Origin: an uncultured virus (IMG/VR IMGVR_UViG_3300031994_000078)
Taxonomy: Duplodnaviria; Heunggongvirae; Uroviricota; Caudoviricetes
Reading direction: 5' to 3' (one strand)
Virus record (IMG/VR): IMGVR_UViG_3300031994_000078
Location: 1-64,000 of that record
DNA length: 64,000 nt
Shown here: positions 1 to 64,000 of the stretch, in pieces
How the letters are laid out: each line of letters begins with the position of its first letter
How positions within the stretch are numbered: the first letter of the stretch is position 1
Position numbers and translations under genes: made by a program
Notes under the pieces: generated by a model
The model's input: only the letters and a program-made list of their open reading frames with translations
Told to the model about the DNA's origin: nothing
The model's database searches: none

Positions 1-492
1 ATTTAAATTTCCAACAGTTTTACCACCAAAAGCACCCATATAAGAAATACCTTTAAAACTTATTACAACTGGCTTATTATGCCATGACTGTAAAAAATTT
101 GAGCTTATACCATATGACTCACCTATTGGATTATCCCAAGTTACATCAACTGATTGTAATGCTGTTATTTTAAATGGGTCTGTAAAAGTACTAGATGTAA
201 TATTTCTTGATTGAAGAGATGTATTAATCATATTAGAATTTTTAATTTCAGCTTCAACTTTATTAAGCTCTTCTTGAACAGATTTCAAATTTTCTTGTAA
301 TGCTAATGCTCCTTCTGATTGTCCTTTATTTTGTTTATTTAAATTTACTAATTCTTCTGAAAGAATAGACTTTTCTCGCTCTAAATCTGCACGTTTAGTT
401 AAAAGCTGATCGCGATAATTCAGAACAGATGCAGGCTGAACAATTTCACCCCATAACCATAAGTTTCTAGATTTCACAGCTTGTAGTAACAT
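1..492 (-). CDS. Partial tail/baseplate-region protein (runs off window edge)
   Basis: ATG at 492 overlaps the stop of the previous gene (TAATG). Frame MLLQAVKSRNLWLWGE... is open to position 1. It follows the tape measure-like gene. Confidence 0.6.
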   Translation of the reverse strand, partial: MLLQAVKSRNLWLWGEIVQPASVLNYRDQLLTKRADLEREKSILSEELVNLNKQNKGQSEGALALQENLKSVQEELNKVEAEIKNSNMINTSLQSRNITSSTFTDPFKITALQSVDVTWDNPIGESYGISSNFLQSWHNKPVVISFKGISYMGAFGGKTVGNLN

Positions 493-2105
493 TAAGCACC
501 TCCCATATAAGAAGAATTATCTGAACCACTAAATTTATTTATATCGTTTAATTGCCCCATAGATTCATTTAATATTTCATATGCAGATTTTCTAGTACCA
601 AACCCTGCTACAGAAGCAATTTGAACTACACTTTGTAACATAGATACAAGTAACCCTATAATAGTTTGTAAAGGTTGTTCAAAGAACATTTGTTGTTGTG
701 CATAAAATTGTATCTGAGCTGCATCCTTTCCAGTTACCTGTTCTTGAGAAAATTTATGAACTGCTTGTGCAAATGTTAAATTTTTATAATCATCTGACTG
801 AAATACATCTTTACGCTCCATCATTAAATTTGCTAAATATTCTCCAGTCTCTCCTTGTAAACCACCAAAATATCCAGGAGCAAGTGTCATTAAAGTTTTT
901 GTATCTAAATTAGTGGCATTCTTTAAAGTTGTCCACATACTTGTAAGTTTATCAAATTGTTTTGTTGTTCTATAGCTATCTACTAAACCGGATAGATCTC
1001 CTCTACCAAAAGACCTGAGCCCTTGAGTTAAAGCTATAAATTGATTAAACGGTATATTCATACCAACTATAGATTGTATTTGTGATGCTAATTGTTGTGG
1101 TGATGCTTTGTCTAAAATTCCATCTGTATTTTTACCAATTAATTTAACTAATCCTACTATATCAGTTAAAGCCATAAAAATACCATTATTACTAAGTGCA
1201 TTTAACTTACTGTAGTTTGTTAGCATATTTACAATATTAGAATCGTTAAACCCTGCTAAACGTCCTTGTTGCAAAGCTTCATGTAGAAATCTAACGTTCT
1301 TTAATCCAGCATCACCACGCCCCATAAAATACTGAGAACCTACAGTACTAATCAGTTGTGCTGTTTCTTGGAATGATCTACCTAATACCATTCCTTGTGC
1401 AGCTACATAATCAAAGCTTTTAATTAATTCAGAAACTGCTGCATCTGCACTCATACCTTCTGATTGTCTTGCAAATACTGCAGATTCTAACATTGCTCTA
1501 TAAGCATTTTTATAATCTTGGCTAGCTGCAAATAAAGGAGAAGAATGCATAAAGGGATTATTTACATAACTTGCGTGTAATGTTGCAGCTCTAAACATTG
1601 CTTTAGGATCTTCCAAAGAGCCTCTATTGGAAAGCATACTTGTAGCTTTTAAATATTTTCCTCGCTCACCAATCATTTGTAGGATACTATTTAAAATGTT
1701 TACTATCAATCCAACAGCAGGAACTATTTTAGTAAGAATTACACCAAATCCTTTACTACCAGAAATAAGTAATCTTCGTGCTGTTTGATTAATAACTGCA
1801 TCACTTTTACCAGGATAAGCTTTTTTTAAAGCAGACTTTGTTAGCGCTAACCGAAACTGGTTACCTATACGATTTCCAAAATCTTTCCAACTACGTGCTG
1901 TAAGAAGATTCAATCTACCATATTTATCTTGAGTTTTTTTAATGTCACGTAATAATCTATCAGATTCTTTGGTTTTCTTACGATCTTCTCTTTCTTCTTT
2001 ACTTTCAGATAGAATCTGCTTTAAAGCATCTAACTGCTCCATATCCAATTGAAGCATACTTTTTATCTGTTCAACAATATTAGAGTCTTTATTATCTTCT
2101 GCCAT
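492..2105 (-). CDS. Probable tail tape measure protein
   Basis: 537 aa, helical and A/G/L/S-rich, directly downstream of a frameshifted chaperone pair (canonical synteny). Confidence 0.6.
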   Translation of the reverse strand: MAEDNKDSNIVEQIKSMLQLDMEQLDALKQILSESKEEREDRKKTKESDRLLRDIKKTQDKYGRLNLLTARSWKDFGNRIGNQFRLALTKSALKKAYPGKSDAVINQTARRLLISGSKGFGVILTKIVPAVGLIVNILNSILQMIGERGKYLKATSMLSNRGSLEDPKAMFRAATLHASYVNNPFMHSSPLFAASQDYKNAYRAMLESAVFARQSEGMSADAAVSELIKSFDYVAAQGMVLGRSFQETAQLISTVGSQYFMGRGDAGLKNVRFLHEALQQGRLAGFNDSNIVNMLTNYSKLNALSNNGIFMALTDIVGLVKLIGKNTDGILDKASPQQLASQIQSIVGMNIPFNQFIALTQGLRSFGRGDLSGLVDSYRTTKQFDKLTSMWTTLKNATNLDTKTLMTLAPGYFGGLQGETGEYLANLMMERKDVFQSDDYKNLTFAQAVHKFSQEQVTGKDAAQIQFYAQQQMFFEQPLQTIIGLLVSMLQSVVQIASVAGFGTRKSAYEILNESMGQLNDINKFSGSDNSSYMGGA

Positions 2106-2107
2106 AA

Positions 2108-2802
2108 TTATTTACCTACTGTTTTTTTAGATTTTTTTATTTTACTTAATTGACTCTGTACCATTTTTTCAAAATCTTTATCACTTGTACTTGCTTGAAC
2201 TACAGACGTACCTGGTTTTTTACCAAGCTTATCTATTTCTTTTTTCATTAATTCAGAATCATTCTGTATATTAGTTAGTATCCAATTTATTTGTATTGTA
2301 GATAAATCTTTCACCAATGGATCGTTTGGCAATACATGAAAAGTTTTACATATTTGCCATAAAGAAATGCTTATATTGCTAGAAATTAATTTTTTTTTAT
2401 AGTATCATCGTTGAAAAGATTATTAATACTCTGTTCATTTTCAACATAAGCATTATAGGCTTTATCTATAAAAAGAGGGGGGAGTTGTAAAAGCAGTTTA
2501 TGTAATGTAGTTTTAGATTCCATTGAACTGAAATCTGTATCATTTATTTTTGTAATTGCATATACTAAAATAGGAACTTTACTAGCTTCCATTAAAAGAT
2601 AAAGTGAGTTATTTAAATCTTCTTCATTAACCTTATCATCTATTTTAGGTAATTTAATTAATTTAGAATACTTTTCTCTATCATCTTGGGTTAAATTTTT
2701 TAAAGTAATTTTTATACCATCAATAATTTGTACTTCTTTTTCAACTGTACCTTGTTTAATTAAATTTAAAATTGCAGTGTCTGTTAATTCAAACTTTTCC
2801 AT
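2108..2802 (-). CDS. Tail assembly chaperone, -1 frameshift-extended form (gpGT-like)
   Basis: The -1 frame is open from the A9 run (2390-2398) through LISSNISISLWQICKTFHVLPNDP... to the stop at 2108. It includes the 74-aa ORF track call. Confidence 0.75.
2386..2802 (-). CDS. Tail assembly chaperone (gpG-like)
   Basis: 138 aa with AGGAG RBS, located between tube genes and tape measure. Ends ATA AAA AAA AAT TAA. Confidence 0.75.
   Translation of the reverse strand: MEKFELTDTAILNLIKQGTVEKEVQIIDGIKITLKNLTQDDREKYSKLIKLPKIDDKVNEEDLNNSLYLLMEASKVPILVYAITKINDTDFSSMESKTTLHKLLLQLPPLFIDKAYNAYVENEQSINNLFNDDTIKKN
2388..2398 (-). other. Programmed -1 ribosomal frameshift slippery site (A9)
   Basis: A AAA AAA AAT immediately before the stop; the -1 frame joins the downstream ORF. 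Confidence 0.7.
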
Positions 2803-2825
2803 TTTTTTCTCCTTTTCATTTTTCT

Positions 2826-3515
2826 TTAAAATGTTATTGATGTTGGTAAAACAGAAGCAACTGAAGATGTTAACATTCTACTTAGGTTTGGCTCAAATGT
2901 TTCTACTCTACCTACATCTACGTTTACATCTTGTTTAACTAATATATTTCCTGCATTTTGTAAATTATAAGAAATTGGATTATCTTTAATCCAACAGTTC
3001 CAATAATATGTTATTGATGTAACTTGTTTTCCTGATGTATCCCAGCCATCTACTCCGCTATGATCATAATTAATAACTTGAATATGTATTGGTTTTTGTT
3101 GGTATAAAACATTTCCGCTAGTCATTCCAAATAAACCTAAGAACTCACCATTTGTTTCCAAAGTCTTTGTAATTTCTGCAATCTGTGAAGATTTAATTCC
3201 AAAAGATTCTAACTGTTGTGTCATTGGAAAACCGTAAGTATCTTTATATAATACAATCTTTGTAAGTGTTAATGTAGTTTCTATTTGACCAGGAATAATA
3301 TCTAAAGGTTCGAATGCGTGTTTACCTAAACTATAACGCCTTGTATTACGTCTATCGTTTCTTCTTTCTAAACGTTCAATTGTCCCTATTGCTGCAGTTA
3401 GAGGAACTGTAAGATCTACACCTGCAATTTTTGTAGCAATAGGTAATACTACAAATATATCTGTTGCTGTAGCTAACATTCCTTCTGTATATGGTAAAGA
3501 ACTTCTATCTGCCAT
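2826..3515 (-). CDS. Tail tube-like protein (paralog 3)
   Basis: Shares the IG.I..LE.R..R...PG...L.L.KIVLY and C-terminal W..DN pattern with 3528-4130 and 5538-6122. Confidence 0.55.
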   Translation of the reverse strand: MADRSSLPYTEGMLATATDIFVVLPIATKIAGVDLTVPLTAAIGTIERLERRNDRRNTRRYSLGKHAFEPLDIIPGQIETTLTLTKIVLYKDTYGFPMTQQLESFGIKSSQIAEITKTLETNGEFLGLFGMTSGNVLYQQKPIHIQVINYDHSGVDGWDTSGKQVTSITYYWNCWIKDNPISYNLQNAGNILVKQDVNVDVGRVETFEPNLSRMLTSSVASVLPTSITF

Positions 3516-3527
3516 TTAACACCTCAA

Positions 3528-4130
3528 TTATATTCTGGTATCTGTTTCAATCAAACCTGTTTTTGTTGAAATAACACCTGTAGCTATACAATTTACTCTC
3601 TGTATAATCATCATATCATTTGCTCTCTCAATAGAGAAATCCATATTATTATTGTCAAACCATACACCATAAATCATTATTGTTTTCGCACCTGTAGTTA
3701 AAGTCTTTCCGCCTTCACCCGCTCTTTCAACACCAGGAACATTTACATAAATCATTAACGGGGAATTTTGTTTCATAATATCATATGATTTACTATAGCC
3801 AAATGCTTGTGCAATTGTTGATTCATATAAAACTACTCTCTCTAATTCCAATGAATACTCTGGTAAACCAGGAACAACTTCAACAGGTCTACCTGCAGTA
3901 TCTATATTCAATTCTCTTCTATATTCTGCTTCTCTTTTTGTAATAATTTTAATTCTTTGTATCGCACCTACAGGTTTGTTCACATCTATTTTACTAACTA
4001 AATTATTAATTATATTCTCTTGAGTTTTAAAAGTTGATCTCATTATAGTCCATGGAGCTGCATAAAGAGTAGCATATATCCTCGGGCGCATCTCTAGATC
4101 ACGAAGTATATCATCTTGTTCTGCTGCCAT
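3528..4130 (-). CDS. Tail tube-like protein (paralog 2)
   Basis: GAIQ...RELNIDTAGRPVEVVPGLPEYSLELERVVLY, clearly paralogous to 5538-6122. Confidence 0.6.
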   Translation of the reverse strand: MAAEQDDILRDLEMRPRIYATLYAAPWTIMRSTFKTQENIINNLVSKIDVNKPVGAIQRIKIITKREAEYRRELNIDTAGRPVEVVPGLPEYSLELERVVLYESTIAQAFGYSKSYDIMKQNSPLMIYVNVPGVERAGEGGKTLTTGAKTIMIYGVWFDNNNMDFSIERANDMMIIQRVNCIATGVISTKTGLIETDTRI

Positions 4131-4142
4131 ATGTTTATCCTC

Positions 4143-5387
4143 CTAATTAATTTTATTTATAAAGTCTTCTACTTCTTTTAAATTCCAAAATACTTTATAA
4201 TTTAAGCTATTTTCTCTAGCTATTTTTAATTTTTGTGGATCTAATATAGTCCACACATATATTGCATTTATGTAAAATTGTATACCCTTACTTTTCCAAA
4301 ACTCTAATATCTTCTGATGTTCTAAATTATCTTTATCGAATGACTCAGGACCGTGTGTAAAGTGTCCATTATACTCAATATATAAGTCTTTTGATTTAAT
4401 ATAAAAGTCACAACGATATGGATAAACTTTTGACCTATATTGACGTTCTATATCATCTTTAGTGAATTTAGTTAAGAGAAGTTGGTAAACTTTTTCTTCT
4501 GGTTCTGATGTACTAAATGTATTATTCCGTTTCTTTGTATTATATATTCTCTCTTGAATTTCATTAATTCGTAATCTATAATCTTTAGACTTCATATAAC
4601 TACTTACACCATAACGTTTTAAACAAGTTTGCTTAGATTTTTGTTTATTCTCTTCCAATTGCAAATTTGTCTCTACACCATACTTTTCTAAATAACTTTG
4701 CCTAACTTTATTTTTAAAATCTTCAGATTTATTTTTATGTATATTTGCACAACTAATACAACAAAATTTTCCATACCCATTTATATCTGAAAACTTAATT
4801 TGCTTTCCACACTGCTTACAAGTAAAAACTTTATCTAGAGGAATATTTTTATGTAGCCTATAACGTAATTCAGATTTTGTTAAGTTATATCTATTAAGAA
4901 TATCTTTTACTTCCTGAACTGTAAAATACTTCTCCAAGTCTTGTAACTTCACTTTTCTATGTTTACGTATATAATCTTTCAATCCTTGAAAATTTAACTG
5001 TATTGGTTTTTTATTAAGACGTTTTTGCTTACGTGTTTCTAATAATTTATCTTTACAAACTTGTGTTTTTAAATAATTATCTACACCATATTTCTTTAAA
5101 CAAGTTTGTTTGCATCTATCTTTATAAACTTCTGTTTTACTATAATTGTCAACACCATATTTCTCTAAGCAGGCTTGCTTTACCTTATCTCTATGTTCCA
5201 GGGACTTATTTATTATTGTCAAAGTACAAACTTTTGAACAAGCTGTAATAATATTCTTACCAACTTTTAAATACTTTATACGCGTTTTAATTTGCTTATC
5301 TGTATAATGAAATATTTTACCACAACATTGACAGACCTGTTCTTTAAATAATTCTGGAAATTGTTCTTTGACTTCCTGTTTACACAT
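4143..5387 (-). CDS. Free-standing homing-type endonuclease: Zn ribbons + 23-aa KQTCLEKYGV repeats + C-terminal PD-(D/E)XK/Vsr-like domain
   Basis: CxxC pairs, 4 repeats, C-terminal YPYRCDFYIKSKDLYIEYNGHFTH motif. Inserted between tail genes. Confidence 0.7.
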   Translation of the reverse strand: MCKQEVKEQFPELFKEQVCQCCGKIFHYTDKQIKTRIKYLKVGKNIITACSKVCTLTIINKSLEHRDKVKQACLEKYGVDNYSKTEVYKDRCKQTCLKKYGVDNYLKTQVCKDKLLETRKQKRLNKKPIQLNFQGLKDYIRKHRKVKLQDLEKYFTVQEVKDILNRYNLTKSELRYRLHKNIPLDKVFTCKQCGKQIKFSDINGYGKFCCISCANIHKNKSEDFKNKVRQSYLEKYGVETNLQLEENKQKSKQTCLKRYGVSSYMKSKDYRLRINEIQERIYNTKKRNNTFSTSEPEEKVYQLLLTKFTKDDIERQYRSKVYPYRCDFYIKSKDLYIEYNGHFTHGPESFDKDNLEHQKILEFWKSKGIQFYINAIYVWTILDPQKLKIARENSLNYKVFWNLKEVEDFINKIN

Positions 5388-5388
5388 A

Positions 5389-5474
5389 TTATTTATCCTC
5401 CGATAAATAACTCAAAACAAAATATGGCAGGAGTGTGAGTTGCACTCTTTTCCCGTTGCAATCGGTAGCCATAT
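5389..5474 (-). ncRNA. Structured leader RNA, copy A (3-way junction + pseudoknot + RBS hairpin)
   Basis: ATATGGC-TA-CCG(7)CGG-GAAAA-GAGTG-CAACTCA-CACTC-CT-GCCATAT...TGAGTT-ATTTATC-GGAG-GATAAAT. Stems covary with copy B at 7390-7475. Confidence 0.75.
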
Positions 5475-5493
5475 AAACCTTATATTAAGTATG

Positions 5494-5514
5494 ATTATGA
5501 TTATTTTGTCAAGG
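5494..5514 (-). promoter_or_regulatory. Compact late-promoter-like motif CCTTGACA-N5-ATCATAAT
   Basis: ccttgaca aaata atcataat; one of 8 copies. Confidence 0.7.
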
Positions 5515-5537
5515 ATGGTTTTTGAAGATTTACAATA

Positions 5538-6122
5538 TCATCTGTTTCCAACAATTCCTGCAGCACGAGCTCTGCAATTCTGTATTATTTTAATATCATC
5601 AACATTATCGACACCAAATTCAATGTTGGAATCCAAAAACCAAACACCGTAAATATACCAGGTTTTTGTTAATAACTGATCGCTACTTGTTTTATCTTCA
5701 TCATCAGGGCAAATTAAATTTATTTTTATTAATAAAGGTCTTGTCTGTTTCGATATATCTAAACTATCATCTACATCTGAATAAAATTCATCTGATACCA
5801 TTGAATCATAAAGAACAATTCTATCTAAAGACAAATCATAGCCAGGTAACCCAGGATAAGATTCTACCGGTCTACCTGCAGTTTTATAATCAAGTTCTCT
5901 CCAAATATTTAATTGTCTTTCATTTGTAATCTCTAAATTTTGGATTGCACCAATCTGTTTTCCATTAGCAGCAGCTTCAACAAGTCTATTATATAATTCT
6001 GTAGGTTTTGTAAAATCTGTACCTGTAAAATTAAATGGCACACTATATATTTCTATATAGGCTTTGTATGCTGTTTTTAAACCCTTTATTAGACTGTTTT
6101 TATAATCTCCAGTAACTGCCAT
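5538..6122 (-). CDS. Tail tube protein (paralog 1)
   Basis: First structural gene after the sheath (one endonuclease gene in between). IGAIQNLEITNER...RELD...GRPVESYPG motif. Confidence 0.65.
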   Translation of the reverse strand: MAVTGDYKNSLIKGLKTAYKAYIEIYSVPFNFTGTDFTKPTELYNRLVEAAANGKQIGAIQNLEITNERQLNIWRELDYKTAGRPVESYPGLPGYDLSLDRIVLYDSMVSDEFYSDVDDSLDISKQTRPLLIKINLICPDDEDKTSSDQLLTKTWYIYGVWFLDSNIEFGVDNVDDIKIIQNCRARAAGIVGNR

Positions 6123-6134
6123 ATATTATCCTCC

Positions 6135-7388
6135 TTAATTAATTTTTCTAATCCAATCTTCAACTTCCTCTATATTCCAAAATATCTTGTAATTCAATTT
6201 ATTCTTTTTAAATGTTTCTAATTTTCTCGCATCTAAATCTGTCCAAACATAGATTGCAGTTCGAAAGAACTTGCTTTTTTTAGATTTAACTTGCCAACTG
6301 CTCAATATATTAAGATGTTCTAAATTATTCTTATCAAAAGATTCTTTTCCGTGTGTCCAATGCCCATTATATTCAATATATAAATCTAGGCTCTTAATAT
6401 AAAAATCACATTGATAAGGATATAATTCATTTTTATATTGTCTAATAATATCTTCTTTACCAAACTTAGTTAATAATAGTTGATACGTTTTTTCTTCAAA
6501 TTTAGATTTATTATATGTATTATTTTGCTTCTTAGTACTCCATTGTTTCTCTAAGATTATAGCTTTATGTTCTTTATAGAAATCCCTATATTCTTGAGTT
6601 TGTGTATAATTTTCTACACCATATCTTTCTAGGTTTGTTTTGCGCTGCTTTTCATTAATCTTTTCCACATCTAATTTATATTTCTTTGATTTCTGAAAAC
6701 TCGTTGCTCCAAACTTATCTAAACAGGTCTGCTTTACCTTATCTTTATATTCTTTGGTTTGTGAATAATAATCTACACCATACTTATCTTTACATGTCTG
6801 GTTTGATTTTTTAATATAGTCGTCTGTCTGCGTGTAATGTTTTTTTCCGAAATTCTCCAAGTTTGTTAATTCTCTTTGCTGTTGAATCAAATATTTATTG
6901 TCCTGCATATATTTTCTATGCTGATCTGATTGAGAATAATATTCAGTTCCATACTTCTCTAAGCATGTCTGTTTATATTTATCTTTATAATCTTGTGTTT
7001 TTAAATAACTATCTACACCATATTTATTTAAACATGTTTGTTTTATTTTATCTCGACATTCTTTTGTTTTTGCATAACTTGTAGTATTATATTTTCTTAA
7101 ACAAGTTTGTTTAACTTTATTTACATGTTCTTGTGATTTATTCATACAACTCATTGAACAATATGTTTGATATCCACCATGCGTACGTTTAAATTTAATA
7201 ATCTTTCCACAAGTTTTACATTTGAATACTTTATCAAAAGAAATATCATGTTTAATTCTATAACATAATTCTTTTATGGATAACTTATAAAAAATTGCTG
7301 TAGCTTCAACTTCTTTCGTTATGTATTTTTTTATAACTTTGTTATAAAATTGTTTATGACTTTTTATATACTTAACTAATTCTTCCAT
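6135..7388 (-). CDS. Free-standing homing-type endonuclease with 23-aa repeats and PD-(D/E)XK/Vsr-like domain
   Basis: CKTCG/YCSMSC Zn ribbon, 7 repeats, YPYQCDFYIKSLDLYIEYNGHWTH. Confidence 0.7.
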   Translation of the reverse strand: MEELVKYIKSHKQFYNKVIKKYITKEVEATAIFYKLSIKELCYRIKHDISFDKVFKCKTCGKIIKFKRTHGGYQTYCSMSCMNKSQEHVNKVKQTCLRKYNTTSYAKTKECRDKIKQTCLNKYGVDSYLKTQDYKDKYKQTCLEKYGTEYYSQSDQHRKYMQDNKYLIQQQRELTNLENFGKKHYTQTDDYIKKSNQTCKDKYGVDYYSQTKEYKDKVKQTCLDKFGATSFQKSKKYKLDVEKINEKQRKTNLERYGVENYTQTQEYRDFYKEHKAIILEKQWSTKKQNNTYNKSKFEEKTYQLLLTKFGKEDIIRQYKNELYPYQCDFYIKSLDLYIEYNGHWTHGKESFDKNNLEHLNILSSWQVKSKKSKFFRTAIYVWTDLDARKLETFKKNKLNYKIFWNIEEVEDWIRKIN

Positions 7389-7389
7389 C

Positions 7390-7475
7390 TCTATACTCCT
7401 ATAGATTAACTCAATTTTTATATTTACGGCAGGGTAGTGAGTTGCTACCTTTTCGGTTGATCTGACCTAGCCGTA
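7390..7475 (-). ncRNA. Structured leader RNA, copy B
   Basis: TACGGC-TA-GGT(7)ACC-GAAAA-GGTAG-CAACTCA-CTACC-CT-GCCGTA...TGAGTT-AA-TCTATA-GGAG-TATAGA-G-ATG. Confidence 0.75.
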
Positions 7476-7488
7476 TTTATTTTTAATA

Positions 7489-9543
7489 TTAAGCGTTTTG
7501 GAAAGTTACTCCGAATGTTACTAAAATGTAGTTAACATCAGGTGTTGGATATATTCTAAATGATACATTAATTTGATTTGGATAATTTTGATCTTGCGCA
7601 ATTACTAAGTTCGTATACGAATAAATATCGTTGTTTGCTAGGAAACTTGAAAGTATAGTATTAACTGTAGCTGTCATTTCTGATATTGTAGCTGCTCCAA
7701 CAAATCTTGTATTTATATATGCTTTATCTAAAGCAAGTCTTAATGTATTTGATATAACGTCTTTTATTTTTGTAATCTTAATTTCAGATTTTACATAATC
7801 ACCTGTAGATGTTGAGAGTGCATGTCTTATTTTTGCTACTGATGTTCCTTCTGCGCCTTCAAGAACTAAACATCCATAAGATGCTAATACATTCTTTTCT
7901 TCTCTTGTATACCTATCATTTACAGTAACATTCGATAATGTTTTACCTGTTATAGGTTCACCACAAGTAAAGTTATTATTACAGATAATACCAGCAATAG
8001 CTGCTGCAGCATACATACCATTAGCAACTGCTACTGTTCCTGTATCTAACGTAACCGATACTTGACCTGGTGTTACATAAACAACTCTTGCAGAATTTGC
8101 AGACGCAGCATCTTTTTTATAAGTTTCAATTGCGGTATCATAATCTTCCGTTTCAATTAAAGCGTTATTTGAAACAATCGCAATTCTTTCTTTTCTTTCA
8201 AGAGTTGAACTCATATTCTCAACATGTGTTTTGCACATACTTATAATCTGAGCCATCGTTATACTGTTATCAGGATCGTTCTCAATTTCAAACGGTGATA
8301 TCATAGGCAATATACAATATGCATTTATTTTAGTAGCTTGTCTAAGAGCAGTAGATAATCCAGCTGCATCTATAAGTCCAGTTGTTTCATTAACTTCAGG
8401 CTGAATACAATAGAAAACTCTTGCACCATTATCATAAGCAACTTGTGCACCTGCAGAAATTGTATTCTCAGCAGAAGGCTCACCATAAACAGAATAAATA
8501 CTTGAGAGTCTTGTATAAGATTTTGGTTCTCTATCTGCAGTATTTTTTGCTACTGTATAACTAACTGTGATTTTATACTTCCCATCTGGACCTTCAACTG
8601 GCATATCCCCATCTGGAGCTTTCCATAATAATACAGAATTTTCTACTGCAAAAAAATCTTTCTCTGAATTATCATAAACTCTACTACTTATTGCATCTAC
8701 AGCTTCAGAAGGTGCTACTACAATTTCTGGTTGCAATTGTGCAGAATAATAAGTAGCATTAGGATCTACAATTTTCCAATTCGTATTTAAATAATTTATA
8801 TTTGCTTCACTAGGTGAAGTATGATCTTTTATACATTCATAAAATAAAGCATTTAAATATATAAAATCTCCAACAACATAATCTGTTTCAGGAGTCCATA
8901 CTTTATAATGTATCGTTGTTTCTTCTGTATCAGTACTTATCCAATAATCAAATATAGCTTCATCTACTCCGTCTTCTAAAACACTAGCATTTTCATCTAA
9001 CCATGGAGTTACTAAACTACTTACTGCTACATCTTCTGTAATCTCAGAAGCGTTAGCTTCTAACCAATCAGCAACAGGTTCGGTAACTGTACCTGCAGTT
9101 GTAACACTATAATATTTATCATTATAAAATAATATATCACCTACTTCACAAGTAGTTCCATCTTCAGGATCTATTGCTGCTGGGATAGTTCCTTCTGAAT
9201 TAACAATATAATAACTTTCTCCAAAACTTATTACTTGTGATTGACTATAAAACTCTCCTGGTATAGCTTGTGCAGCTTCAGGTGTACTCGTTGTTGTAAC
9301 TTTATAATAAGTATCATTGTAATAAACTATAGAACCTGCTTCATATTCTGTACCAATTACAGGTACAGTAGGTCTTTCAATTGGAGGTAATAACTCCAAT
9401 AGTTCATTACTTATTGATTTTGTTTCTTTACCTTTACCGATAATACATACAGATAATAAACCTGTATTAACGTCTGTAGATATATCGTCATTGATTACGA
9501 CATATGTACCTGGCTCTGTGTAATTATTTGTAAATGATGGCAT
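7489..9543 (-). CDS. Contractile tail sheath protein with inserted CBM5/12-like repeats
   Basis: N-terminal YTEPGTYV motif; C-terminal sheath-type ...QINVSFRIYPTPDVNYILVTF; central Y..G..V.YN..YY repeats. Confidence 0.85.
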   Translation of the reverse strand: MPSFTNNYTEPGTYVVINDDISTDVNTGLLSVCIIGKGKETKSISNELLELLPPIERPTVPVIGTEYEAGSIVYYNDTYYKVTTTSTPEAAQAIPGEFYSQSQVISFGESYYIVNSEGTIPAAIDPEDGTTCEVGDILFYNDKYYSVTTAGTVTEPVADWLEANASEITEDVAVSSLVTPWLDENASVLEDGVDEAIFDYWISTDTEETTIHYKVWTPETDYVVGDFIYLNALFYECIKDHTSPSEANINYLNTNWKIVDPNATYYSAQLQPEIVVAPSEAVDAISSRVYDNSEKDFFAVENSVLLWKAPDGDMPVEGPDGKYKITVSYTVAKNTADREPKSYTRLSSIYSVYGEPSAENTISAGAQVAYDNGARVFYCIQPEVNETTGLIDAAGLSTALRQATKINAYCILPMISPFEIENDPDNSITMAQIISMCKTHVENMSSTLERKERIAIVSNNALIETEDYDTAIETYKKDAASANSARVVYVTPGQVSVTLDTGTVAVANGMYAAAAIAGIICNNNFTCGEPITGKTLSNVTVNDRYTREEKNVLASYGCLVLEGAEGTSVAKIRHALSTSTGDYVKSEIKITKIKDVISNTLRLALDKAYINTRFVGAATISEMTATVNTILSSFLANNDIYSYTNLVIAQDQNYPNQINVSFRIYPTPDVNYILVTFGVTFQNA

Positions 9544-9558
9544 TTATATATCCTCCAA

Positions 9559-9765
9559 TTAATAAATTTTTATTATTCTAATTAATTTTTTTCCTGCATA
9601 TTCTTTAACTTGCTTTGTATAAGCTACAACCTTGATCTCATTTGTTTTCAAATTAAAGTCTTTATAACATAAATCTCCAAACGTAATATTTTGTATTAAC
9701 GCTTGTTTAACAGTAGGTTGTATTGTAGAAACAGACTCAACCACTTTACTTTTCCTTCTAACCAT
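9559..9765 (-). CDS. Small hypothetical virion-cluster protein (start revised to MVRRKSK)
   Basis: GGAGGAG RBS before the ATG at 9765; overlaps the IscB stop. Confidence 0.55.
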   Translation of the reverse strand: MVRRKSKVVESVSTIQPTVKQALIQNITFGDLCYKDFNLKTNEIKVVAYTKQVKEYAGKKLIRIIKIY

Positions 9766-11020
9766 TACTCTCCTCCGTATAAAAATTGCCAAAATTAAAA
9801 TATTTATTTACCAATTTTAAACTGCATTCTTTTCGTTTATTGTTTTCCTTCACTACAACATACTTTAAATGACTCATTGTTATTGCATTGTATCTCTTAT
9901 TATTTATTACTACTAAATCTTTTGGTTGTATTTTATATCTTTGCTTTCTAATACCTGGCTTAAAACCTCTCCTGTTACACTGTAAAGATCTATTGTTTCT
10001 ATGTTTTTGTTTTAATTCTATAGGTTTCACTCTGTTTTGAACACTACCACCTGCTATACAAAAAGCATCGTTATAATGTGTTTTCTTTAACCCTAATTCT
10101 AGTCTTTGCTGCTTCGTTATATATCCAAATGTTTCGTACATATCAGGTATATCTTTTTGAAATCTTTTATGTATAATTGACATAAATGTATTTGATTTAT
10201 ACTCTTTACTACTTTTTCTGATACTAAATTTATTTTTATGTAAATCTTTATGACATTTACTGCATAAAGTTATTAGATTGTCTGGTCTATCAGTACCACC
10301 CTGACTTCTAAATTTTATGTGATGAACTTCTAATCTTGTGTTTTGTTTACCGCAATGCTGACAAGTTCTTTTATCTCTTGTTAATACATATTGTTTTACA
10401 TTCTCAAACTCCAATTGTTTTCCTTGTTGATATTCTTTACCTTTAATATTAAGATTTTGTATTTTTTGTATATCAAAATTTGCTGTTTCTATTATCACAT
10501 TATTGGTAGGAAGTATTAATTTAATTCGTTTTATAAGCTCTAAATGTGTTTGATAACGTCTCTCTATAGAAGGTGGTAACCAACCAACATGTCTTTTCCT
10601 ATTATTAAATCTAGATTCTCTATACCAATGATGCCTACATCTTCTTCCTTTTCTATACAACTTTCTCTCTAATAATCTCATTTTAGTTTTATTATCCAAA
10701 ACCAAAGTACCACTTATTAGCTCTTTCTTACTACTTACCGCACTAAACCCAATGTTCTCATAACCGCTATCAATACCTAGTGTAACTTCTTGTTTACAGT
10801 CTCTCGTTTGAACCAACATCTGAATAACAAAGAAAGGATATGTTTTAACTATTCTTGCTAAACCTTTCTTTATCAATCGTTTAGCTTTACAAGGTGTTGT
10901 TGGCATTAAAGGTTGCCCTTTTACATTGAGGACGAAAACATAAGTTTTCCTCTCAATCCTGTTAGGCTCAGGTAGATTCACATCGGAGTTGTTACAAGTC
11001 AGAGTATCTCTTCTACACAC
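9758..11020 (-). CDS. iscB: IscB RNA-guided endonuclease (IS200/IS605 OMEGA)
   Basis: PLMP motif, RuvC-I GIDSG, Arg-rich bridge helix, RuvC-II IIETANFD, HNH (CQHC...EVHH...NLITLCSKCH), RuvC-III KTHYNDA. Start codon uncertain. Confidence 0.93.
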   Translation of the reverse strand: MCRRDTLTCNNSDVNLPEPNRIERKTYVFVLNVKGQPLMPTTPCKAKRLIKKGLARIVKTYPFFVIQMLVQTRDCKQEVTLGIDSGYENIGFSAVSSKKELISGTLVLDNKTKMRLLERKLYRKGRRCRHHWYRESRFNNRKRHVGWLPPSIERRYQTHLELIKRIKLILPTNNVIIETANFDIQKIQNLNIKGKEYQQGKQLEFENVKQYVLTRDKRTCQHCGKQNTRLEVHHIKFRSQGGTDRPDNLITLCSKCHKDLHKNKFSIRKSSKEYKSNTFMSIIHKRFQKDIPDMYETFGYITKQQRLELGLKKTHYNDAFCIAGGSVQNRVKPIELKQKHRNNRSLQCNRRGFKPGIRKQRYKIQPKDLVVINNKRYNAITMSHLKYVVVKENNKRKECSLKLVNKYFNFGNFYTEESNG

Positions 11021-11201
11021 TGTGCCTTTAGGCTCGTTTTAATGTAGAAGTTATAAAGCTACGAACTTGTGAAGCATCCGTAGGTATGTTCTTTTTCTTT
11101 CCTTGTAACTGCTGTTTTAACATTACTGTTATAACCTCCTAATCAGCTCTTTCGTTGTAATTCTCATTACAAACCGATAACTTTAATTATCGGTAGCTGA
11201 C
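10950..11201 (-). ncRNA. omegaRNA (HEARO-like) scaffold of IscB
   Basis: Begins GTCAGCTACC followed by hairpin CCGATAA/TTATCGG. Contains TACCTACGGATGCTTCACAAGTTCGTAGC and AACAACTCCGATGTGAA segments typical of HEARO RNAs. 3' boundary approximate. Confidence 0.8.
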
Positions 11202-12247
11202 ACGTCCAGTTCAACTGGAATATTTTTAATTAATGCATAGATTGATTTATCAATATAAAAAGAATAATTTGTGACACAAGGAACAGTTACTGTATTTTTA
11301 TAAATAACTTTATTATCAAACATTTCTTGTGACTCACCTGAAACATTTTCACCTGAATATGTAAAGTATTTTATTAATTCAGGTTTTACTACATGTCGAA
11401 TATACAAAACAAGTAAGTCTGTAATCCTTTCTCTATCTTGACTACTTCTTGCAAATACTTCAAATTTAATTTCAACATTTAGAGGTGCTTGAACAAAATC
11501 ACCTGTATAAATACAATCACTTCTATTTGCTATATATGATACAAAATAATTATTAGGTTCTTCTATATTCCAAACTAAAGTTCTATCATTAGGTGTTATA
11601 TATACTTCTTGCTTATTAAAGTATTGTTTTATAAACTTTGTATTATCATTAGGGTCAACTATATAATTATAAACTTCAGTTAAACCACTTGAAGTTGCAT
11701 TAAACTCTAATTGTGTAGGTGTATCACCTTTTATTTTATATTCTGATATTATAGGTGTTGTTGGTGTACCATCATCAAACGTTGTATAAGTGGCATAATA
11801 TAAATCTGGTTTTACACCTTCATTCCAAGTAAAAATACCTGTTGTATAATTAAACTCAAACTCAGAACCAACATTATAATTTATAACTTGATAAGATACT
11901 TCACCGTTTTCATATATAGGATTTAAAGTATAAACATTTTCTAAACTACCATTTAATATTTTATATCTAACTTTATCATTTTGTATACATTCATTATATA
12001 CTTTATTAACCTGCTTAACAACTTCTTGCCCTAAGTATCTCAGACTCGCATCACCATTACCTGCAGAAATGGTTATCATAGGAACATTATAAACTCTATT
12101 AGGAGTTTCTTTATATATCCTTATTTTACTCTTTCTTTCATCTGAATTATATCTATATTCTTTAGGAGTAATATCTGCACTAAAAATAACTCTTAAATAC
12201 TTTTCCCAAAGAGCTTTAATAGTATTTGTATATCTAATAACTGCCAT
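11183..12247 (-). CDS. Probable neck/tail terminator protein
   Basis: Upstream of the sheath; FEVFARSSQDRERITDLL motif resembles tail-completion proteins. Confidence 0.5.
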   Translation of the reverse strand: MAVIRYTNTIKALWEKYLRVIFSADITPKEYRYNSDERKSKIRIYKETPNRVYNVPMITISAGNGDASLRYLGQEVVKQVNKVYNECIQNDKVRYKILNGSLENVYTLNPIYENGEVSYQVINYNVGSEFEFNYTTGIFTWNEGVKPDLYYATYTTFDDGTPTTPIISEYKIKGDTPTQLEFNATSSGLTEVYNYIVDPNDNTKFIKQYFNKQEVYITPNDRTLVWNIEEPNNYFVSYIANRSDCIYTGDFVQAPLNVEIKFEVFARSSQDRERITDLLVLYIRHVVKPELIKYFTYSGENVSGESQEMFDNKVIYKNTVTVPCVTNYSFYIDKSIYALIKNIPVELDVSATDN

Positions 12248-12249
12248 AA

Positions 12250-13986
12250 TTACTCCTTCATTTTAGCAGCGATTTGTTGTATAAAATCTAAAGGTTGCTC
12301 CTCAATAACTTCAGGTGAATCTGACACCATAACAACCATTATTCCATCACCTGATAAGTCTTGTATTTTATCTTCTATCGTTTTAACTTTATCATGACAT
12401 TTACAATTTCCACCACAAGAACCATCACAGACATGGTCTGAATCTTCTGGTTGTGGACTTACTGTTTTTAAATCCATATTCTCTGGTTCCATTAAAGGTT
12501 TAACCGCAACATTTTCATCTGGAAATAAAGATTCCATGTTTTCTAAATGTGTATAATAATCAGGAGCTTCTGTTAAATGGTCTCTAGCAATTTCCTTTGC
12601 AATTTCTAAATTATCTGTATGCTCCTGTTCAACAATAGAACCTGCTTGTTCTTGAGTTTTTAGTACATCTAACATTTGTTCATAAGGAATATTGTATAAT
12701 GGTGCCCATTTTTTTGCAATGTCTTCGATATTCATACCATCTGCTGCACCATCTTCAAGTAAATCACCTTTAGATATCTTCTCTACTGCATTTTCAACAT
12801 CATTAAATATCTGTTTCTTTGCTTCAGGATTCTGTATCTCACTCAAATTTTCAGGATGTTTTATTGAATCTCCATACATTAAATCCTGAATTTCATCTGT
12901 GCTTACTTTTATTACTTGAGGTAAGACTTCTGGATTATTATTTGCTTTTACTTTATAAGCTAATATGTTTTTAATATAATATCTTGTATATGCTTTTGAC
13001 AATCTAAACATTTTTTTACCTCTTAAATTACTTTCTTTTTTGTTTGCAAATTTAGATTTTAAAGTTTTTAAAAACTTTGCAAATTTTTCACCATCATTTG
13101 AATTTGCAATATTTATATAATAATTTAAATCTATTTTATCTAACAAAGTTTTTAACTCTTCTTTATTCTCTACATTAGCTAAATACGTATCAACTGTTAT
13201 TTCAGAAACATCAGGTAAAGTTAAAACACCGTTACCATAGTCATTCAAATCATTAAATAAGTCAATAAAATCTTTATTATCTATAGTATTAAAGTTTAAA
13301 CCAAATACATTATCTCTTTCAGTTTTTTTAATCTTTTTAGAATCACTTGTCCCAATTTGAGAGTGTTTAACATCTGTTAAAAAACCTTCTGCTAAATTTT
13401 TTACATTTATATTCTTATATTGTTCTTCTAATTTTCCATGCTTTTGTAATGCTATAAAAAAATCTTTAATTAAGTCTGTATTTTCTTTACGTGCTTCTAA
13501 AGAACCGTATGTAGCAACAAACTGTTCAACTAATTTTTGATCTATATCCCCTGTAATATACATATAAGCAGGAATTAAATTTACATTCTTTTCCTCTAAT
13601 AATTCCTTTAACGCTGTAATAAAAGTCTGATTTTTTGTAGTATCATTACCTAATACTTTATCTATGTAATATAATGCAAAATTAATATCTGACAAATAAG
13701 GTTCAGCAAAACGTGAATTAAACAGAATAACACTATCATGTTTATCTGGATTTTTGCCTAAATACTGTAAAGTTGCTGTACTATTACGAAATAAATATTC
13801 CATTAAATTAACATTAGGTTTTTTATTACCATCTATAATATCCTTAATGTCTTGTGTTATATTATTACCATCACCATCTATTATACTAAAATCTGCATTT
13901 TCTACTACATCTTCATACTTCATATATTGTGCAAGATTTGCTGTAATTTTTTTTATAAATTCATTATACATATTTATTATCCCCAA
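12250..13986 (-). CDS. Probable virion protein with C-terminal EHTD..IA.DHL.E.PDYY domain (DUF5661-like)
   Basis: VEQEHTDNLEIAKEIARDHLTEAPDYYTHL. Internal RBS + ATG at 13011. Confidence 0.55.
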   Translation of the reverse strand: MGIINMYNEFIKKITANLAQYMKYEDVVENADFSIIDGDGNNITQDIKDIIDGNKKPNVNLMEYLFRNSTATLQYLGKNPDKHDSVILFNSRFAEPYLSDINFALYYIDKVLGNDTTKNQTFITALKELLEEKNVNLIPAYMYITGDIDQKLVEQFVATYGSLEARKENTDLIKDFFIALQKHGKLEEQYKNINVKNLAEGFLTDVKHSQIGTSDSKKIKKTERDNVFGLNFNTIDNKDFIDLFNDLNDYGNGVLTLPDVSEITVDTYLANVENKEELKTLLDKIDLNYYINIANSNDGEKFAKFLKTLKSKFANKKESNLRGKKMFRLSKAYTRYYIKNILAYKVKANNNPEVLPQVIKVSTDEIQDLMYGDSIKHPENLSEIQNPEAKKQIFNDVENAVEKISKGDLLEDGAADGMNIEDIAKKWAPLYNIPYEQMLDVLKTQEQAGSIVEQEHTDNLEIAKEIARDHLTEAPDYYTHLENMESLFPDENVAVKPLMEPENMDLKTVSPQPEDSDHVCDGSCGGNCKCHDKVKTIEDKIQDLSGDGIMVVMVSDSPEVIEEQPLDFIQQIAAKMKE

Positions 13987-15158
13987 ATTGTATCAACTGG
14001 TTTTTCTTTTGCTTCATAATAAGACTCAAAAGCATTTTCTATAGACTCATCTGTAACATGGTAAACAATTTCACTTCTTTGACATAATGCATTATTAAAC
14101 TGCTGATCCATAATATAACTTTTAAATAATGTTCTGGAAACATCTTGTATATAAAATCTATCGCCTGTGGAACATTGAACAAGTAAATCATGTGCTCTTA
14201 ATAACGGAGTCCATAAAGTCCAAGATTGTAACTGCTGTGTCGTTTGTATACCCTGAGGAGTATGTTTTATTACTCTTGCTGGATTTGAATTATATCTAGC
14301 CATTATTTTTATCTTCTTATAATAACCACCAACAAAACCTGTTCCAAAACAAATATTACAATTTGTATGTGTATTATAATCTAAATCTGGTTTATCCTCA
14401 TCTATAGAACCTCTATGGTCACAACGAGGACAAGCTATACCTTCCCAACGTCTTAAATATAAATCCCACATTTCACCATCAGATTGTAAAATAGCCATCT
14501 TATCTGCACGATTTTTTTGTACTGCAAAATCAAGATAATCTGTATCTATTATATTCCCAGTACCGTTTGTAGGATAATTTATAGGAGCTATTATCTGTTG
14601 GTTCTTTGGTATTGTCCAATCTCTCTCAGAATTATAAACATGTGCTCCTTTAGTTGAAACTAATCCACCTAAACCATTTTGACAAGGAAATCCTTGTACC
14701 CAAAAACTCCATTGTATTTCTGTACTTGCAAATGGGACCGGAACATTAAACTCTACTTTCATTTTATTATTATCTATTTCTTCTGCTACAAAATCATTTG
14801 TTGATAATAATAACTGTGGCAATATTGGTGAAGGGCTCCCCCAAAGTTCGTATTTCTTTGCAAAACCTTCAACAGTTTTTACTTTAGGAAACTCTATAAC
14901 ATATGTATATTGTGTACCTTCTTTATGATAAACCTTAAGTAAACTAATACCTGAGTAATTAATGTCTGAAGGAGTTGTTATTTCTGTATCACCTTCTGTA
15001 AGGATTTGTCCAGTACCATTTGTTGAACCATCTGGGTTTAACCCTGAACCATCTGTTTGTACACTATTCATCCAGCAAGGTCCTGATTGGTTGCAATTAC
15101 ACTTATTTGGATCTGTACTTGGATTTAATGTTAATAACTCCTGTATATTTATAGGCAT
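13977..15158 (-). CDS. Probable head closure/neck protein (start revised to MPINIQE)
   Basis: C-terminal CPRC...CNICFGTGFVGGY domain seen in large-myovirus neck proteins. GGTGA RBS at the revised start, downstream of the promoter motif. Confidence 0.55.
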   Translation of the reverse strand: MPINIQELLTLNPSTDPNKCNCNQSGPCWMNSVQTDGSGLNPDGSTNGTGQILTEGDTEITTPSDINYSGISLLKVYHKEGTQYTYVIEFPKVKTVEGFAKKYELWGSPSPILPQLLLSTNDFVAEEIDNNKMKVEFNVPVPFASTEIQWSFWVQGFPCQNGLGGLVSTKGAHVYNSERDWTIPKNQQIIAPINYPTNGTGNIIDTDYLDFAVQKNRADKMAILQSDGEMWDLYLRRWEGIACPRCDHRGSIDEDKPDLDYNTHTNCNICFGTGFVGGYYKKIKIMARYNSNPARVIKHTPQGIQTTQQLQSWTLWTPLLRAHDLLVQCSTGDRFYIQDVSRTLFKSYIMDQQFNNALCQRSEIVYHVTDESIENAFESYYEAKEKPVDTIWG

Positions 15159-15186
15159 ACTATCACCACTATTTAAATTTAGAATA

Positions 15187-15207
15187 ATTATGATAAAATT
15201 GTCAAGG
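15187..15207 (-). promoter_or_regulatory. Compact late-promoter-like motif
   Basis: ccttgaca atttt atcataat. Confidence 0.7.
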
Positions 15208-15606
15208 GACAATATTAAACTTCTTTTTAATAATAGCTGTGCACTTATTTGCTATTTGTGTGCACAGCTTTTCTTCTTGAATATCAGCTTCATCTTGGTT
15301 GTTTAATTGTTCCACGTCTTTACCTTTTTCAAAAGTAATATCTACTTTCTTACAGTCCTCTGTAACCTTAAAGAATTTACTATAATTACCTTCATTTAAA
15401 ACTATATCTACTATAAAATGAGTAAACTCATGATAAAAAGTATTAATTAAATCAAGCTGGTCAGTATGATTAATATCTATATAAAGGTCTGTTACATTCT
15501 TTCTTTTGCGTAATCTATAGTATAATCCATAAGCATTCTGTTTATCTACTAAATCTGAAACGAAGTGTATTTTTAAATTTAATACCTTTTCTTTAGATTT
15601 TCGCAT
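15202..15606 (-). CDS. Small HExxH zinc metallopeptidase-like protein
   Basis: NTFYHEFTH followed by a downstream EE helix. Confidence 0.5.
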   Translation of the reverse strand: MRKSKEKVLNLKIHFVSDLVDKQNAYGLYYRLRKRKNVTDLYIDINHTDQLDLINTFYHEFTHFIVDIVLNEGNYSKFFKVTEDCKKVDITFEKGKDVEQLNNQDEADIQEEKLCTQIANKCTAIIKKKFNIVP

Positions 15607-15616
15607 TTAATTTACC

Positions 15617-16756
15617 TTAAAAAAGATTATCTATATTATCTATATTATTATTTACACTTTCCACATCTTTAAAATTTTCTGATAACTGCCCTTTAATTGA
15701 AGCATAAATCTTTACTACATCACCATCATATCCTAATTTAGCAGAAATCTTAATAGAATCTAAATCTTTTTCATATTCAGGAAAAATATCATTCGAAGCT
15801 AATTTCATAACGTCATAAGATTTAGCTATACCGTTCTCATCAAGAACAATAGAACTCGGTTCAACATCAAAACCAATCTTATTTAACTGTGCTTTTATTT
15901 CTGATAAATAAACGAGCTTTCTTTCTTCTGATAATTGTGCCATTTTCTTTAAAACTTTTTCAGCGTCAACTTTAATTAATGTATCTTCTACAGAAGCTTT
16001 CTTTTTAAAGAACTCATTAATAGGTTTAACAAATTTCTTTTTTAATTTTTCTTGAACTTCTTTTATTTTGCACCAAATACTAGCATCAGAATCCTTTTCA
16101 ATTTCTTCCTTAGTAACAACTGTTTTTTTACAAGGACACTCTGCTTCTTCTTGATTTTTCCAAGTAACTTCAAATGCGTTAGATGCTACTATATTTGAAA
16201 TAACACCTTTTGTTCCTGTAACTTTATGCTGAACATACAAAGCTTTATTTTCTGCAGTAATACCTTCTGGTGCAGGTCCTAATACATCTTCAAACTTGGC
16301 TTCTTTTAACAACTTATTAAGAAGTTTTTTAATTTGATTAACTGCATCTAATTTATCTTTAGAAAATTTTGCTTCTCTTTTTATAGCTTCTTTTTCTTCA
16401 GAAGCAATTCTCTGCATTTCAGACTCATAAATACAGGAACTTTCTTTCTTTTCTAAATTTACTTTAAAATAATCACAAGCATGAATACCATCTTTTATAC
16501 AAGCACATCTTTCTGCTAGAATATCTGTATCTGTTATAGGACACTTAAAAGCTTCTATATCAAGTACACTGGTAGGTTGAACTTGTGCAGTAATATCAAA
16601 ACCATATTCAACATGCCCATCTGCAAATTGGATATCAGCAATACCATCGTAAGGATATACAGAAATAACTTGTCCTTTTCCGTATAACTCATGATTAATT
16701 TCTGTTCCAGCTTTTACATCATAAACAGCAACTTTCTTAATATATCTGTTTGACAT
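15617..16756 (-). CDS. Hypothetical, probable virion protein
   Basis: 379 aa with GGAGGAG RBS; SH3-like N-terminus (HELYGKGQV); many K/R-x-A-S motifs. Confidence 0.5.
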   Translation of the reverse strand: MSNRYIKKVAVYDVKAGTEINHELYGKGQVISVYPYDGIADIQFADGHVEYGFDITAQVQPTSVLDIEAFKCPITDTDILAERCACIKDGIHACDYFKVNLEKKESSCIYESEMQRIASEEKEAIKREAKFSKDKLDAVNQIKKLLNKLLKEAKFEDVLGPAPEGITAENKALYVQHKVTGTKGVISNIVASNAFEVTWKNQEEAECPCKKTVVTKEEIEKDSDASIWCKIKEVQEKLKKKFVKPINEFFKKKASVEDTLIKVDAEKVLKKMAQLSEERKLVYLSEIKAQLNKIGFDVEPSSIVLDENGIAKSYDVMKLASNDIFPEYEKDLDSIKISAKLGYDGDVVKIYASIKGQLSENFKDVESVNNNIDNIDNLF

Positions 16757-16778
16757 CTACTCCTCCTAGTAAATCTTA

Positions 16779-19025
16779 TTATAAATTATTTATCTCTAAA
16801 CTTATAGCATCTAATTTACTATTTAAATCTTTTATGCCTGAATTAGTTAATATCTCATCTATACTATTAAATAAAGTTTTTGTAATAGAATTGTCTCTTA
16901 CAACAATATCTATAGGTTCTAAAGTTAAACTTCTTTGTGTAAAAATATCCTCAAACTTTAAATCAGTATTATTCATTTTATTAAAATCATCTAGTAATTT
17001 TCGTAACTCATTATTTATACTATTAAGCTTTTCTTGATCTACCTTACCATCTTTATCTAATATATCTGATAATGTACCTTTATAAAAAACTTCTCTTCTT
17101 GCATTATATCTCCAACCTAATTTATTTAAATACATACGAAATTTCTTTGCTAATAAATATGGACGGTCTTTTGTATCTTTCACTACTTTATCTATATCTT
17201 GAGACGTACTAAAACTCTCTACTTGCTTACTAAAATATCTTGATAAATCTCTATACTCATTTAATATAGCATTAACACGCCCTCTTGCTGATTTATAATC
17301 TGTATCTTCTACAAAAATCTTTATAATTTGAATTTGAACATCTAATACCATTTGTAATTGTTCTAATCCAACACGCCTATTAGAAACGTATAAGGCAGAT
17401 AACAACGATTTTTGTATACCTTTAGGCAACTCAACAGCATTAATTATAAATTTTAAAACTTTATTATAAATATCTTGAATACCTTTTGAGTCATTAACAC
17501 TTTCAATATCTTGTGTATAAGCTAATAAATTTTTATTAATATTTAATAACTGTGCTAATATTACTGAAGCCTTATTTTGGAACTGCGAATATGACTCTGG
17601 TTTTAAATACGTATCATAAATAGAAGTTGATACATAAGACTCCTCTTCTTTAGTATCCTCGATATTATATTCTCTTTTTATCATTGTCATAAAGTCTGTA
17701 ATATTTACTGAATTTCCATCTTCATCAATTACTTTACTCGGTTTATTAGTTCCTTCTTTATATTCTACTGTATAACCAGAATTATCAGCAAAGTCTTTTA
17801 TTGCCTCTTCTAAAGATAAGCTTTCTCCATTATCATTTACTTGTTCCGATAATAAAGATTTATCAATATCTTCTTTTTTATTTGTATCAGATACAGCTTC
17901 TGATTGTGTTTCTTGAACTGTTTTTATATCTTGTAAAGATTGTTTCTCTTCATCTGATAAAAAATCTTCTAACTTTACAAATTCTTTTTCAGCTCTTTGC
18001 CTATTTTTTAATTCTTCTATTTGTTCTTTTGTAATAGCTATACGTGAAAAAAATTCTTTATAAAGATTTGCTTCTCTTTTAGTAAATACTTTATCTATAA
18101 AATCATTAATATAAGATTTAATTTCGTTCTGTACCTCAGGAACAAATGCAAAACTTATTAAAGGATATTCATTAATTCCAAAATTTCCTGTTTGTTTAAT
18201 AGAGTTAATGTATTCATCAAGATTAGGTGTAAAAGAAGTTAATTGTAATAACTTATCTTCTAAATTAGTAATAAACTTAGCGTCATCTTTATTTAAATTT
18301 AACTCATAAATATAGGAATTAACTTTTGCTTTAAACTCCTCTGACTCAAAATAAGCGTCAGATACGGTTGAATACTCCTTATTTATTACAGATTCATACT
18401 TTTTAAAACCAATTAATGTACATATATTAGCTGCAATTAAACGATCCTTTACACTATTTATAAAATTCATTCTACAAAAGGATTGTATCTTTTCTAAAAT
18501 TTTATATATACCTGAATCATATTCTGTACCTTTCCATTTTTTATTAACTTGTTTTACTTCTTTACTAATATCAAATGGTTTCTTATAAGTTACTACATAT
18601 TTTCCTTTAAGTAAATCTTGTAAACTTTTTACAATATAATTTAAAATATCTTTTGCAAAATTAAAAGTTTCTTTATCTACAGCATCTAAATAACCTTCAA
18701 CTGCAATTAACCCTAAAATATCAGACTCAACAACAGAATCTTTTATTTTGCTAGTATCTACTAAAATCTTCCCTAATTGTATCTTTTCAGGTACAGAAGT
18801 AACTGAAATATCTTTTACAGAATTATTTATTAAATCTAAAGTTGAAACACCCGGTATATACCTAAAGTATATTGTATATATTTCATTTGATTCCTTGCTA
18901 AAAGTACATAAATTTATAGAACTCTCATCAGGTAATTCTATACGTAACTCAGACTGAATTTTAAATAAAGCATCATCAATTAAAGAGTCTGCTGCATAAA
19001 TTGTAGTTAAAAATTTATTATACAT
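16779..19025 (-). CDS. Large hypothetical protein, probable internal virion protein
   Basis: 748-aa helical ORF in the late cluster. Confidence 0.45.
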   Translation of the reverse strand: MYNKFLTTIYAADSLIDDALFKIQSELRIELPDESSINLCTFSKESNEIYTIYFRYIPGVSTLDLINNSVKDISVTSVPEKIQLGKILVDTSKIKDSVVESDILGLIAVEGYLDAVDKETFNFAKDILNYIVKSLQDLLKGKYVVTYKKPFDISKEVKQVNKKWKGTEYDSGIYKILEKIQSFCRMNFINSVKDRLIAANICTLIGFKKYESVINKEYSTVSDAYFESEEFKAKVNSYIYELNLNKDDAKFITNLEDKLLQLTSFTPNLDEYINSIKQTGNFGINEYPLISFAFVPEVQNEIKSYINDFIDKVFTKREANLYKEFFSRIAITKEQIEELKNRQRAEKEFVKLEDFLSDEEKQSLQDIKTVQETQSEAVSDTNKKEDIDKSLLSEQVNDNGESLSLEEAIKDFADNSGYTVEYKEGTNKPSKVIDEDGNSVNITDFMTMIKREYNIEDTKEEESYVSTSIYDTYLKPESYSQFQNKASVILAQLLNINKNLLAYTQDIESVNDSKGIQDIYNKVLKFIINAVELPKGIQKSLLSALYVSNRRVGLEQLQMVLDVQIQIIKIFVEDTDYKSARGRVNAILNEYRDLSRYFSKQVESFSTSQDIDKVVKDTKDRPYLLAKKFRMYLNKLGWRYNARREVFYKGTLSDILDKDGKVDQEKLNSINNELRKLLDDFNKMNNTDLKFEDIFTQRSLTLEPIDIVVRDNSITKTLFNSIDEILTNSGIKDLNSKLDAISLEINNL

Positions 19026-19045
19026 ATAAACCTCAAAAATTTAAT

Positions 19046-22000
19046 TTATACTAATAAAGTTTTCGTTTTCTCGATTTTTAAATTTACATCTGATAAAAGT
19101 GTACTTAACTTATCTGTTAAATCAAAACACTCATCTGATTTTTTAGAAACAGTCATTAACTTAGCTTCTAAACCATCTTTTAAATTTTGAACATGACTCT
19201 CAACAATGTCATTTGTTATTAAAGTTTTGCCAGTCTTAGAGCTTATTTTATTATTTAATTGATTTTTAATAAGCTCTGTTTTATGGAGTAATAACTGTGC
19301 TGAATTAATTTTGCTATCACTTAAATTTTTAGCCATTGCATTATAAAAAGTCTTACTTAATACATCATAAACTGTGTCTAATTTATTTATAATCTCAGAC
19401 ACTTTCTTTTTATCTTCATCTGTAAAATTAGCTAATTGTTTATTTTGTTCAGACTGTATTAATGCCTTATCTATCATAACTTCAACAGGTAAAATATTTG
19501 TACTTGAATCTTCAATTAAAGAATACTTATCTGACAACTTATCATATTTTAATTTAATACTTGTATATTTTTGCAATATAGGATCATTAGATACAGTTTC
19601 ACTTATAAAAGATTTTATATCAGGAATATCTTGCTTTAATTGTGCATCAGCAATATTATAGATCTTCTGTATACAAGTTTCTATATCTGTAACTTGTGTT
19701 TTTAATTCAGAATCAATAGCTTTTAATTCATTAGCTAAATTTACATCTAAAGTTTTATCGCCTAATTTATCGTTTATACTCTTAGTAATATAATTATAAG
19801 CAGACTTAATCGATCCTTTTTGATATACAACACTACTAATTAATCTTGCGGCAGCAACTGCATTTTTTCTTAAAGAATATTTATTTAAATCTTTTAATTT
19901 ATTAAATATACTTCTAAAAATATTATCTGAAGTATTTAAATATCTATACTCTAAAGGTTTAACTATATTTGCTCTTACTTCAGTCAATAAATCAGAAGAA
20001 TTTTGTGTATCAATAACATTACCTTTTACATCAAATAACACACAATTTGGTAATACATTACTAATTAATTTATCACTAAAATCCCAAGCTTCACAATCAT
20101 CTAACAATTGCTTTAGTATAGATGAGTTTTGTATTTGATTATATAAAGAAATATTTATATAATCTAAAACTTTATAATTTGCCATAGCTTTAATTACATT
20201 ATCTGGAACTGTACGATAAAGTCTTTGATTTTTTAACCTACTAAAAACTGTCTCAGCATTCATAAAATATTTTTGATCTATAGCATCTAGCTGTAAAGAC
20301 TTTAAAGTATTACTAAAAGAACCATTACTAAAATTATCTGCTACATCTAAAGCTAAATTAAATTTTTGATAATCTAAATACTCTATGAAACTTGTCTTTG
20401 CTACGTCTTTATCTCCACCTAAAGATTGTCTGTACTTATAAAACAACTTATTAGCTACATACCCTACTATAGAATTTGCATTTAAATCTAAATTGTTTTT
20501 AGTACCAGCTTCTATAATTGACTGTAATATATCCGAATTAAATACTTCTACTTTTAATTCTTGGAATATATTAAATAAACCTGGATTTTGTATATCCACC
20601 GGATCAATTTTTACTTTAAATAAATCTTTATTTTCTTCTAAAATATTTTTTAATATACTATTATAAGAATAACGCGTATCCTTTTCAGTTAATATATCTT
20701 CAATTATATTTACAATCTCATTAAAATTTAACTTTATAAAATCAATATCAATATCACTTGGATAAATATCTTTATATTTTTCTGCTTGTGCAATCAAATC
20801 TTGTACTGACTGTCTTATTTTTGCAATATCAGATAAATTTAATAAAGAAACTATACTACGTGCTGTAGTATATAATAAAGACATATCCTTATTTAATTCC
20901 TGAGCTAATGCATTTTTATTAGCTATCATTACATTATCTTTCTGTTGTAAATTTTTTAAAAAATCTTCTACATCATTAGCGTTAACTTCTTTTAAAGCAT
21001 ATCTTAATAATCCTACAAATTTATTATATGTACCTAACGACTGTAACATTGTATCTAATTCTTTCTGAGCTTCTTCAAGTTCAGTATCTTCTTTAACTAA
21101 TTTAGTTTTAGATTGCTTATCTCCTAAAACATTCATAACTGCACGCTCTATATAAGATACTAAATCACTTGCTTTATCCTTTGCTTCTTGAATAAACATT
21201 GGAGGTAATTGTTTAAGTGTTTTCTGATCTGTAATATTTTCTAAATTAATTTCATCAATATTATTAAATTTAGCTAATAATTGTGTTAATTTCTCGAAGT
21301 TATCAGTTAATTCGCCTTTCAATAAATTTACTAATCCAACATAATTAATAACAAATAAATTATTAATTTCAGGATTTGATTTCATTTCAGAAACTAAATC
21401 ACTAAATGAAATATCTTCTAATTTATTATTTTTATAATCTTTAATATATGTTCCTAAAGAATCTAAACAAAATCTAATATTCTTTAACATATCTCTAGAG
21501 TGTAATTCAGTAACACTAACATCTGAAACTTGCAATTGTTCATCAATAGGTCTATTTTGTTTTTGTGATACTACAGCATCAACTAAAGCCTGAGCACGCT
21601 GTACTATAGGTTTAGTTTCCTTAACTAAATCAGTTACTTTTTCTAATTCGTTATAAAGATTATCTTTATAATTTATTATATAGTCATAATCTTTATCTTC
21701 TAATTTTACACCTTTCTCTTTTAGATAATCTTTCATATATGAAGACGTATAATATTTATTTAAAGCATCTATAACATATTCATTACGTAATGATTCAGCA
21801 ACAGATGCTAACGTACCTTCGTCTAAAGCTTCTAGTCTTTGATCTACACGAGATCTATCAACTTCTGCTTCTGGAATAAGTAAATATTTCCAAGCATCTG
21901 TATCTACAACATCTAAAGTTTTAGGTATTATTAATTTCTTATCTTCTATTAATTCATTATTACGTGTTCTATACATGTTTGGATTAACTTTTAAATCTGC

Positions 22001-23287
22001 TCTAGAATCATATCCAGAAAACCCAAATTTATTTATTAAACTTTTTAACTTCTTTAAATTATTTAACTTTTCTTTTGAATTTGCAAAAACAACGTAACTA
22101 GATTTTAATGAACTCTCAATCTCTTCTGAATCTAATGATTCACGTTTTTGTTGTACATTAATATCTGTAGCTTCTTCCATCAAACGTTCTACTAAAAATA
22201 TTAAAGAATCTGGATTATAATCTTTTATTATAACTTCTAAATCTTTTATTACATCATCACTTTCTGAAACTTCTTCTATATTTTTAACAAGTAAATCATC
22301 ATATAATGTTTTTAAACTTGTATAAAAATTCCAACAATTAATATCTTTTTGATTTAACTGTGACAACTTCACACCATAATTTTGTTTAATAAAATCATTA
22401 TTATCTAATTTATTTAACAAACTATTTTTATTAATTAAATTAAACCAAGATGTGGTTAACTGACTCATAATTAATTGATTAAAAGGAACTGTTGAACCTC
22501 TACCATTAGAAATACCAAAGGTATCACTTGCAAAATCATGATTAATAATATTTCTTAATACTATATCTTTCTTACTTGAATATAGATATTCTTGTGAACG
22601 TAACTTTTCTAAAATATCTTTAAGTGAATAACTATTATCTATTCCTTTAATATTTATATTAAAATCTGTATTTAAAAATTCACCTAATAATTTATCATAA
22701 CCTACTGTGCTATCTGATAGCTTACCACTTAATGATAAACTATTACATAAAACAACAGCAAAGTCACGTAAATCTTCTGTAGAAACTTCTTTATCTGTTA
22801 TAACATTATCTTTTATAAAACCACGCTGAATTAACCAATCATTAATTTCTCTTTGACCTTGTCTATAACTAAAATTACTTTTATCAATATAAGCTTTATA
22901 ATTATCTAAAATAATAGGTAATAAAATTTCCATTGATGAAAATGTTACATTATTATCTTTAAATATATTTGCAGTTTTAGGAGAGTAATTTTTTAAGAAA
23001 TACCCAATAATATTCTTTTCTGTATCTTTATCTAACGTTTTTGTATCAGATACATCTTGAAGTTCTACTCTTTGTAGTCCTAAGTCATCGTTAACTTTAA
23101 GCAATGAATTACCTAAAGATTTTACTCTATAATACTCTCCTGGATTAATTGAGCGTAACTCTATCCAATCATTATTTTCTAAAATATATAATTTTGAATC
23201 AGCAATATTAATAAATTGTGATCCTTCTTTAAAGTTTGTTACAGGTGGAAATTTATTTGCAATAGTATCAACTACTATATCTGCCAT
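19046..23287 (-). CDS. Very large hypothetical helical protein, probable internal virion/ejection protein (start revised to MADIVV)
   Basis: About 1410 aa; GAGGTG RBS precedes MADIVV; no recognisable catalytic motif. Confidence 0.45.
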   Translation of the reverse strand: MADIVVDTIANKFPPVTNFKEGSQFINIADSKLYILENNDWIELRSINPGEYYRVKSLGNSLLKVNDDLGLQRVELQDVSDTKTLDKDTEKNIIGYFLKNYSPKTANIFKDNNVTFSSMEILLPIILDNYKAYIDKSNFSYRQGQREINDWLIQRGFIKDNVITDKEVSTEDLRDFAVVLCNSLSLSGKLSDSTVGYDKLLGEFLNTDFNINIKGIDNSYSLKDILEKLRSQEYLYSSKKDIVLRNIINHDFASDTFGISNGRGSTVPFNQLIMSQLTTSWFNLINKNSLLNKLDNNDFIKQNYGVKLSQLNQKDINCWNFYTSLKTLYDDLLVKNIEEVSESDDVIKDLEVIIKDYNPDSLIFLVERLMEEATDINVQQKRESLDSEEIESSLKSSYVVFANSKEKLNNLKKLKSLINKFGFSGYDSRADLKVNPNMYRTRNNELIEDKKLIIPKTLDVVDTDAWKYLLIPEAEVDRSRVDQRLEALDEGTLASVAESLRNEYVIDALNKYYTSSYMKDYLKEKGVKLEDKDYDYIINYKDNLYNELEKVTDLVKETKPIVQRAQALVDAVVSQKQNRPIDEQLQVSDVSVTELHSRDMLKNIRFCLDSLGTYIKDYKNNKLEDISFSDLVSEMKSNPEINNLFVINYVGLVNLLKGELTDNFEKLTQLLAKFNNIDEINLENITDQKTLKQLPPMFIQEAKDKASDLVSYIERAVMNVLGDKQSKTKLVKEDTELEEAQKELDTMLQSLGTYNKFVGLLRYALKEVNANDVEDFLKNLQQKDNVMIANKNALAQELNKDMSLLYTTARSIVSLLNLSDIAKIRQSVQDLIAQAEKYKDIYPSDIDIDFIKLNFNEIVNIIEDILTEKDTRYSYNSILKNILEENKDLFKVKIDPVDIQNPGLFNIFQELKVEVFNSDILQSIIEAGTKNNLDLNANSIVGYVANKLFYKYRQSLGGDKDVAKTSFIEYLDYQKFNLALDVADNFSNGSFSNTLKSLQLDAIDQKYFMNAETVFSRLKNQRLYRTVPDNVIKAMANYKVLDYINISLYNQIQNSSILKQLLDDCEAWDFSDKLISNVLPNCVLFDVKGNVIDTQNSSDLLTEVRANIVKPLEYRYLNTSDNIFRSIFNKLKDLNKYSLRKNAVAAARLISSVVYQKGSIKSAYNYITKSINDKLGDKTLDVNLANELKAIDSELKTQVTDIETCIQKIYNIADAQLKQDIPDIKSFISETVSNDPILQKYTSIKLKYDKLSDKYSLIEDSSTNILPVEVMIDKALIQSEQNKQLANFTDEDKKKVSEIINKLDTVYDVLSKTFYNAMAKNLSDSKINSAQLLLHKTELIKNQLNNKISSKTGKTLITNDIVESHVQNLKDGLEAKLMTVSKKSDECFDLTDKLSTLLSDVNLKIEKTKTLLV

Positions 23288-23288
23288 A

Positions 23289-23591
23289 TTACACCTCACC
23301 GTTTAAATTAATTATCGGATTTTTTACTTGATCATCTTTTATAGGATCTTCAACTTCATCAATTACTGGAATTGAGTTTATCATCTTAGTTTGTTTATCG
23401 TTTTCACCTGTCATAATAGTTACAGTTTTATCTGCATCAAGACTTGATGTATCTAATGCATTTATATTTTTTAAAAATGAACTATATGCACTAACTTTAA
23501 CATTTGATTCTTCCAAAAAATTATCAAAATCATTGTTTATAACGTTAAACTCAGTATTTAATTTACTTAACAATTCATCTATATTATCCAT
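23289..23591 (-). CDS. Hypothetical protein
   Basis: 100-aa ORF in the operon. Confidence 0.5.
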   Translation of the reverse strand: MDNIDELLSKLNTEFNVINNDFDNFLEESNVKVSAYSSFLKNINALDTSSLDADKTVTIMTGENDKQTKMINSIPVIDEVEDPIKDDQVKNPIINLNGEV

Positions 23592-23604
23592 TGAAACCCT
23601 CTTT

Positions 23605-24609
23605 TTATTTAAGAATTTCTTCTGCGTCTGCTTCTACTTCACTTTTAAAACTTTCTAAATCTTCTGATTCTGCGTTTCTATTAAATACAGTTTGCATTAC
23701 TTGATTATAAATTGAACTTTCTTTCTTAGCTACACCTGTTTCTTCAACAACTTGTTTTATTTTTGTAGGGTCCCCAGATTCTATTGCTTCACCAACTTCT
23801 TTCTTAACTTCTTCTGGTTTCGTTTGTAATACAGCAGTATCAATATCTACATCTTGACTTGCTTTCAAAACTACTTTATCACCTTTCGGAAATTTAATAT
23901 TTTTTTCTGGAAATAATTTTTCAAACTCACCGTCATCTCTAATTATTTTAATTTTAACATTCTCAACAACTATATCTGGCTTAACTGTTTCTTCTTTTAC
24001 TTTTACAATTGTACTTTTATCACCTGGAGTAATAACACCTTTTGTATTATCGCCTATATTTTGAATCTTATTATCAGATTTAATTGCAACTTCTTTATTA
24101 ATTTCAAGAAGTTTTTCCTTTATACCTTCGGCTCTATATTTAGAACTTGCTGGATTTGTATCTGCAGCAGATCTTACAATAGATTCTTTATCAATGTTTG
24201 CTACTTTACCTAAATCTCCACCTAAATCTAAAGTATCATCCTTCTTAGGTTCCTCCTTAGACTCTTCTTTTTTAGGTTCTTCCTTCTTTTCTTCTTTTGG
24301 TTTAGGGACAGAAGTTTCATCATCTAAACTTTTTTGAACTTCTTTTGCTTTTTTTGTACTTACTGCATCAACAATTTTTACAATCATCTTTAAAAACTCT
24401 TTTGAAATATTTCCATGATCAATACTAGATTTTGTATAATCGATCAAATCTTTAATATAGTTTTCCGGTAAAGCCTCCAATGCTTTTAAAGCTTCCTCTG
24501 CAGCCTTATTTATATCTGCAGCAGTAACTAACTTTTCCATTCCATTCTCCTGTGTAACTGTATAAGATTTTTTCTTAAAGAAATCAAACATATATACACT
24601 CCTATTCAA
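23605..24609 (-). CDS. Hypothetical K/E-rich virion protein
   Basis: 334 aa with KEEPKK repeats. The real start may be MFDFFKK (GGAG upstream). Confidence 0.5.
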   Translation of the reverse strand: MNRSVYMFDFFKKKSYTVTQENGMEKLVTAADINKAAEEALKALEALPENYIKDLIDYTKSSIDHGNISKEFLKMIVKIVDAVSTKKAKEVQKSLDDETSVPKPKEEKKEEPKKEESKEEPKKDDTLDLGGDLGKVANIDKESIVRSAADTNPASSKYRAEGIKEKLLEINKEVAIKSDNKIQNIGDNTKGVITPGDKSTIVKVKEETVKPDIVVENVKIKIIRDDGEFEKLFPEKNIKFPKGDKVVLKASQDVDIDTAVLQTKPEEVKKEVGEAIESGDPTKIKQVVEETGVAKKESSIYNQVMQTVFNRNAESEDLESFKSEVEADAEEILK

Positions 24610-25108
24610 AAAGTTTATTTGGATCTTCTATAACTACTTTTATTGTTTTTTTATTTTGATTATTTGTTTCTTGTGTGTGTCTTTTTGCTTTATCTTCTAC
24701 ATCTGTATCAATACTCATATGTTCCGGTTCACCAAAACTTCCAGGAACATCTTTATTACTTGTAGGAAAATCTTCACCACAAGCCTCCCTATTCAACTGA
24801 CCTAATCTTCTTGTCAATGGTTCAGGTAATTGAGGGATTGTCTTAACAACAATTGAACCTTTATCAACTGTACCATCTGGATTGGCTTTCTCAACTTCTC
24901 TGAGAAGTTTATAAAGCAAATAACGCGGTCCAAAACCTAATTCTACGTCTCCGATAGAAGTTACATACCAATCAATATGTCCTGGATAGTATATAACGTA
25001 ATCGCGATACATTTCATTGAATGATACTGTCAACGACTTTAATGAAAGCTCACCTTTAGGTAATTCTATCTTTTTTGATTGTATTTTGAATGTAGAAATA
25101 CGCAACAT
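24602..25108 (-). CDS. Hypothetical protein
   Basis: 168 aa, AGGAG RBS, preceded by the promoter motif. Confidence 0.55.
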   Translation of the reverse strand: MLRISTFKIQSKKIELPKGELSLKSLTVSFNEMYRDYVIYYPGHIDWYVTSIGDVELGFGPRYLLYKLLREVEKANPDGTVDKGSIVVKTIPQLPEPLTRRLGQLNREACGEDFPTSNKDVPGSFGEPEHMSIDTDVEDKAKRHTQETNNQNKKTIKVVIEDPNKLFE

Positions 25109-25136
25109 ATATAAAAACTCCTATTGTTTTACTCAT

Positions 25137-25157
25137 ATTATGATATAAATGTCAAGG
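25137..25157 (-). promoter_or_regulatory. Compact late-promoter-like motif
   Basis: ccttgaca tttat atcataat. Confidence 0.7.
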
Positions 25158-25159
25158 GT

Positions 25160-26164
25160 TTATTCAGTAATATATTTCCATTTATAACCATAAGCAGATT
25201 TTCTTTTATTTTGACAACATAATGATATTTTACCACAACAATTTTTTGCGTTAATACCTAAAGCATTGCACGCTTCTTTTAAAGAATTGTACTTAGCTTT
25301 AACTTCACCATCTATTGTATATTGTACCACTGCTTTTCTGTAAGGGGATTGCATCTTATTATTTATAAAATCTAAGCGTTCTTGAATACTATTTCCCTTA
25401 TATAACCAAATATATTTATATGCAGATGATTGACTACCTTCGCAACTTGCACTTATGCAGCGCCTAACAGTCATTAAGTTCTTGTTTAATTTTGAGTTAA
25501 AAACTTTTGCAGCTTCTGTTATTGTAGAATATATCTTAACTAACTTACCGTCTAAAGTATACTGTGCTACTTCTCTTGTAATAGAACTTAAATGTAAATC
25601 ATGAACTTTATGTACTCGTTTAAGTCTATCTTCTATATTATTATCATACAACCAAATATAACCACCAGCTGTAGTGTATTCTCCGCGACAACACAAGTCT
25701 ATTGCTTTTACTCCAGTAGCTCTTCTGGCGTCAGACATACTATACCAAGTCTTTATAAAATTTCCTTGAAGATCATATTGAAATACTTTCTTTGCAACTG
25801 GACTTTTAAAACCTTTATTTACTCCAATATTAATATCACTTAATTTTTTACGTGTCTCATATGAAACTTCTCGGCTATTTGCAATTCCGCCATGATCTAT
25901 ATTATAACCAAACTCTCTTTGATCACTTTTATATAACTTTATTAACTCCTTTTCTTTCTGTGAAGCTTCATCATAAGATAAATTACTAAATAAAATTTCA
26001 TGTTTTATGTTATTCCAACCATATTTATTAATCGCATATGTTAAATAAGAGTTAGTTTTATATGCACGCCCTTTACGCCAACGTCTTTCAACGTTTTGTC
26101 TTGTAACACCTATATAAATCTTATTTGATGGAGTTGTAAATTTATATACTTTATAATTATTCAT
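25160..26164 (-). CDS. GIY-YIG homing endonuclease with three NUMOD1-like repeats
   Basis: VYKFT...KIYIGVT...RR...E...GYN catalytic domain; three V.QY.L.G...S..EA...CC.G...A.GY.W.Y repeats. Confidence 0.88.
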   Translation of the reverse strand: MNNYKVYKFTTPSNKIYIGVTRQNVERRWRKGRAYKTNSYLTYAINKYGWNNIKHEILFSNLSYDEASQKEKELIKLYKSDQREFGYNIDHGGIANSREVSYETRKKLSDINIGVNKGFKSPVAKKVFQYDLQGNFIKTWYSMSDARRATGVKAIDLCCRGEYTTAGGYIWLYDNNIEDRLKRVHKVHDLHLSSITREVAQYTLDGKLVKIYSTITEAAKVFNSKLNKNLMTVRRCISASCEGSQSSAYKYIWLYKGNSIQERLDFINNKMQSPYRKAVVQYTIDGEVKAKYNSLKEACNALGINAKNCCGKISLCCQNKRKSAYGYKWKYITE

Positions 26165-26170
26165 TTTTAT

Positions 26171-26199
26171 ATTATATCAAATTTATATTGAAAAGTCAA
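26171..26199 (-). promoter_or_regulatory. sigma70-type promoter, probable leaderless transcript
   Basis: TTGACT-N17-TATAAT, 6 nt before the ATG, no SD. Confidence 0.7.
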
Positions 26200-26206
26200 C
26201 GAAATT

Positions 26207-27406
26207 TTAACGTCCAATGGCATTAAAAAGGTTACTGATAGCTCCTAATATATTTCCTGAAAGTCTTCCTGAAAGTGAAATATTTAAAGGTACTGAGCCT
26301 ACAGCCGCGCCACTTTGTATATAATGTAGTTTCGCTACATCAATTAATTTATCATAGTAAGCAGTAGCTTTATCTATTGCATTCTGTATCTTCGCACCTC
26401 TATCAATTGTAATAGATACACCAGAATCAGTGTAGCTAACATCTGTAAATGCAATACCTAAATAATGAACCATTAAAGTATATATAGCACTTCCTACCAT
26501 AAGAACAGATTCTAATATTTCAGGTAATGTTTCTATTGTAAAATATGTAACCGGAGATTTTATATTTAAAGATTCCAATGCAAATTTAATACCCGCACGA
26601 ATTTCATCATCAGTTGCACAATTTGTTATCCAATTTGATAACCATATCTTTAAATAATTTACAAGTCTTTGTTCTTTCGGAGTCAATGACTTTCTAGGTA
26701 AAAAGAATCTAGACTCATATGTTTTATCTGCATTTACATATTTTATAATATAATAATAGGAATCTTTACATCTAATATCAATTGTCGGATCTGTCCATTT
26801 ATTAACCCAATAACCATTAATCTGTGAATTAATTTCAGATATAACTTGGTTTTTAACATAAGGATTCTTAGAATCATAATTAACACTATTGCTTATAACA
26901 TCTGTAGAAAGCTCAGAACTTACATAAACAATAGGTAATTCAGTCATATTGAGAATTAAATCACCTACATTAAAATTCATTCTATGCCAACCTGGTTTTA
27001 ATTGACCATACTGAACATTATTATAAATAACTTTATCATCTAAACAAAGTCTATAATTTCCGTTCTCATCTACAATTGAAAAAAGTTCTACCTTCTCTGG
27101 TTCTTGTGCTCCCAAAGTAAGTAAAACAGATTTACCACCTGTATATGTCAATCCTTGTAAGTATGCATCTATATCTGCATTCTTATTAAAACTTATATCC
27201 CTACATAACTCATCTTGTACAAAAGGAATCGGATGTAGATTTGTTGAAATCTCTACATCTGTTCTTACTAGATCATAACCAAAAGTCTCATGTCTAGATC
27301 TATATATTCTAACATAAGGATAAAGTATATTACCATTATCATCCAATGCAGATGTAATTGTATCGTCTGGACACCATGATATTTCAACTGGTAACCTGAG
27401 TGTCAT
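26207..27406 (-). CDS. Probable head-tail adaptor/neck protein
   Basis: C-terminal TDDEI...LN..SP.T.FT...SYTDSGVSITIDR domain resembles adaptor proteins; synteny supports this. Confidence 0.5.
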   Translation of the reverse strand: MTLRLPVEISWCPDDTITSALDDNGNILYPYVRIYRSRHETFGYDLVRTDVEISTNLHPIPFVQDELCRDISFNKNADIDAYLQGLTYTGGKSVLLTLGAQEPEKVELFSIVDENGNYRLCLDDKVIYNNVQYGQLKPGWHRMNFNVGDLILNMTELPIVYVSSELSTDVISNSVNYDSKNPYVKNQVISEINSQINGYWVNKWTDPTIDIRCKDSYYYIIKYVNADKTYESRFFLPRKSLTPKEQRLVNYLKIWLSNWITNCATDDEIRAGIKFALESLNIKSPVTYFTIETLPEILESVLMVGSAIYTLMVHYLGIAFTDVSYTDSGVSITIDRGAKIQNAIDKATAYYDKLIDVAKLHYIQSGAAVGSVPLNISLSGRLSGNILGAISNLFNAIGR

Positions 27407-27415
27407 TAAAACCTC

Positions 27416-27889
27416 CTACTTATTAAGTGACTCTAAATAATAAAATATTTTTATAGATAAAGCTTCTACCAATGTATTAAATTCAGAAATATCATATAAC
27501 TTTGTCTGACTAACAAAAGGACATATTAGATATCTTTTTTCTGTGTTTTCTTTTATACTATGATAATTATCTTTATCTACTTCACTAATAGTTACATCAT
27601 ATACTTTATAGTTATTATCTGCATATATTTTTGCAAATTTTTTAAAAGCACCTTCTATCAAATCTGCTTTTATAACATCATAAAATCTATCAGAAACTTT
27701 ATTATTTGATACGTCATTTAAACAGTCATATATTACTTTTTGTATATACTGTACATTCTTATCTTTTAGCTTCTGTAATTTATCTTTAAAACTAATCTCT
27801 CTAACTAAAGTAGGGTAATAAACATTTAGGTCTTCTGTACCTAAAGGTAAGTCTAATTGAGTTTCAGCTTTAATAAACCACCTAGTCAT
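27416..27889 (-). CDS. Hypothetical protein with MTRWFIKA leader
   Basis: ORF with RBS; N-terminal motif shared with other small proteins. Confidence 0.55.
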   Translation of the reverse strand: MTRWFIKAETQLDLPLGTEDLNVYYPTLVREISFKDKLQKLKDKNVQYIQKVIYDCLNDVSNNKVSDRFYDVIKADLIEGAFKKFAKIYADNNYKVYDVTISEVDKDNYHSIKENTEKRYLICPFVSQTKLYDISEFNTLVEALSIKIFYYLESLNK

Positions 27890-27907
27890 TTTTATTTTCC
27901 TATAAAT

Positions 27908-28096
27908 TTATTTTACTTCTTCAGCTATTATTGTATTTATATCTGTATTTGGAAATCTATAACAAAATATACTTTTAGCTTCTTGTTCATTATCTGCTTC
28001 AATAGGATGTATTTTAGGTCTAACATAATGACCATTAGCTAATTGAACTTTTATTATATACTTTTTTAAAGCAGACGCTTTTAACCATCTAGTCAT
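27908..28096 (-). CDS. Small hypothetical protein with MTRWLKA leader
   Basis: GGAG RBS spaced to the second ATG; shared N-terminal motif. Confidence 0.5.
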   Translation of the reverse strand: MTRWLKASALKKYIIKVQLANGHYVRPKIHPIEADNEQEAKSIFCYRFPNTDINTIIAEEVK

Positions 28097-28105
28097 TATC
28101 AACTC

Positions 28106-28537
28106 CTATTTAACAGTTTTAACTGCCAATACATAATCTCCATTGGAATCTTTAACTGCTTTAAGTTTTACCCACCTTCTAGTATACTCATCCCACCCGT
28201 AAATGTGCTGGTTCTTTCCGACAGAATCTTTCTCAAACAAAGGTAATACTTCTGAAGGATATACTTTTATATTTACATCAAACGTTTTAAAATCAAAAAC
28301 AAATATATATGTTTTATTTGCATCTAGCTTATTTATCTGGTGATCAAGCACAACTTGAACTGTCTGCGTTACTTGATCTACTCCAATTGTATAAACTAAA
28401 GGGTTTTTCTTTTCCTTATCTTCTAAATTATAAATCTTCAAATCTTCAAGTTTAATACCTGACACCGCATTATCATTAAATAAAAATGAGATATTATTAC
28501 TTGTCCTTCTAAAAATTCTTAAATTAATTCCTTTCAT
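28106..28537 (-). CDS. Hypothetical protein
   Basis: 143 aa, AAGGAG RBS. Confidence 0.55.
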   Translation of the reverse strand: MKGINLRIFRRTSNNISFLFNDNAVSGIKLEDLKIYNLEDKEKKNPLVYTIGVDQVTQTVQVVLDHQINKLDANKTYIFVFDFKTFDVNIKVYPSEVLPLFEKDSVGKNQHIYGWDEYTRRWVKLKAVKDSNGDYVLAVKTVK

Positions 28538-28555
28538 TTTTCATTTTCTCCTTTA

Positions 28556-29272
28556 TTATTTCAACTCCTCTAATCTTTGATTAATTATATTTAATATAGT
28601 TTTGACTTTTGTATACTTACTTATCTTAAGTAATAGTTCTTTATCTTCAAGTTTAGCTATAAATAACTTTCTATCATTAGCTTTCATCTTTAATATCTTA
28701 GCAACGTCTTCTGGAACTTCCTCTATAACTTCTTCTTTCTTATTTAGTTCCTCTAAATCTTTTGCGGCATCTTTTAATACATCTGTAATCTCATCTGTTT
28801 TTTCTTTTATAATCTCATTAACAGATTTTAATTGTCCTTCACCTGGTTTTTTACCTGGAAGAACTACAAACCCTGCTTCTATAGAAGCTTCATCTTTTAT
28901 ATTACCTTCTTTAACTACAACTTCAGATTGTTTTTCTGCTTCTATTTTTACAGATACGGGTTCTACATTACCTTCGTTTAATATATCTGCAGGAATTTCA
29001 TCTTTAAATGTTCCACCTTTAGTAACTACAACTATATCTTCTTGAGTTTCTTTTTTAATTACTTGTGGTTGTTCAACCTTTGTAATTGAAGCTGGTTTGA
29101 AATAGTCATCCTGCTCAACTACCGTTATATTACCTTTTCTAATTTCTTCAACTACTGCCTTTACTTGTCTTAAGTCATTACACTTCAAAATATCAAATGT
29201 AACAATCATTCCTGGCTCAAATCTAATTCCTGCCAAACTCCAAACTCTGTTCATGTTTGATCTAATTTTCAT
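28556..29272 (-). CDS. Hypothetical E/K-rich protein
   Basis: 238 aa, AAGGAG RBS. Confidence 0.55.
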   Translation of the reverse strand: MKIRSNMNRVWSLAGIRFEPGMIVTFDILKCNDLRQVKAVVEEIRKGNITVVEQDDYFKPASITKVEQPQVIKKETQEDIVVVTKGGTFKDEIPADILNEGNVEPVSVKIEAEKQSEVVVKEGNIKDEASIEAGFVVLPGKKPGEGQLKSVNEIIKEKTDEITDVLKDAAKDLEELNKKEEVIEEVPEDVAKILKMKANDRKLFIAKLEDKELLLKISKYTKVKTILNIINQRLEELK

Positions 29273-29294
29273 TTTTTCATTTTTCTCCTTTATT

Positions 29295-29762
29295 CTATTT
29301 TACTTCTGTATATTTTTTCCCATCTATTGTTGTTAAATTCTGCAAATACTTATCTTTAAGTTTAAATGGTATCTTGACCATCCCTATATGAATCCAGAAC
29401 TTTCCAGATATTTTCTCCTTAATCAGCTGCCGATAACAAATATCAATCTTACCTTTTCTAATATCATCAAATACTTCATCAACTGTCTTACCTTTAACTA
29501 TAAAGTCTACTGCTTCACCTAAACAATGTTGGCTGGTTTTATTTCCGCCAACTCTTTCATTTAATGCCTTTCCTCTAAATCCACTTGTAACTGTTATAGG
29601 TACTTTATAGTAATTACGAATTGGCTGAAGTATATAATTGGCAAGTATATATAAGTTATTCACATAAGGTTTCACTTCCTCATTTTGTTTGGGAAGTAAA
29701 TCCTTATGTGAAGTTGTTAGTAGTTCATCGAGAGTGAAATTGGGTGAGAGTTGTGTTGTCAT
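29295..29762 (-). CDS. Peptidase M15A-family endolysin
   Basis: LSPNFTLDEL...TSGFR...N..VGG..TSQH..GEAVDF...WIHIG. Confidence 0.88.
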   Translation of the reverse strand: MTTQLSPNFTLDELLTTSHKDLLPKQNEEVKPYVNNLYILANYILQPIRNYYKVPITVTSGFRGKALNERVGGNKTSQHCLGEAVDFIVKGKTVDEVFDDIRKGKIDICYRQLIKEKISGKFWIHIGMVKIPFKLKDKYLQNLTTIDGKKYTEVK

Positions 29763-29770
29763 TTAATACT

Positions 29771-30133
29771 CTATATATTCTTAAGGATGTACTTAACATC
29801 TCTATTTATCTCATCTAAAGCTGCTCTTGTTTCTTTTTGATTATCTGAAAGTTGTTGCTTTATTTCTTTTAATTCTGTTTGCATCACGCTTAAGTCTTTA
29901 TTTATAATAAGTTTTTCAGTTTCAAGATCAGCTACCCGATACTTTATTTCCTCTACATCTTTCTCCATTGCATATACTTTTGTTGGTACTGTTTCTGAAA
30001 CTTTAAGATATGTTCCATATATAAATATTAAAACAGTTCCACTTATTACGATTGCCCAAACAATTGTCTTAACATCTTTTAAAAATTTTACGGTTTTCTT
30101 AAGCATGATATACTCCAAAAAGTTAAAGTTCAA
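29771..30133 (-). CDS. Possible holin/spanin-like membrane protein
   Basis: One TM helix (IVWAIVISGTVLIFIYG) plus coiled coil, directly upstream of the endolysin. Confidence 0.45.
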   Translation of the reverse strand: MNFNFLEYIMLKKTVKFLKDVKTIVWAIVISGTVLIFIYGTYLKVSETVPTKVYAMEKDVEEIKYRVADLETEKLIINKDLSVMQTELKEIKQQLSDNQKETRAALDEINRDVKYILKNI

Positions 30134-30545
30134 GTTTCCCTAAATTCTCATTTAATTTATTTGCTCTTATATTGACCTCTTCTAATGTAGGTATTATATT
30201 TTCCTGATATAAATACTGTGCCAATGACTCTAATTGAAACATATTATCAAATGAGTCAACTAAATCTTCTATATATTTAAGCTTGTCACCTTTCATTTGA
30301 GGTTCAAGATCTGCTTTTTTACAAGCTTTCTCTTCTTCTTCTACTGCTTTATATAGCTCTTTTAAAAATAAGTCTTTTAATTTAAGAAATGCTTCCTTTC
30401 TATATTCACCTGTTATTAAAGGAATTCTATTTTGTTGGTAATATTCAGACTGTGTTGTGTCTACAATTGCTTCATTAATTGCTTCTTGTGATACTGTTCC
30501 TGTGTCTTTAATATCTTTTTCATTATTCATATTTTCATTCTCCAT
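30123..30545 (-). CDS. Hypothetical protein
   Basis: 140 aa, downstream of the promoter motif. Confidence 0.5.
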   Translation of the reverse strand: MENENMNNEKDIKDTGTVSQEAINEAIVDTTQSEYYQQNRIPLITGEYRKEAFLKLKDLFLKELYKAVEEEEKACKKADLEPQMKGDKLKYIEDLVDSFDNMFQLESLAQYLYQENIIPTLEEVNIRANKLNENLGKLEL

Positions 30546-30579
30546 AATAAATTAAATCTTATATCTATAACCTAGATAT

Positions 30580-30600
30580 AATATGATAAAAATGTCAAGG
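30580..30600 (-). promoter_or_regulatory. Compact late-promoter-like motif
   Basis: ccttgaca ttttt atcatatt. Confidence 0.7.
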
Positions 30601-30633
30601 GAAATTATTAGTATATTATTGTGGAATGCTTAT

Positions 30634-31560
30634 TTATAATGAATACTCTTTATACCATTTTGTACCATTACCTTCTCTATGTACAAATAGTCCTGAGTTC
30701 TTTGCACCGCTTTTATATTTACTTTTTTTCATATCTACTTTATCTGGACCAAGAAATATATAATTTGAAGCTTCAATGTATTCTTTAATAAGTTTACACC
30801 ATGTATGAAAATCTAAATAATTTGTTTTATATTTATCATGTCTTTTATCTGGAGTACCTTCCCACTGTTCAGTATATGCAAACGGTGGACAACAGATAAC
30901 AATTTTATCTGTTTTAACCTTCTGCGCAAGAACATCTCTTTGTGTCCAACCATAATATTTACAGAAATTTGAATTTATATCATAAGCTTCAATCTTTGGT
31001 TCCAAGTTGTGTTTCTTAAACCAACGTTTAGCTGCCTCTACAATTCCACCAAAACCTGCCATTGGAACATAAACGCCACAGCTTAAATCAATTCCGCTTT
31101 CTTTTATAACTTTCTCAACATGACTTGGTTGCATTGCTCCAACTTTCGGGGCAATTTTTGCAATTGTAAATCTCATTAATATTTCTTTTGCCAATGCAGA
31201 AGGATCTGGTTCTTCACCTTTAAGGTAATCTATATCGTATATCTTTCCAAATGCACTATATACTCTTGCTACAAAATCCTGCTCTTTACCATTTGCTTCA
31301 AGTTTATGCATTATATAGTAAAGATTATCAATAGCTTTCATCATTGATTTCCAATCATACCATGCTTGCTTCGGAGAAAATTTACCTTCAGTATGGCAAT
31401 CCCAGATTGGATGGTTGGGAGGATATTTTTTTGTTCCAGGGAATTCCATACCATTAAAATAAGTTTCATATAAATCAGTGCTGTTAACTCCCCAAAGAAA
31501 CTCTTCTGGATGTTCCTTCTCATACTCTTCTAACCATTTTCTATCTTCATATATTCCCAT
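30634..31560 (-). CDS. SAM-dependent DNA amino-methyltransferase-like protein
   Basis: Motif I-like VYVPMAGFGG, motif II AYDIN, motif IV variant CPPF. Confidence 0.55.
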   Translation of the reverse strand: MGIYEDRKWLEEYEKEHPEEFLWGVNSTDLYETYFNGMEFPGTKKYPPNHPIWDCHTEGKFSPKQAWYDWKSMMKAIDNLYYIMHKLEANGKEQDFVARVYSAFGKIYDIDYLKGEEPDPSALAKEILMRFTIAKIAPKVGAMQPSHVEKVIKESGIDLSCGVYVPMAGFGGIVEAAKRWFKKHNLEPKIEAYDINSNFCKYYGWTQRDVLAQKVKTDKIVICCPPFAYTEQWEGTPDKRHDKYKTNYLDFHTWCKLIKEYIEASNYIFLGPDKVDMKKSKYKSGAKNSGLFVHREGNGTKWYKEYSL

Positions 31561-31591
31561 ACTACTTTCTCCTTCTCTTTATTCTATTCCT

Positions 31592-31620
31592 ATTATAGTA
31601 AATTAAACTTAAGAAGTCAA
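31592..31620 (-). promoter_or_regulatory. sigma70-type promoter
   Basis: TTGACT-N17-TATAAT upstream of the MTase-like gene. Confidence 0.7.
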
Positions 31621-32844
31621 CCAATCTTTAAGTTCGTCTAGCGTATAAAATATCTTATAATTTAAATTATTTTTCTTAAAACATTCCAACTTTCTTACGT
31701 CTAAATCTGTCCAAGTGTAAATAAGTTGCTTGTATTTATTATTCCTTTTAAATTTATTAGCATGTAATTTAATATCTTCAAGTTCTTTTAAATGCTCAAT
31801 ATTATTTTTGTCAAAAGGCTTCCCATTATGAAAAAATCCAAAATGACATTCTATATAAAGATCTTTTTCGGGTATATAAAAGTCACACTTAAATGGATAC
31901 TTCTCAGATTTATACTGAAATATTACTTCTTTAAATTTTTGTTGTAACATTTTATATGCGTGCTTCTCAAGTTTAGAACTATTAAATGTATGATTACGTT
32001 TTTGAGTTTGATAACGTTTTTCTTGTATCTCTGGTAATCTAGCTTTATACTCAGCACTTTCGCTATAACTCTCAACACCATATTTCTTTTTAAAAGTTTC
32101 TTTTCTTTTTGCTAAAATTTTATTAAATTTCTTTTTATAAACATCACTCTGTTCATAATATTCTGTACCATATTTCTCTAAACACGTCTGTTTATATTTA
32201 TCTTTAAAATCTTTAAGTCTGTCTCTATAATCTTTACTTTTAGTATAATGATCTACTCCATACTTTTCTAAACAAGTCTGCTTCACTCTATTTTTATATT
32301 CATCTGTCTGTGTATAACTTTCCTTACCAAACTTCTTTATATTGGTTTGTTTAACTTTTTCTTTAAATTCTTTAGTTTTACTATAATTATCAACCCTAAA
32401 TTTCTTCAAGTACGCTTGTTTCTTTTTATCTTTCACAACACCGCTTTGATTTGGACTATCTGTATTATATTTCTGTTTCCAAGTTTCTAAAACTTTCTGA
32501 TGTACGTTTTTATCCTGTAAAGTACAACTTACACCATAACGTTCTATATTCGTTGCTATTCTTTTCTTTATAGACTCACTTTGTGCAGAATGCTTTCCAG
32601 AACACTCACGACTACAGAAATCTTTATAATGATGTTTTCTATCAAAAACAATTTTTGTTCCACACTGTTTACAAAAAAACTGTTTATCTAAGTCTATATT
32701 ATTCTTTAAACGGAAGCATAACTCGTGAATTGTTAAATTATATTTAAATAATACTTCTTTAACATCACCTGTTAAGAAATTTTGTTCTATATACTTTAAA
32801 TTATATTTTTTAGTTTGTTTTAAAAATTCAATCAATTTTTTCAT
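31609..32844 (-). CDS. Free-standing homing-type endonuclease with 23-aa repeats and PD-(D/E)XK/Vsr-like domain
   Basis: CKQCG/FCSREC, 7 repeats, YPFKCDFYIPEKDLYIECH. Adjacent to the major capsid gene. Confidence 0.7.
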   Translation of the reverse strand: MKKLIEFLKQTKKYNLKYIEQNFLTGDVKEVLFKYNLTIHELCFRLKNNIDLDKQFFCKQCGTKIVFDRKHHYKDFCSRECSGKHSAQSESIKKRIATNIERYGVSCTLQDKNVHQKVLETWKQKYNTDSPNQSGVVKDKKKQAYLKKFRVDNYSKTKEFKEKVKQTNIKKFGKESYTQTDEYKNRVKQTCLEKYGVDHYTKSKDYRDRLKDFKDKYKQTCLEKYGTEYYEQSDVYKKKFNKILAKRKETFKKKYGVESYSESAEYKARLPEIQEKRYQTQKRNHTFNSSKLEKHAYKMLQQKFKEVIFQYKSEKYPFKCDFYIPEKDLYIECHFGFFHNGKPFDKNNIEHLKELEDIKLHANKFKRNNKYKQLIYTWTDLDVRKLECFKKNNLNYKIFYTLDELKDWLTS

Positions 32845-32850
32845 ATTTAA

Positions 32851-32879
32851 ATTTTAACACACTATAATTAATTTGTCAA
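32851..32879 (-). promoter_or_regulatory. sigma70-type promoter, probable leaderless transcript
   Basis: TTGACA-N17-TAAAAT with extended TG, 6 nt before the ATG. Confidence 0.7.
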
Positions 32880-32886
32880 TAGAAAT

Positions 32887-32924
32887 AAAAAAAAAAGCTA
32901 CCGAGGAATCCTCGGTAGCTTTTT
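32887..32924 (-). terminator. Intrinsic terminator after the major capsid gene (possibly bidirectional)
   Basis: AGCTACCGAGG-ATT-CCTCGGTAGCT stem followed by about T10. Confidence 0.9.
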
Positions 32925-32937
32925 AATACTAAACTAA

Positions 32938-33915
32938 TTAAGCTAAGTTTCTTACTCTTCCAGATACACCAGCACAGTTATAAATTCCCATGCCGATTAT
33001 TTCGTAAGGAATTATATCATACTGAAGTAAAGGAATGTTATCAAATATAGAAACTTCAACAGCTTTTCTTTCCGGCAATCTTCCGAGTTTATCTGGAGTT
33101 GTCAATGTAAATACTGGCTGTTGGTTTTTACCATTTGCATCATAACCATAGTTTTTATCAAGTCTTGTAGAAGCAATAGCTCTGACACCAAATATAGAAC
33201 CAAAGTTTCCTGTTTCCAATTGGATGTTCAAAGATACTGGATCCAAATCTTGAGAATCCCATTTCAATATATCTGCATATGTTTTTGCACCTAGCAAATA
33301 CGTTTTAGCAATCAACTGTCTTTCAGTTATATCACCAAACATTTCTGCAAAATCTGCTTTTGCAATTGTAGTTGTAGTAGAACCATATGTAGCCATTGCA
33401 GCTGGGTTAGGATTTTTAACTGCTGCTGATTTAACCAAATCAAATATCATGTCATCTTCAGCTATAGCCATAGATATTGCAGCTCTTTCTTTTGCTCTGT
33501 CGAATACAGGATATTTTCTTACAGCTAATTCTTGTTTCTTAATAACTTCATTTACTGTAACTTCAAACGTAGGAATACCAATTCTCTTGATGCCTTGTTC
33601 AAATACTGGAGCTTGTCCTCTAGCAGCCATTTTAACAGCACCAAATTCTGGCATATCCATATCGTATACAGGAATATCTCCAGTAGGTATTGTGTCAACC
33701 ATCAAAAGTTTTCTACCAACACCAACATAATCCAATCTCGTTTTCAACGGACCAGACAAAGCGAAAGCTATTCTTTGATATCCGCCTGGTGCATTCCAGT
33801 ACATGTTAAATTTTTGTTCTTTTGCTTCCATTGATACAGGAGCAGCTGCATTAACTGAAGCTTTTCTTGCTAATGCTGTATCGCCCCATAATGATATATT
33901 ATCTATTGTACCCAT
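32938..33915 (-). CDS. Major capsid protein (HK97-like fold)
   Basis: 325 aa, after protease/scaffold/decoration genes, with a strong RBS and terminator. LDYVGVGRKLLMVD...AIAEDD pattern typical of large-phage MCPs. Confidence 0.85.
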   Translation of the reverse strand: MGTIDNISLWGDTALARKASVNAAAPVSMEAKEQKFNMYWNAPGGYQRIAFALSGPLKTRLDYVGVGRKLLMVDTIPTGDIPVYDMDMPEFGAVKMAARGQAPVFEQGIKRIGIPTFEVTVNEVIKKQELAVRKYPVFDRAKERAAISMAIAEDDMIFDLVKSAAVKNPNPAAMATYGSTTTTIAKADFAEMFGDITERQLIAKTYLLGAKTYADILKWDSQDLDPVSLNIQLETGNFGSIFGVRAIASTRLDKNYGYDANGKNQQPVFTLTTPDKLGRLPERKAVEVSIFDNIPLLQYDIIPYEIIGMGIYNCAGVSGRVRNLA

Positions 33916-33948
33916 GATTTATTATCTCCTTTTAAAATTTTTAAATTA

Positions 33949-34455
33949 TTACTTTATGAAAACTTGTATTTCTTTTCCGTCTGCAGATACAGCAAGCAAC
34001 GTACCGAATCCAGAACCTTCTCCTGCTACAGTTATGTTTCCACTTGCATCAGAAGCTAAAGCTACGCCTAATGTAGTATCTGGAGTTATTGCACTTGTAT
34101 CAATAGCTGTGAATGCAACAACGTCTCCATCACCTTTCGTATATTCAAAGTTTTTAACACTGTATACACCAAACATACAAGCTGTTATTTTCTTTGAACC
34201 GAAAATACCCCATCCGTTATCAGAAACTTCATTTACATTTGCTTCAACATTTATAGATTCTTTTGCCAATCCATAAACTGTAGAAGAAGCATTTGCCAAT
34301 ACCAAACCTACTGAAGTATTTTCCAAGCATTGACCTGCGATTACTGCTGTTCCGTTGAAAACTTTAGTACCATCTTCTATCGTATTAGGAAATAAAGGTG
34401 ATATACCAAAGTCGGTTGTTAAATTATCTTCTTGAACTGAATACATTATACCCAT
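33949..34455 (-). CDS. Probable capsid decoration/cement protein
   Basis: 168 aa, G/A/T/V-rich beta protein directly upstream of MCP, with a near-identical translation initiation region. Confidence 0.6.
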   Translation of the reverse strand: MGIMYSVQEDNLTTDFGISPLFPNTIEDGTKVFNGTAVIAGQCLENTSVGLVLANASSTVYGLAKESINVEANVNEVSDNGWGIFGSKKITACMFGVYSVKNFEYTKGDGDVVAFTAIDTSAITPDTTLGVALASDASGNITVAGEGSGFGTLLAVSADGKEIQVFIK

Positions 34456-34488
34456 GATTTATTTTCTCCTTTTAAATTTTTAAATTGC

Positions 34489-35694
34489 TTATTCAAACAA
34501 TTTATCTAAACCTGTATCTGTTCCACCACTATATTGGGAAAATATTTGTGGAATGTTTTGTCCAGGCATTCTTTTTGATGCTTTTACTTCTGTGAAATCT
34601 ACAACTTCTTCTTTTTTATTATCTTTCTTTGCTTCTCCACCGAAAAGACCTGCTACATCTTTATCAGCTTTTTCTCCATCAGAAAGTTTTACAATTTCTT
34701 TTACAACATCTAATACAACTTTCAAAGCTTTTTCATCTGCTTTTACAAGTTTATCTTTGAAAACATTTTCTTTTTGTACTTTAACTACTTTCTTGATTTC
34801 AGAGATAATTGCATTGATGTCTTTATCTTTGTTACCATTTGAAATTTCTTCTTTCATGTTCTTATTTTCATCTTCAAGTTTCTTTACTTCTTTATCAGCA
34901 TTTTCTTTTTCTTTTTTCATTTCATCTAATTCAGCTGACAATTTAAGAAATTGTTCTTTCAATGAAGATTGTCTATTAATAGATTCTACTGCGTCTCCAC
35001 CACCATTTCCTGGCAATCTACCAAAATATGATTTAACTGGGGAAGAAACCGCACCAGCATCTTTAACACCTTTACCAGCATCTGCTTTAGCTTCTTTTTC
35101 ATTTACTGAAACTATTGCACCTTCAGTTGCTTTTGCTGGTTTATTTTTACCATCTTCTTCTTTATTAAATGTAAATACCGTTTCATCTTCTTTTGCTGCT
35201 TCTTTCTTTATAGAAGCTTTTTTAACCATTTCTGCATGACTTGCAGAAGCTTCTTTACAGAATTGTTTAAAACCTTCAAAATCTTTACATACAGAAGCAA
35301 TCTGTTTTGCAATAACTTCTGGCGTAGGTACACCTGCTTTTTTATAAATTGCGTCTACGTCAACTTTTGCAAATTCAATTTTATCTTCTACTTTTTCTTC
35401 TACTTTTTCCATCTCTTCATGACCTTTAGCTTCTTGAATATCTTCTTTAACACTATCTAATTTAGCTTCTGCTTCATTTAAATTTTCAATAGCTTTATCT
35501 TCAGTTACTGGAGTACCTTCAACTTTATTTTCAGCTTCAACTTTATTTATTTCTTCCTCAGCTGCTTCAATTTTCTTTTGCATATCCAAAGGCAAAACTT
35601 CTGAAGCACTTATAACTTTAACATCTTTACCTTCTCTTCCAATAAAGAAAGAATCAGCAAATGACTTACCTGCTTTATAAAATAACTCAAACAT
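34489..35694 (-). CDS. Probable capsid scaffolding protein
   Basis: E/K-rich coiled coil upstream of the decoration and MCP genes. Confidence 0.6.
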   Translation of the reverse strand: MFELFYKAGKSFADSFFIGREGKDVKVISASEVLPLDMQKKIEAAEEEINKVEAENKVEGTPVTEDKAIENLNEAEAKLDSVKEDIQEAKGHEEMEKVEEKVEDKIEFAKVDVDAIYKKAGVPTPEVIAKQIASVCKDFEGFKQFCKEASASHAEMVKKASIKKEAAKEDETVFTFNKEEDGKNKPAKATEGAIVSVNEKEAKADAGKGVKDAGAVSSPVKSYFGRLPGNGGGDAVESINRQSSLKEQFLKLSAELDEMKKEKENADKEVKKLEDENKNMKEEISNGNKDKDINAIISEIKKVVKVQKENVFKDKLVKADEKALKVVLDVVKEIVKLSDGEKADKDVAGLFGGEAKKDNKKEEVVDFTEVKASKRMPGQNIPQIFSQYSGGTDTGLDKLFE

Positions 35695-35811
35695 TATTAT
35701 TCTCCTATTTTAATTAAATTTTAATATAATTTAGACCATATAAAATAATTTCTATTACCTTTCTACTATTCTCTGTTCTTTTTTCTTCTTTGTTCTAGAT
35801 TTTCTATTATT

Positions 35812-36507
35812 TTATAATGATTCAAATGTATTTTGTAATTCTTCTATATATTCTTTTTTAGAATTTGTTTTTGGTAAATTAACAACATAACTCATTTTTT
35901 GTAATGAACCATTGTCTTTCACAAATACTTCCCCAACGGTTTCATCTTCTTTAGAAGCCTTTACATAAATTCCTGGAAATACTTCTACAGAAGCTTTCTT
36001 ATCAACTATTTCTTCATCAACTTCATCTAATACGCCTTCTGTAAATGAAGTAGGAGCTTTATTACCTCCACCCTTACCTACATCTGGTGATACTGTTTTT
36101 AAACCTTCCAATACTTTAGGTGATATACTTTTTACCTTCTCTTGAATCTTAGTTGCCATTGATTTTTCAAATAAAGAAAAATCATTACTAAATTCAGAAC
36201 GAAGTTTATCATCTATTATTCTATCTAAAATTCTTTTTACTTTATTTTCAACTGCCTTTTCAATCATATCATCAACATCTGCAAACATACCTACAAGGTT
36301 CAAACCTTTTTCTTTTGGTTTGCTCGCACCTTTATCTGCTACATTTGTTTCTTTATTTGGTGCATCACCTTCAGCAGCAGATATAAAAGACTTCTCAGCA
36401 GTCCTTTCTATTTGTTTTGTATCAAAATTTATATTAGGTGCTTTTTCACCTTTATCTTTCCAATAATTTGAATAATGTTGCGCTAATCTATTAAATTGAT
36501 CAGCCAT
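35812..36507 (-). CDS. Hypothetical head-cluster protein
   Basis: 231 aa, GGAGG RBS. Confidence 0.55.
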   Translation of the reverse strand: MADQFNRLAQHYSNYWKDKGEKAPNINFDTKQIERTAEKSFISAAEGDAPNKETNVADKGASKPKEKGLNLVGMFADVDDMIEKAVENKVKRILDRIIDDKLRSEFSNDFSLFEKSMATKIQEKVKSISPKVLEGLKTVSPDVGKGGGNKAPTSFTEGVLDEVDEEIVDKKASVEVFPGIYVKASKEDETVGEVFVKDNGSLQKMSYVVNLPKTNSKKEYIEELQNTFESL

Positions 36508-36543
36508 AGTTCCTCCAAAAAAGATACTTATATATAAGTACTC

Positions 36544-36564
36544 AATATGATATTTTTGTCAAGG
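36544..36564 (-). promoter_or_regulatory. Compact late-promoter-like motif
   Basis: ccttgaca aaaat atcatatt. Confidence 0.7.
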
Positions 36565-36573
36565 GTACTTAAT

Positions 36574-37338
36574 TTATTTCATATTTTTTGCCATAACATT
36601 TAAAGCTTGAATTAATGTATTGATTACTTCTTTATCGTAATGTCCTTCTTTTATTTTATCTTTATTTTGTGCATAAACTTGGAATATTCTAGCTGTATCA
36701 TCGGCGGGAGTTTCTACTATACTATCTTCACAGAAACATAAACCATAATTAATCTCTGCACCATACTCATTAGTTGAAGCATTTATAAGTTTACCTTTAC
36801 AGTAATGCATATCATTTGGATTCATATGTTCACATAACCCTTCAAGTGTAGTTGTATAATTACCACAAATACAACATTTAGCAGCTCCTGCAAATGTACC
36901 CATTGAAGTACCTGAAACCAAACCTGACTCTACTCTATGTAATAAACCAGGATACTTTTGTTCTGCTAACTGCCTATCTACTGCACATAACAATTCAACA
37001 TATGCGTGTTTTTGTGCAGGCTCAACAAAATTAGCATCTAAAATTATTCCCATAGAATTGTTTGGATCGTCTGAATTATGATTATAAAATACACCTTTAC
37101 CAATAAATGAAGAATATGCTTTTTTAACTTCATCGTATGGAAATATATCACCATTAGCATTTCTTTCATCACACGTAATTGCTCTGTTGCGGTAGTACAA
37201 ATAATTTTCAGGGTCAAATTCAAATGCTTTTATTACATTCTTTGATGCTTGTCTATTAAAACCATACCAACCTTCAAGCATATCGTTGGCTGATTTATAA
37301 ACTTCAATCGGTTCCATCATACATAATCTTTTAAACAT
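36574..37338 (-). CDS. Prohead maturation protease
   Basis: NANGD.F...SFIGKGVFYNH...G.ILDA...GTSMGT...CCICG...EDSIVETPAD pattern. Confidence 0.75.
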   Translation of the reverse strand: MFKRLCMMEPIEVYKSANDMLEGWYGFNRQASKNVIKAFEFDPENYLYYRNRAITCDERNANGDIFPYDEVKKAYSSFIGKGVFYNHNSDDPNNSMGIILDANFVEPAQKHAYVELLCAVDRQLAEQKYPGLLHRVESGLVSGTSMGTFAGAAKCCICGNYTTTLEGLCEHMNPNDMHYCKGKLINASTNEYGAEINYGLCFCEDSIVETPADDTARIFQVYAQNKDKIKEGHYDKEVINTLIQALNVMAKNMK

Positions 37339-37690
37339 TATCTTCTCCTATACTAAAATCTGGATATTTTTCATTAAACATATCTATTAATTGTTTATCT
37401 TCTTTAGCTAACTGTTTTGCATTTTTAGGTAAAGTTAAATCTTCTTCCAAACAAACTTTTAAATATTCTTTTAACAATTCTTTATTCGTAATCTTATCTA
37501 ACAATGCCTGATCTACATCAAGTCTATGTTTTATACACATACTTAAATAATCTTCAAGTAACTTCTGATCACTTACCTTTTCAATTAAATAATCAATTGA
37601 ACTATAAAAAGGTTGATCTTCTTTTATACTATTATTTAACAATTGTTCTGCTTCATTATATTGATTAGATTTTATAAACCATCCAGACAT
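37331..37690 (-). CDS. Hypothetical protein with MSGWFIKS leader
   Basis: 119 aa; shared N-terminal motif. Confidence 0.55.
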   Translation of the reverse strand: MSGWFIKSNQYNEAEQLLNNSIKEDQPFYSSIDYLIEKVSDQKLLEDYLSMCIKHRLDVDQALLDKITNKELLKEYLKVCLEEDLTLPKNAKQLAKEDKQLIDMFNEKYPDFSIGEDNV

Positions 37691-37825
37691 TTATTTATCC
37701 TTACATTCTTTAGACTTTTTTTCTTCCTCTTCTTCTTTTTTAACTTTATCTATATCAACAACTGCTTTAACTTTTTTTAACACATTCATTGGTGTTACTA
37801 CACCAGATCTTTTAAACATATTCAT
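37691..37825 (-). CDS. Small hypothetical protein (44 aa, not in ORF track)
   Basis: AAGGAG RBS; MNMFKRSGVVTPMNVLKKVKAVVDIDKVKKEEEEEKKSKECKDK*; abuts the next ATG. Confidence 0.5.
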   Translation of the reverse strand: MNMFKRSGVVTPMNVLKKVKAVVDIDKVKKEEEEEKKSKECKDK

Positions 37826-37837
37826 TTCTCCTTTATT

Positions 37838-38222
37838 TTATTGTCCAAGTCCACTAAGTGCATCTCCAATATCTACACCACCTTCTTCCATATAAGAATT
37901 AAGCCACTGTAAAAATTGTGTTTTTGTATAAAAAAACCTTATAATTTAAATTATTTTTCTTCGCAATTTCAAGCTTTAATGGATCTCTAACTGTCCAAAT
38001 CTTAATCGCATCAATATACGATGACTTCTTCTCACCTTTAAAATTAATTTCTTCTGATTCTTTATCTAAAGATATATTGTGCTTTAATCTATAACAAAGT
38101 TCTTCAAATGTAAATTTATATTTTCTTAAAATTTCTTGTATATCTTGTGATAAATACTTCGGTAGCATAGCAGATATTCTTAGTGATTTATGTGATTTTA
38201 TATATTGTAATAATTTCTGCAT
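37838..38222 (-). pseudogene. Decayed repeat-endonuclease paralog (internal deletion + frameshift)
   Basis: N-terminus matches paralogs (LCYRLKHNISLDK), then jumps to the C-terminus (AIKIWTVRDPLKLE). Removing one T from the T7 run (37930-37936) restores YKVFYTKTQFLQWL, matching the paralog YKIFYTLDELKDWL. Confidence 0.8.
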
Positions 38223-39952
38223 TATACTTCACCTACTAATTCTTCTAAACCCTCTGGTACACTTGGTTTTAAATCCTCACCACCTTCTGAAAATTTAGAT
38301 CTAGGACTTAAATCACCTTCACCGTTAGGTAATATTGCTGGCTCTTCAGTCTTTAATTCATCTTCTGGTAAAGGTGGTCTTCCGCCACCATTGGTTGCTC
38401 CACCCATTTCTCTTCCTGCTTTACCTTGCGGATTTTCTTTTGTTTTATTTAAATCTTTATAATTATTATTTTTAAATTCACCATTTAAAATTCTATTTCT
38501 CAACGCTTTTTCTTTTGCCAAATCATCTTTTGCGGCTTTATAAATTGGATCAAATACTGTATCTGCTTCTCTATTAAATTTCTCTTGTAACTGATCCATA
38601 TCCCAACCAAACATATCTGCAACAAGCTCAAATGGAATTTCTTTTTTATCTCTAAGTCTAAGTAACATCTCTTGTTCTGATTGTGAACTTAAAAGATTTA
38701 CTCTTTCTTTATAGAAAAATTTTGGTAGTATATAATTATTATATGAAGAACTTAATCTTAATTTATGTTGTACTTCTGCTTGAGTTCTCTTTATTAAGCC
38801 ATGCTCTCTTGCAATTGGTAAAAATACTTTCTCTCTAATAAGTCTTTCAAGTAAATTTCTATTCATTAAGTATCTATGCATAACAACTTTCATATTAATC
38901 ATATCTTTTGCATAGGGTCCAGCTTCGCCACCAAGCATTGCATCATTACAGAATAATCCAATCATAACTCTTTTTTGTGCAAAATCAAATTCCGTTTTTA
39001 AATCCTGCCAATTTCCATGTTGATCTTTTATTTCGAGATTAACAAACGGATGTGTTATTAAATTATAATCTGGATCATTTATTCCAGCCATAATCAATGC
39101 TTTTGTTTCATTAAAATGTTTCTTATCTGGGAACCAGCCCTTTGTTTCGGAACCAACTTTCCAATGTTTAATCGGATACATTGCTCTATCTGCGAAAGTA
39201 AACTGCAATAACCTTAATTTATCTTCATACATTAAATCTTTTAAACATGATTTTAGTATAGATTCACCTTGCAAAGAATATTGAGCAGGTCTATTTGCAA
39301 AGTGAATCACTCTTTCATTCGCCAATTGATAAGGTGTACCTGTTAATATAGCATTTCTAAATTCTGTAGGAATTGTAGAAGCTACTGCCTGATCAGCAGC
39401 ACTGCTAGACTGTAAAACTTTCTTTGTTGATTCATCCGGTTTAAGAAAATATACTGCATTTCCACCAGCATAAGATCTATGTATCTCAATATTTTCTGGA
39501 GGGAATTGATTAAATCTTACCCACTCGGCATTTGTTTCATCCCAATCACCATACATATAAGCATTGCCTAATAACCAAAAATCTCTATTAAGATTAATCA
39601 TCATAGTTAAAATATCTAATCTATCTTTTATATCATTATAATATTGTTCAATTTCTCTATCATCACATCTTAATTCAAAATCACTTAAAGCATAAGAGGA
39701 ATGTAAATCGATTACAGAATGTACTAAAGGATTATATGTATAATAATGTCTTAACCTTGCATTTAGCTGTGTGTCATTTTCACGAGGAAACATCATTAAT
39801 ACTGGATCCATTAAAGGATCTACATACATCATAGGAACACGGTTGATGGAACTATTTGGGTTACCCATCATTCCCATTCCACCATCCATCATAATAGTAT
39901 TGGCACGCCTATTAAAACCCTTACTGCTTTTTATCTCTTTTATATTTGGCAT
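38222..39952 (-). CDS. Portal protein
   Basis: 576 aa between terminase and protease. RHYY..NPLV.SVIDLH...GESIL pattern; GGRP-containing disordered C-terminus. Confidence 0.85.
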   Translation of the reverse strand: MPNIKEIKSSKGFNRRANTIMMDGGMGMMGNPNSSINRVPMMYVDPLMDPVLMMFPRENDTQLNARLRHYYTYNPLVHSVIDLHSSYALSDFELRCDDREIEQYYNDIKDRLDILTMMINLNRDFWLLGNAYMYGDWDETNAEWVRFNQFPPENIEIHRSYAGGNAVYFLKPDESTKKVLQSSSAADQAVASTIPTEFRNAILTGTPYQLANERVIHFANRPAQYSLQGESILKSCLKDLMYEDKLRLLQFTFADRAMYPIKHWKVGSETKGWFPDKKHFNETKALIMAGINDPDYNLITHPFVNLEIKDQHGNWQDLKTEFDFAQKRVMIGLFCNDAMLGGEAGPYAKDMINMKVVMHRYLMNRNLLERLIREKVFLPIAREHGLIKRTQAEVQHKLRLSSSYNNYILPKFFYKERVNLLSSQSEQEMLLRLRDKKEIPFELVADMFGWDMDQLQEKFNREADTVFDPIYKAAKDDLAKEKALRNRILNGEFKNNNYKDLNKTKENPQGKAGREMGGATNGGGRPPLPEDELKTEEPAILPNGEGDLSPRSKFSEGGEDLKPSVPEGLEELVGEV

Positions 39953-39969
39953 TTTAAATCTTCCTTAAT

Positions 39970-40161
39970 TTAATTTTCATTTTCTAATTTTTTCATTTTT
40001 TCAATATATTCATTTACCTTAGGTTTTATACCGTTTAATAAAGCATATTGTATATTACTTATATCTATATTTGCATCGATATTATTTTTATTTAATTCCT
40101 GAGATAAGTAGTATACACGCTTTTCAATATCATCTATTATATATAGTAAATCATTTTGCAT
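39970..40161 (-). CDS. Small hypothetical protein (likely start MQNDLL)
   Basis: ORF overlapping the end of the upstream gene; start uncertain. Confidence 0.4.
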   Translation of the reverse strand: MQNDLLYIIDDIEKRVYYLSQELNKNNIDANIDISNIQYALLNGIKPKVNEYIEKMKKLENEN

Positions 40162-40333
40162 TATTCTTTTCCTGTTCTTCTTTCCAAAGATTCTCATTAC
40201 CTTCAAATGTACCATTTCCTAATTCACCTGTTGGTAATACTTCCATTACTTGATTATCTTCTAAACTTTTGTTAGAACTATTATCTATCTCATTTGATTT
40301 ATTAACTTCTGAAAAAATCAACCATCTAGACAT
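40151..40333 (-). CDS. Small protein with MSRWLIFS leader
   Basis: TAATG coupling to the upstream gene; shared N-terminal motif. Confidence 0.5.
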   Translation of the reverse strand: MSRWLIFSEVNKSNEIDNSSNKSLEDNQVMEVLPTGELGNGTFEGNENLWKEEQEKNNAK

Positions 40334-41637
40334 TATTCTTCTTCCTTTACTTCATCTTTAACACTTCCTGATTTATCTAACTCTTCAAGTTTTGAAAAAT
40401 AATTCTCAAGACCAGATGCATTTAAAGGGTAAATTTCTTCATCAACACCTTTAAAGTTACCATCTGTTTCAACATTACCTTTATCATCTATAGCAAACAT
40501 TGCTAAAACATATTGTTGCCCCAAGTTAGCTTTTTCATTTAAAGTAATACCTAAAACTACAGAAAGTTTTGCAGCTTTATTAAAATATTGAATTGGGTTT
40601 TGTCCTGGAACTTCTGGAGTTTTTTCAATTGAATTATCTGAATTCTTATTAACATATTTTACTTCCTTAACTTCAATCAATGCCTTCGTTAATAATTCAG
40701 ATAAATTATCTTCAAAATATTTGTTTATTTCTTTTATATAAAAAGAAATTTTATCTAAATTAAATCCAATTTTATTGTCATTAACTACTTCTTTCTGTAA
40801 ATCTTTATCTGTTTGATTTATTTTAATTTCTTCTTTCTCAAGTTCTTTCGTTATATCAGAAGATTCATCTTCTTCTGCATATCTCTTAATATAATAATTA
40901 TATAAGTCTTTGTGCTCTTGAGCAGTAATTTCACCATTATCATAAGACATTCTTAACATTCCTCTAATTTCATGAGGTTGCATATTTCCAGAGTCGATGC
41001 TCTTTGCAAGAGAAGCTGTTCTACCTTTAAACATAACCTTTTGTGTTATAGGTGCATCTGTACAAAGGTAAGGAACTTCTAAACCTTTATTAATATCTTT
41101 CTCGGGAACAGATATAATAGATTTACAAGTTTTTATATCTTTTGCATTTTTATTTAAAACATTCAATGCTTCCTCAAGGTCTAATGTATACTGTATAAGC
41201 TCTCTAGCTAAATCATCAATCTGACCAAACACACCAAACCCAAGTTTATAACTTATAATAAATACATATTTATATTTACTACCTTTGCCTTCACCCCAAC
41301 CATAATTAAAACCGGGAATACATCCAGGCATGTTCAATAAATAGTCTGTAGAATTAACTCTCTCTGGATCTAATCCTGTAAGATGCTTATAAATTTCTTT
41401 TATCATTGGAACTTGATAGCCCCAACCAATAAAATAATTTTCAATATCAGAGTAAGAATATTGATGCTGACTTAACATCTGTATCATATTATTCTGTAAC
41501 TCTGTAAACTCTTCCTTTGAATTTGTTCCTGCAAAATTAACATTAAATAGCATCTGTGTAATTTCTTGTATACCTGCTTCTTTTTTATTTAAATCTGACA
41601 TATTCTCACTCCTATTAAAATAAATTTTCATCAACAT
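40333..41637 (-). CDS. Hypothetical head-cluster protein
   Basis: 434-aa ORF; the real start is probably MSDLNKKEA (GGAG upstream). Confidence 0.55.
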   Translation of the reverse strand: MLMKIYFNRSENMSDLNKKEAGIQEITQMLFNVNFAGTNSKEEFTELQNNMIQMLSQHQYSYSDIENYFIGWGYQVPMIKEIYKHLTGLDPERVNSTDYLLNMPGCIPGFNYGWGEGKGSKYKYVFIISYKLGFGVFGQIDDLARELIQYTLDLEEALNVLNKNAKDIKTCKSIISVPEKDINKGLEVPYLCTDAPITQKVMFKGRTASLAKSIDSGNMQPHEIRGMLRMSYDNGEITAQEHKDLYNYYIKRYAEEDESSDITKELEKEEIKINQTDKDLQKEVVNDNKIGFNLDKISFYIKEINKYFEDNLSELLTKALIEVKEVKYVNKNSDNSIEKTPEVPGQNPIQYFNKAAKLSVVLGITLNEKANLGQQYVLAMFAIDDKGNVETDGNFKGVDEEIYPLNASGLENYFSKLEELDKSGSVKDEVKEEE

Positions 41638-41959
41638 CTATGATATCTGCTTCATCAATTTCATGTATCATAGAACTACCTTGACAAACAACACCATATT
41701 TTAAATTTGCCCTTCTTTCCATAATTGTTGCTTGGTGAAGCATTGTATCACCTGTATCTATATAAACATTGTCACCTTCTTTATATGCCCAAGCTCCTCC
41801 AGCTTCTAATGCATCTCTTACGGATACTTCTCTAGCAGAAGCAACTCTACCTAAAACTTTATTACCGTTCTCATCTTCTACAACTTCCCAAGTATTATCT
41901 CCTGCTTCATCAAATTCTGCAAATAAATTAAATCTCGCTTCCTTTTTTATATCTTCCAT
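41615..41959 (-). CDS. Hypothetical protein (SH3-like C-terminus)
   Basis: 114 aa, GGAGAGG RBS. Confidence 0.5.
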   Translation of the reverse strand: MEDIKKEARFNLFAEFDEAGDNTWEVVEDENGNKVLGRVASAREVSVRDALEAGGAWAYKEGDNVYIDTGDTMLHQATIMERRANLKYGVVCQGSSMIHEIDEADIIDVDENLF

Positions 41960-41969
41960 AATTCCTCTC

Positions 41970-43616
41970 CTATAAATTTCCTATATATTTATTATACTCA
42001 TCAAACGTATTTTTAAAACCATTATAAAAGTTTTTATAATACCATTCATATAACTTTATAATAGTTGTCTTTACATCTATTATTTCTGAATCTTCTAAAA
42101 TACTTTCTTCTTTAGAAACATCTGGTATTTCATTTAATACATTTATTTGCTGAATAACTTCAGTATTAACTTTATTTAAAAACGATAATGCTTCTTCTGT
42201 ATTAAAAACAAAATCAATTGAACCATTATTTGTTAAATCTATTTCTTTATTAGGTATAGTCTTTAATTCAGAATCGCATATTATTGCTGGACTAATTAAC
42301 TTAATTATACCACTATATAAACTTGTTAAAGGCTTTTGAACTTTATCTCTAATATCTGCTTTTGTTGCTGAATTTTTTGTATAATAATCTAATGCTTGTA
42401 ATAAATCAAATACTTCTTTTGAATTAATAAATCTATCTGTACCTGACAAAGCAATAGATAAAATACCAAAATTGATAATATCTTTAACCTTGCTTTCATA
42501 ATTTTCAGGTAGCTCACTTCTAAGCTTAAATTGTGATAAATAATTACTTAAATTTTTTAAAATATTATTAATATTTTTATCACAATACTTTGACATGTTT
42601 CCTAATCCAAAATTATTATAAATAGTTTCTAATAAAAATTGCCTTGCAGACTGATTATCCCCTGACATATCTTCAGTCATTTTATATTTCTTAAAAAATT
42701 CTTTACTGGCTATAGTATCTAAAAGATCCTTATAAAACTCTTTTGTTATTTCTGTATCATCACTAATATCTTCTTTACTAGTGGATTTAAATAAATTTAA
42801 AATTGTATTTTTTAATTCAAATAATAATGTATATAAACTAATTAATACATCAAAATTTACTTGAAATTTATCCTCATCATCCCTTACAGATTTAAATATA
42901 TTTCCTAAATAACTACTTAAATCCTGATTACTTCTAAAACTTTCTTCATAATCTTGAAAACTTTTTTGATCATTTAACTTACTAATTATTTGTGTATTAA
43001 TAATATTCATATAGTTAGTTAAGTTATCTGAAAGTTTCTCATCAATTAAAGATTCTTTTTTAAATGTATTTTCTATAATATTTCTAATTGATCTTATAAA
43101 ATCACTATATAAAATATTAAAATCTTTAATTAAATTAATATCTTCATTACTACTTAATGCAGAATTTTGTAAGTACTCGTACATTGAAAAATACTTATAA
43201 AGTACATCACTAGCTTTTAATTTATCTAATAAGTAATTAACGTTATCTACTGATTTAACTTGTGACGACTCTTTAAGTTTAATTAACCCTTCTATCAATT
43301 TATTCAAAATCTCATCAGATTTATCACTATCTTTACTTACATCCTTTAATTTTTTATCTATAGATGTTAACAAGCTATTAACTGTTTCACAATCATTTTC
43401 TAAATCACGTAATGTATTAGATTTTTTAATATACTCTAATAATCTAAAGCATGCATCTATATCTTTTAAAATATCTTTTCTTATAGCTTTATTACGTTTT
43501 TCAGTAAACTCTTTAATAGATTCTTGTTCCTTTTCTCTTTCTTCACGTTCTTCTTCAGACTCATTTAAAATATCTGCTATTATAAACTTATTTAAAAAAT
43601 TATTAAATAAACCCAT
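41970..43616 (-). CDS. Hypothetical helical protein, probable internal virion protein
   Basis: 548 aa, AGGAG RBS, downstream of the promoter motif. Confidence 0.5.
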   Translation of the reverse strand: MGLFNNFLNKFIIADILNESEEEREEREKEQESIKEFTEKRNKAIRKDILKDIDACFRLLEYIKKSNTLRDLENDCETVNSLLTSIDKKLKDVSKDSDKSDEILNKLIEGLIKLKESSQVKSVDNVNYLLDKLKASDVLYKYFSMYEYLQNSALSSNEDINLIKDFNILYSDFIRSIRNIIENTFKKESLIDEKLSDNLTNYMNIINTQIISKLNDQKSFQDYEESFRSNQDLSSYLGNIFKSVRDDEDKFQVNFDVLISLYTLLFELKNTILNLFKSTSKEDISDDTEITKEFYKDLLDTIASKEFFKKYKMTEDMSGDNQSARQFLLETIYNNFGLGNMSKYCDKNINNILKNLSNYLSQFKLRSELPENYESKVKDIINFGILSIALSGTDRFINSKEVFDLLQALDYYTKNSATKADIRDKVQKPLTSLYSGIIKLISPAIICDSELKTIPNKEIDLTNNGSIDFVFNTEEALSFLNKVNTEVIQQINVLNEIPDVSKEESILEDSEIIDVKTTIIKLYEWYYKNFYNGFKNTFDEYNKYIGNL

Positions 43617-43652
43617 ATAAAAAACTCCTAATAAATATTTAAAAATCTAGAT

Positions 43653-43673
43653 ATTATGATAAAAATGTCAAGG
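43653..43673 (-). promoter_or_regulatory. Compact late-promoter-like motif
   Basis: ccttgaca ttttt atcataat. Confidence 0.7.
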
Positions 43674-43925
43674 CTATACAATTGCGTTTTTAGTATGTCC
43701 TTGTCCGTTTTCTAAAGGCTTAAAGTTAGTTTTATCACTAACTTCACTTACAGGATTTTTACCATCACCTTCAAAACCTTGGTGATTTAATTGAACACCT
43801 TTTCCTTCAGTAGGATGTTCTGATGTACTATTCTGCTTTTGCTCAACAATCTTTACTTCATTTTGAAATGTATTTGGATCTTGATCTACACCTTTCATAT
43901 CATTTGCAATTAACCATCTAGACAT
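43674..43925 (-). CDS. Small protein with MSRWLIA leader
   Basis: 83 aa; shared N-terminal motif. Confidence 0.5.
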   Translation of the reverse strand: MSRWLIANDMKGVDQDPNTFQNEVKIVEQKQNSTSEHPTEGKGVQLNHQGFEGDGKNPVSEVSDKTNFKPLENGQGHTKNAIV

Positions 43926-43928
43926 TTT

Positions 43929-46900
43929 CTACCCCTGTTGACCTATTATTGTTCCACCTATAGAACTTAGATTATCTTGTATATAAATTCCACCTTCCAT
44001 ATTAATATTATTATTCAACGCTTTCTTTGTAAGTAAAATCTTTATCGCACCTACTACTGTATCAGCTAAATCTTTTGAATTATGTACAAATACTCCCGAA
44101 GCTAAAGCAAAATTATTAAATCCAGGAACTGTTATATCGTATACTGGTGTATCTGAAACCTGAATTAATTCTACACTTATAACTTTATGATTGTAATCTT
44201 TCATATTTTTATGTAATAAATAATCTAAATTATATTTATGTATATAATATTTGAGCGTCTGAACTGGACATTTAAATAACTTAGATATATCGCTTATATT
44301 TAACCCTTCTTTAAAACTTTCCACTAAATTCTGTTTAAAATTTATATCTACATATCTTTCAGAAAGAGCATGCACAACCCTATTATTATTACCTTTTGGC
44401 TTAATCCCTAATTGCTGTGCTAAATTTTTATAAGAAACACAGTGTTTAAAATCTAAATTTTTATCTTTTAATAGTGTGTTTAAGTCATTATGTCTTAATT
44501 GTTTAGCCTGTTCATAATATATTTTACTTGCATCACGTAGCTGTGTTTTTGATAATTCAAGTCTTCTTGTTTTACCTTCTTTTGATTTCCAATATATATC
44601 ATTTGTGGAAATTTTTTTATGTAAACCTAACTCTTTATTCTTTCTAAATGTTTCTTTCCCTTTGTCTATAATTTGTTGTTTCTCTTCAACTGTACGCGCG
44701 TTCCAAATTGCTTTACGCTTTTCTACTCCAATAAAAGCATTTAATTTACCTTCTTCTGAATTTCTTTTTATCATAGATTTCTGTACAGCTAATTTACGAG
44801 AATTTTTACCTTCTTCTGTTTGGTAAAAAACTTTTAATGCTTCAGCTCTTTTCTGTATACGTTCTGGATTTAAGTTATCACGTTTCAATCTAGTTAATGT
44901 ACGCTGTTTAACTTTCTGCAAACTTAATTTGCATAACTGTTTGTGTCGCTCTGCATGCTCACTTCTAGTTAATAATTCTAAATTTTCAGGTGTATTGTTT
45001 CTTGGATTTAAATCATAGTGATGTATAACTTCATTAGTAATATCATAATCACCATTAAAATATTTATAAACCATTTTATGTGTTGCCTGTGATTTATTTG
45101 TTTTATTATCTTTTAAAATCTCATAGTTTCCCCAATAACTACATCTTAACGGCATTATTGAATCATCTTTCTTTAAATCTTTAGCTTGTATATATGTACC
45201 ATTACGTAACATAATTAGATGATTTGGTGTACATGTAAAACTTTTATTATTATCTAAAATTACTTTACATAATGTATTAACTTTTTTAGTTTCATGTGCA
45301 TTATATGCTTTAGCTGGCACTATTGTGCCATCAGACTTGCATGCGTATACCCAAAATTCTTTATCTGAACCTGCATCTGCAAGTTCTTTCATAGTTTTAC
45401 ATGTACCATTTAATAGTTTAATTTGAGTATCACCTGTAAAACAACCGTCACTTGGATGATCTACACGTTTTGCTCTTGTTAATATTAATCTTCTAAACTC
45501 TTCCTGAAGTCTTTCACTAGGTTGTAAAGAAACTCTACCTTCATACATCATTTCTTTTGCATGTTTATAATCTGCAAAATTAAGTCTATATTCTTCAGAA
45601 GGTATATGTAATTCATTTAACTGTTCAATAAGTAATGCACTATTCCATTGGTCAAAATAAACTCTATTTATATGTATATGCTTACTTATATCAACTAAAA
45701 ACTGTTTCACATTGTGCATTGAAACTTCTAATTTCTTTTCTGGATTTGGTACCCAAGATAACATTAAATCTTGTATTGCTTTCAATCCTGTAGTTGTAGA
45801 CTCTGTATGGAATATAGATAAAGCTGCAGAGTCACTTCTTAATCCTAAATCGATTGTTATTGTATAATCTATATCTGTTCTACTTATATTATAATTAGTA
45901 ATTAATTTTTTTACATAACCATCTTCTTCATAATCTTGTGTGTCTACTAATGGTAGTCTGTTTGGATCTATACAAGCCCTAATCTTTTCAGGTTTCTCAA
46001 TAAAGATACTTGATATAGATGACGGCATACACATATACTTCGTCTTAGCATTTTCTGGATCTGCTTTAAACTCAGACTGGTATTCCAGCGGAATCTTATG
46101 TCCTTGAAACTCAAAATACTTTTGAGGGTAATCTTTAAAACAATGTGCTGGTTTTACTTCCCAAGTACATGCTTTATCACAAAACCAATGTAACTCTGAC
46201 TGTCCTTGCTCATAAAGCTTAAGTATTGCATCACCTTCATAACGTGTGAAACTTAATGCTACTCCTTTATGTCTATTTCCAAAACGAGAAATTGCAGAAG
46301 ATTTCATCATATTAAATATTGTTATACCTTTATTTGTAGCAGGGGTTTCATCAAAACCTGCAATTTCATCACAAACAAAAAACAATATATTCTTACCTTC
46401 CTGTGAGTTAGCCCCTGAATGTCCTGAAATAGCTCTTATATTATTTGGAAATATCGCTGCATTCTGTGTTATTGTAACTGTATTTAATATATCATCTATT
46501 CTTGCCTGTCCAAGAAATGACCCAGAAAACTTTACAGGATATTTATCTCGCAACCATTGCCAACGTATTAATCTTTGTTTAAACTTCTCAAAGAAAACAC
46601 CTGAAGCCTGTTGAGCATTAACTGCTACATTAAGTAAGTCTATAGCTTCACCTTCAGGTAAATTAAGAAACTTCTGCGGTGACCTTAAACAAAGTAATAC
46701 ATATACTGCATAACACATTAATAATGATGTTATTGTATCTTTACCTGCACCTTTTCCATATGCTAAAATCGCTGTTGTATTCCCATTATCAAATATCTTT
46801 TTTGGGTCATTACCAAATAAAAAATCAGATGGAGCATATTGACGCTCGCTAAGAGGAACAAAATTCATGTGATTTTTTGAAATTACAAAGTCTCTAAAAG

Positions 46901-47012
46901 AAATTGGATCTTCGTTCCAAACTTTATTATCTGTTTTAAAAATTTTATCTATATCACCGAGTGCAGAATTACATAACTGCTGCCTAATCGATGCAGAACT
47001 TCTATTTGTCAT
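43929..47012 (-). CDS. terL: Terminase large subunit, intein-containing
   Basis: Walker A GKGAGKD, Walker B FVCDE, nuclease IDLG..SD, YFDQWNS, and DHP..G|SKDLAD split by the intein. Confidence 0.92.
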   Translation of the reverse strand: MTNRSSASIRQQLCNSALGDIDKIFKTDNKVWNEDPISFRDFVISKNHMNFVPLSERQYAPSDFLFGNDPKKIFDNGNTTAILAYGKGAGKDTITSLLMCYAVYVLLCLRSPQKFLNLPEGEAIDLLNVAVNAQQASGVFFEKFKQRLIRWQWLRDKYPVKFSGSFLGQARIDDILNTVTITQNAAIFPNNIRAISGHSGANSQEGKNILFFVCDEIAGFDETPATNKGITIFNMMKSSAISRFGNRHKGVALSFTRYEGDAILKLYEQGQSELHWFCDKACTWEVKPAHCFKDYPQKYFEFQGHKIPLEYQSEFKADPENAKTKYMCMPSSISSIFIEKPEKIRACIDPNRLPLVDTQDYEEDGYVKKLITNYNISRTDIDYTITIDLGLRSDSAALSIFHTESTTTGLKAIQDLMLSWVPNPEKKLEVSMHNVKQFLVDISKHIHINRVYFDQWNSALLIEQLNELHIPSEEYRLNFADYKHAKEMMYEGRVSLQPSERLQEEFRRLILTRAKRVDHPSDGCFTGDTQIKLLNGTCKTMKELADAGSDKEFWVYACKSDGTIVPAKAYNAHETKKVNTLCKVILDNNKSFTCTPNHLIMLRNGTYIQAKDLKKDDSIMPLRCSYWGNYEILKDNKTNKSQATHKMVYKYFNGDYDITNEVIHHYDLNPRNNTPENLELLTRSEHAERHKQLCKLSLQKVKQRTLTRLKRDNLNPERIQKRAEALKVFYQTEEGKNSRKLAVQKSMIKRNSEEGKLNAFIGVEKRKAIWNARTVEEKQQIIDKGKETFRKNKELGLHKKISTNDIYWKSKEGKTRRLELSKTQLRDASKIYYEQAKQLRHNDLNTLLKDKNLDFKHCVSYKNLAQQLGIKPKGNNNRVVHALSERYVDINFKQNLVESFKEGLNISDISKLFKCPVQTLKYYIHKYNLDYLLHKNMKDYNHKVISVELIQVSDTPVYDITVPGFNNFALASGVFVHNSKDLADTVVGAIKILLTKKALNNNINMEGGIYIQDNLSSIGGTIIGQQG
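44079..45443 (-). mobile_element. Intein (455 aa) carrying an HNH homing endonuclease
   Basis: Starts CFTGDT, block B TCTPNHLI, ends PVYDITV...VFVHN followed by Ser. Internal HKMV...IHHYDLNPRNNTPENL HNH motif. Confidence 0.93.
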
Positions 47013-47701
47013 TATTCGTTTTCCTTTATTATTTTTTCATCATTCATTGACTCTTCTTGTGCTACTTCCATATTTAAACTACTTGATTCATTCATTAAAG
47101 CTTGTTTAAATAGTCTACTAAATTGTTCATACCTATCTGGACAAATTTGTAAAACAATATTAGAAACGGTTTGTAACAGAAACTTTGTTTCTTTTTTTAC
47201 AAGCTCATCAAGTTTAGCTTGCTGTGAAGCTAAATCTGCTGTAAGCTGTACAATTGTCTTAACATAATTTCTCGCTTCAGATATATAAGCAAGTATTTGT
47301 TTTTCAACCATCATATCAGGAACTCTATTACTTGCTTGCTGATGTTCTAATGCAGATTCTCTTAATAAACACTTACCCATTAAACCTTGTAATACTTTTA
47401 CATTACTATAATTAAGCTCTTGTCTACCTTTAATTTGTGTAAGTAATCTATCAAGCTCTGTCAATCCTTCATTAAACTCTCTGCTAATTTCTGTTTTATT
47501 TGTCTGTAAAGTAATTGCAGTATTTTTTGATTGATACTGTTTTCTATATAAAGATATTGCGTCTAACGATGGTACTGTTACCACGTTACTGTAATTATCT
47601 TTTATAAATTGTTGTATAACACGTACAGATGCTCCACTATCAATCTTTTGATTAAGTGCTTCTAAAACATCTGCAGGGTATTGAAATATATGTGAAGCCA
47701 T
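47012..47701 (-). CDS. Probable terminase small subunit
   Basis: N-terminal HTH-like region plus helices; TAATG-coupled directly upstream of terL. Confidence 0.5.
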   Translation of the reverse strand: MASHIFQYPADVLEALNQKIDSGASVRVIQQFIKDNYSNVVTVPSLDAISLYRKQYQSKNTAITLQTNKTEISREFNEGLTELDRLLTQIKGRQELNYSNVKVLQGLMGKCLLRESALEHQQASNRVPDMMVEKQILAYISEARNYVKTIVQLTADLASQQAKLDELVKKETKFLLQTVSNIVLQICPDRYEQFSRLFKQALMNESSSLNMEVAQEESMNDEKIIKENE

Positions 47702-47704
47702 AAA

Positions 47705-48496
47705 TTAAAAATTTCCTCCAATAATTCCTGGATGTCCTTTTCCTCTTGTTTTAAATTGTTGTTTAGCGTCTTTAACACAATAGTTTAAACGTTGTAAGAA
47801 ATCATTATCACTATACTTTTTTAAAAACAAATTAATTTTATCAACAAATTCAGATTTTTTTTCATCAGTAATGTCTGAATATGGAGTACTTAAAAAATAA
47901 TTATATAGTTTTCTTATATCAAAAGCATCGTTTAAAAATTCGTTAGGATCAACTAAAAGTTCTTCAATAAATGCAATCATAGCAGTTGGACTTTGTCTAT
48001 AAATTTGTATAAAATTTGTTAAAAAAGTTGAAAACGTATATAAGTCATTTAAATCAGGATTGATTGAATCTATAAAACTATTAATATTCCCTGAATTTCT
48101 AATCATTTGTACAAGAGCTGTAGCTATTTCAGATTTTAATAAACTTAAATTGTTATATTCATCAAGCGCACCTTGTGGAATTTTTTCAATAATCGTATCT
48201 GTAACTATATTAATTGCATTTAATAAGTCCTGTGTATCGATAGGATTCTTATAAATTTCTATTAAATCTTCAATAGAATCTTTCACTTCAGTATCTTTAG
48301 TTAATAACTCTTTATAAAAATCAACCCACTTAAATCTAGATTGAAATTCTTTTTGTTCCTTTTCTTCTAATTCTTTTTCAATATTTGTTTCATCTTTAGC
48401 CTGTTCTTCTGAAATCTCTGTTAATGATTTTGTCTCACCAAAAGAATCATCACTTCCTGAGCTAAAAATTTTTTTGAATTTATCAAATATAGACAT
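47705..48496 (-). CDS. Hypothetical protein, first gene of the late cluster
   Basis: 263 aa, AAGGAG RBS. Confidence 0.55.
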   Translation of the reverse strand: MSIFDKFKKIFSSGSDDSFGETKSLTEISEEQAKDETNIEKELEEKEQKEFQSRFKWVDFYKELLTKDTEVKDSIEDLIEIYKNPIDTQDLLNAINIVTDTIIEKIPQGALDEYNNLSLLKSEIATALVQMIRNSGNINSFIDSINPDLNDLYTFSTFLTNFIQIYRQSPTAMIAFIEELLVDPNEFLNDAFDIRKLYNYFLSTPYSDITDEKKSEFVDKINLFLKKYSDNDFLQRLNYCVKDAKQQFKTRGKGHPGIIGGNF

Positions 48497-48537
48497 AAAA
48501 TACTCTCCTTATATTAAAAACTATCTTAAAAACTGTA

Positions 48538-48558
48538 ATTATGATAGTTTTGTCAAGG
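48538..48558 (-). promoter_or_regulatory. Compact late-promoter-like motif at the head of the late region
   Basis: ccttgaca aaact atcataat. Confidence 0.7.
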
Positions 48559-48563
48559 GGAAA

Positions 48564-49055
48564 TTATATTTCAATGCCTAATAACTTTTTATATTGATTT
48601 TTGAATAAAATTGATTCTTGGTCAGTTTGCTTTGATATTTTATGATAAAAACTAGACACACAACAATGGACTGCCTGTCTACTTACACCTAATAACTTTG
48701 CAATTTGACTATATGATTTCCTTTGAATTATATATGATAACACTAACTTTTGATGTTCATTAGTATATTTATCTATATAATTTAAAATATTTATTAGTAA
48801 ATATCTATTTCTATCTAGATCTGTCATATATTTTTTTATTTTCATTTGTACTTTCTGAAGCTCTCTACATATAAAACTTTGCTCCATATCATATAATATA
48901 CCTAATTGTGTTTGATTTTTTTGAGAAGTTCTGTTATCTATTAAATGTTTATACCATGTAAATGTTTTTTTATCAAAGTAAAATAAAAACATTACTTCAA
49001 GTATATCAGAACTATTAGAAATATTCTCAACAGCTTGTTTGAACTCAGAAAACAT
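48564..49055 (-). CDS. Transcription factor with tandem sigma70 region-4-like HTH domains
   Basis: KNQTQLGILYDMEQSFICRELQKV and EHQKLVL...KSYSQIAKLLGVSRQAVH. Confidence 0.65.
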   Translation of the reverse strand: MFSEFKQAVENISNSSDILEVMFLFYFDKKTFTWYKHLIDNRTSQKNQTQLGILYDMEQSFICRELQKVQMKIKKYMTDLDRNRYLLINILNYIDKYTNEHQKLVLSYIIQRKSYSQIAKLLGVSRQAVHCCVSSFYHKISKQTDQESILFKNQYKKLLGIEI

Positions 49056-49064
49056 AAGCTCTCC

Positions 49065-49625
49065 TTACTCATCAATGTTTTGAATATCTAATATACTTGT
49101 TTTAATTTGGATTGTGTTTTGCCCCATATCAACTTCTAATGATACACGAGTACCGCTGACATCTACTACTTTAGCATTTAACCCATAGAAAGCACCAGAA
49201 TTTATACGGACAGTTGCTCCTTGTTGAAATACTACTTCTTTCTTTTTAGCATTATACTTATAAGCAACTTCTAAAGCTTGCTTAACTTCATGCTCAAAAA
49301 CCATACCTTTTAAAATTTGAGCACCATAAATATAATTAATTCTACTTTCTATTTCTTTTATATTTGTACTTTGTGGTCTAATTGCTATAAAGCCATATGT
49401 AAAATAGTTTGGTTTATCAATTGTTATTATTTGATTACTTCTTTCTTGCAAACGCTTCTTCTCTAAATGTGTTGGAAGCCACAAAAAATTATCATTATCA
49501 TATGCCTTCAATAAAGTGTTTATTTGACTTAACTTAACAAACGAATAAAAGTTTATAATATACCAACGATAATCTGAAACAGTTACTTGAGGGATTCTTT
49601 TAAATACTTCTGCGATAGTCCACAT
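49065..49625 (-). CDS. NusG-family paralog (NGN + KOW), possible antiterminator
   Basis: RWYII...LPT...PNYFTYGFI NGN-like region; KOW FQQGATVRINSGAFYGLNAKVVDV. Confidence 0.8.
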   Translation of the reverse strand: MWTIAEVFKRIPQVTVSDYRWYIINFYSFVKLSQINTLLKAYDNDNFLWLPTHLEKKRLQERSNQIITIDKPNYFTYGFIAIRPQSTNIKEIESRINYIYGAQILKGMVFEHEVKQALEVAYKYNAKKKEVVFQQGATVRINSGAFYGLNAKVVDVSGTRVSLEVDMGQNTIQIKTSILDIQNIDE

Positions 49626-50271
49626 TTTTGTACAAACTCCTCTTTATTATTTTTTGCTAAAAATTCATCAATATCGACATTTGATTGTAACTGTAAAATT
49701 TCTGTATTACCACCAAAACTATTTATAGTTTTAGCAACTCTTTCACTACCTTCCATTCCAGCTTTATCTGGATCTAAAAGTATTTTAAAATTCTTTGTAA
49801 ATCTCATTAGATAAGATACTTGTATATCTTTAATTGAACACCCACATAATGCAACAACATTTTTTATACCTACTTTATTTAAAGCAATTACTTCCCAATA
49901 ACCTTCAACAAGAATAACCTCATCCATTTCAATTATTGAGCTATAAGCTAAATTTAAACCAAATAATAATAAAGACTTTTTAAATCCTTTAACACCAATA
50001 AATTTTTGTTTTGCGTTTGGAGATAAATGTCTTGCTGCAAACGAAACAATATTATTATATAAATCAAAAATAGGTATAAGTATACAGTTATCATATATAC
50101 TTATATCTATTTTTTCTTCAAATAATTTATGCATAAACTGACAAAGCTTTTCAAATGTAGGTGAATTATTTACACCATATAATTGATTATTATAAAAATA
50201 ACCTAAACCAAATAAGGCTATTTGTGTATCATCTATATTTCTTTGGTGTAAATAATTCATCCCATAAGTCA

Positions 50272-50272
<1 letters not shown>
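49583..50272 (-). CDS. dnaG: DNA primase catalytic/TOPRIM domain (no Zn finger)
   Basis: IPIFD...SFAAR...KF; VILVEGYWE; VALCG; LLDPDKAG; DIDE. Confidence 0.85.
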
Positions 50273-52202
<1,930 letters not shown>

Positions 52203-52228
52203 ATAAGTGCCTCCTGGTATATTAATAA

Positions 52229-52257
52229 ATTATATATAATTTAAAAAAATTTGTCAA
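52229..52257 (-). promoter_or_regulatory. sigma70-type promoter for the groES-groEL-dnaG-nusG-HTH operon
   Basis: TTGACA-N17-TATAAT, perfect consensus. Confidence 0.8.
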
Positions 52258-54716
52258 GCATTTTCTTGTTCAAATTCTGCAAAAATATCTTCATTTAAAA
52301 TCTTATCCGCATCTTCATCAAACTCTACTTTATCTAAATGTCCCCAAGCTTCACCAATTTCAATATCACATCTAATAATTCCATGATAATTTGGAACAGG
52401 TTGTGTTACAATTTTCATCATTTCTTCTGATACTTGTTTTGCAATTGCTTTATCACATTGAACTATTATTGAATCATGGACAGTTAATATTATTTGTGCT
52501 CCTACTGAATCTAAATATGGTTTTAAATTAATCATATTTCTTGCTGTGATATCTGCTACAGTAGATTGCATAGGAAAATTAGAAGAAACTCTATTTGCAT
52601 AGTTTCTTATACTTTGTAAAGGATGATTAAATAAATGAGTTAATCTTCTCTTTCTCCCAAATACAGTTTGTAAATAACCATTCGCTCTTGCTACTACAGG
52701 AATATTTTTTAACCAAGCAGCAGCTTTTGGATACATTCCAAAAAATGTAGTCTGAATTCTTTGTGCTTCTGTTTCTGAACATCCTACCAATTTAGCTGCA
52801 CCTTCTATAGATATACCATACATTAATCCAAACACAACTCTTTTTGCAAATGTACGAAGTTCTTTTGTTACATCTTCCGGTTTCATATTCCACACTTTAG
52901 ACGCAACTGTTCTATGTATATCTAATCCATTCTTAATATCATTTAACATCTTTGCATCTTGTGCATAAGAAGCCCACGCATTAAACTCTCCTTGAGATAA
53001 GTCACATTGTATCATAACTTTCCCAGGCTCTGGTATATAAAGATTTTTAATATTTTTTTCTCTAGGGATATTTTGAAGGTTAGGATTTGTTGATGACAAT
53101 CTTCCAGAGTCTGTACCATGCAAAAGATAATTTGTATGAACTTTATTGTTATCATCTAATAATGCTTTCATACCTGTTATAAAAGTTGATGTTTCTGTTC
53201 TTATTTTTTTATAATCCAATATATCTTGTAATACAGAATGTTTTTTTGCATACTTAGATATAGTAGCTTTATCTGTAGCAGGGTTTCCAGATTCTGTTAT
53301 TCTTAACACCTTACATCCTAATTTTGTAAACATTAAATCTGCTAACTGTTGTGTAGAATTTACATTAAATTCTAAATCACCTACTTTACCTCTTATAACA
53401 GCTAACTTATCTTCTAATGCTTTTTTATTATTTCTTTCTATTTCTGCTAAATGATTTATATCAACTTGCACACCATCATATTCAACATCTATTAATACTT
53501 TCTGTAATGGCATTGTTAATTTATTAAATACATCTAACAAGCCTTCTCTTTCAAGTTGAATATCAAACTTACTGTATAGTCTATATGTTGCTAATGTATC
53601 TAAGCAACAATATGTGCCAAGAACTTCTATCGGAGCTTTATACATATCATCTTTAGTTATTTTATTTTCTCTTAACCAATTATATAATACAGACTCATAA
53701 CCACCCATATCTGTAAATAAAACTGATAAAAGTTTTAATGTTCGCATACCATTTAAATTCTCATTAAGTAAATGAGAAGCTAACATAACATCAAAACTTG
53801 CATTATTTATACGTCTAACATTTAAATAATGTCTTATAAATTTAAAATCAAATTGACCATTATATGCAATTTTAAGTGTCTCATTTGAGACAAACTTTTT
53901 TAAATCTTCCTTAATTAAATTTTCAGTTTGCTCATCCCAAAAAGAAACTATTTTATTATCTTCATATTTATGAATTGGAATATAATAAGAGTTCTCTTTA
54001 TCAAGAGCAAAACCTATACCTATAATCTTATCTTTTAAAAAGTTTAACCCACTTGTTTCAATATCTATAACTGTTTTAGCTGATACTAAAAGCTTTGATA
54101 AAGCTTCAGTCAATAAACGCTTATCAGTAACAATAGTACAATTTGTTTGTTGCATTGGTGGTTTTATACCATCAATAAAATTTTTAATAAACTCAAATGA
54201 TTTATCTCCATAGCAACGGTATTGTGTTTTCAAATATAATTTATATATATCTAACATACAAAACGTGTCAATATTATATAAAGGACTCTTTATAATAGCT
54301 CCATATACATCAAATAACTTTGCTTTAATATCTCCAAGAAAATATTTTGTAGGTCTATCACCTACACAAACAACCAACTTTGGCTTAACTTCTTCTAAAA
54401 CTTTATTTAGATGATGTCTACAATTTTCATAATATTTCTTCTTTACAGGATTGTTTGTCAATTTAAAAGCTTGATCTTTTTTTGGCGTACCAGAAAAACA
54501 ATGTGTCATATATGTTATAGCAATATCATCAAAAGATATTTTATACTTATTTAAATATTGTTTAAATAACTCCATTACAGGTCCAGCTGTAATACGATTC
54601 TCTAAGTCAGCTTGGTAGGTAGGAGTTTCAAATAAAAATAATACTTTAGCATTACTTCCGATATAGCTACCTACATTATTTTTACAATCAAAATTACAAA
54701 TGTTACATTGTTTCAT
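52254..54716 (-). CDS. polA: Family A DNA polymerase with N-terminal UDG family-4-like domain and 3'-5' exonuclease
   Basis: Exo DIETSG/YNGQFD/YCCLD; GRLSSTNPNLQNIP; motif A DLSQGE; motif B AKRVVFGLMYG; motif C VHDS. N-terminal C..C...C..KVLFLFETP...THC...CRHHL...KPKLVVCVG. Confidence 0.93.
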   Translation of the reverse strand: MKQCNICNFDCKNNVGSYIGSNAKVLFLFETPTYQADLENRITAGPVMELFKQYLNKYKISFDDIAITYMTHCFSGTPKKDQAFKLTNNPVKKKYYENCRHHLNKVLEEVKPKLVVCVGDRPTKYFLGDIKAKLFDVYGAIIKSPLYNIDTFCMLDIYKLYLKTQYRCYGDKSFEFIKNFIDGIKPPMQQTNCTIVTDKRLLTEALSKLLVSAKTVIDIETSGLNFLKDKIIGIGFALDKENSYYIPIHKYEDNKIVSFWDEQTENLIKEDLKKFVSNETLKIAYNGQFDFKFIRHYLNVRRINNASFDVMLASHLLNENLNGMRTLKLLSVLFTDMGGYESVLYNWLRENKITKDDMYKAPIEVLGTYCCLDTLATYRLYSKFDIQLEREGLLDVFNKLTMPLQKVLIDVEYDGVQVDINHLAEIERNNKKALEDKLAVIRGKVGDLEFNVNSTQQLADLMFTKLGCKVLRITESGNPATDKATISKYAKKHSVLQDILDYKKIRTETSTFITGMKALLDDNNKVHTNYLLHGTDSGRLSSTNPNLQNIPREKNIKNLYIPEPGKVMIQCDLSQGEFNAWASYAQDAKMLNDIKNGLDIHRTVASKVWNMKPEDVTKELRTFAKRVVFGLMYGISIEGAAKLVGCSETEAQRIQTTFFGMYPKAAAWLKNIPVVARANGYLQTVFGRKRRLTHLFNHPLQSIRNYANRVSSNFPMQSTVADITARNMINLKPYLDSVGAQIILTVHDSIIVQCDKAIAKQVSEEMMKIVTQPVPNYHGIIRCDIEIGEAWGHLDKVEFDEDADKILNEDIFAEFEQENA

Positions 54717-55090
54717 TATTTCTTATTTCTCCTTTTCTTTGTTACTTTAAATGCTTCTTTTATTACTTTAGGTTGTCTTTTTCTATGTTCTTTACTTATT
54801 CCTCTATTTAAAAACGACTCTGATGGTACATCTGTAAATACATCTGTCTTCACTACTTTCTTTTCTTGCGCTACACCTAAAATCTTCTTACGTAAATATG
54901 TTTGAATTTTGGAGCAAGCTTCTTTTTTAACAAAGGTGAAATAATACTCCTTTCCTAATAGTTTACGATTTTTGTAATAAGTTGTCAACTCCTGAAAACG
55001 CTTATCTTCGTCTAAGGTTTTCATATCATAATCTTCATTTACATAAACTACATAACCACGATTTAATTTCCTTACATCAATAATACGCAT
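54716..55090 (-). CDS. Hypothetical basic protein
   Basis: 124 aa, TAATG-coupled on both sides. Confidence 0.55.
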   Translation of the reverse strand: MRIIDVRKLNRGYVVYVNEDYDMKTLDEDKRFQELTTYYKNRKLLGKEYYFTFVKKEACSKIQTYLRKKILGVAQEKKVVKTDVFTDVPSESFLNRGISKEHRKRQPKVIKEAFKVTKKRRNKK

Positions 55091-55836
55091 TATATACCTC
55101 CAACTTTAGATTCATTACCTTGTTTATAAATTGTTATTAAATTTGGCGCTTTCTCTTTTATACTATTATTATGTGTAATTAATATTATTTGTCTATTATT
55201 CTTTTCACTAAATTGTCTTAAAAACTCACCAAACGCACTTTGATACTCTGCAGATATATTTGCTCCAACCTCATCTAATATAACTGGTCCTTGTATCTTT
55301 GGCTTACAAAACTCTAAAAATATTAAACGTAAACAAACAGATAAAACGTTTTTAACTCCACCAGCTTCAGATTGTAATATATCAGACTCACCAGCATCTG
55401 ATACTGTATAAAAATATGTATCTACACCCTTCTTTGTTTCTTCCATATGAATCTTAAACTTTATATTTGTATCTTGTAATATATCTTGCAAAGCAACTGT
55501 ACACAAATTTTCTATTTTAGATAGCTGTGTTTGTGATATTTTAGATAAAGCTTTTATCAAAATTTTTTCATTATCTAAATCATATTTAACAGATACTAAC
55601 TCTTTCTGTTTTGCTTCTAGTTCTTGCAATTGTGTATTATATATATTAAACTCTCCTTCACGTTTAGCTATATCTAAAAGAATATCTTCTATATATTTTT
55701 TTAATTTATAAACTTTATCTAAAACCTTTTTATCTACACAAAAAGGTTCTTTAGGTGTTACATAAGGTTGCTTAACTTCAAAATATTCTTCAAGAGCCTT
55801 TTTTGTTCTAGGCATTTTTGGCACTTTATTTGGCAC
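55090..55836 (-). CDS. sbcC: SbcC/Rad50-like ATPase, C-terminal half
   Basis: Signature SEAGG, Walker B VILDE, H-loop IILITH. Confidence 0.85.
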   Translation of the reverse strand: MPNKVPKMPRTKKALEEYFEVKQPYVTPKEPFCVDKKVLDKVYKLKKYIEDILLDIAKREGEFNIYNTQLQELEAKQKELVSVKYDLDNEKILIKALSKISQTQLSKIENLCTVALQDILQDTNIKFKIHMEETKKGVDTYFYTVSDAGESDILQSEAGGVKNVLSVCLRLIFLEFCKPKIQGPVILDEVGANISAEYQSAFGEFLRQFSEKNNRQIILITHNNSIKEKAPNLITIYKQGNESKVGGI

Positions 55837-55879
55837 TTTACACCTCTACATAATATATAAAATATACTATTTTAAATAA

Positions 55880-55908
55880 ATTATATATAAATAATCTCAT
55901 TTTGTCAA
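55880..55908 (-). promoter_or_regulatory. sigma70-type promoter inside the TnpB cassette, driving sbcC-C/polA
   Basis: TTGACA-N17-TATAAT, perfect consensus. Confidence 0.8.
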
Positions 55909-55914
55909 TAATAA

Positions 55915-55935
55915 CCTTGACAAAAGTATCATAAT
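55915..55935 (+). promoter_or_regulatory. Compact late-promoter-like motif pointing at tnpB
   Basis: ccttgaca aaagt atcataat; the only + strand copy, in front of the only + strand gene. Confidence 0.7.
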
Positions 55936-55987
55936 TCACATTACAATGTAATAGAATTTTATGCTAAATTTTTAATTTGTATAAAAA

Positions 55988-57145
55988 ATGATACAACATT
56001 ATACTTATAATTATCGTTTATATCCAACTAAAAAACAAAGTATTTTATTAGATAAACACTTTGGATGCACTCGCTTTATCTTTAACTATTATTTAAATAA
56101 AGAACAAAATTATTATTTAAATAATAAAGAAAATATTGAAGCTAAAAGGGTTAAAGGATTTCTTAATTATTACGATAATGCTAAAGATTTAACTAACCTT
56201 AAACAAACAACACTTTGGTTAAAAGAAGTTAATTCTCAAACTTTACAATCCACTTTAAAGAACTTAGAAAGTGCATATAGAGGTTTCTTCCAGAAACGTT
56301 CTAAGTTTCCAAGATTTAAGTCTAAAAAGTCTAGACAATCCTTTTGTGTACCACAGCACTTATCTATCAAAAATAATAGATTGTATATTCCAAAGTTTAA
56401 AGAAGGTATAAAGATAAACCTTCACAGAGACTTAGTTGGAGATTTTGTAACAGCTTCAATAGTTAAAACAAAAACCAATAAATACTTTGTTAATATAACT
56501 GTTGAACTTGATATTAAAGAACTTCCTAAATTAAATACTGATTTAGGTATTGATTTAGGTATTAAAAATTTTGTTATAACTTCAAATGGCGAGGTATTTG
56601 ATAACAAACATTTCTTAAAGAAAGTGGAATCTAAATTAAAATTCTTACAAAGACAAGCTAGTAAGAAAGTTAAAGGTTCTAATAACAGAAAGAAAGTCAA
56701 CTTAAAAGTAGCAGAGTTATTTGAATATATAATAAATTGTAAGAAAGACTATCTTCATAAAGTAAGCACTCAATTAATTCGTGAAAACCAAACGATTTAT
56801 ATTGAAGACTTAAATATAAAAGGTATGCTTTCTAATCATCATTTAGCTAAAAGTATTCAAGAATTATCTTGGTACGAGTTTATAAGAATGCTTGAATATA
56901 AAGCTAAATGGTATGGTCGATCTATAATTAAGATTGATCGATTCTATCCATCTTCAAAGACCTGTAATAACTGTGGCTACATTAAACAAGATTTAACATT
57001 GAAAGATCGAAATTGGATATGTCCTAAATGTCACACAGAAGTTGATCGAGATTATAATGCAGCACTTAATATTCTTAAACAAGGCAGGAACTGTCTTGTA
57101 AAGCCTATGGAGCTGTCTAGTAATAACATAGAAGCTGTGAAATAG
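55988..57145 (+). CDS. tnpB: TnpB RNA-guided endonuclease
   Basis: YRLYPT HTH, RuvC GIDLG / IEDL / DRDYNAA intact, Zn finger CNNCG...CPKC. Confidence 0.95.
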   Translation: MIQHYTYNYRLYPTKKQSILLDKHFGCTRFIFNYYLNKEQNYYLNNKENIEAKRVKGFLNYYDNAKDLTNLKQTTLWLKEVNSQTLQSTLKNLESAYRGFFQKRSKFPRFKSKKSRQSFCVPQHLSIKNNRLYIPKFKEGIKINLHRDLVGDFVTASIVKTKTNKYFVNITVELDIKELPKLNTDLGIDLGIKNFVITSNGEVFDNKHFLKKVESKLKFLQRQASKKVKGSNNRKKVNLKVAELFEYIINCKKDYLHKVSTQLIRENQTIYIEDLNIKGMLSNHHLAKSIQELSWYEFIRMLEYKAKWYGRSIIKIDRFYPSSKTCNNCGYIKQDLTLKDRNWICPKCHTEVDRDYNAALNILKQGRNCLVKPMELSSNNIEAVK

Positions 57146-57188
57146 GAAACTCTTTTAGAGTAATTCATTTTGCATTTGTTTGTGCCTC
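57050..57188 (+). ncRNA. TnpB reRNA scaffold plus predicted guide (57169-57188)
   Basis: Overlaps the tnpB 3' end as established for TnpB reRNAs. ACTCT/AGAGT hairpin, then TTCAT end. 5' boundary approximate. Confidence 0.6.
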
Positions 57189-57593
57189 GTTTATAATATC
57201 TTCTAACCATTTACGTCTAGCATCGTCATGCATATCTTTTGTTTCTTCTAATAACATTTCCTCAAACCTTGCTAAATTAGATAAAGCTGTTCGCATTGCA
57301 GTATCTAAACGTTTTTTATATTCAACTATATTTTCTGGTGTAGCTTCTATATTTAAAGTCTTTTCACACTCATGTATTTCAGATTCAAGTTGCTGTAATT
57401 GAGCTTTCGTTGCATAACTTTCAGAAGTTAACTTAGTTATACGCTCAACAATTTGTTCATGTGTCATATTCTTTATTTCATCTAATCTGGCATCAACTTG
57501 TTTATCTATTTGTAATTGTTTCTGTTTTTCTTCAAACTTATCTACAGTTGCTCCAAATTCACGACCTTCTCTAGTAGATGCACTATGTGCCAT
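57165..57593 (-). CDS. Coiled-coil hypothetical protein in the SbcCD cluster
   Basis: 142 aa; its TGA stop is supplied by the TnpB right end. Confidence 0.6.
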   Translation of the reverse strand: MAHSASTREGREFGATVDKFEEKQKQLQIDKQVDARLDEIKNMTHEQIVERITKLTSESYATKAQLQQLESEIHECEKTLNIEATPENIVEYKKRLDTAMRTALSNLARFEEMLLEETKDMHDDARRKWLEDIINEAQTNAK

Positions 57594-57606
57594 AACTTAT
57601 CTCCCT

Positions 57607-58527
57607 CTATTTAGTTAATTTCTTTGTTACATTCTCTAAACGTAATTTAACCATTTCAGCATACTTTGGGTCTACATTTAATTGTTTTATTATATGATCT
57701 AATATTCCATATATATCATTAAAAACTAAATCTGTATCTTTTAAAACGTCATTAAACGAAATATTTAATTCTTTAGTTTCTGCAACAGTATTTTTATTAA
57801 TAAATATATTTTCTAATATAGGAATAAAAATATCTCTATAATCTAATTTTGTTCCGACTTTATTAAATACAGCTACATGTGGTTTAATATCTTTTTCTAC
57901 AATAGATGTTCTTATTAAAGGTCCTGTATTTACAAATAAATTATTATTTTCCATAATATAAAACGGTTTATGTATATGTCCACACAAAAATATTTTACCA
58001 TTAAATAATTGCGCTAAATCTTTTATGAGTATATGTTCATAAGGTAAACTTATATCTGAAACTGAATTATGAGTTACTATTATATCGCAATCTTTAAATA
58101 TTAAATAATCATCTACTTTATTAGATAACTGACAAGGCATAACTCCTATAAGTAAATCTGAAGGAAATTTATAAATTGCTTTATCATATAAAACATTTAT
58201 ACAACCAGAAGCTTCTAACGTTCCAATAAATGATTGTTTATAAGAATCTAAATTATATCCATAAATATCATGTGAACCCGGAACATAAAAGAAAGGTGAT
58301 TTTAGTTTCTTTAGTATAGATATTACACTATTAAGTATTGATGGATCTGATGACCTCGGTGAATCAAATAAATCTCCACCCATAATTATAAAGTCAGGTA
58401 ACTCTTGATTACATATATCAACTAAAGAACTCAACTTGTTCAGTTGAGTTTTTATAATATCATCAACTCTACAACTAGGTTGATGAAAACATATATGCCA
58501 ATCCGTTGTAAATATAAATTTACTCAT
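57607..58527 (-). CDS. sbcD: SbcD/Mre11-like metallophosphoesterase nuclease
   Basis: TDWH, GGDLFD, GSHD, TH, GHIH, NTG motifs. Confidence 0.9.
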   Translation of the reverse strand: MSKFIFTTDWHICFHQPSCRVDDIIKTQLNKLSSLVDICNQELPDFIIMGGDLFDSPRSSDPSILNSVISILKKLKSPFFYVPGSHDIYGYNLDSYKQSFIGTLEASGCINVLYDKAIYKFPSDLLIGVMPCQLSNKVDDYLIFKDCDIIVTHNSVSDISLPYEHILIKDLAQLFNGKIFLCGHIHKPFYIMENNNLFVNTGPLIRTSIVEKDIKPHVAVFNKVGTKLDYRDIFIPILENIFINKNTVAETKELNISFNDVLKDTDLVFNDIYGILDHIIKQLNVDPKYAEMVKLRLENVTKKLTK

Positions 58528-59587
58528 TCTTACTCCATAAAGGTCGTTTACATGTTGGACATACTTTAGTTACTTGTTTGCCTAACTCAATAAAATCTTC
58601 TTGTTCTTTAAGTTCGAATTCTTTATTTTTAAAATCTTGTTTCAAAATTTCTAATCTATTTATTATATCATAATTTTCATAACATTTCAATAAAATATTA
58701 TATGTATTTAATACATTATCTTGACAACTAATTAATCTTTTTAAATGTTCTCGTTTTGCATATAATAATAAAATATTATTTATACGATTATAGTCTACAA
58801 CTATCCCTTTTAAAGCAATTGTTTTTTTAATTAGTTTCTCACGCTTTTCATAAAATAATTTTAATTTTAAATATGAAGCCATCTTAGTAGCTAAATTAAA
58901 TAAGTTCACATATTTAAGATTTATTGTTTCAAGAACTTTTAATAAATCATTTAAGTTATTTTGCAATTGTAATATAAAATTTTTATGTGATTCTAAATTA
59001 TCATATTTCTTTAAAACTTCTTTTAATTCTACAATTGATTTTTCTATATTATCTAATGACTGTTTATTATCTTGAATTTCTTTTGTTAATTCACGGTTTA
59101 CTGCATCTACTATATGTAATTGTGTTAACCTATTTATAAATTTTGTTTTCATCGGAGCAGACTTAGTTAATAAAAAATGTGGATCATCTTGCATATGTAT
59201 ATTTATATTTTCTGAATAATCAGAGTCTATTACTAAAGGGAATACTCCTAATATTTGTTTGACCTCTACAGGAGCCTGAATACCAAAATTATTGAATTCT
59301 TTGGATGTTCCATCAGGTTTTATAATAGTTATTTTATTTAATCCATTTCCTTTTTCTCTTATAACTTTAATTCCATTATCTAAAGTTATTGATACTTTAA
59401 CAGACTTTTCACCAGTTCTAATAAATGAATCTGACCATACATCATTAAACATAAAATTTAATGCACGTAAAACAGAACTTTTACCAGATCTTGTTCTACC
59501 TGCAATACATACAAATCCACCATCTAAATTTATGATGGTGGATTTATGTGATTGAAAATTCTCTAATTCTATCTTAGTTAGATACAT
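58520..59587 (-). CDS. sbcC: SbcC/Rad50-like ATPase, N-terminal half ending in a zinc hook
   Basis: IELENFQSH, Walker A GRTRSGKSS, coiled coil, terminal CPTC. Confidence 0.88.
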   Translation of the reverse strand: MYLTKIELENFQSHKSTIINLDGGFVCIAGRTRSGKSSVLRALNFMFNDVWSDSFIRTGEKSVKVSITLDNGIKVIREKGNGLNKITIIKPDGTSKEFNNFGIQAPVEVKQILGVFPLVIDSDYSENINIHMQDDPHFLLTKSAPMKTKFINRLTQLHIVDAVNRELTKEIQDNKQSLDNIEKSIVELKEVLKKYDNLESHKNFILQLQNNLNDLLKVLETINLKYVNLFNLATKMASYLKLKLFYEKREKLIKKTIALKGIVVDYNRINNILLLYAKREHLKRLISCQDNVLNTYNILLKCYENYDIINRLEILKQDFKNKEFELKEQEDFIELGKQVTKVCPTCKRPLWSKNE

Positions 59588-60596
59588 TTAAAGCACCTAA
59601 CAATTCTTTTTGTAAATTTTCATCTTCTTTAATTGCTTTGGTAATCTCTAATTTACCTTTATACTTTTGCCCATTATACTCATAAATAACATTATTTGGA
59701 TGTTGTATAATATTTGCTTTAAGACATTCAGTTAAAAGTTCACTAGCAGTATCTACACCAACAGATAAATTTTCTGGACCTATATCAAAATAAACATCAA
59801 ACTCACATGACATTTTAGGTCTATACAACTTATTCTTTTCTGTAGTAACTTTAACTCTTTGTCCTGCTAAACCTTCATCTTTATTTTTTGGATCTTTATA
59901 ATAAGTAAATTCTGCACCTGTACGTTTATAAACATAAACTTTTATTGCATCATAAAATGTTAATGCTTTACCACCAGTAGACTGATTTGGGTTACCAAAC
60001 ATAACACCTGGATTAGACCTTACTTGATTAATCCATATTAATGCTGTTTTATTTTTAGCTCCTAAAGCTGCATTTACTTTTCTTAAACCTAAAGAAAGCA
60101 TCCTTGCTTGCTCAGCAATTGCACTACCTTCTTCAAGTCCTTTATCTATCTGAGATTGTGGTGTTAATGCAGATATAGAATCTACTACAACTAAGTCTAC
60201 TTCTGCTTCTATAAACTTAATCACATCTTCTAAGAAAGACTCTCCAGATCTTGGAGAACCATCGACAGTTCCACTTACTAAAAGTTGATTTGGATCAATT
60301 CCTAAATTTAAAGCCCAATCCCTTGTAAATGAATTCTCTGCGTCTATTAAAGCTGCTACACCACCATTCTTCTGAACTTCTTTAATTGCAAGATAAGCCA
60401 TTAAAGATTTTCCAGAAGATGGATCTCCATATAGTTCTGTCATTCTTCCCATAGGATAACCACCACCAAGTATACGGTCAAGACCAATTGACCCAGAAGG
60501 TAACCTAGGAACTTCTGGTTGATTATCTCCAACAATTAGTGTATTCATACCTTGCTTTTTTAAACTATCTAAAATACTTTTCAAGTCTTTAGCCAT
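59574..60596 (-). CDS. recA: RecA recombinase (start revised to MAKDL)
   Basis: GGGYPMGRMTELYGDPSSGKS, IDAE, VVVDS, QARMLS, INQVR, GGKALTFY. Confidence 0.95.
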   Translation of the reverse strand: MAKDLKSILDSLKKQGMNTLIVGDNQPEVPRLPSGSIGLDRILGGGYPMGRMTELYGDPSSGKSLMAYLAIKEVQKNGGVAALIDAENSFTRDWALNLGIDPNQLLVSGTVDGSPRSGESFLEDVIKFIEAEVDLVVVDSISALTPQSQIDKGLEEGSAIAEQARMLSLGLRKVNAALGAKNKTALIWINQVRSNPGVMFGNPNQSTGGKALTFYDAIKVYVYKRTGAEFTYYKDPKNKDEGLAGQRVKVTTEKNKLYRPKMSCEFDVYFDIGPENLSVGVDTASELLTECLKANIIQHPNNVIYEYNGQKYKGKLEITKAIKEDENLQKELLGALNVSN

Positions 60597-60656
60597 TTTT
60601 AACCTCATAAAATTCCCTTACCATATAATATAGTAAGGGAAGTATTTACTTTATAA

Positions 60657-61349
60657 TTATAGCTTACTACCAAAATCTACTTTTTTAACCGGAGGCATAG
60701 TTCCAAAATTTTGATTTGTTGGATTAGTTACTCTCTGTCCCATATTAGGAGCAGGATTTATACTAGGTCCAGCATATGGTTGTTGTTGGAACTGTTGATA
60801 CATACCATTTGGTTGATTATTAATTGGTTTAATTGATTGATAATTAACTTTCAATGGTGGTTGCTGTTGCTGAAACTGTTGCGATTGCTGTTGAGGTTCT
60901 GGCATAATCATATGTTCTTGTGGAAACATTAACGGTTCTGCACCTCGTGCATTAGGTGAATAAGGTAAATATTTATCAACCTTCAAATATATATTACCTT
61001 TCTGACTTCTTTTTTTAGAAACCATCAAAAGAATTTTTGTTCCACCTTTTATCATATCAGTATTAAATGTTGCTAAATCAAAATTATTTGTAGTATCAAT
61101 ACCTAACGATACAAGTAAACCATCTAATTTATTACCAGGTGCCCATGATGTAGAAGTAAATAAACTTACAAAAATCTTAATTTTATTTACTTCATCTAAT
61201 GTGAACAACCATTTAATCTGTGGTCCATACTGTCCTTGTTCTTCACTACATTTTACAAATGATGCAGGATAAATTCCATCCTCTACATAATTTAAATCTG
61301 GTCTTGGTTCGTTACTGTAATCTTTTGCTTCTTGCCTTGTTAAAATCAT
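60657..61349 (-). CDS. Probable single-stranded DNA-binding protein with Q/P/N-rich tail
   Basis: DGIYPA...GQYGPQIKW.F OB-fold-like N-terminus, disordered tail, next to recA. Confidence 0.5.
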   Translation of the reverse strand: MILTRQEAKDYSNEPRPDLNYVEDGIYPASFVKCSEEQGQYGPQIKWLFTLDEVNKIKIFVSLFTSTSWAPGNKLDGLLVSLGIDTTNNFDLATFNTDMIKGGTKILLMVSKKRSQKGNIYLKVDKYLPYSPNARGAEPLMFPQEHMIMPEPQQQSQQFQQQQPPLKVNYQSIKPINNQPNGMYQQFQQQPYAGPSINPAPNMGQRVTNPTNQNFGTMPPVKKVDFGSKL

Positions 61350-61383
61350 TTTTTACTCTCCTATGTTCAATTTATTATATATT

Positions 61384-61404
61384 ATCTGTGAGGTCCTCAC
61401 AGAT
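61384..61404. promoter_or_regulatory. Intergenic inverted repeat (terminator or operator)
   Basis: ATCTGTGAG-GTC-CTCACAGAT; T-run on the + side only. Confidence 0.45.
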
Positions 61405-61409
61405 TTTTT

Positions 61410-61937
61410 CTAATTTATAGTCATGCGTTCACGCACATCTGGATGTACTACCATAGACATCTTTATTAAATCAATCTGCTTTTCAAGTAAATCTTGTTTA
61501 TTTTCTAAATCTTTTGCAATAGTAGAAATAACTTGATTAAAAACATTTGCTTGAGATAAGTTATCTTCTGCTTTTTGTAAATCTGCATATTGATTTTGCA
61601 ACTTAACAGCAGCAGCTGCTTCCCTTTTTTCTTTAGATGTTTGTGCTAAAACATCTGGATCAGAACTCATTGCAATCGCAAACTCTGTTCCATAACTAGA
61701 TTTAGCATTATTTGCTAATCTTTGTGCATTAGATTTATTTTTTAATGCATGCAATAGTATATCTGTCATCCTTTCTTTAGCAGCTTGTATTTTAGATAAC
61801 TGTTTATTTATTCCAGGAAATCCTAACTCTGCTATAGGATCTTCTACTAACTGAACTGTATCACGTAAACTCTTTGCTTCATTAATATAATTTTCACAAT
61901 CTTGATATGATAATAATTCTATATTTTCTAATTGCAT
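61410..61937 (-). CDS. Coiled-coil protein, possible UvsY-like recombination mediator
   Basis: All-helical 175 aa near SSB/RecA; function inferred from context only. Confidence 0.35.
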   Translation of the reverse strand: MQLENIELLSYQDCENYINEAKSLRDTVQLVEDPIAELGFPGINKQLSKIQAAKERMTDILLHALKNKSNAQRLANNAKSSYGTEFAIAMSSDPDVLAQTSKEKREAAAAVKLQNQYADLQKAEDNLSQANVFNQVISTIAKDLENKQDLLEKQIDLIKMSMVVHPDVRERMTIN

Positions 61938-62137
61938 TATCTTTTACCTCCGAATATATTAGCTATATCAGTATTTACCATACTTACACACTTCTGAAAT
62001 AACTCTGCTGATTTCTGATTTAATTCTTCATCATTTGCAACTTCAAACGTTTCTGTAAGTGAAACAGAAAACTTATAAGAATTATAATCTTGTGAGATTG
62101 TTTGGGAATAACCTTTTGTTACTGTTACTTGTTTCAT
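61937..62137 (-). CDS. Small hypothetical protein
   Basis: 66 aa, AGGAG RBS. Confidence 0.55.
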   Translation of the reverse strand: MKQVTVTKGYSQTISQDYNSYKFSVSLTETFEVANDEELNQKSAELFQKCVSMVNTDIANIFGGKR

Positions 62138-62153
62138 TTGTTTCTCCTGTTAC

Positions 62154-62669
62154 TTATTTAATATTCTCATTATATAATATCTTTTTTAAATTGTCAAGTA
62201 TTTGATTATATTTATCAAAATTAATTTCTACTTTATTTATAATAATATCTTCTAAATATAAATCAAACAATTGCATACAATACATACAGGAGTTCATTTT
62301 ACTTGGATAAGCTTTAATATAATTATAAAACAATTCTGAACTATCTTTTAATAAACTTTGAAAAAAATCAATAGGTTTTTTATATTGTGTAGTTAATTTA
62401 TATTTTAAAAATGTAGTTCCTAATTCTTGTTTTATTTCATAAATAGGCTTCTTTTCCATAAACGAAATTAATGTTAAAGCATCTCCAGACTTTTTACAAG
62501 TAAAACAATAAAATGAATTTGTCTTAGGATATATTGTAAGATTAGGTGTATTTTTATCATTGTGAAATGGACATAAACAAACATATCTATCACCAGACTC
62601 TTTTAAATCAAAGTTATAGTGTTTAAAAATTGAAACTATATCTAATTGTGGTAAACTAGAAAGTTGCAC
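62154..62669 (-). CDS. Stand-alone CHC2 primase zinc-finger protein
   Basis: CLCPFHNDKNTPNL...FYCFTCKKSGD. Confidence 0.85.
   Translation of the reverse strand: MQLSSLPQLDIVSIFKHYNFDLKESGDRYVCLCPFHNDKNTPNLTIYPKTNSFYCFTCKKSGDALTLISFMEKKPIYEIKQELGTTFLKYKLTTQYKKPIDFFQSLLKDSSELFYNYIKAYPSKMNSCMYCMQLFDLYLEDIIINKVEINFDKYNQILDNLKKILYNENIK
62169..62197 (-). promoter_or_regulatory. sigma70-type promoter within the 3' end of the CHC2 gene
   Basis: TTGACA-N17-TATAAT, perfect consensus. Confidence 0.75.
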
Positions 62670-63981
62670 TTACTGGCTCCTCCATCCGCATGTTTGAAAA
62701 CATCGCAGTTATATCAAATTGACATTTCTGTCCATCTCTAACTTTTGGTGTACTTGCAGTCATCTCTACAATAGAAAGTCCTTGCATAGCTGAAACCGGG
62801 TCTTTAAGTTTTAAAGCAAGAACTGTATCTGCATGATGAATAACCATAAATGAATTTGCTATATCTGTCATATTATAAACTGGGTTTTTAGAATTCTTTA
62901 CTGCTTCAGATTTAACCTGCATAGCTGTAAGTACTGGGATTTTAAATGTTCTTGCTAAATGTCTAACATCTAAAGCTATGTTACCGAGCTCTTCCCATTT
63001 CTGTCCTGTAGATTTTTTAGGACGCATAATACCTAAGTAATCTATAATAATTAAATCTATCTTATGCTTTACTGAAATTTCTTCATACTTAGCTGCAATT
63101 GAGTCTGCATTACATGTTGGATTATCTACAATATAAAATATATTTTCTTTCTGTTTAAAAGCCTGCATTGTATCTAAAAATCTTGTATTCTCTTCTGCAG
63201 TTAATATACCATCTCTGAATCTATCAATATTTATATTTGCAGCAAGAGATATAAATCTACGAATGATTTGATCTTTAGGTAACTCTATTGAAAAATATAA
63301 AATATTTTTTCCTTGTGCATATAAATGTCTAGCTACATTAATTAAAAAAACTGACTTACCTTCATTAGAACCTGCAATAACAATATCTAACTCTCCAGCT
63401 TTTAATCCGCCAGTTGCTTTATCAAATGTAGGAAAACCTGTTTGTAATCCTACAGACATTTCACCTTGTTGTACCTTTTTATATTTATCGTAAAACTCAT
63501 CTAAACTTAAAGCTAAATCACCTTCCACAACTTCTGAAGTTTCTAATGAACTAACTTTATTTAAACCTTTTTGTATTTTTAATATTGTATTATCTAAATC
63601 TGAAGAATCTAAAGAACTTGTAACATCAAGTAAAGAATTTCTTATAATAAATAAACTGTATTCTTTTCTTATAGTATCTAATAGGAAAGTAAAATTCGTT
63701 GTTAATACATAATCATTAGCTTGTTTTAAATATTGAAGTATAGGAATAGCCTGTTCTGGTTTAGAACAAATACTTGTTATAAATGTTTCTGCTTGTGCTA
63801 AAGTTAATAACTCATTATATGTTCTATAAAAACTTATAATACAATAACAAGCTGACCTTGATGCAGAAAATCCAGAAACAGAAAAATCTATACAATTAAA
63901 ATCAAATGGTTTACTTAATATATATAAAAGGTCTTCTTTATTTTTTAATATATGACTTGTAAATTCTAAATTTAAATCCAT
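62656..63981 (-). CDS. dnaB: DnaB-like replicative helicase
   Basis: TGFPTFD..TGG, Walker A AGSNEGKS, FSIE, IIIDY, TAMQ, HADTV, KVRDG. Confidence 0.92.
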   Translation of the reverse strand: MDLNLEFTSHILKNKEDLLYILSKPFDFNCIDFSVSGFSASRSACYCIISFYRTYNELLTLAQAETFITSICSKPEQAIPILQYLKQANDYVLTTNFTFLLDTIRKEYSLFIIRNSLLDVTSSLDSSDLDNTILKIQKGLNKVSSLETSEVVEGDLALSLDEFYDKYKKVQQGEMSVGLQTGFPTFDKATGGLKAGELDIVIAGSNEGKSVFLINVARHLYAQGKNILYFSIELPKDQIIRRFISLAANINIDRFRDGILTAEENTRFLDTMQAFKQKENIFYIVDNPTCNADSIAAKYEEISVKHKIDLIIIDYLGIMRPKKSTGQKWEELGNIALDVRHLARTFKIPVLTAMQVKSEAVKNSKNPVYNMTDIANSFMVIHHADTVLALKLKDPVSAMQGLSIVEMTASTPKVRDGQKCQFDITAMFSNMRMEEPVSATF

Positions 63982-64000
63982 ATTACAAAATTACTCCTTC

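Follow-up and report, generated by a model that had tools for sequence, protein, structure and literature searches.

A compact two-block motif ahead of the late operons of an uncultured rumen phage, and a sigma-region-4-like protein as its candidate reader

The packaging, head, tail and lysis operons of an uncultured phage are headed by copies of a short, sharply conserved motif of 21 bases, CCTTGACA-N5-ATCATAWT, in which TTGACA and CATAWT are separated by 7 bp. Both standard promoter words are thus reused at a distance that the normal geometry of the holoenzyme should not bridge. The motif presumably initiates transcription. We lean, with moderate confidence, towards a late-class promoter in which CATAWT acts as the -10 element, CCTTGACA replaces the -35 element and a small phage protein, P0001, is the reader. 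Being sigma-region-4-like, P0001 is likely the best candidate for this role. The initial annotation had postulated a late promoter class that depends on a phage factor. Placement before virion operons, co-orientation, orthologous conservation and the fixed 7-bp geometry support the class, and with P0001 a candidate for the factor exists. Host sigma should be unable to read the motif by itself.

The window, i.e., the whole stretch of DNA that was analysed, comprises 64,000 nucleotides of a 73-kb record. The source phage stems from the ruminant gut (rumen). Exact matches to the motif occur eight times in the window and not once in 100 dinucleotide-preserving shuffles; coordinates and strands are those annotated initially:

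5494..5514, minus strand: motif copy CCTTGACAAAATAATCATAAT, followed by a 106-nt structured leader, a DUF7487 homing-endonuclease gene and tail-region genes
15187..15207, minus strand: motif copy; the operon whose ATG lies 28 nt downstream reaches the tail sheath gene
25137..25157, minus strand: motif copy; 28 nt further on lies a 168-aa ORF, the first of an operon with 1417-aa and 748-aa proteins
30580..30600, minus strand: motif copy heading an operon that contains an endolysin-like gene
36544..36564, minus strand: motif copy, 36 nt before an operon whose last gene encodes the major head protein, with a strong terminator behind it
43653..43673, minus strand: motif copy, 36 nt before an operon with portal and head-maturation protease genes
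48538..48558, minus strand: first late motif copy; the sigma-4-like gene stops 5 nt upstream of it, and the packaging operon begins 41 nt downstream
55915..55935, plus strand: motif copy, 52 nt before a TnpB (IS605 OrfB) gene; the only plus-strand copy of the window

A ninth copy, 69323(+), lies outside the window in the same record. A near-identical longer record of 300 kb contains 11 copies, each with 0-1 mismatch over the 17 specified bases; sites with 2-3 mismatches stay at chance level there (4, compared with 2-8 in each of 10 shuffles). Three related records, when pooled, yielded 25 sites with the consensus cCCTTGACA-N4-TATCATAWT. The information content of these sites is limited to motif positions -3 to +18, the flanks being unconserved, and in relatives the copies are kept at orthologous places, with drifting flanks. 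The spacing had been called invariant, and rightly so: a search of the three records for CTTGACA-Nx-CATAWT, with x = 0-20, returned x = 7 in 25 of 26 matches, and the single deviating match (x = 8) is intragenic.

The 11 copies all fall between genes, with ORFs covering 95% of the genome (crude ORF calls on the 300-kb record). Co-orientation with the downstream gene holds throughout, and in 10 of the 11 the co-oriented gene starts 21-106 nt 3' of the motif. The distance of about 30-55 nt noted before for seven copies of the window amounts to 28-52 nt, if measured from motif end to start codon; at the 5494 copy it is 106 nt, and the RNA leader reported there is indeed present. Downstream of the copies we find the genes of terminase, portal, protease, major head protein, sheath, baseplate and endolysin; the operon starting from the 48538 copy encodes proteins of 263 and 229 aa and a large terminase bearing an intein. 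The expected restriction of the motif to late genes was borne out: no copy occurs in the plus-strand early block of about 47 kb or in the replication genes. However, three of the 11 copies head non-virion units, namely the TnpB gene, the homing-endonuclease leader and a non-coding stretch.

The phage also has conventional promoters. All six textbook signals of the type TTGAC(A/T)-N17-TA(T/A)AAT listed by the initial annotation (26171, 31592, 32851, 52229, 55880 and 62169) were found with 0-1 mismatch. TTGACA-N17-TATAAT promoters serve replication genes and homing endonuclease genes. That at 55880-55908, on the minus strand, stands back to back with the 55915 copy. Another one leads to the two genes that matter most here:

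52229..52257, minus strand: canonical TTGACA-N17-TATAAT promoter of an operon running through GroEL, primase, NusG-like and P0001 genes
49065..49625, minus strand: gene of P0002, 186 aa, a NusG paralogue with weak UpxY/NusG/RfaH matches and a KOW motif
48564..49055, minus strand: gene of P0001, 163 aa, whose C-terminal half has the fold of sigma region 4; candidate motif reader

Might TTGACA simply be a host -35 in canonical geometry, with TATCATAWT as an activator site, a weak -10 and a start about 17 nt past the motif? TTGACA is the perfect -35 consensus, TAnnnT hexamers are abundant in AT-rich DNA, and the 43653 copy has TAGATT at a 16-bp spacing. Nevertheless, we consider this very improbable. 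The hexamers are 7 bp apart in all 25 sites, not 16-18 bp as in canonical sigma-70 promoters, and the place where the -10 is to be expected carries 0.0-0.7 bit per position. The earlier observation that no consistent -10 follows TTGACA was reproduced by a consensus scan at 16-18 bp, in which one of the eight window copies reached 10 of 12 matches. Moreover, the CC 5' of TTGACA is invariant in the motif (25/25) and lacking in the canonical promoters checked in the window (0/7); TAT directly 5' of CATAWT is invariant too, and C occupies the first -10 position. Ribosome-binding sites bear on the start site as well. At four of the 25 sites, which represent two gene groups, they begin 11-15 nt 3' of the motif (14 nt at the 25137 copy). 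Transcription of these genes must therefore start near CATAWT; a canonical start would delete the ribosome-binding site, and a start about 35 nt from TTGACA is thus excluded for them.

Terminators point the same way. One in the window closes the operon begun at 36544:

32892..32924, minus strand: 15-pair stem plus T run, an intrinsic terminator behind the gene of the major head protein

In two relatives, G002 and G003, the capsid-gene terminator, a hairpin of -24 kcal/mol with a T run, lies directly 5' of the copy orthologous to 30580. The compact promoter reading is drawn from this position right after a terminator, together with the close ribosome-binding sites of the two gene groups. As the P0001 gene and the first late copy have no terminator between them, the early promoter may also feed transcripts into the packaging genes by read-through. 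Contigs from RNA libraries (four runs, Logan; mapped to 30001-50000) cover the capsid operon, and one of them, from a relative of about 92% identity, spans the 36544 copy; such contigs cannot reveal transcript starts, strand or DNA carry-over and are silent on the start site.

The spanning contig would also suit a different view: the motif could be a loading or pause site on the elongating polymerase, where P0002, with or without P0001, confers resistance to termination before the late operons are entered. Precedents are ops for RfaH and the lambda PR' pause with its closely spaced -35-like and -10-like elements. P0002 indeed shows weak NusG-type matches (UpxY, E 2e-7; NusG, 3e-5; RfaH, 3e-4; all below cut-off) and adjoins the P0001 family even in a relative whose P0001 is only 31% identical. 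The late genes form a single co-directional array of 63 kb, and several copies adjoin an upstream stop codon with no terminator in between: at 15187 the upstream 134-aa ORF ends on the TGA within TTGACA, and the 43653 copy adjoins the TAG of the preceding ORF. But little read-through is to be expected past the strong terminator that precedes the copy in G002 and G003. The plus-strand copies 55915 and 69323 face away from their minus-strand neighbours, so that no co-directional upstream transcription reaches them. Also, an ops/RfaH-type system should have a promoter upstream, and the upstream flanks of the 25 sites contain no conserved one, although a NusG paralogue is encoded (weak matches). 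In sum, a pause site appears rather improbable.

Still less can be said for a function of the motif in RNA, be it as processing site or as translational operator between cistrons. Every copy occupies a 5' leader-like position before a ribosome-binding site, as such an element would. Its two blocks, however, are unable to pair with each other, relatives have the motif after a strong terminator, and its halves match both consensus hexamers of DNA promoters. We regard this option as extremely improbable.

If the motif is a promoter, its reader has to be found, and the structure of P0001 makes it attractive. The AF2 model (pLDDT 92), which superseded an earlier one built with 8 close homologues and poor in its N-terminal half (pLDDT 65), shows a helical N-terminal half with an HTH-like unit and a C-terminal domain. 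Residues 85-157 of the latter align with region 4 of SigF, SigH, CnrH, SigD, SigR and primary sigmas over 56-68 residues (rmsd 1.7-2.5 Å) with Z 5.6-6.1, or 5.2-6.1 if further sigmas are included, a Z of about 6 being in the range that the fold-comparison tool rates as common among helical proteins. Foldseek returned no match to the PDB at E <= 0.001. Sequence profiles agree, all family matches falling below curated cut-offs. P0001 is the only match to Sigma70_r4 (E 3e-4) in a six-frame search of the 300-kb record, as is its orthologue in G002, and 6-7 of 10 family members match Sigma70_r4 and r4_2. TIGR02937 (sigma70-ECF) matches residues 87-131 with E 8e-7, below its cut-off; profile comparison with an RpoE alignment (hhalign) recovers region 4.2 only (E 0.005); the NCBIfam model 'positive control sigma-like factor' scores E 0.04. 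No PHROG matches at E <= 1e-5, and the weaker ones are labelled 'RNA polymerase sigma factor' or 'unknown'. By these profiles and the model, P0001 possesses the HTH domain by which region 4 of the sigma-70 family reads the -35 element. An internal duplication is not supported, since hhalign pairs the two HTH-like segments of the N- and C-terminal halves at E 0.07 only.

Sigma region 2 (PF04542), which in sigma factors contacts the clamp helices of beta-prime and both recognises and melts the -10, is a different matter. Six-frame searches of three records yielded no match up to E 1, none of the 10 P0001 family members matched at E <= 0.1, and no sigma-2 chain is among the N-terminal fold matches listed, a list filled by the C-terminal domain. 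By eye, and without support by any tool, residues 17-41 resemble the ECF pattern D..QE.F...W[LY]..[IL]..N. Co-folding of P0001 with residues 1-400 of B. subtilis beta-prime, run without controls, scored 0.00 and 0.00, which speaks neither for nor against binding. One may speculate that P0001, alone or with P0002, is a minimal initiation factor that brings a region-4-type domain one helical turn nearer to the -10; P0002 might then sit in the clamp-helix site that is normally taken by sigma region 2. To our knowledge, no described holoenzyme of the sigma-70 family places such a domain so near the -10, and we consider the idea doubtful.

What ties P0001 to the motif is gene position, fold and co-occurrence. 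In four related records its gene sits where the early genes meet the late ones, and G002, L155 and L156 all share the arrangement NusG-like gene, P0001 gene, motif. In the 31%-identical homologue the residues of the recognition helix differ, the NusG-like neighbour is kept, and TTGACA...CATAWT is absent downstream; this argument for covariation of motif and factor comprises one distant relative and one intergenic region. Scans of viral and metagenome contigs for P0001 relatives yielded close ones plus one distant contig of 3.5 kb, and a scan of genome contigs none. Megablast of 20 kb of the phage against a phage collection had no match, and the best portal match there, in Bacillus phage G, is 29% identical.

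The promoter could, of course, be read by something else, either another phage protein from the unannotated early ORFs or an alternative sigma of the host. The evidence from placement and conservation serves this possibility equally well. Outside the window the scan covered ORFs of 90 aa and more, and another regulator could be among the many small early ones. Firmicutes sporulation sigmas have -10 elements starting with CATA; we know of no host sigma, though, that works with a 7-bp spacer. Two facts stand against another reader: P0001 alone matched as region-4-type in the six-frame search of the record, and its gene lies exactly at the early/late junction in the four records. We rate this alternative as unlikely.

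A polymerase of the phage's own would be a further candidate, as long invariant promoters of about 21 bp are typical of phage polymerases. A 74-aa ORF (2108-2332) matches the PHROG 'RNA polymerase beta subunit' with E 7e-6. Neither this ORF nor the adjacent 537-aa one matches a solved polymerase, however, and RNA_pol_Rpb2_6 and RNA_pol_Rpb1_2, which were found in 14 of 14 control genomes, gave no match in six frames of the 300-kb record. The T7-type family was not found either, in a search that had no positive control. The large unannotated proteins that we noticed belong to late clusters downstream of motif copies and would therefore be produced too late to act as late polymerase. A phage polymerase is thus highly improbable.

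The promoter reading with P0001 as reader suggests the following sequence of events. Host RNA polymerase would first read the early genes via TTGACA-N17-TATAAT promoters, P0001 being the last gene of one such early operon. P0001 would then bind the CCTTGACA block, perhaps also TAT via its N-terminal HTH-like unit, and steer the polymerase to the 11 motif copies of the packaging, head, tail and lysis operons, either by standing in for sigma or by activating the host holoenzyme. RNA synthesis would begin a few bases 3' of the motif, with CATAWT as -10 element and CCTTGACA centred near -23, in place of the -35 and one helical turn nearer. P0002 may sustain the processivity of the polymerase across late operons of 5-12 kb.

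T4 gp55, MotA/AsiA, the SPO1 sigmas and lambda Q have taught us repeatedly how bacterial RNA polymerase can be rewired. If confirmed, the present system would reveal a new way for region-4-type domains to be positioned on a promoter and would supply AT-rich Firmicutes with a promoter-factor pair that is both short and orthogonal. The motif would also be a sequence tag that predicts late operons in an uncultured phage lineage of the ruminant gut. Should P0001 be a minimal factor, a '-24/-10' promoter class made from ordinary -35 and -10 words would result. In a narrow search, a promoter of this geometry was not found in the literature, in line with the initial impression of an unrecognised architecture, and literature matches to CCTTGACA with phage were unrelated primers only.

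The canonical sigma-70/sigma-A promoter shares the -35 hexamer with the motif; CATAWT retains the A and final T of the -10 consensus, and the spacer, 10 bp shorter, leaves nearly the same helical face. It differs by its spacer of 17 ± 1 instead of 7 bp; CC, TAT and the initial C of the -10 are further features of the motif. The middle promoters of T4 (MotA/AsiA) also have a box for a phage factor that replaces the -35 and lies nearer to the -10 than normal. There, the MotA box has its centre near -30 and leaves a spacer of about 12 bp, region 4 of host sigma being remodelled by two proteins; the box of the motif, in contrast, reads TTGACA and has its centre near -23. Sigma-54 promoters (-24/-12, GG/GC consensus) similarly combine a pair of short conserved blocks, spaced by about one helical turn, with a start site close behind, but their consensus is unrelated, and neither a sigma-54-like protein nor an enhancer-binding ATPase was seen. 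T4 gp55, SPO1 gp28/gp34 and PBSX Xpf are phage sigma or sigma-like factors for middle or late genes. In these factors and in phiEco32 gp36, as far as is known, either region 2 can be recognised or the promoter consists of a -10 only, whereas P0001 has no detectable region 2 and its putative promoter consists of two closely spaced blocks.

According to the accounts in PMC12276001 and PMC8948821, phiEco32 gp36 is likewise a small phage protein that redirects the host core polymerase to conserved phage promoters. The chain of gp36 in its open complex (9m7y_F) is among the fold matches of P0001, with Z 5.2. A parallel in description is provided by the Ltr late activators of Gram-positive phages, which PMC3753634 presents as RinA, ArpU and others, family II (LtrA) containing a Sigma70_r4 region. 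That paper describes them, in terms that also suit P0001, as small phage proteins whose DNA-binding part resembles sigma region 4; their genes immediately precede the packaging module, and they are proposed to activate the late genes for morphogenesis and lysis (PMC3753634). P0001, compared with LtrA by description only, fits that type, being small, Sigma70_r4-like and encoded before packaging genes. The Ltr proteins of temperate phages, as portrayed in PMC3753634, act at a single promoter upstream of terS; in the present phage, a signal of defined sequence and fixed 7-bp geometry recurs 11 times in a genome of about 160 kb.

The window contains the compact motif, CCTTGACA-N5-ATCATAWT, eight times without mismatch, at the positions and on the strands given by the initial annotation; 100 dinucleotide-preserving shuffles contain none. 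If the pattern is relaxed to TTGACA-N7-CATAWT with one mismatch allowed, four more window sites appear. They are at chance level, since the shuffle mean for all such matches is 2.1. A ninth copy lies at 69323 (+), in the 73-kb record outside the window. A pattern scan of IMG/VR yielded three records with several copies apiece: G001, a longer record near-identical to that of the window, and the relatives G002 and G003. G001 has 11 copies, all within 14.6-146 kb; G002 (73 kb) has seven exact copies and an eighth that deviates at one base; in G003 (61 kb) there are six.

The consensus from 25 aligned sites of these records is cCCTTGACA-N4-TATCATAWT; the 25 sites amount to about a dozen independent places, G002 and G003 having several near-identical sites in common. 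Information is found only at positions -3 to +18, either flank holding 0.0-0.7 bit per position, and at orthologous sites the motif is retained while the flanks and the N4 bases vary. The motif is an all-or-none affair. Eleven sites in G001 lie at 0-1 mismatch of the 17 specified bases and four at 2-3 mismatches, versus 2-8 of the latter per shuffle (10 shuffles). When CTTGACA-Nx-CATAWT was tried with x = 0-20, x was 7 in 25 of 26 matches; the lone x = 8 site is intragenic. The CC prefix is seen at 25/25 motif sites versus 0/7 canonical promoters (TTGAC(A/T)-N17-TA(T/A)AAT) checked in the window.

G001 comprises 300,445 bp, and its positions 76514-149567 correspond to the window's record apart from 5 mismatches. 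We consider it to be two joined phage genomes, because its core genes are present twofold (DNA polymerases, DnaB/primase pairs, recombinases, large terminases, proteases, major head proteins and portals) and relatives of the window's phage reside on contigs of 158-166 kb. The window's phage thus corresponds roughly to the first 160 kb. Its G+C content is 26-30%; it uses strong Shine-Dalgarno sites, encodes an anaerobic ribonucleotide reductase and is present in sheep and cattle gut runs. The best match of its portal among isolated phages is Bacillus phage G (29% identity). In the second part of G001 (about 160-300 kb, in L128-L143, which are stretches of this record), neither the window motif nor a Sigma70_r4 match was found. 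That part has repeated signals of its own: AAATTTTATATAATATATTATAAA is repeated about 15 times, ahead of genes for replication and nucleotide metabolism (G001 183-246 kb), and AATTTAAATTTAAAAA stands 20-40 nt ahead of the start codons of at least seven head, portal and tail-region genes (223-274 kb; both within L137-L141).

Despite 95% ORF coverage by crude calls, the G001 copies are intergenic in 11 of 11 cases, the sole seeming overlap being due to an over-extended TTG start. Genes were called as longest ORFs, and the family scan outside the window covered ORFs of at least 90 aa. A co-oriented start codon follows 10 of the 11 copies at a distance of 21-106 nt. Bare coordinates in the following list are those of the 73-kb record.

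48538 (-): ORFs of 263 and 229 aa, followed by the large terminase with its intein
43653 (-): operon that includes the genes for portal and head protease
36544 (-): operon whose last gene encodes the major head protein
30580 (-): operon that includes an endolysin-like gene
25137 (-): operon encoding 1417-aa and 748-aa proteins
15187 (-): operon reaching the tail sheath gene
5494 (-): leader of a homing-endonuclease gene, followed by genes of the tail region
G001:69716: baseplate and fibre genes
69323 (+), which is G001:145838: block of plus-strand genes that includes a further endolysin-like gene
55915 (+): TnpB gene
G001:14588 (-): about 350 nt devoid of ORFs and Rfam matches

The replication cluster has no copy, and neither has the early block on the plus strand of G001 (15-61 kb). 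The six canonical promoters listed in the initial annotation were all recovered with 0-1 mismatch; they precede replication-side genes and three homing-endonuclease genes.

Some peculiarities of these loci deserve mention. The TGA within the TTGACA of the 15187 copy (15202-15204, -) is also the stop codon of an upstream 134-aa ORF, i.e., coding sequence and signal overlap. The stretch behind G001:14588 (L128 14230-14588, -) is higher in G+C, lacks both a same-strand ORF of at least 60 aa and an Rfam match, and could represent a late-expressed non-coding RNA. Four TnpB (IS605 OrfB) genes are found in the 300-kb record (window 55988-57145 (+); G001 164317-165456, 190750-191937 and 251626-252780), and only that of the window's phage is preceded by the compact motif, as is also seen in G002. 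At L128 8140-8170 (+), CCTTGACA is followed by TATAAT at canonical distance, ahead of six clustered tRNA genes (Ser, Gln, Thr, Asn, Met, Pro; 8449-9208). Matches to Intein_splicing, Hint and HNH_3 mark an intein in the large terminase gene (43929-47012, -), complete with an HNH endonuclease domain. Within the tail operon, a HEARO RNA (RF02033, 87 bits) lies immediately upstream of a 420-aa HNH endonuclease ORF (window 9758-11201, -), which is the IscB-type OMEGA arrangement. The leaders of DUF7487 homing endonucleases have a CAACTCA-loop hairpin in common (window 5400-5490 (-) and 7400-7480 (-); G003 about 41330-41430). Its stem changes are compensatory over the three copies (GAGTG/CACTC, GGTAG/CTACC, GGATG/CATCC), and it has no Rfam match at gathering score.

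That the motif works as a promoter is suggested by its surroundings. The operon starting at 36544 closes with the major head protein gene, behind which lies a terminator with a 15-pair stem and a T run. In the window, two genes that have canonical promoters of their own, one for a homing endonuclease and one for a 308-aa protein, separate this terminator from the 30580 copy. In G002 and G003 these two genes are missing, and a hairpin of -24.1 kcal/mol with a T run stands immediately before the motif. A terminator followed by the motif is the arrangement expected where a new transcription unit begins. Both plus-strand copies head units on the plus strand whose minus-strand neighbours point away from them; they cannot rely on upstream co-directional transcription.

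Of course, TTGACA could simply be the -35 box of an ordinary promoter. The initial annotation had denied a consistent -10 at 17 bp, and indeed no conserved -10-like hexamer is seen 16-18 bp downstream of TTGACA at the motif sites. The position of the ribosome-binding sites points in the same direction. At 4 of the 25 sites (two gene groups), the Shine-Dalgarno sequence begins 11, 12, 14 and 15 nt past the motif. In canonical -35 geometry, initiation about 17 nt downstream of CATAWT would leave these four mRNAs without a ribosome-binding site. If CATAWT is the -10 element, transcription would begin 5-9 nt past the motif and the Shine-Dalgarno sequence would be retained at every site. The boxes had also been described as one helical turn too close: a spacer shorter by 10 bp than 17 leaves the helical phase nearly unchanged.

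Which polymerase might read such a signal? Core domains of beta and beta-prime gave no match in G001, while the same searches were positive in 14 of 14 control genomes. A T7-type polymerase family gave no match either, in a search run without positive control. One ORF carries the weak PHROG label 'RNA polymerase beta'; neither it nor its neighbour matches a solved polymerase.

The candidate reader is P0001, a 163-aa protein (48564-49055, -). It is the sole Sigma70_r4 match in a six-frame search of G001, and its orthologue is the sole one in G002; Sigma70_r2 gave no match at E <= 1 in the six-frame search of G001. The family is small: close homologues are 78-90% identical to P0001, and six more distant representatives 29-52%. 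The match of P0001 to TIGR02937 (sigma70-ECF; E 8e-7) is under the curated cut-off, as are those of 6-7 of 10 family members to Sigma70_r4 or r4_2 and of 7 of 10 to the PHROG 'RNA polymerase sigma factor'. The profile finds RpoE in region 4.2 only (E 0.005, under cut-off), and the language-model neighbours are viral Sigma70_r4 clusters. The support from sequence for a sigma-region-4-like protein is thus weak but consistent. In an AF2 model (10 sequences; pLDDT 92, pTM 0.83), residues 85-157 superpose on region 4 of SigF, SigH, CnrH, SigD, SigR and primary sigmas (Z 5.6-6.1, rmsd 1.7-2.5 Å, 56-68 residues; helical proteins commonly reach such Z values, under about 8). For residues 24-81, the matches are weaker and of HTH type (Z 4.5-5.2); homeodomains and the activators Mu C and Mor are among them.

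The P0001 gene is the last of an operon that runs from the canonical promoter 52229 through GroEL, primase and NusG-like genes, and it ends 5 nt from the first late copy (48538). The GroEL-type chaperonin (PHROG E 1e-131; 50272-52202, -) follows a 109-aa ORF. The order NusG-like gene, P0001, motif recurs in G002 and in the further relatives L155 and L156. The upstream neighbour of P0001, P0002, is a 186-aa NusG paralogue (UpxY E 2e-7, NusG 3e-5, RfaH 3e-4, all below cut-off). The pair is retained in L157, a 31%-identical relative. There the recognition helices are unlike those of P0001, and the intergenic region downstream of the homologue contains no TTGACA...CATAWT. We infer that P0001 is the reader of the motif.

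Host polymerase carrying the primary sigma would then transcribe the early genes, P0001 and P0002 among them. P0001 would place its region-4-type domain on CCTTGACA (centre at about -23), and the invariant TAT may be recognised by the HTH-like unit in its N-terminal half. CATAWT would serve as -10 element, with initiation a few bases downstream, and P0002 may help the polymerase across late operons of 5-12 kb. In a normal holoenzyme, region 4 sits on the beta flap, at about -35; a region-4-type domain one turn closer must, therefore, sit elsewhere. P0001 would be either a short-armed sigma substitute or an activator bound to the spacer of a holoenzyme complex. That no region 2 was detected speaks for the activator; that all nine bases of TATCATAWT are invariant, even those to which primary sigmas are tolerant, speaks for a dedicated reader.

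Systems that invite comparison are the middle promoters of T4 with MotA/AsiA, the T4 protein gp55, Xpf of PBSX and the -24/-12 layout of sigma-54. A narrow literature search retrieved no published TTGACA-N7-CATAAT promoter. In phiEco32, gp36 is described as a phage sigma factor (PMC12276001, PMC8948821). The closest known kind is the Ltr superfamily of late activators in phages of Gram-positive bacteria; a Sigma70_r4 region is present in its family II, and Ltr genes lie just upstream of terS (PMC3753634). Unlike the Ltr systems as portrayed there, the present one repeats a single signal at 11 operon heads and has a defined two-block geometry.
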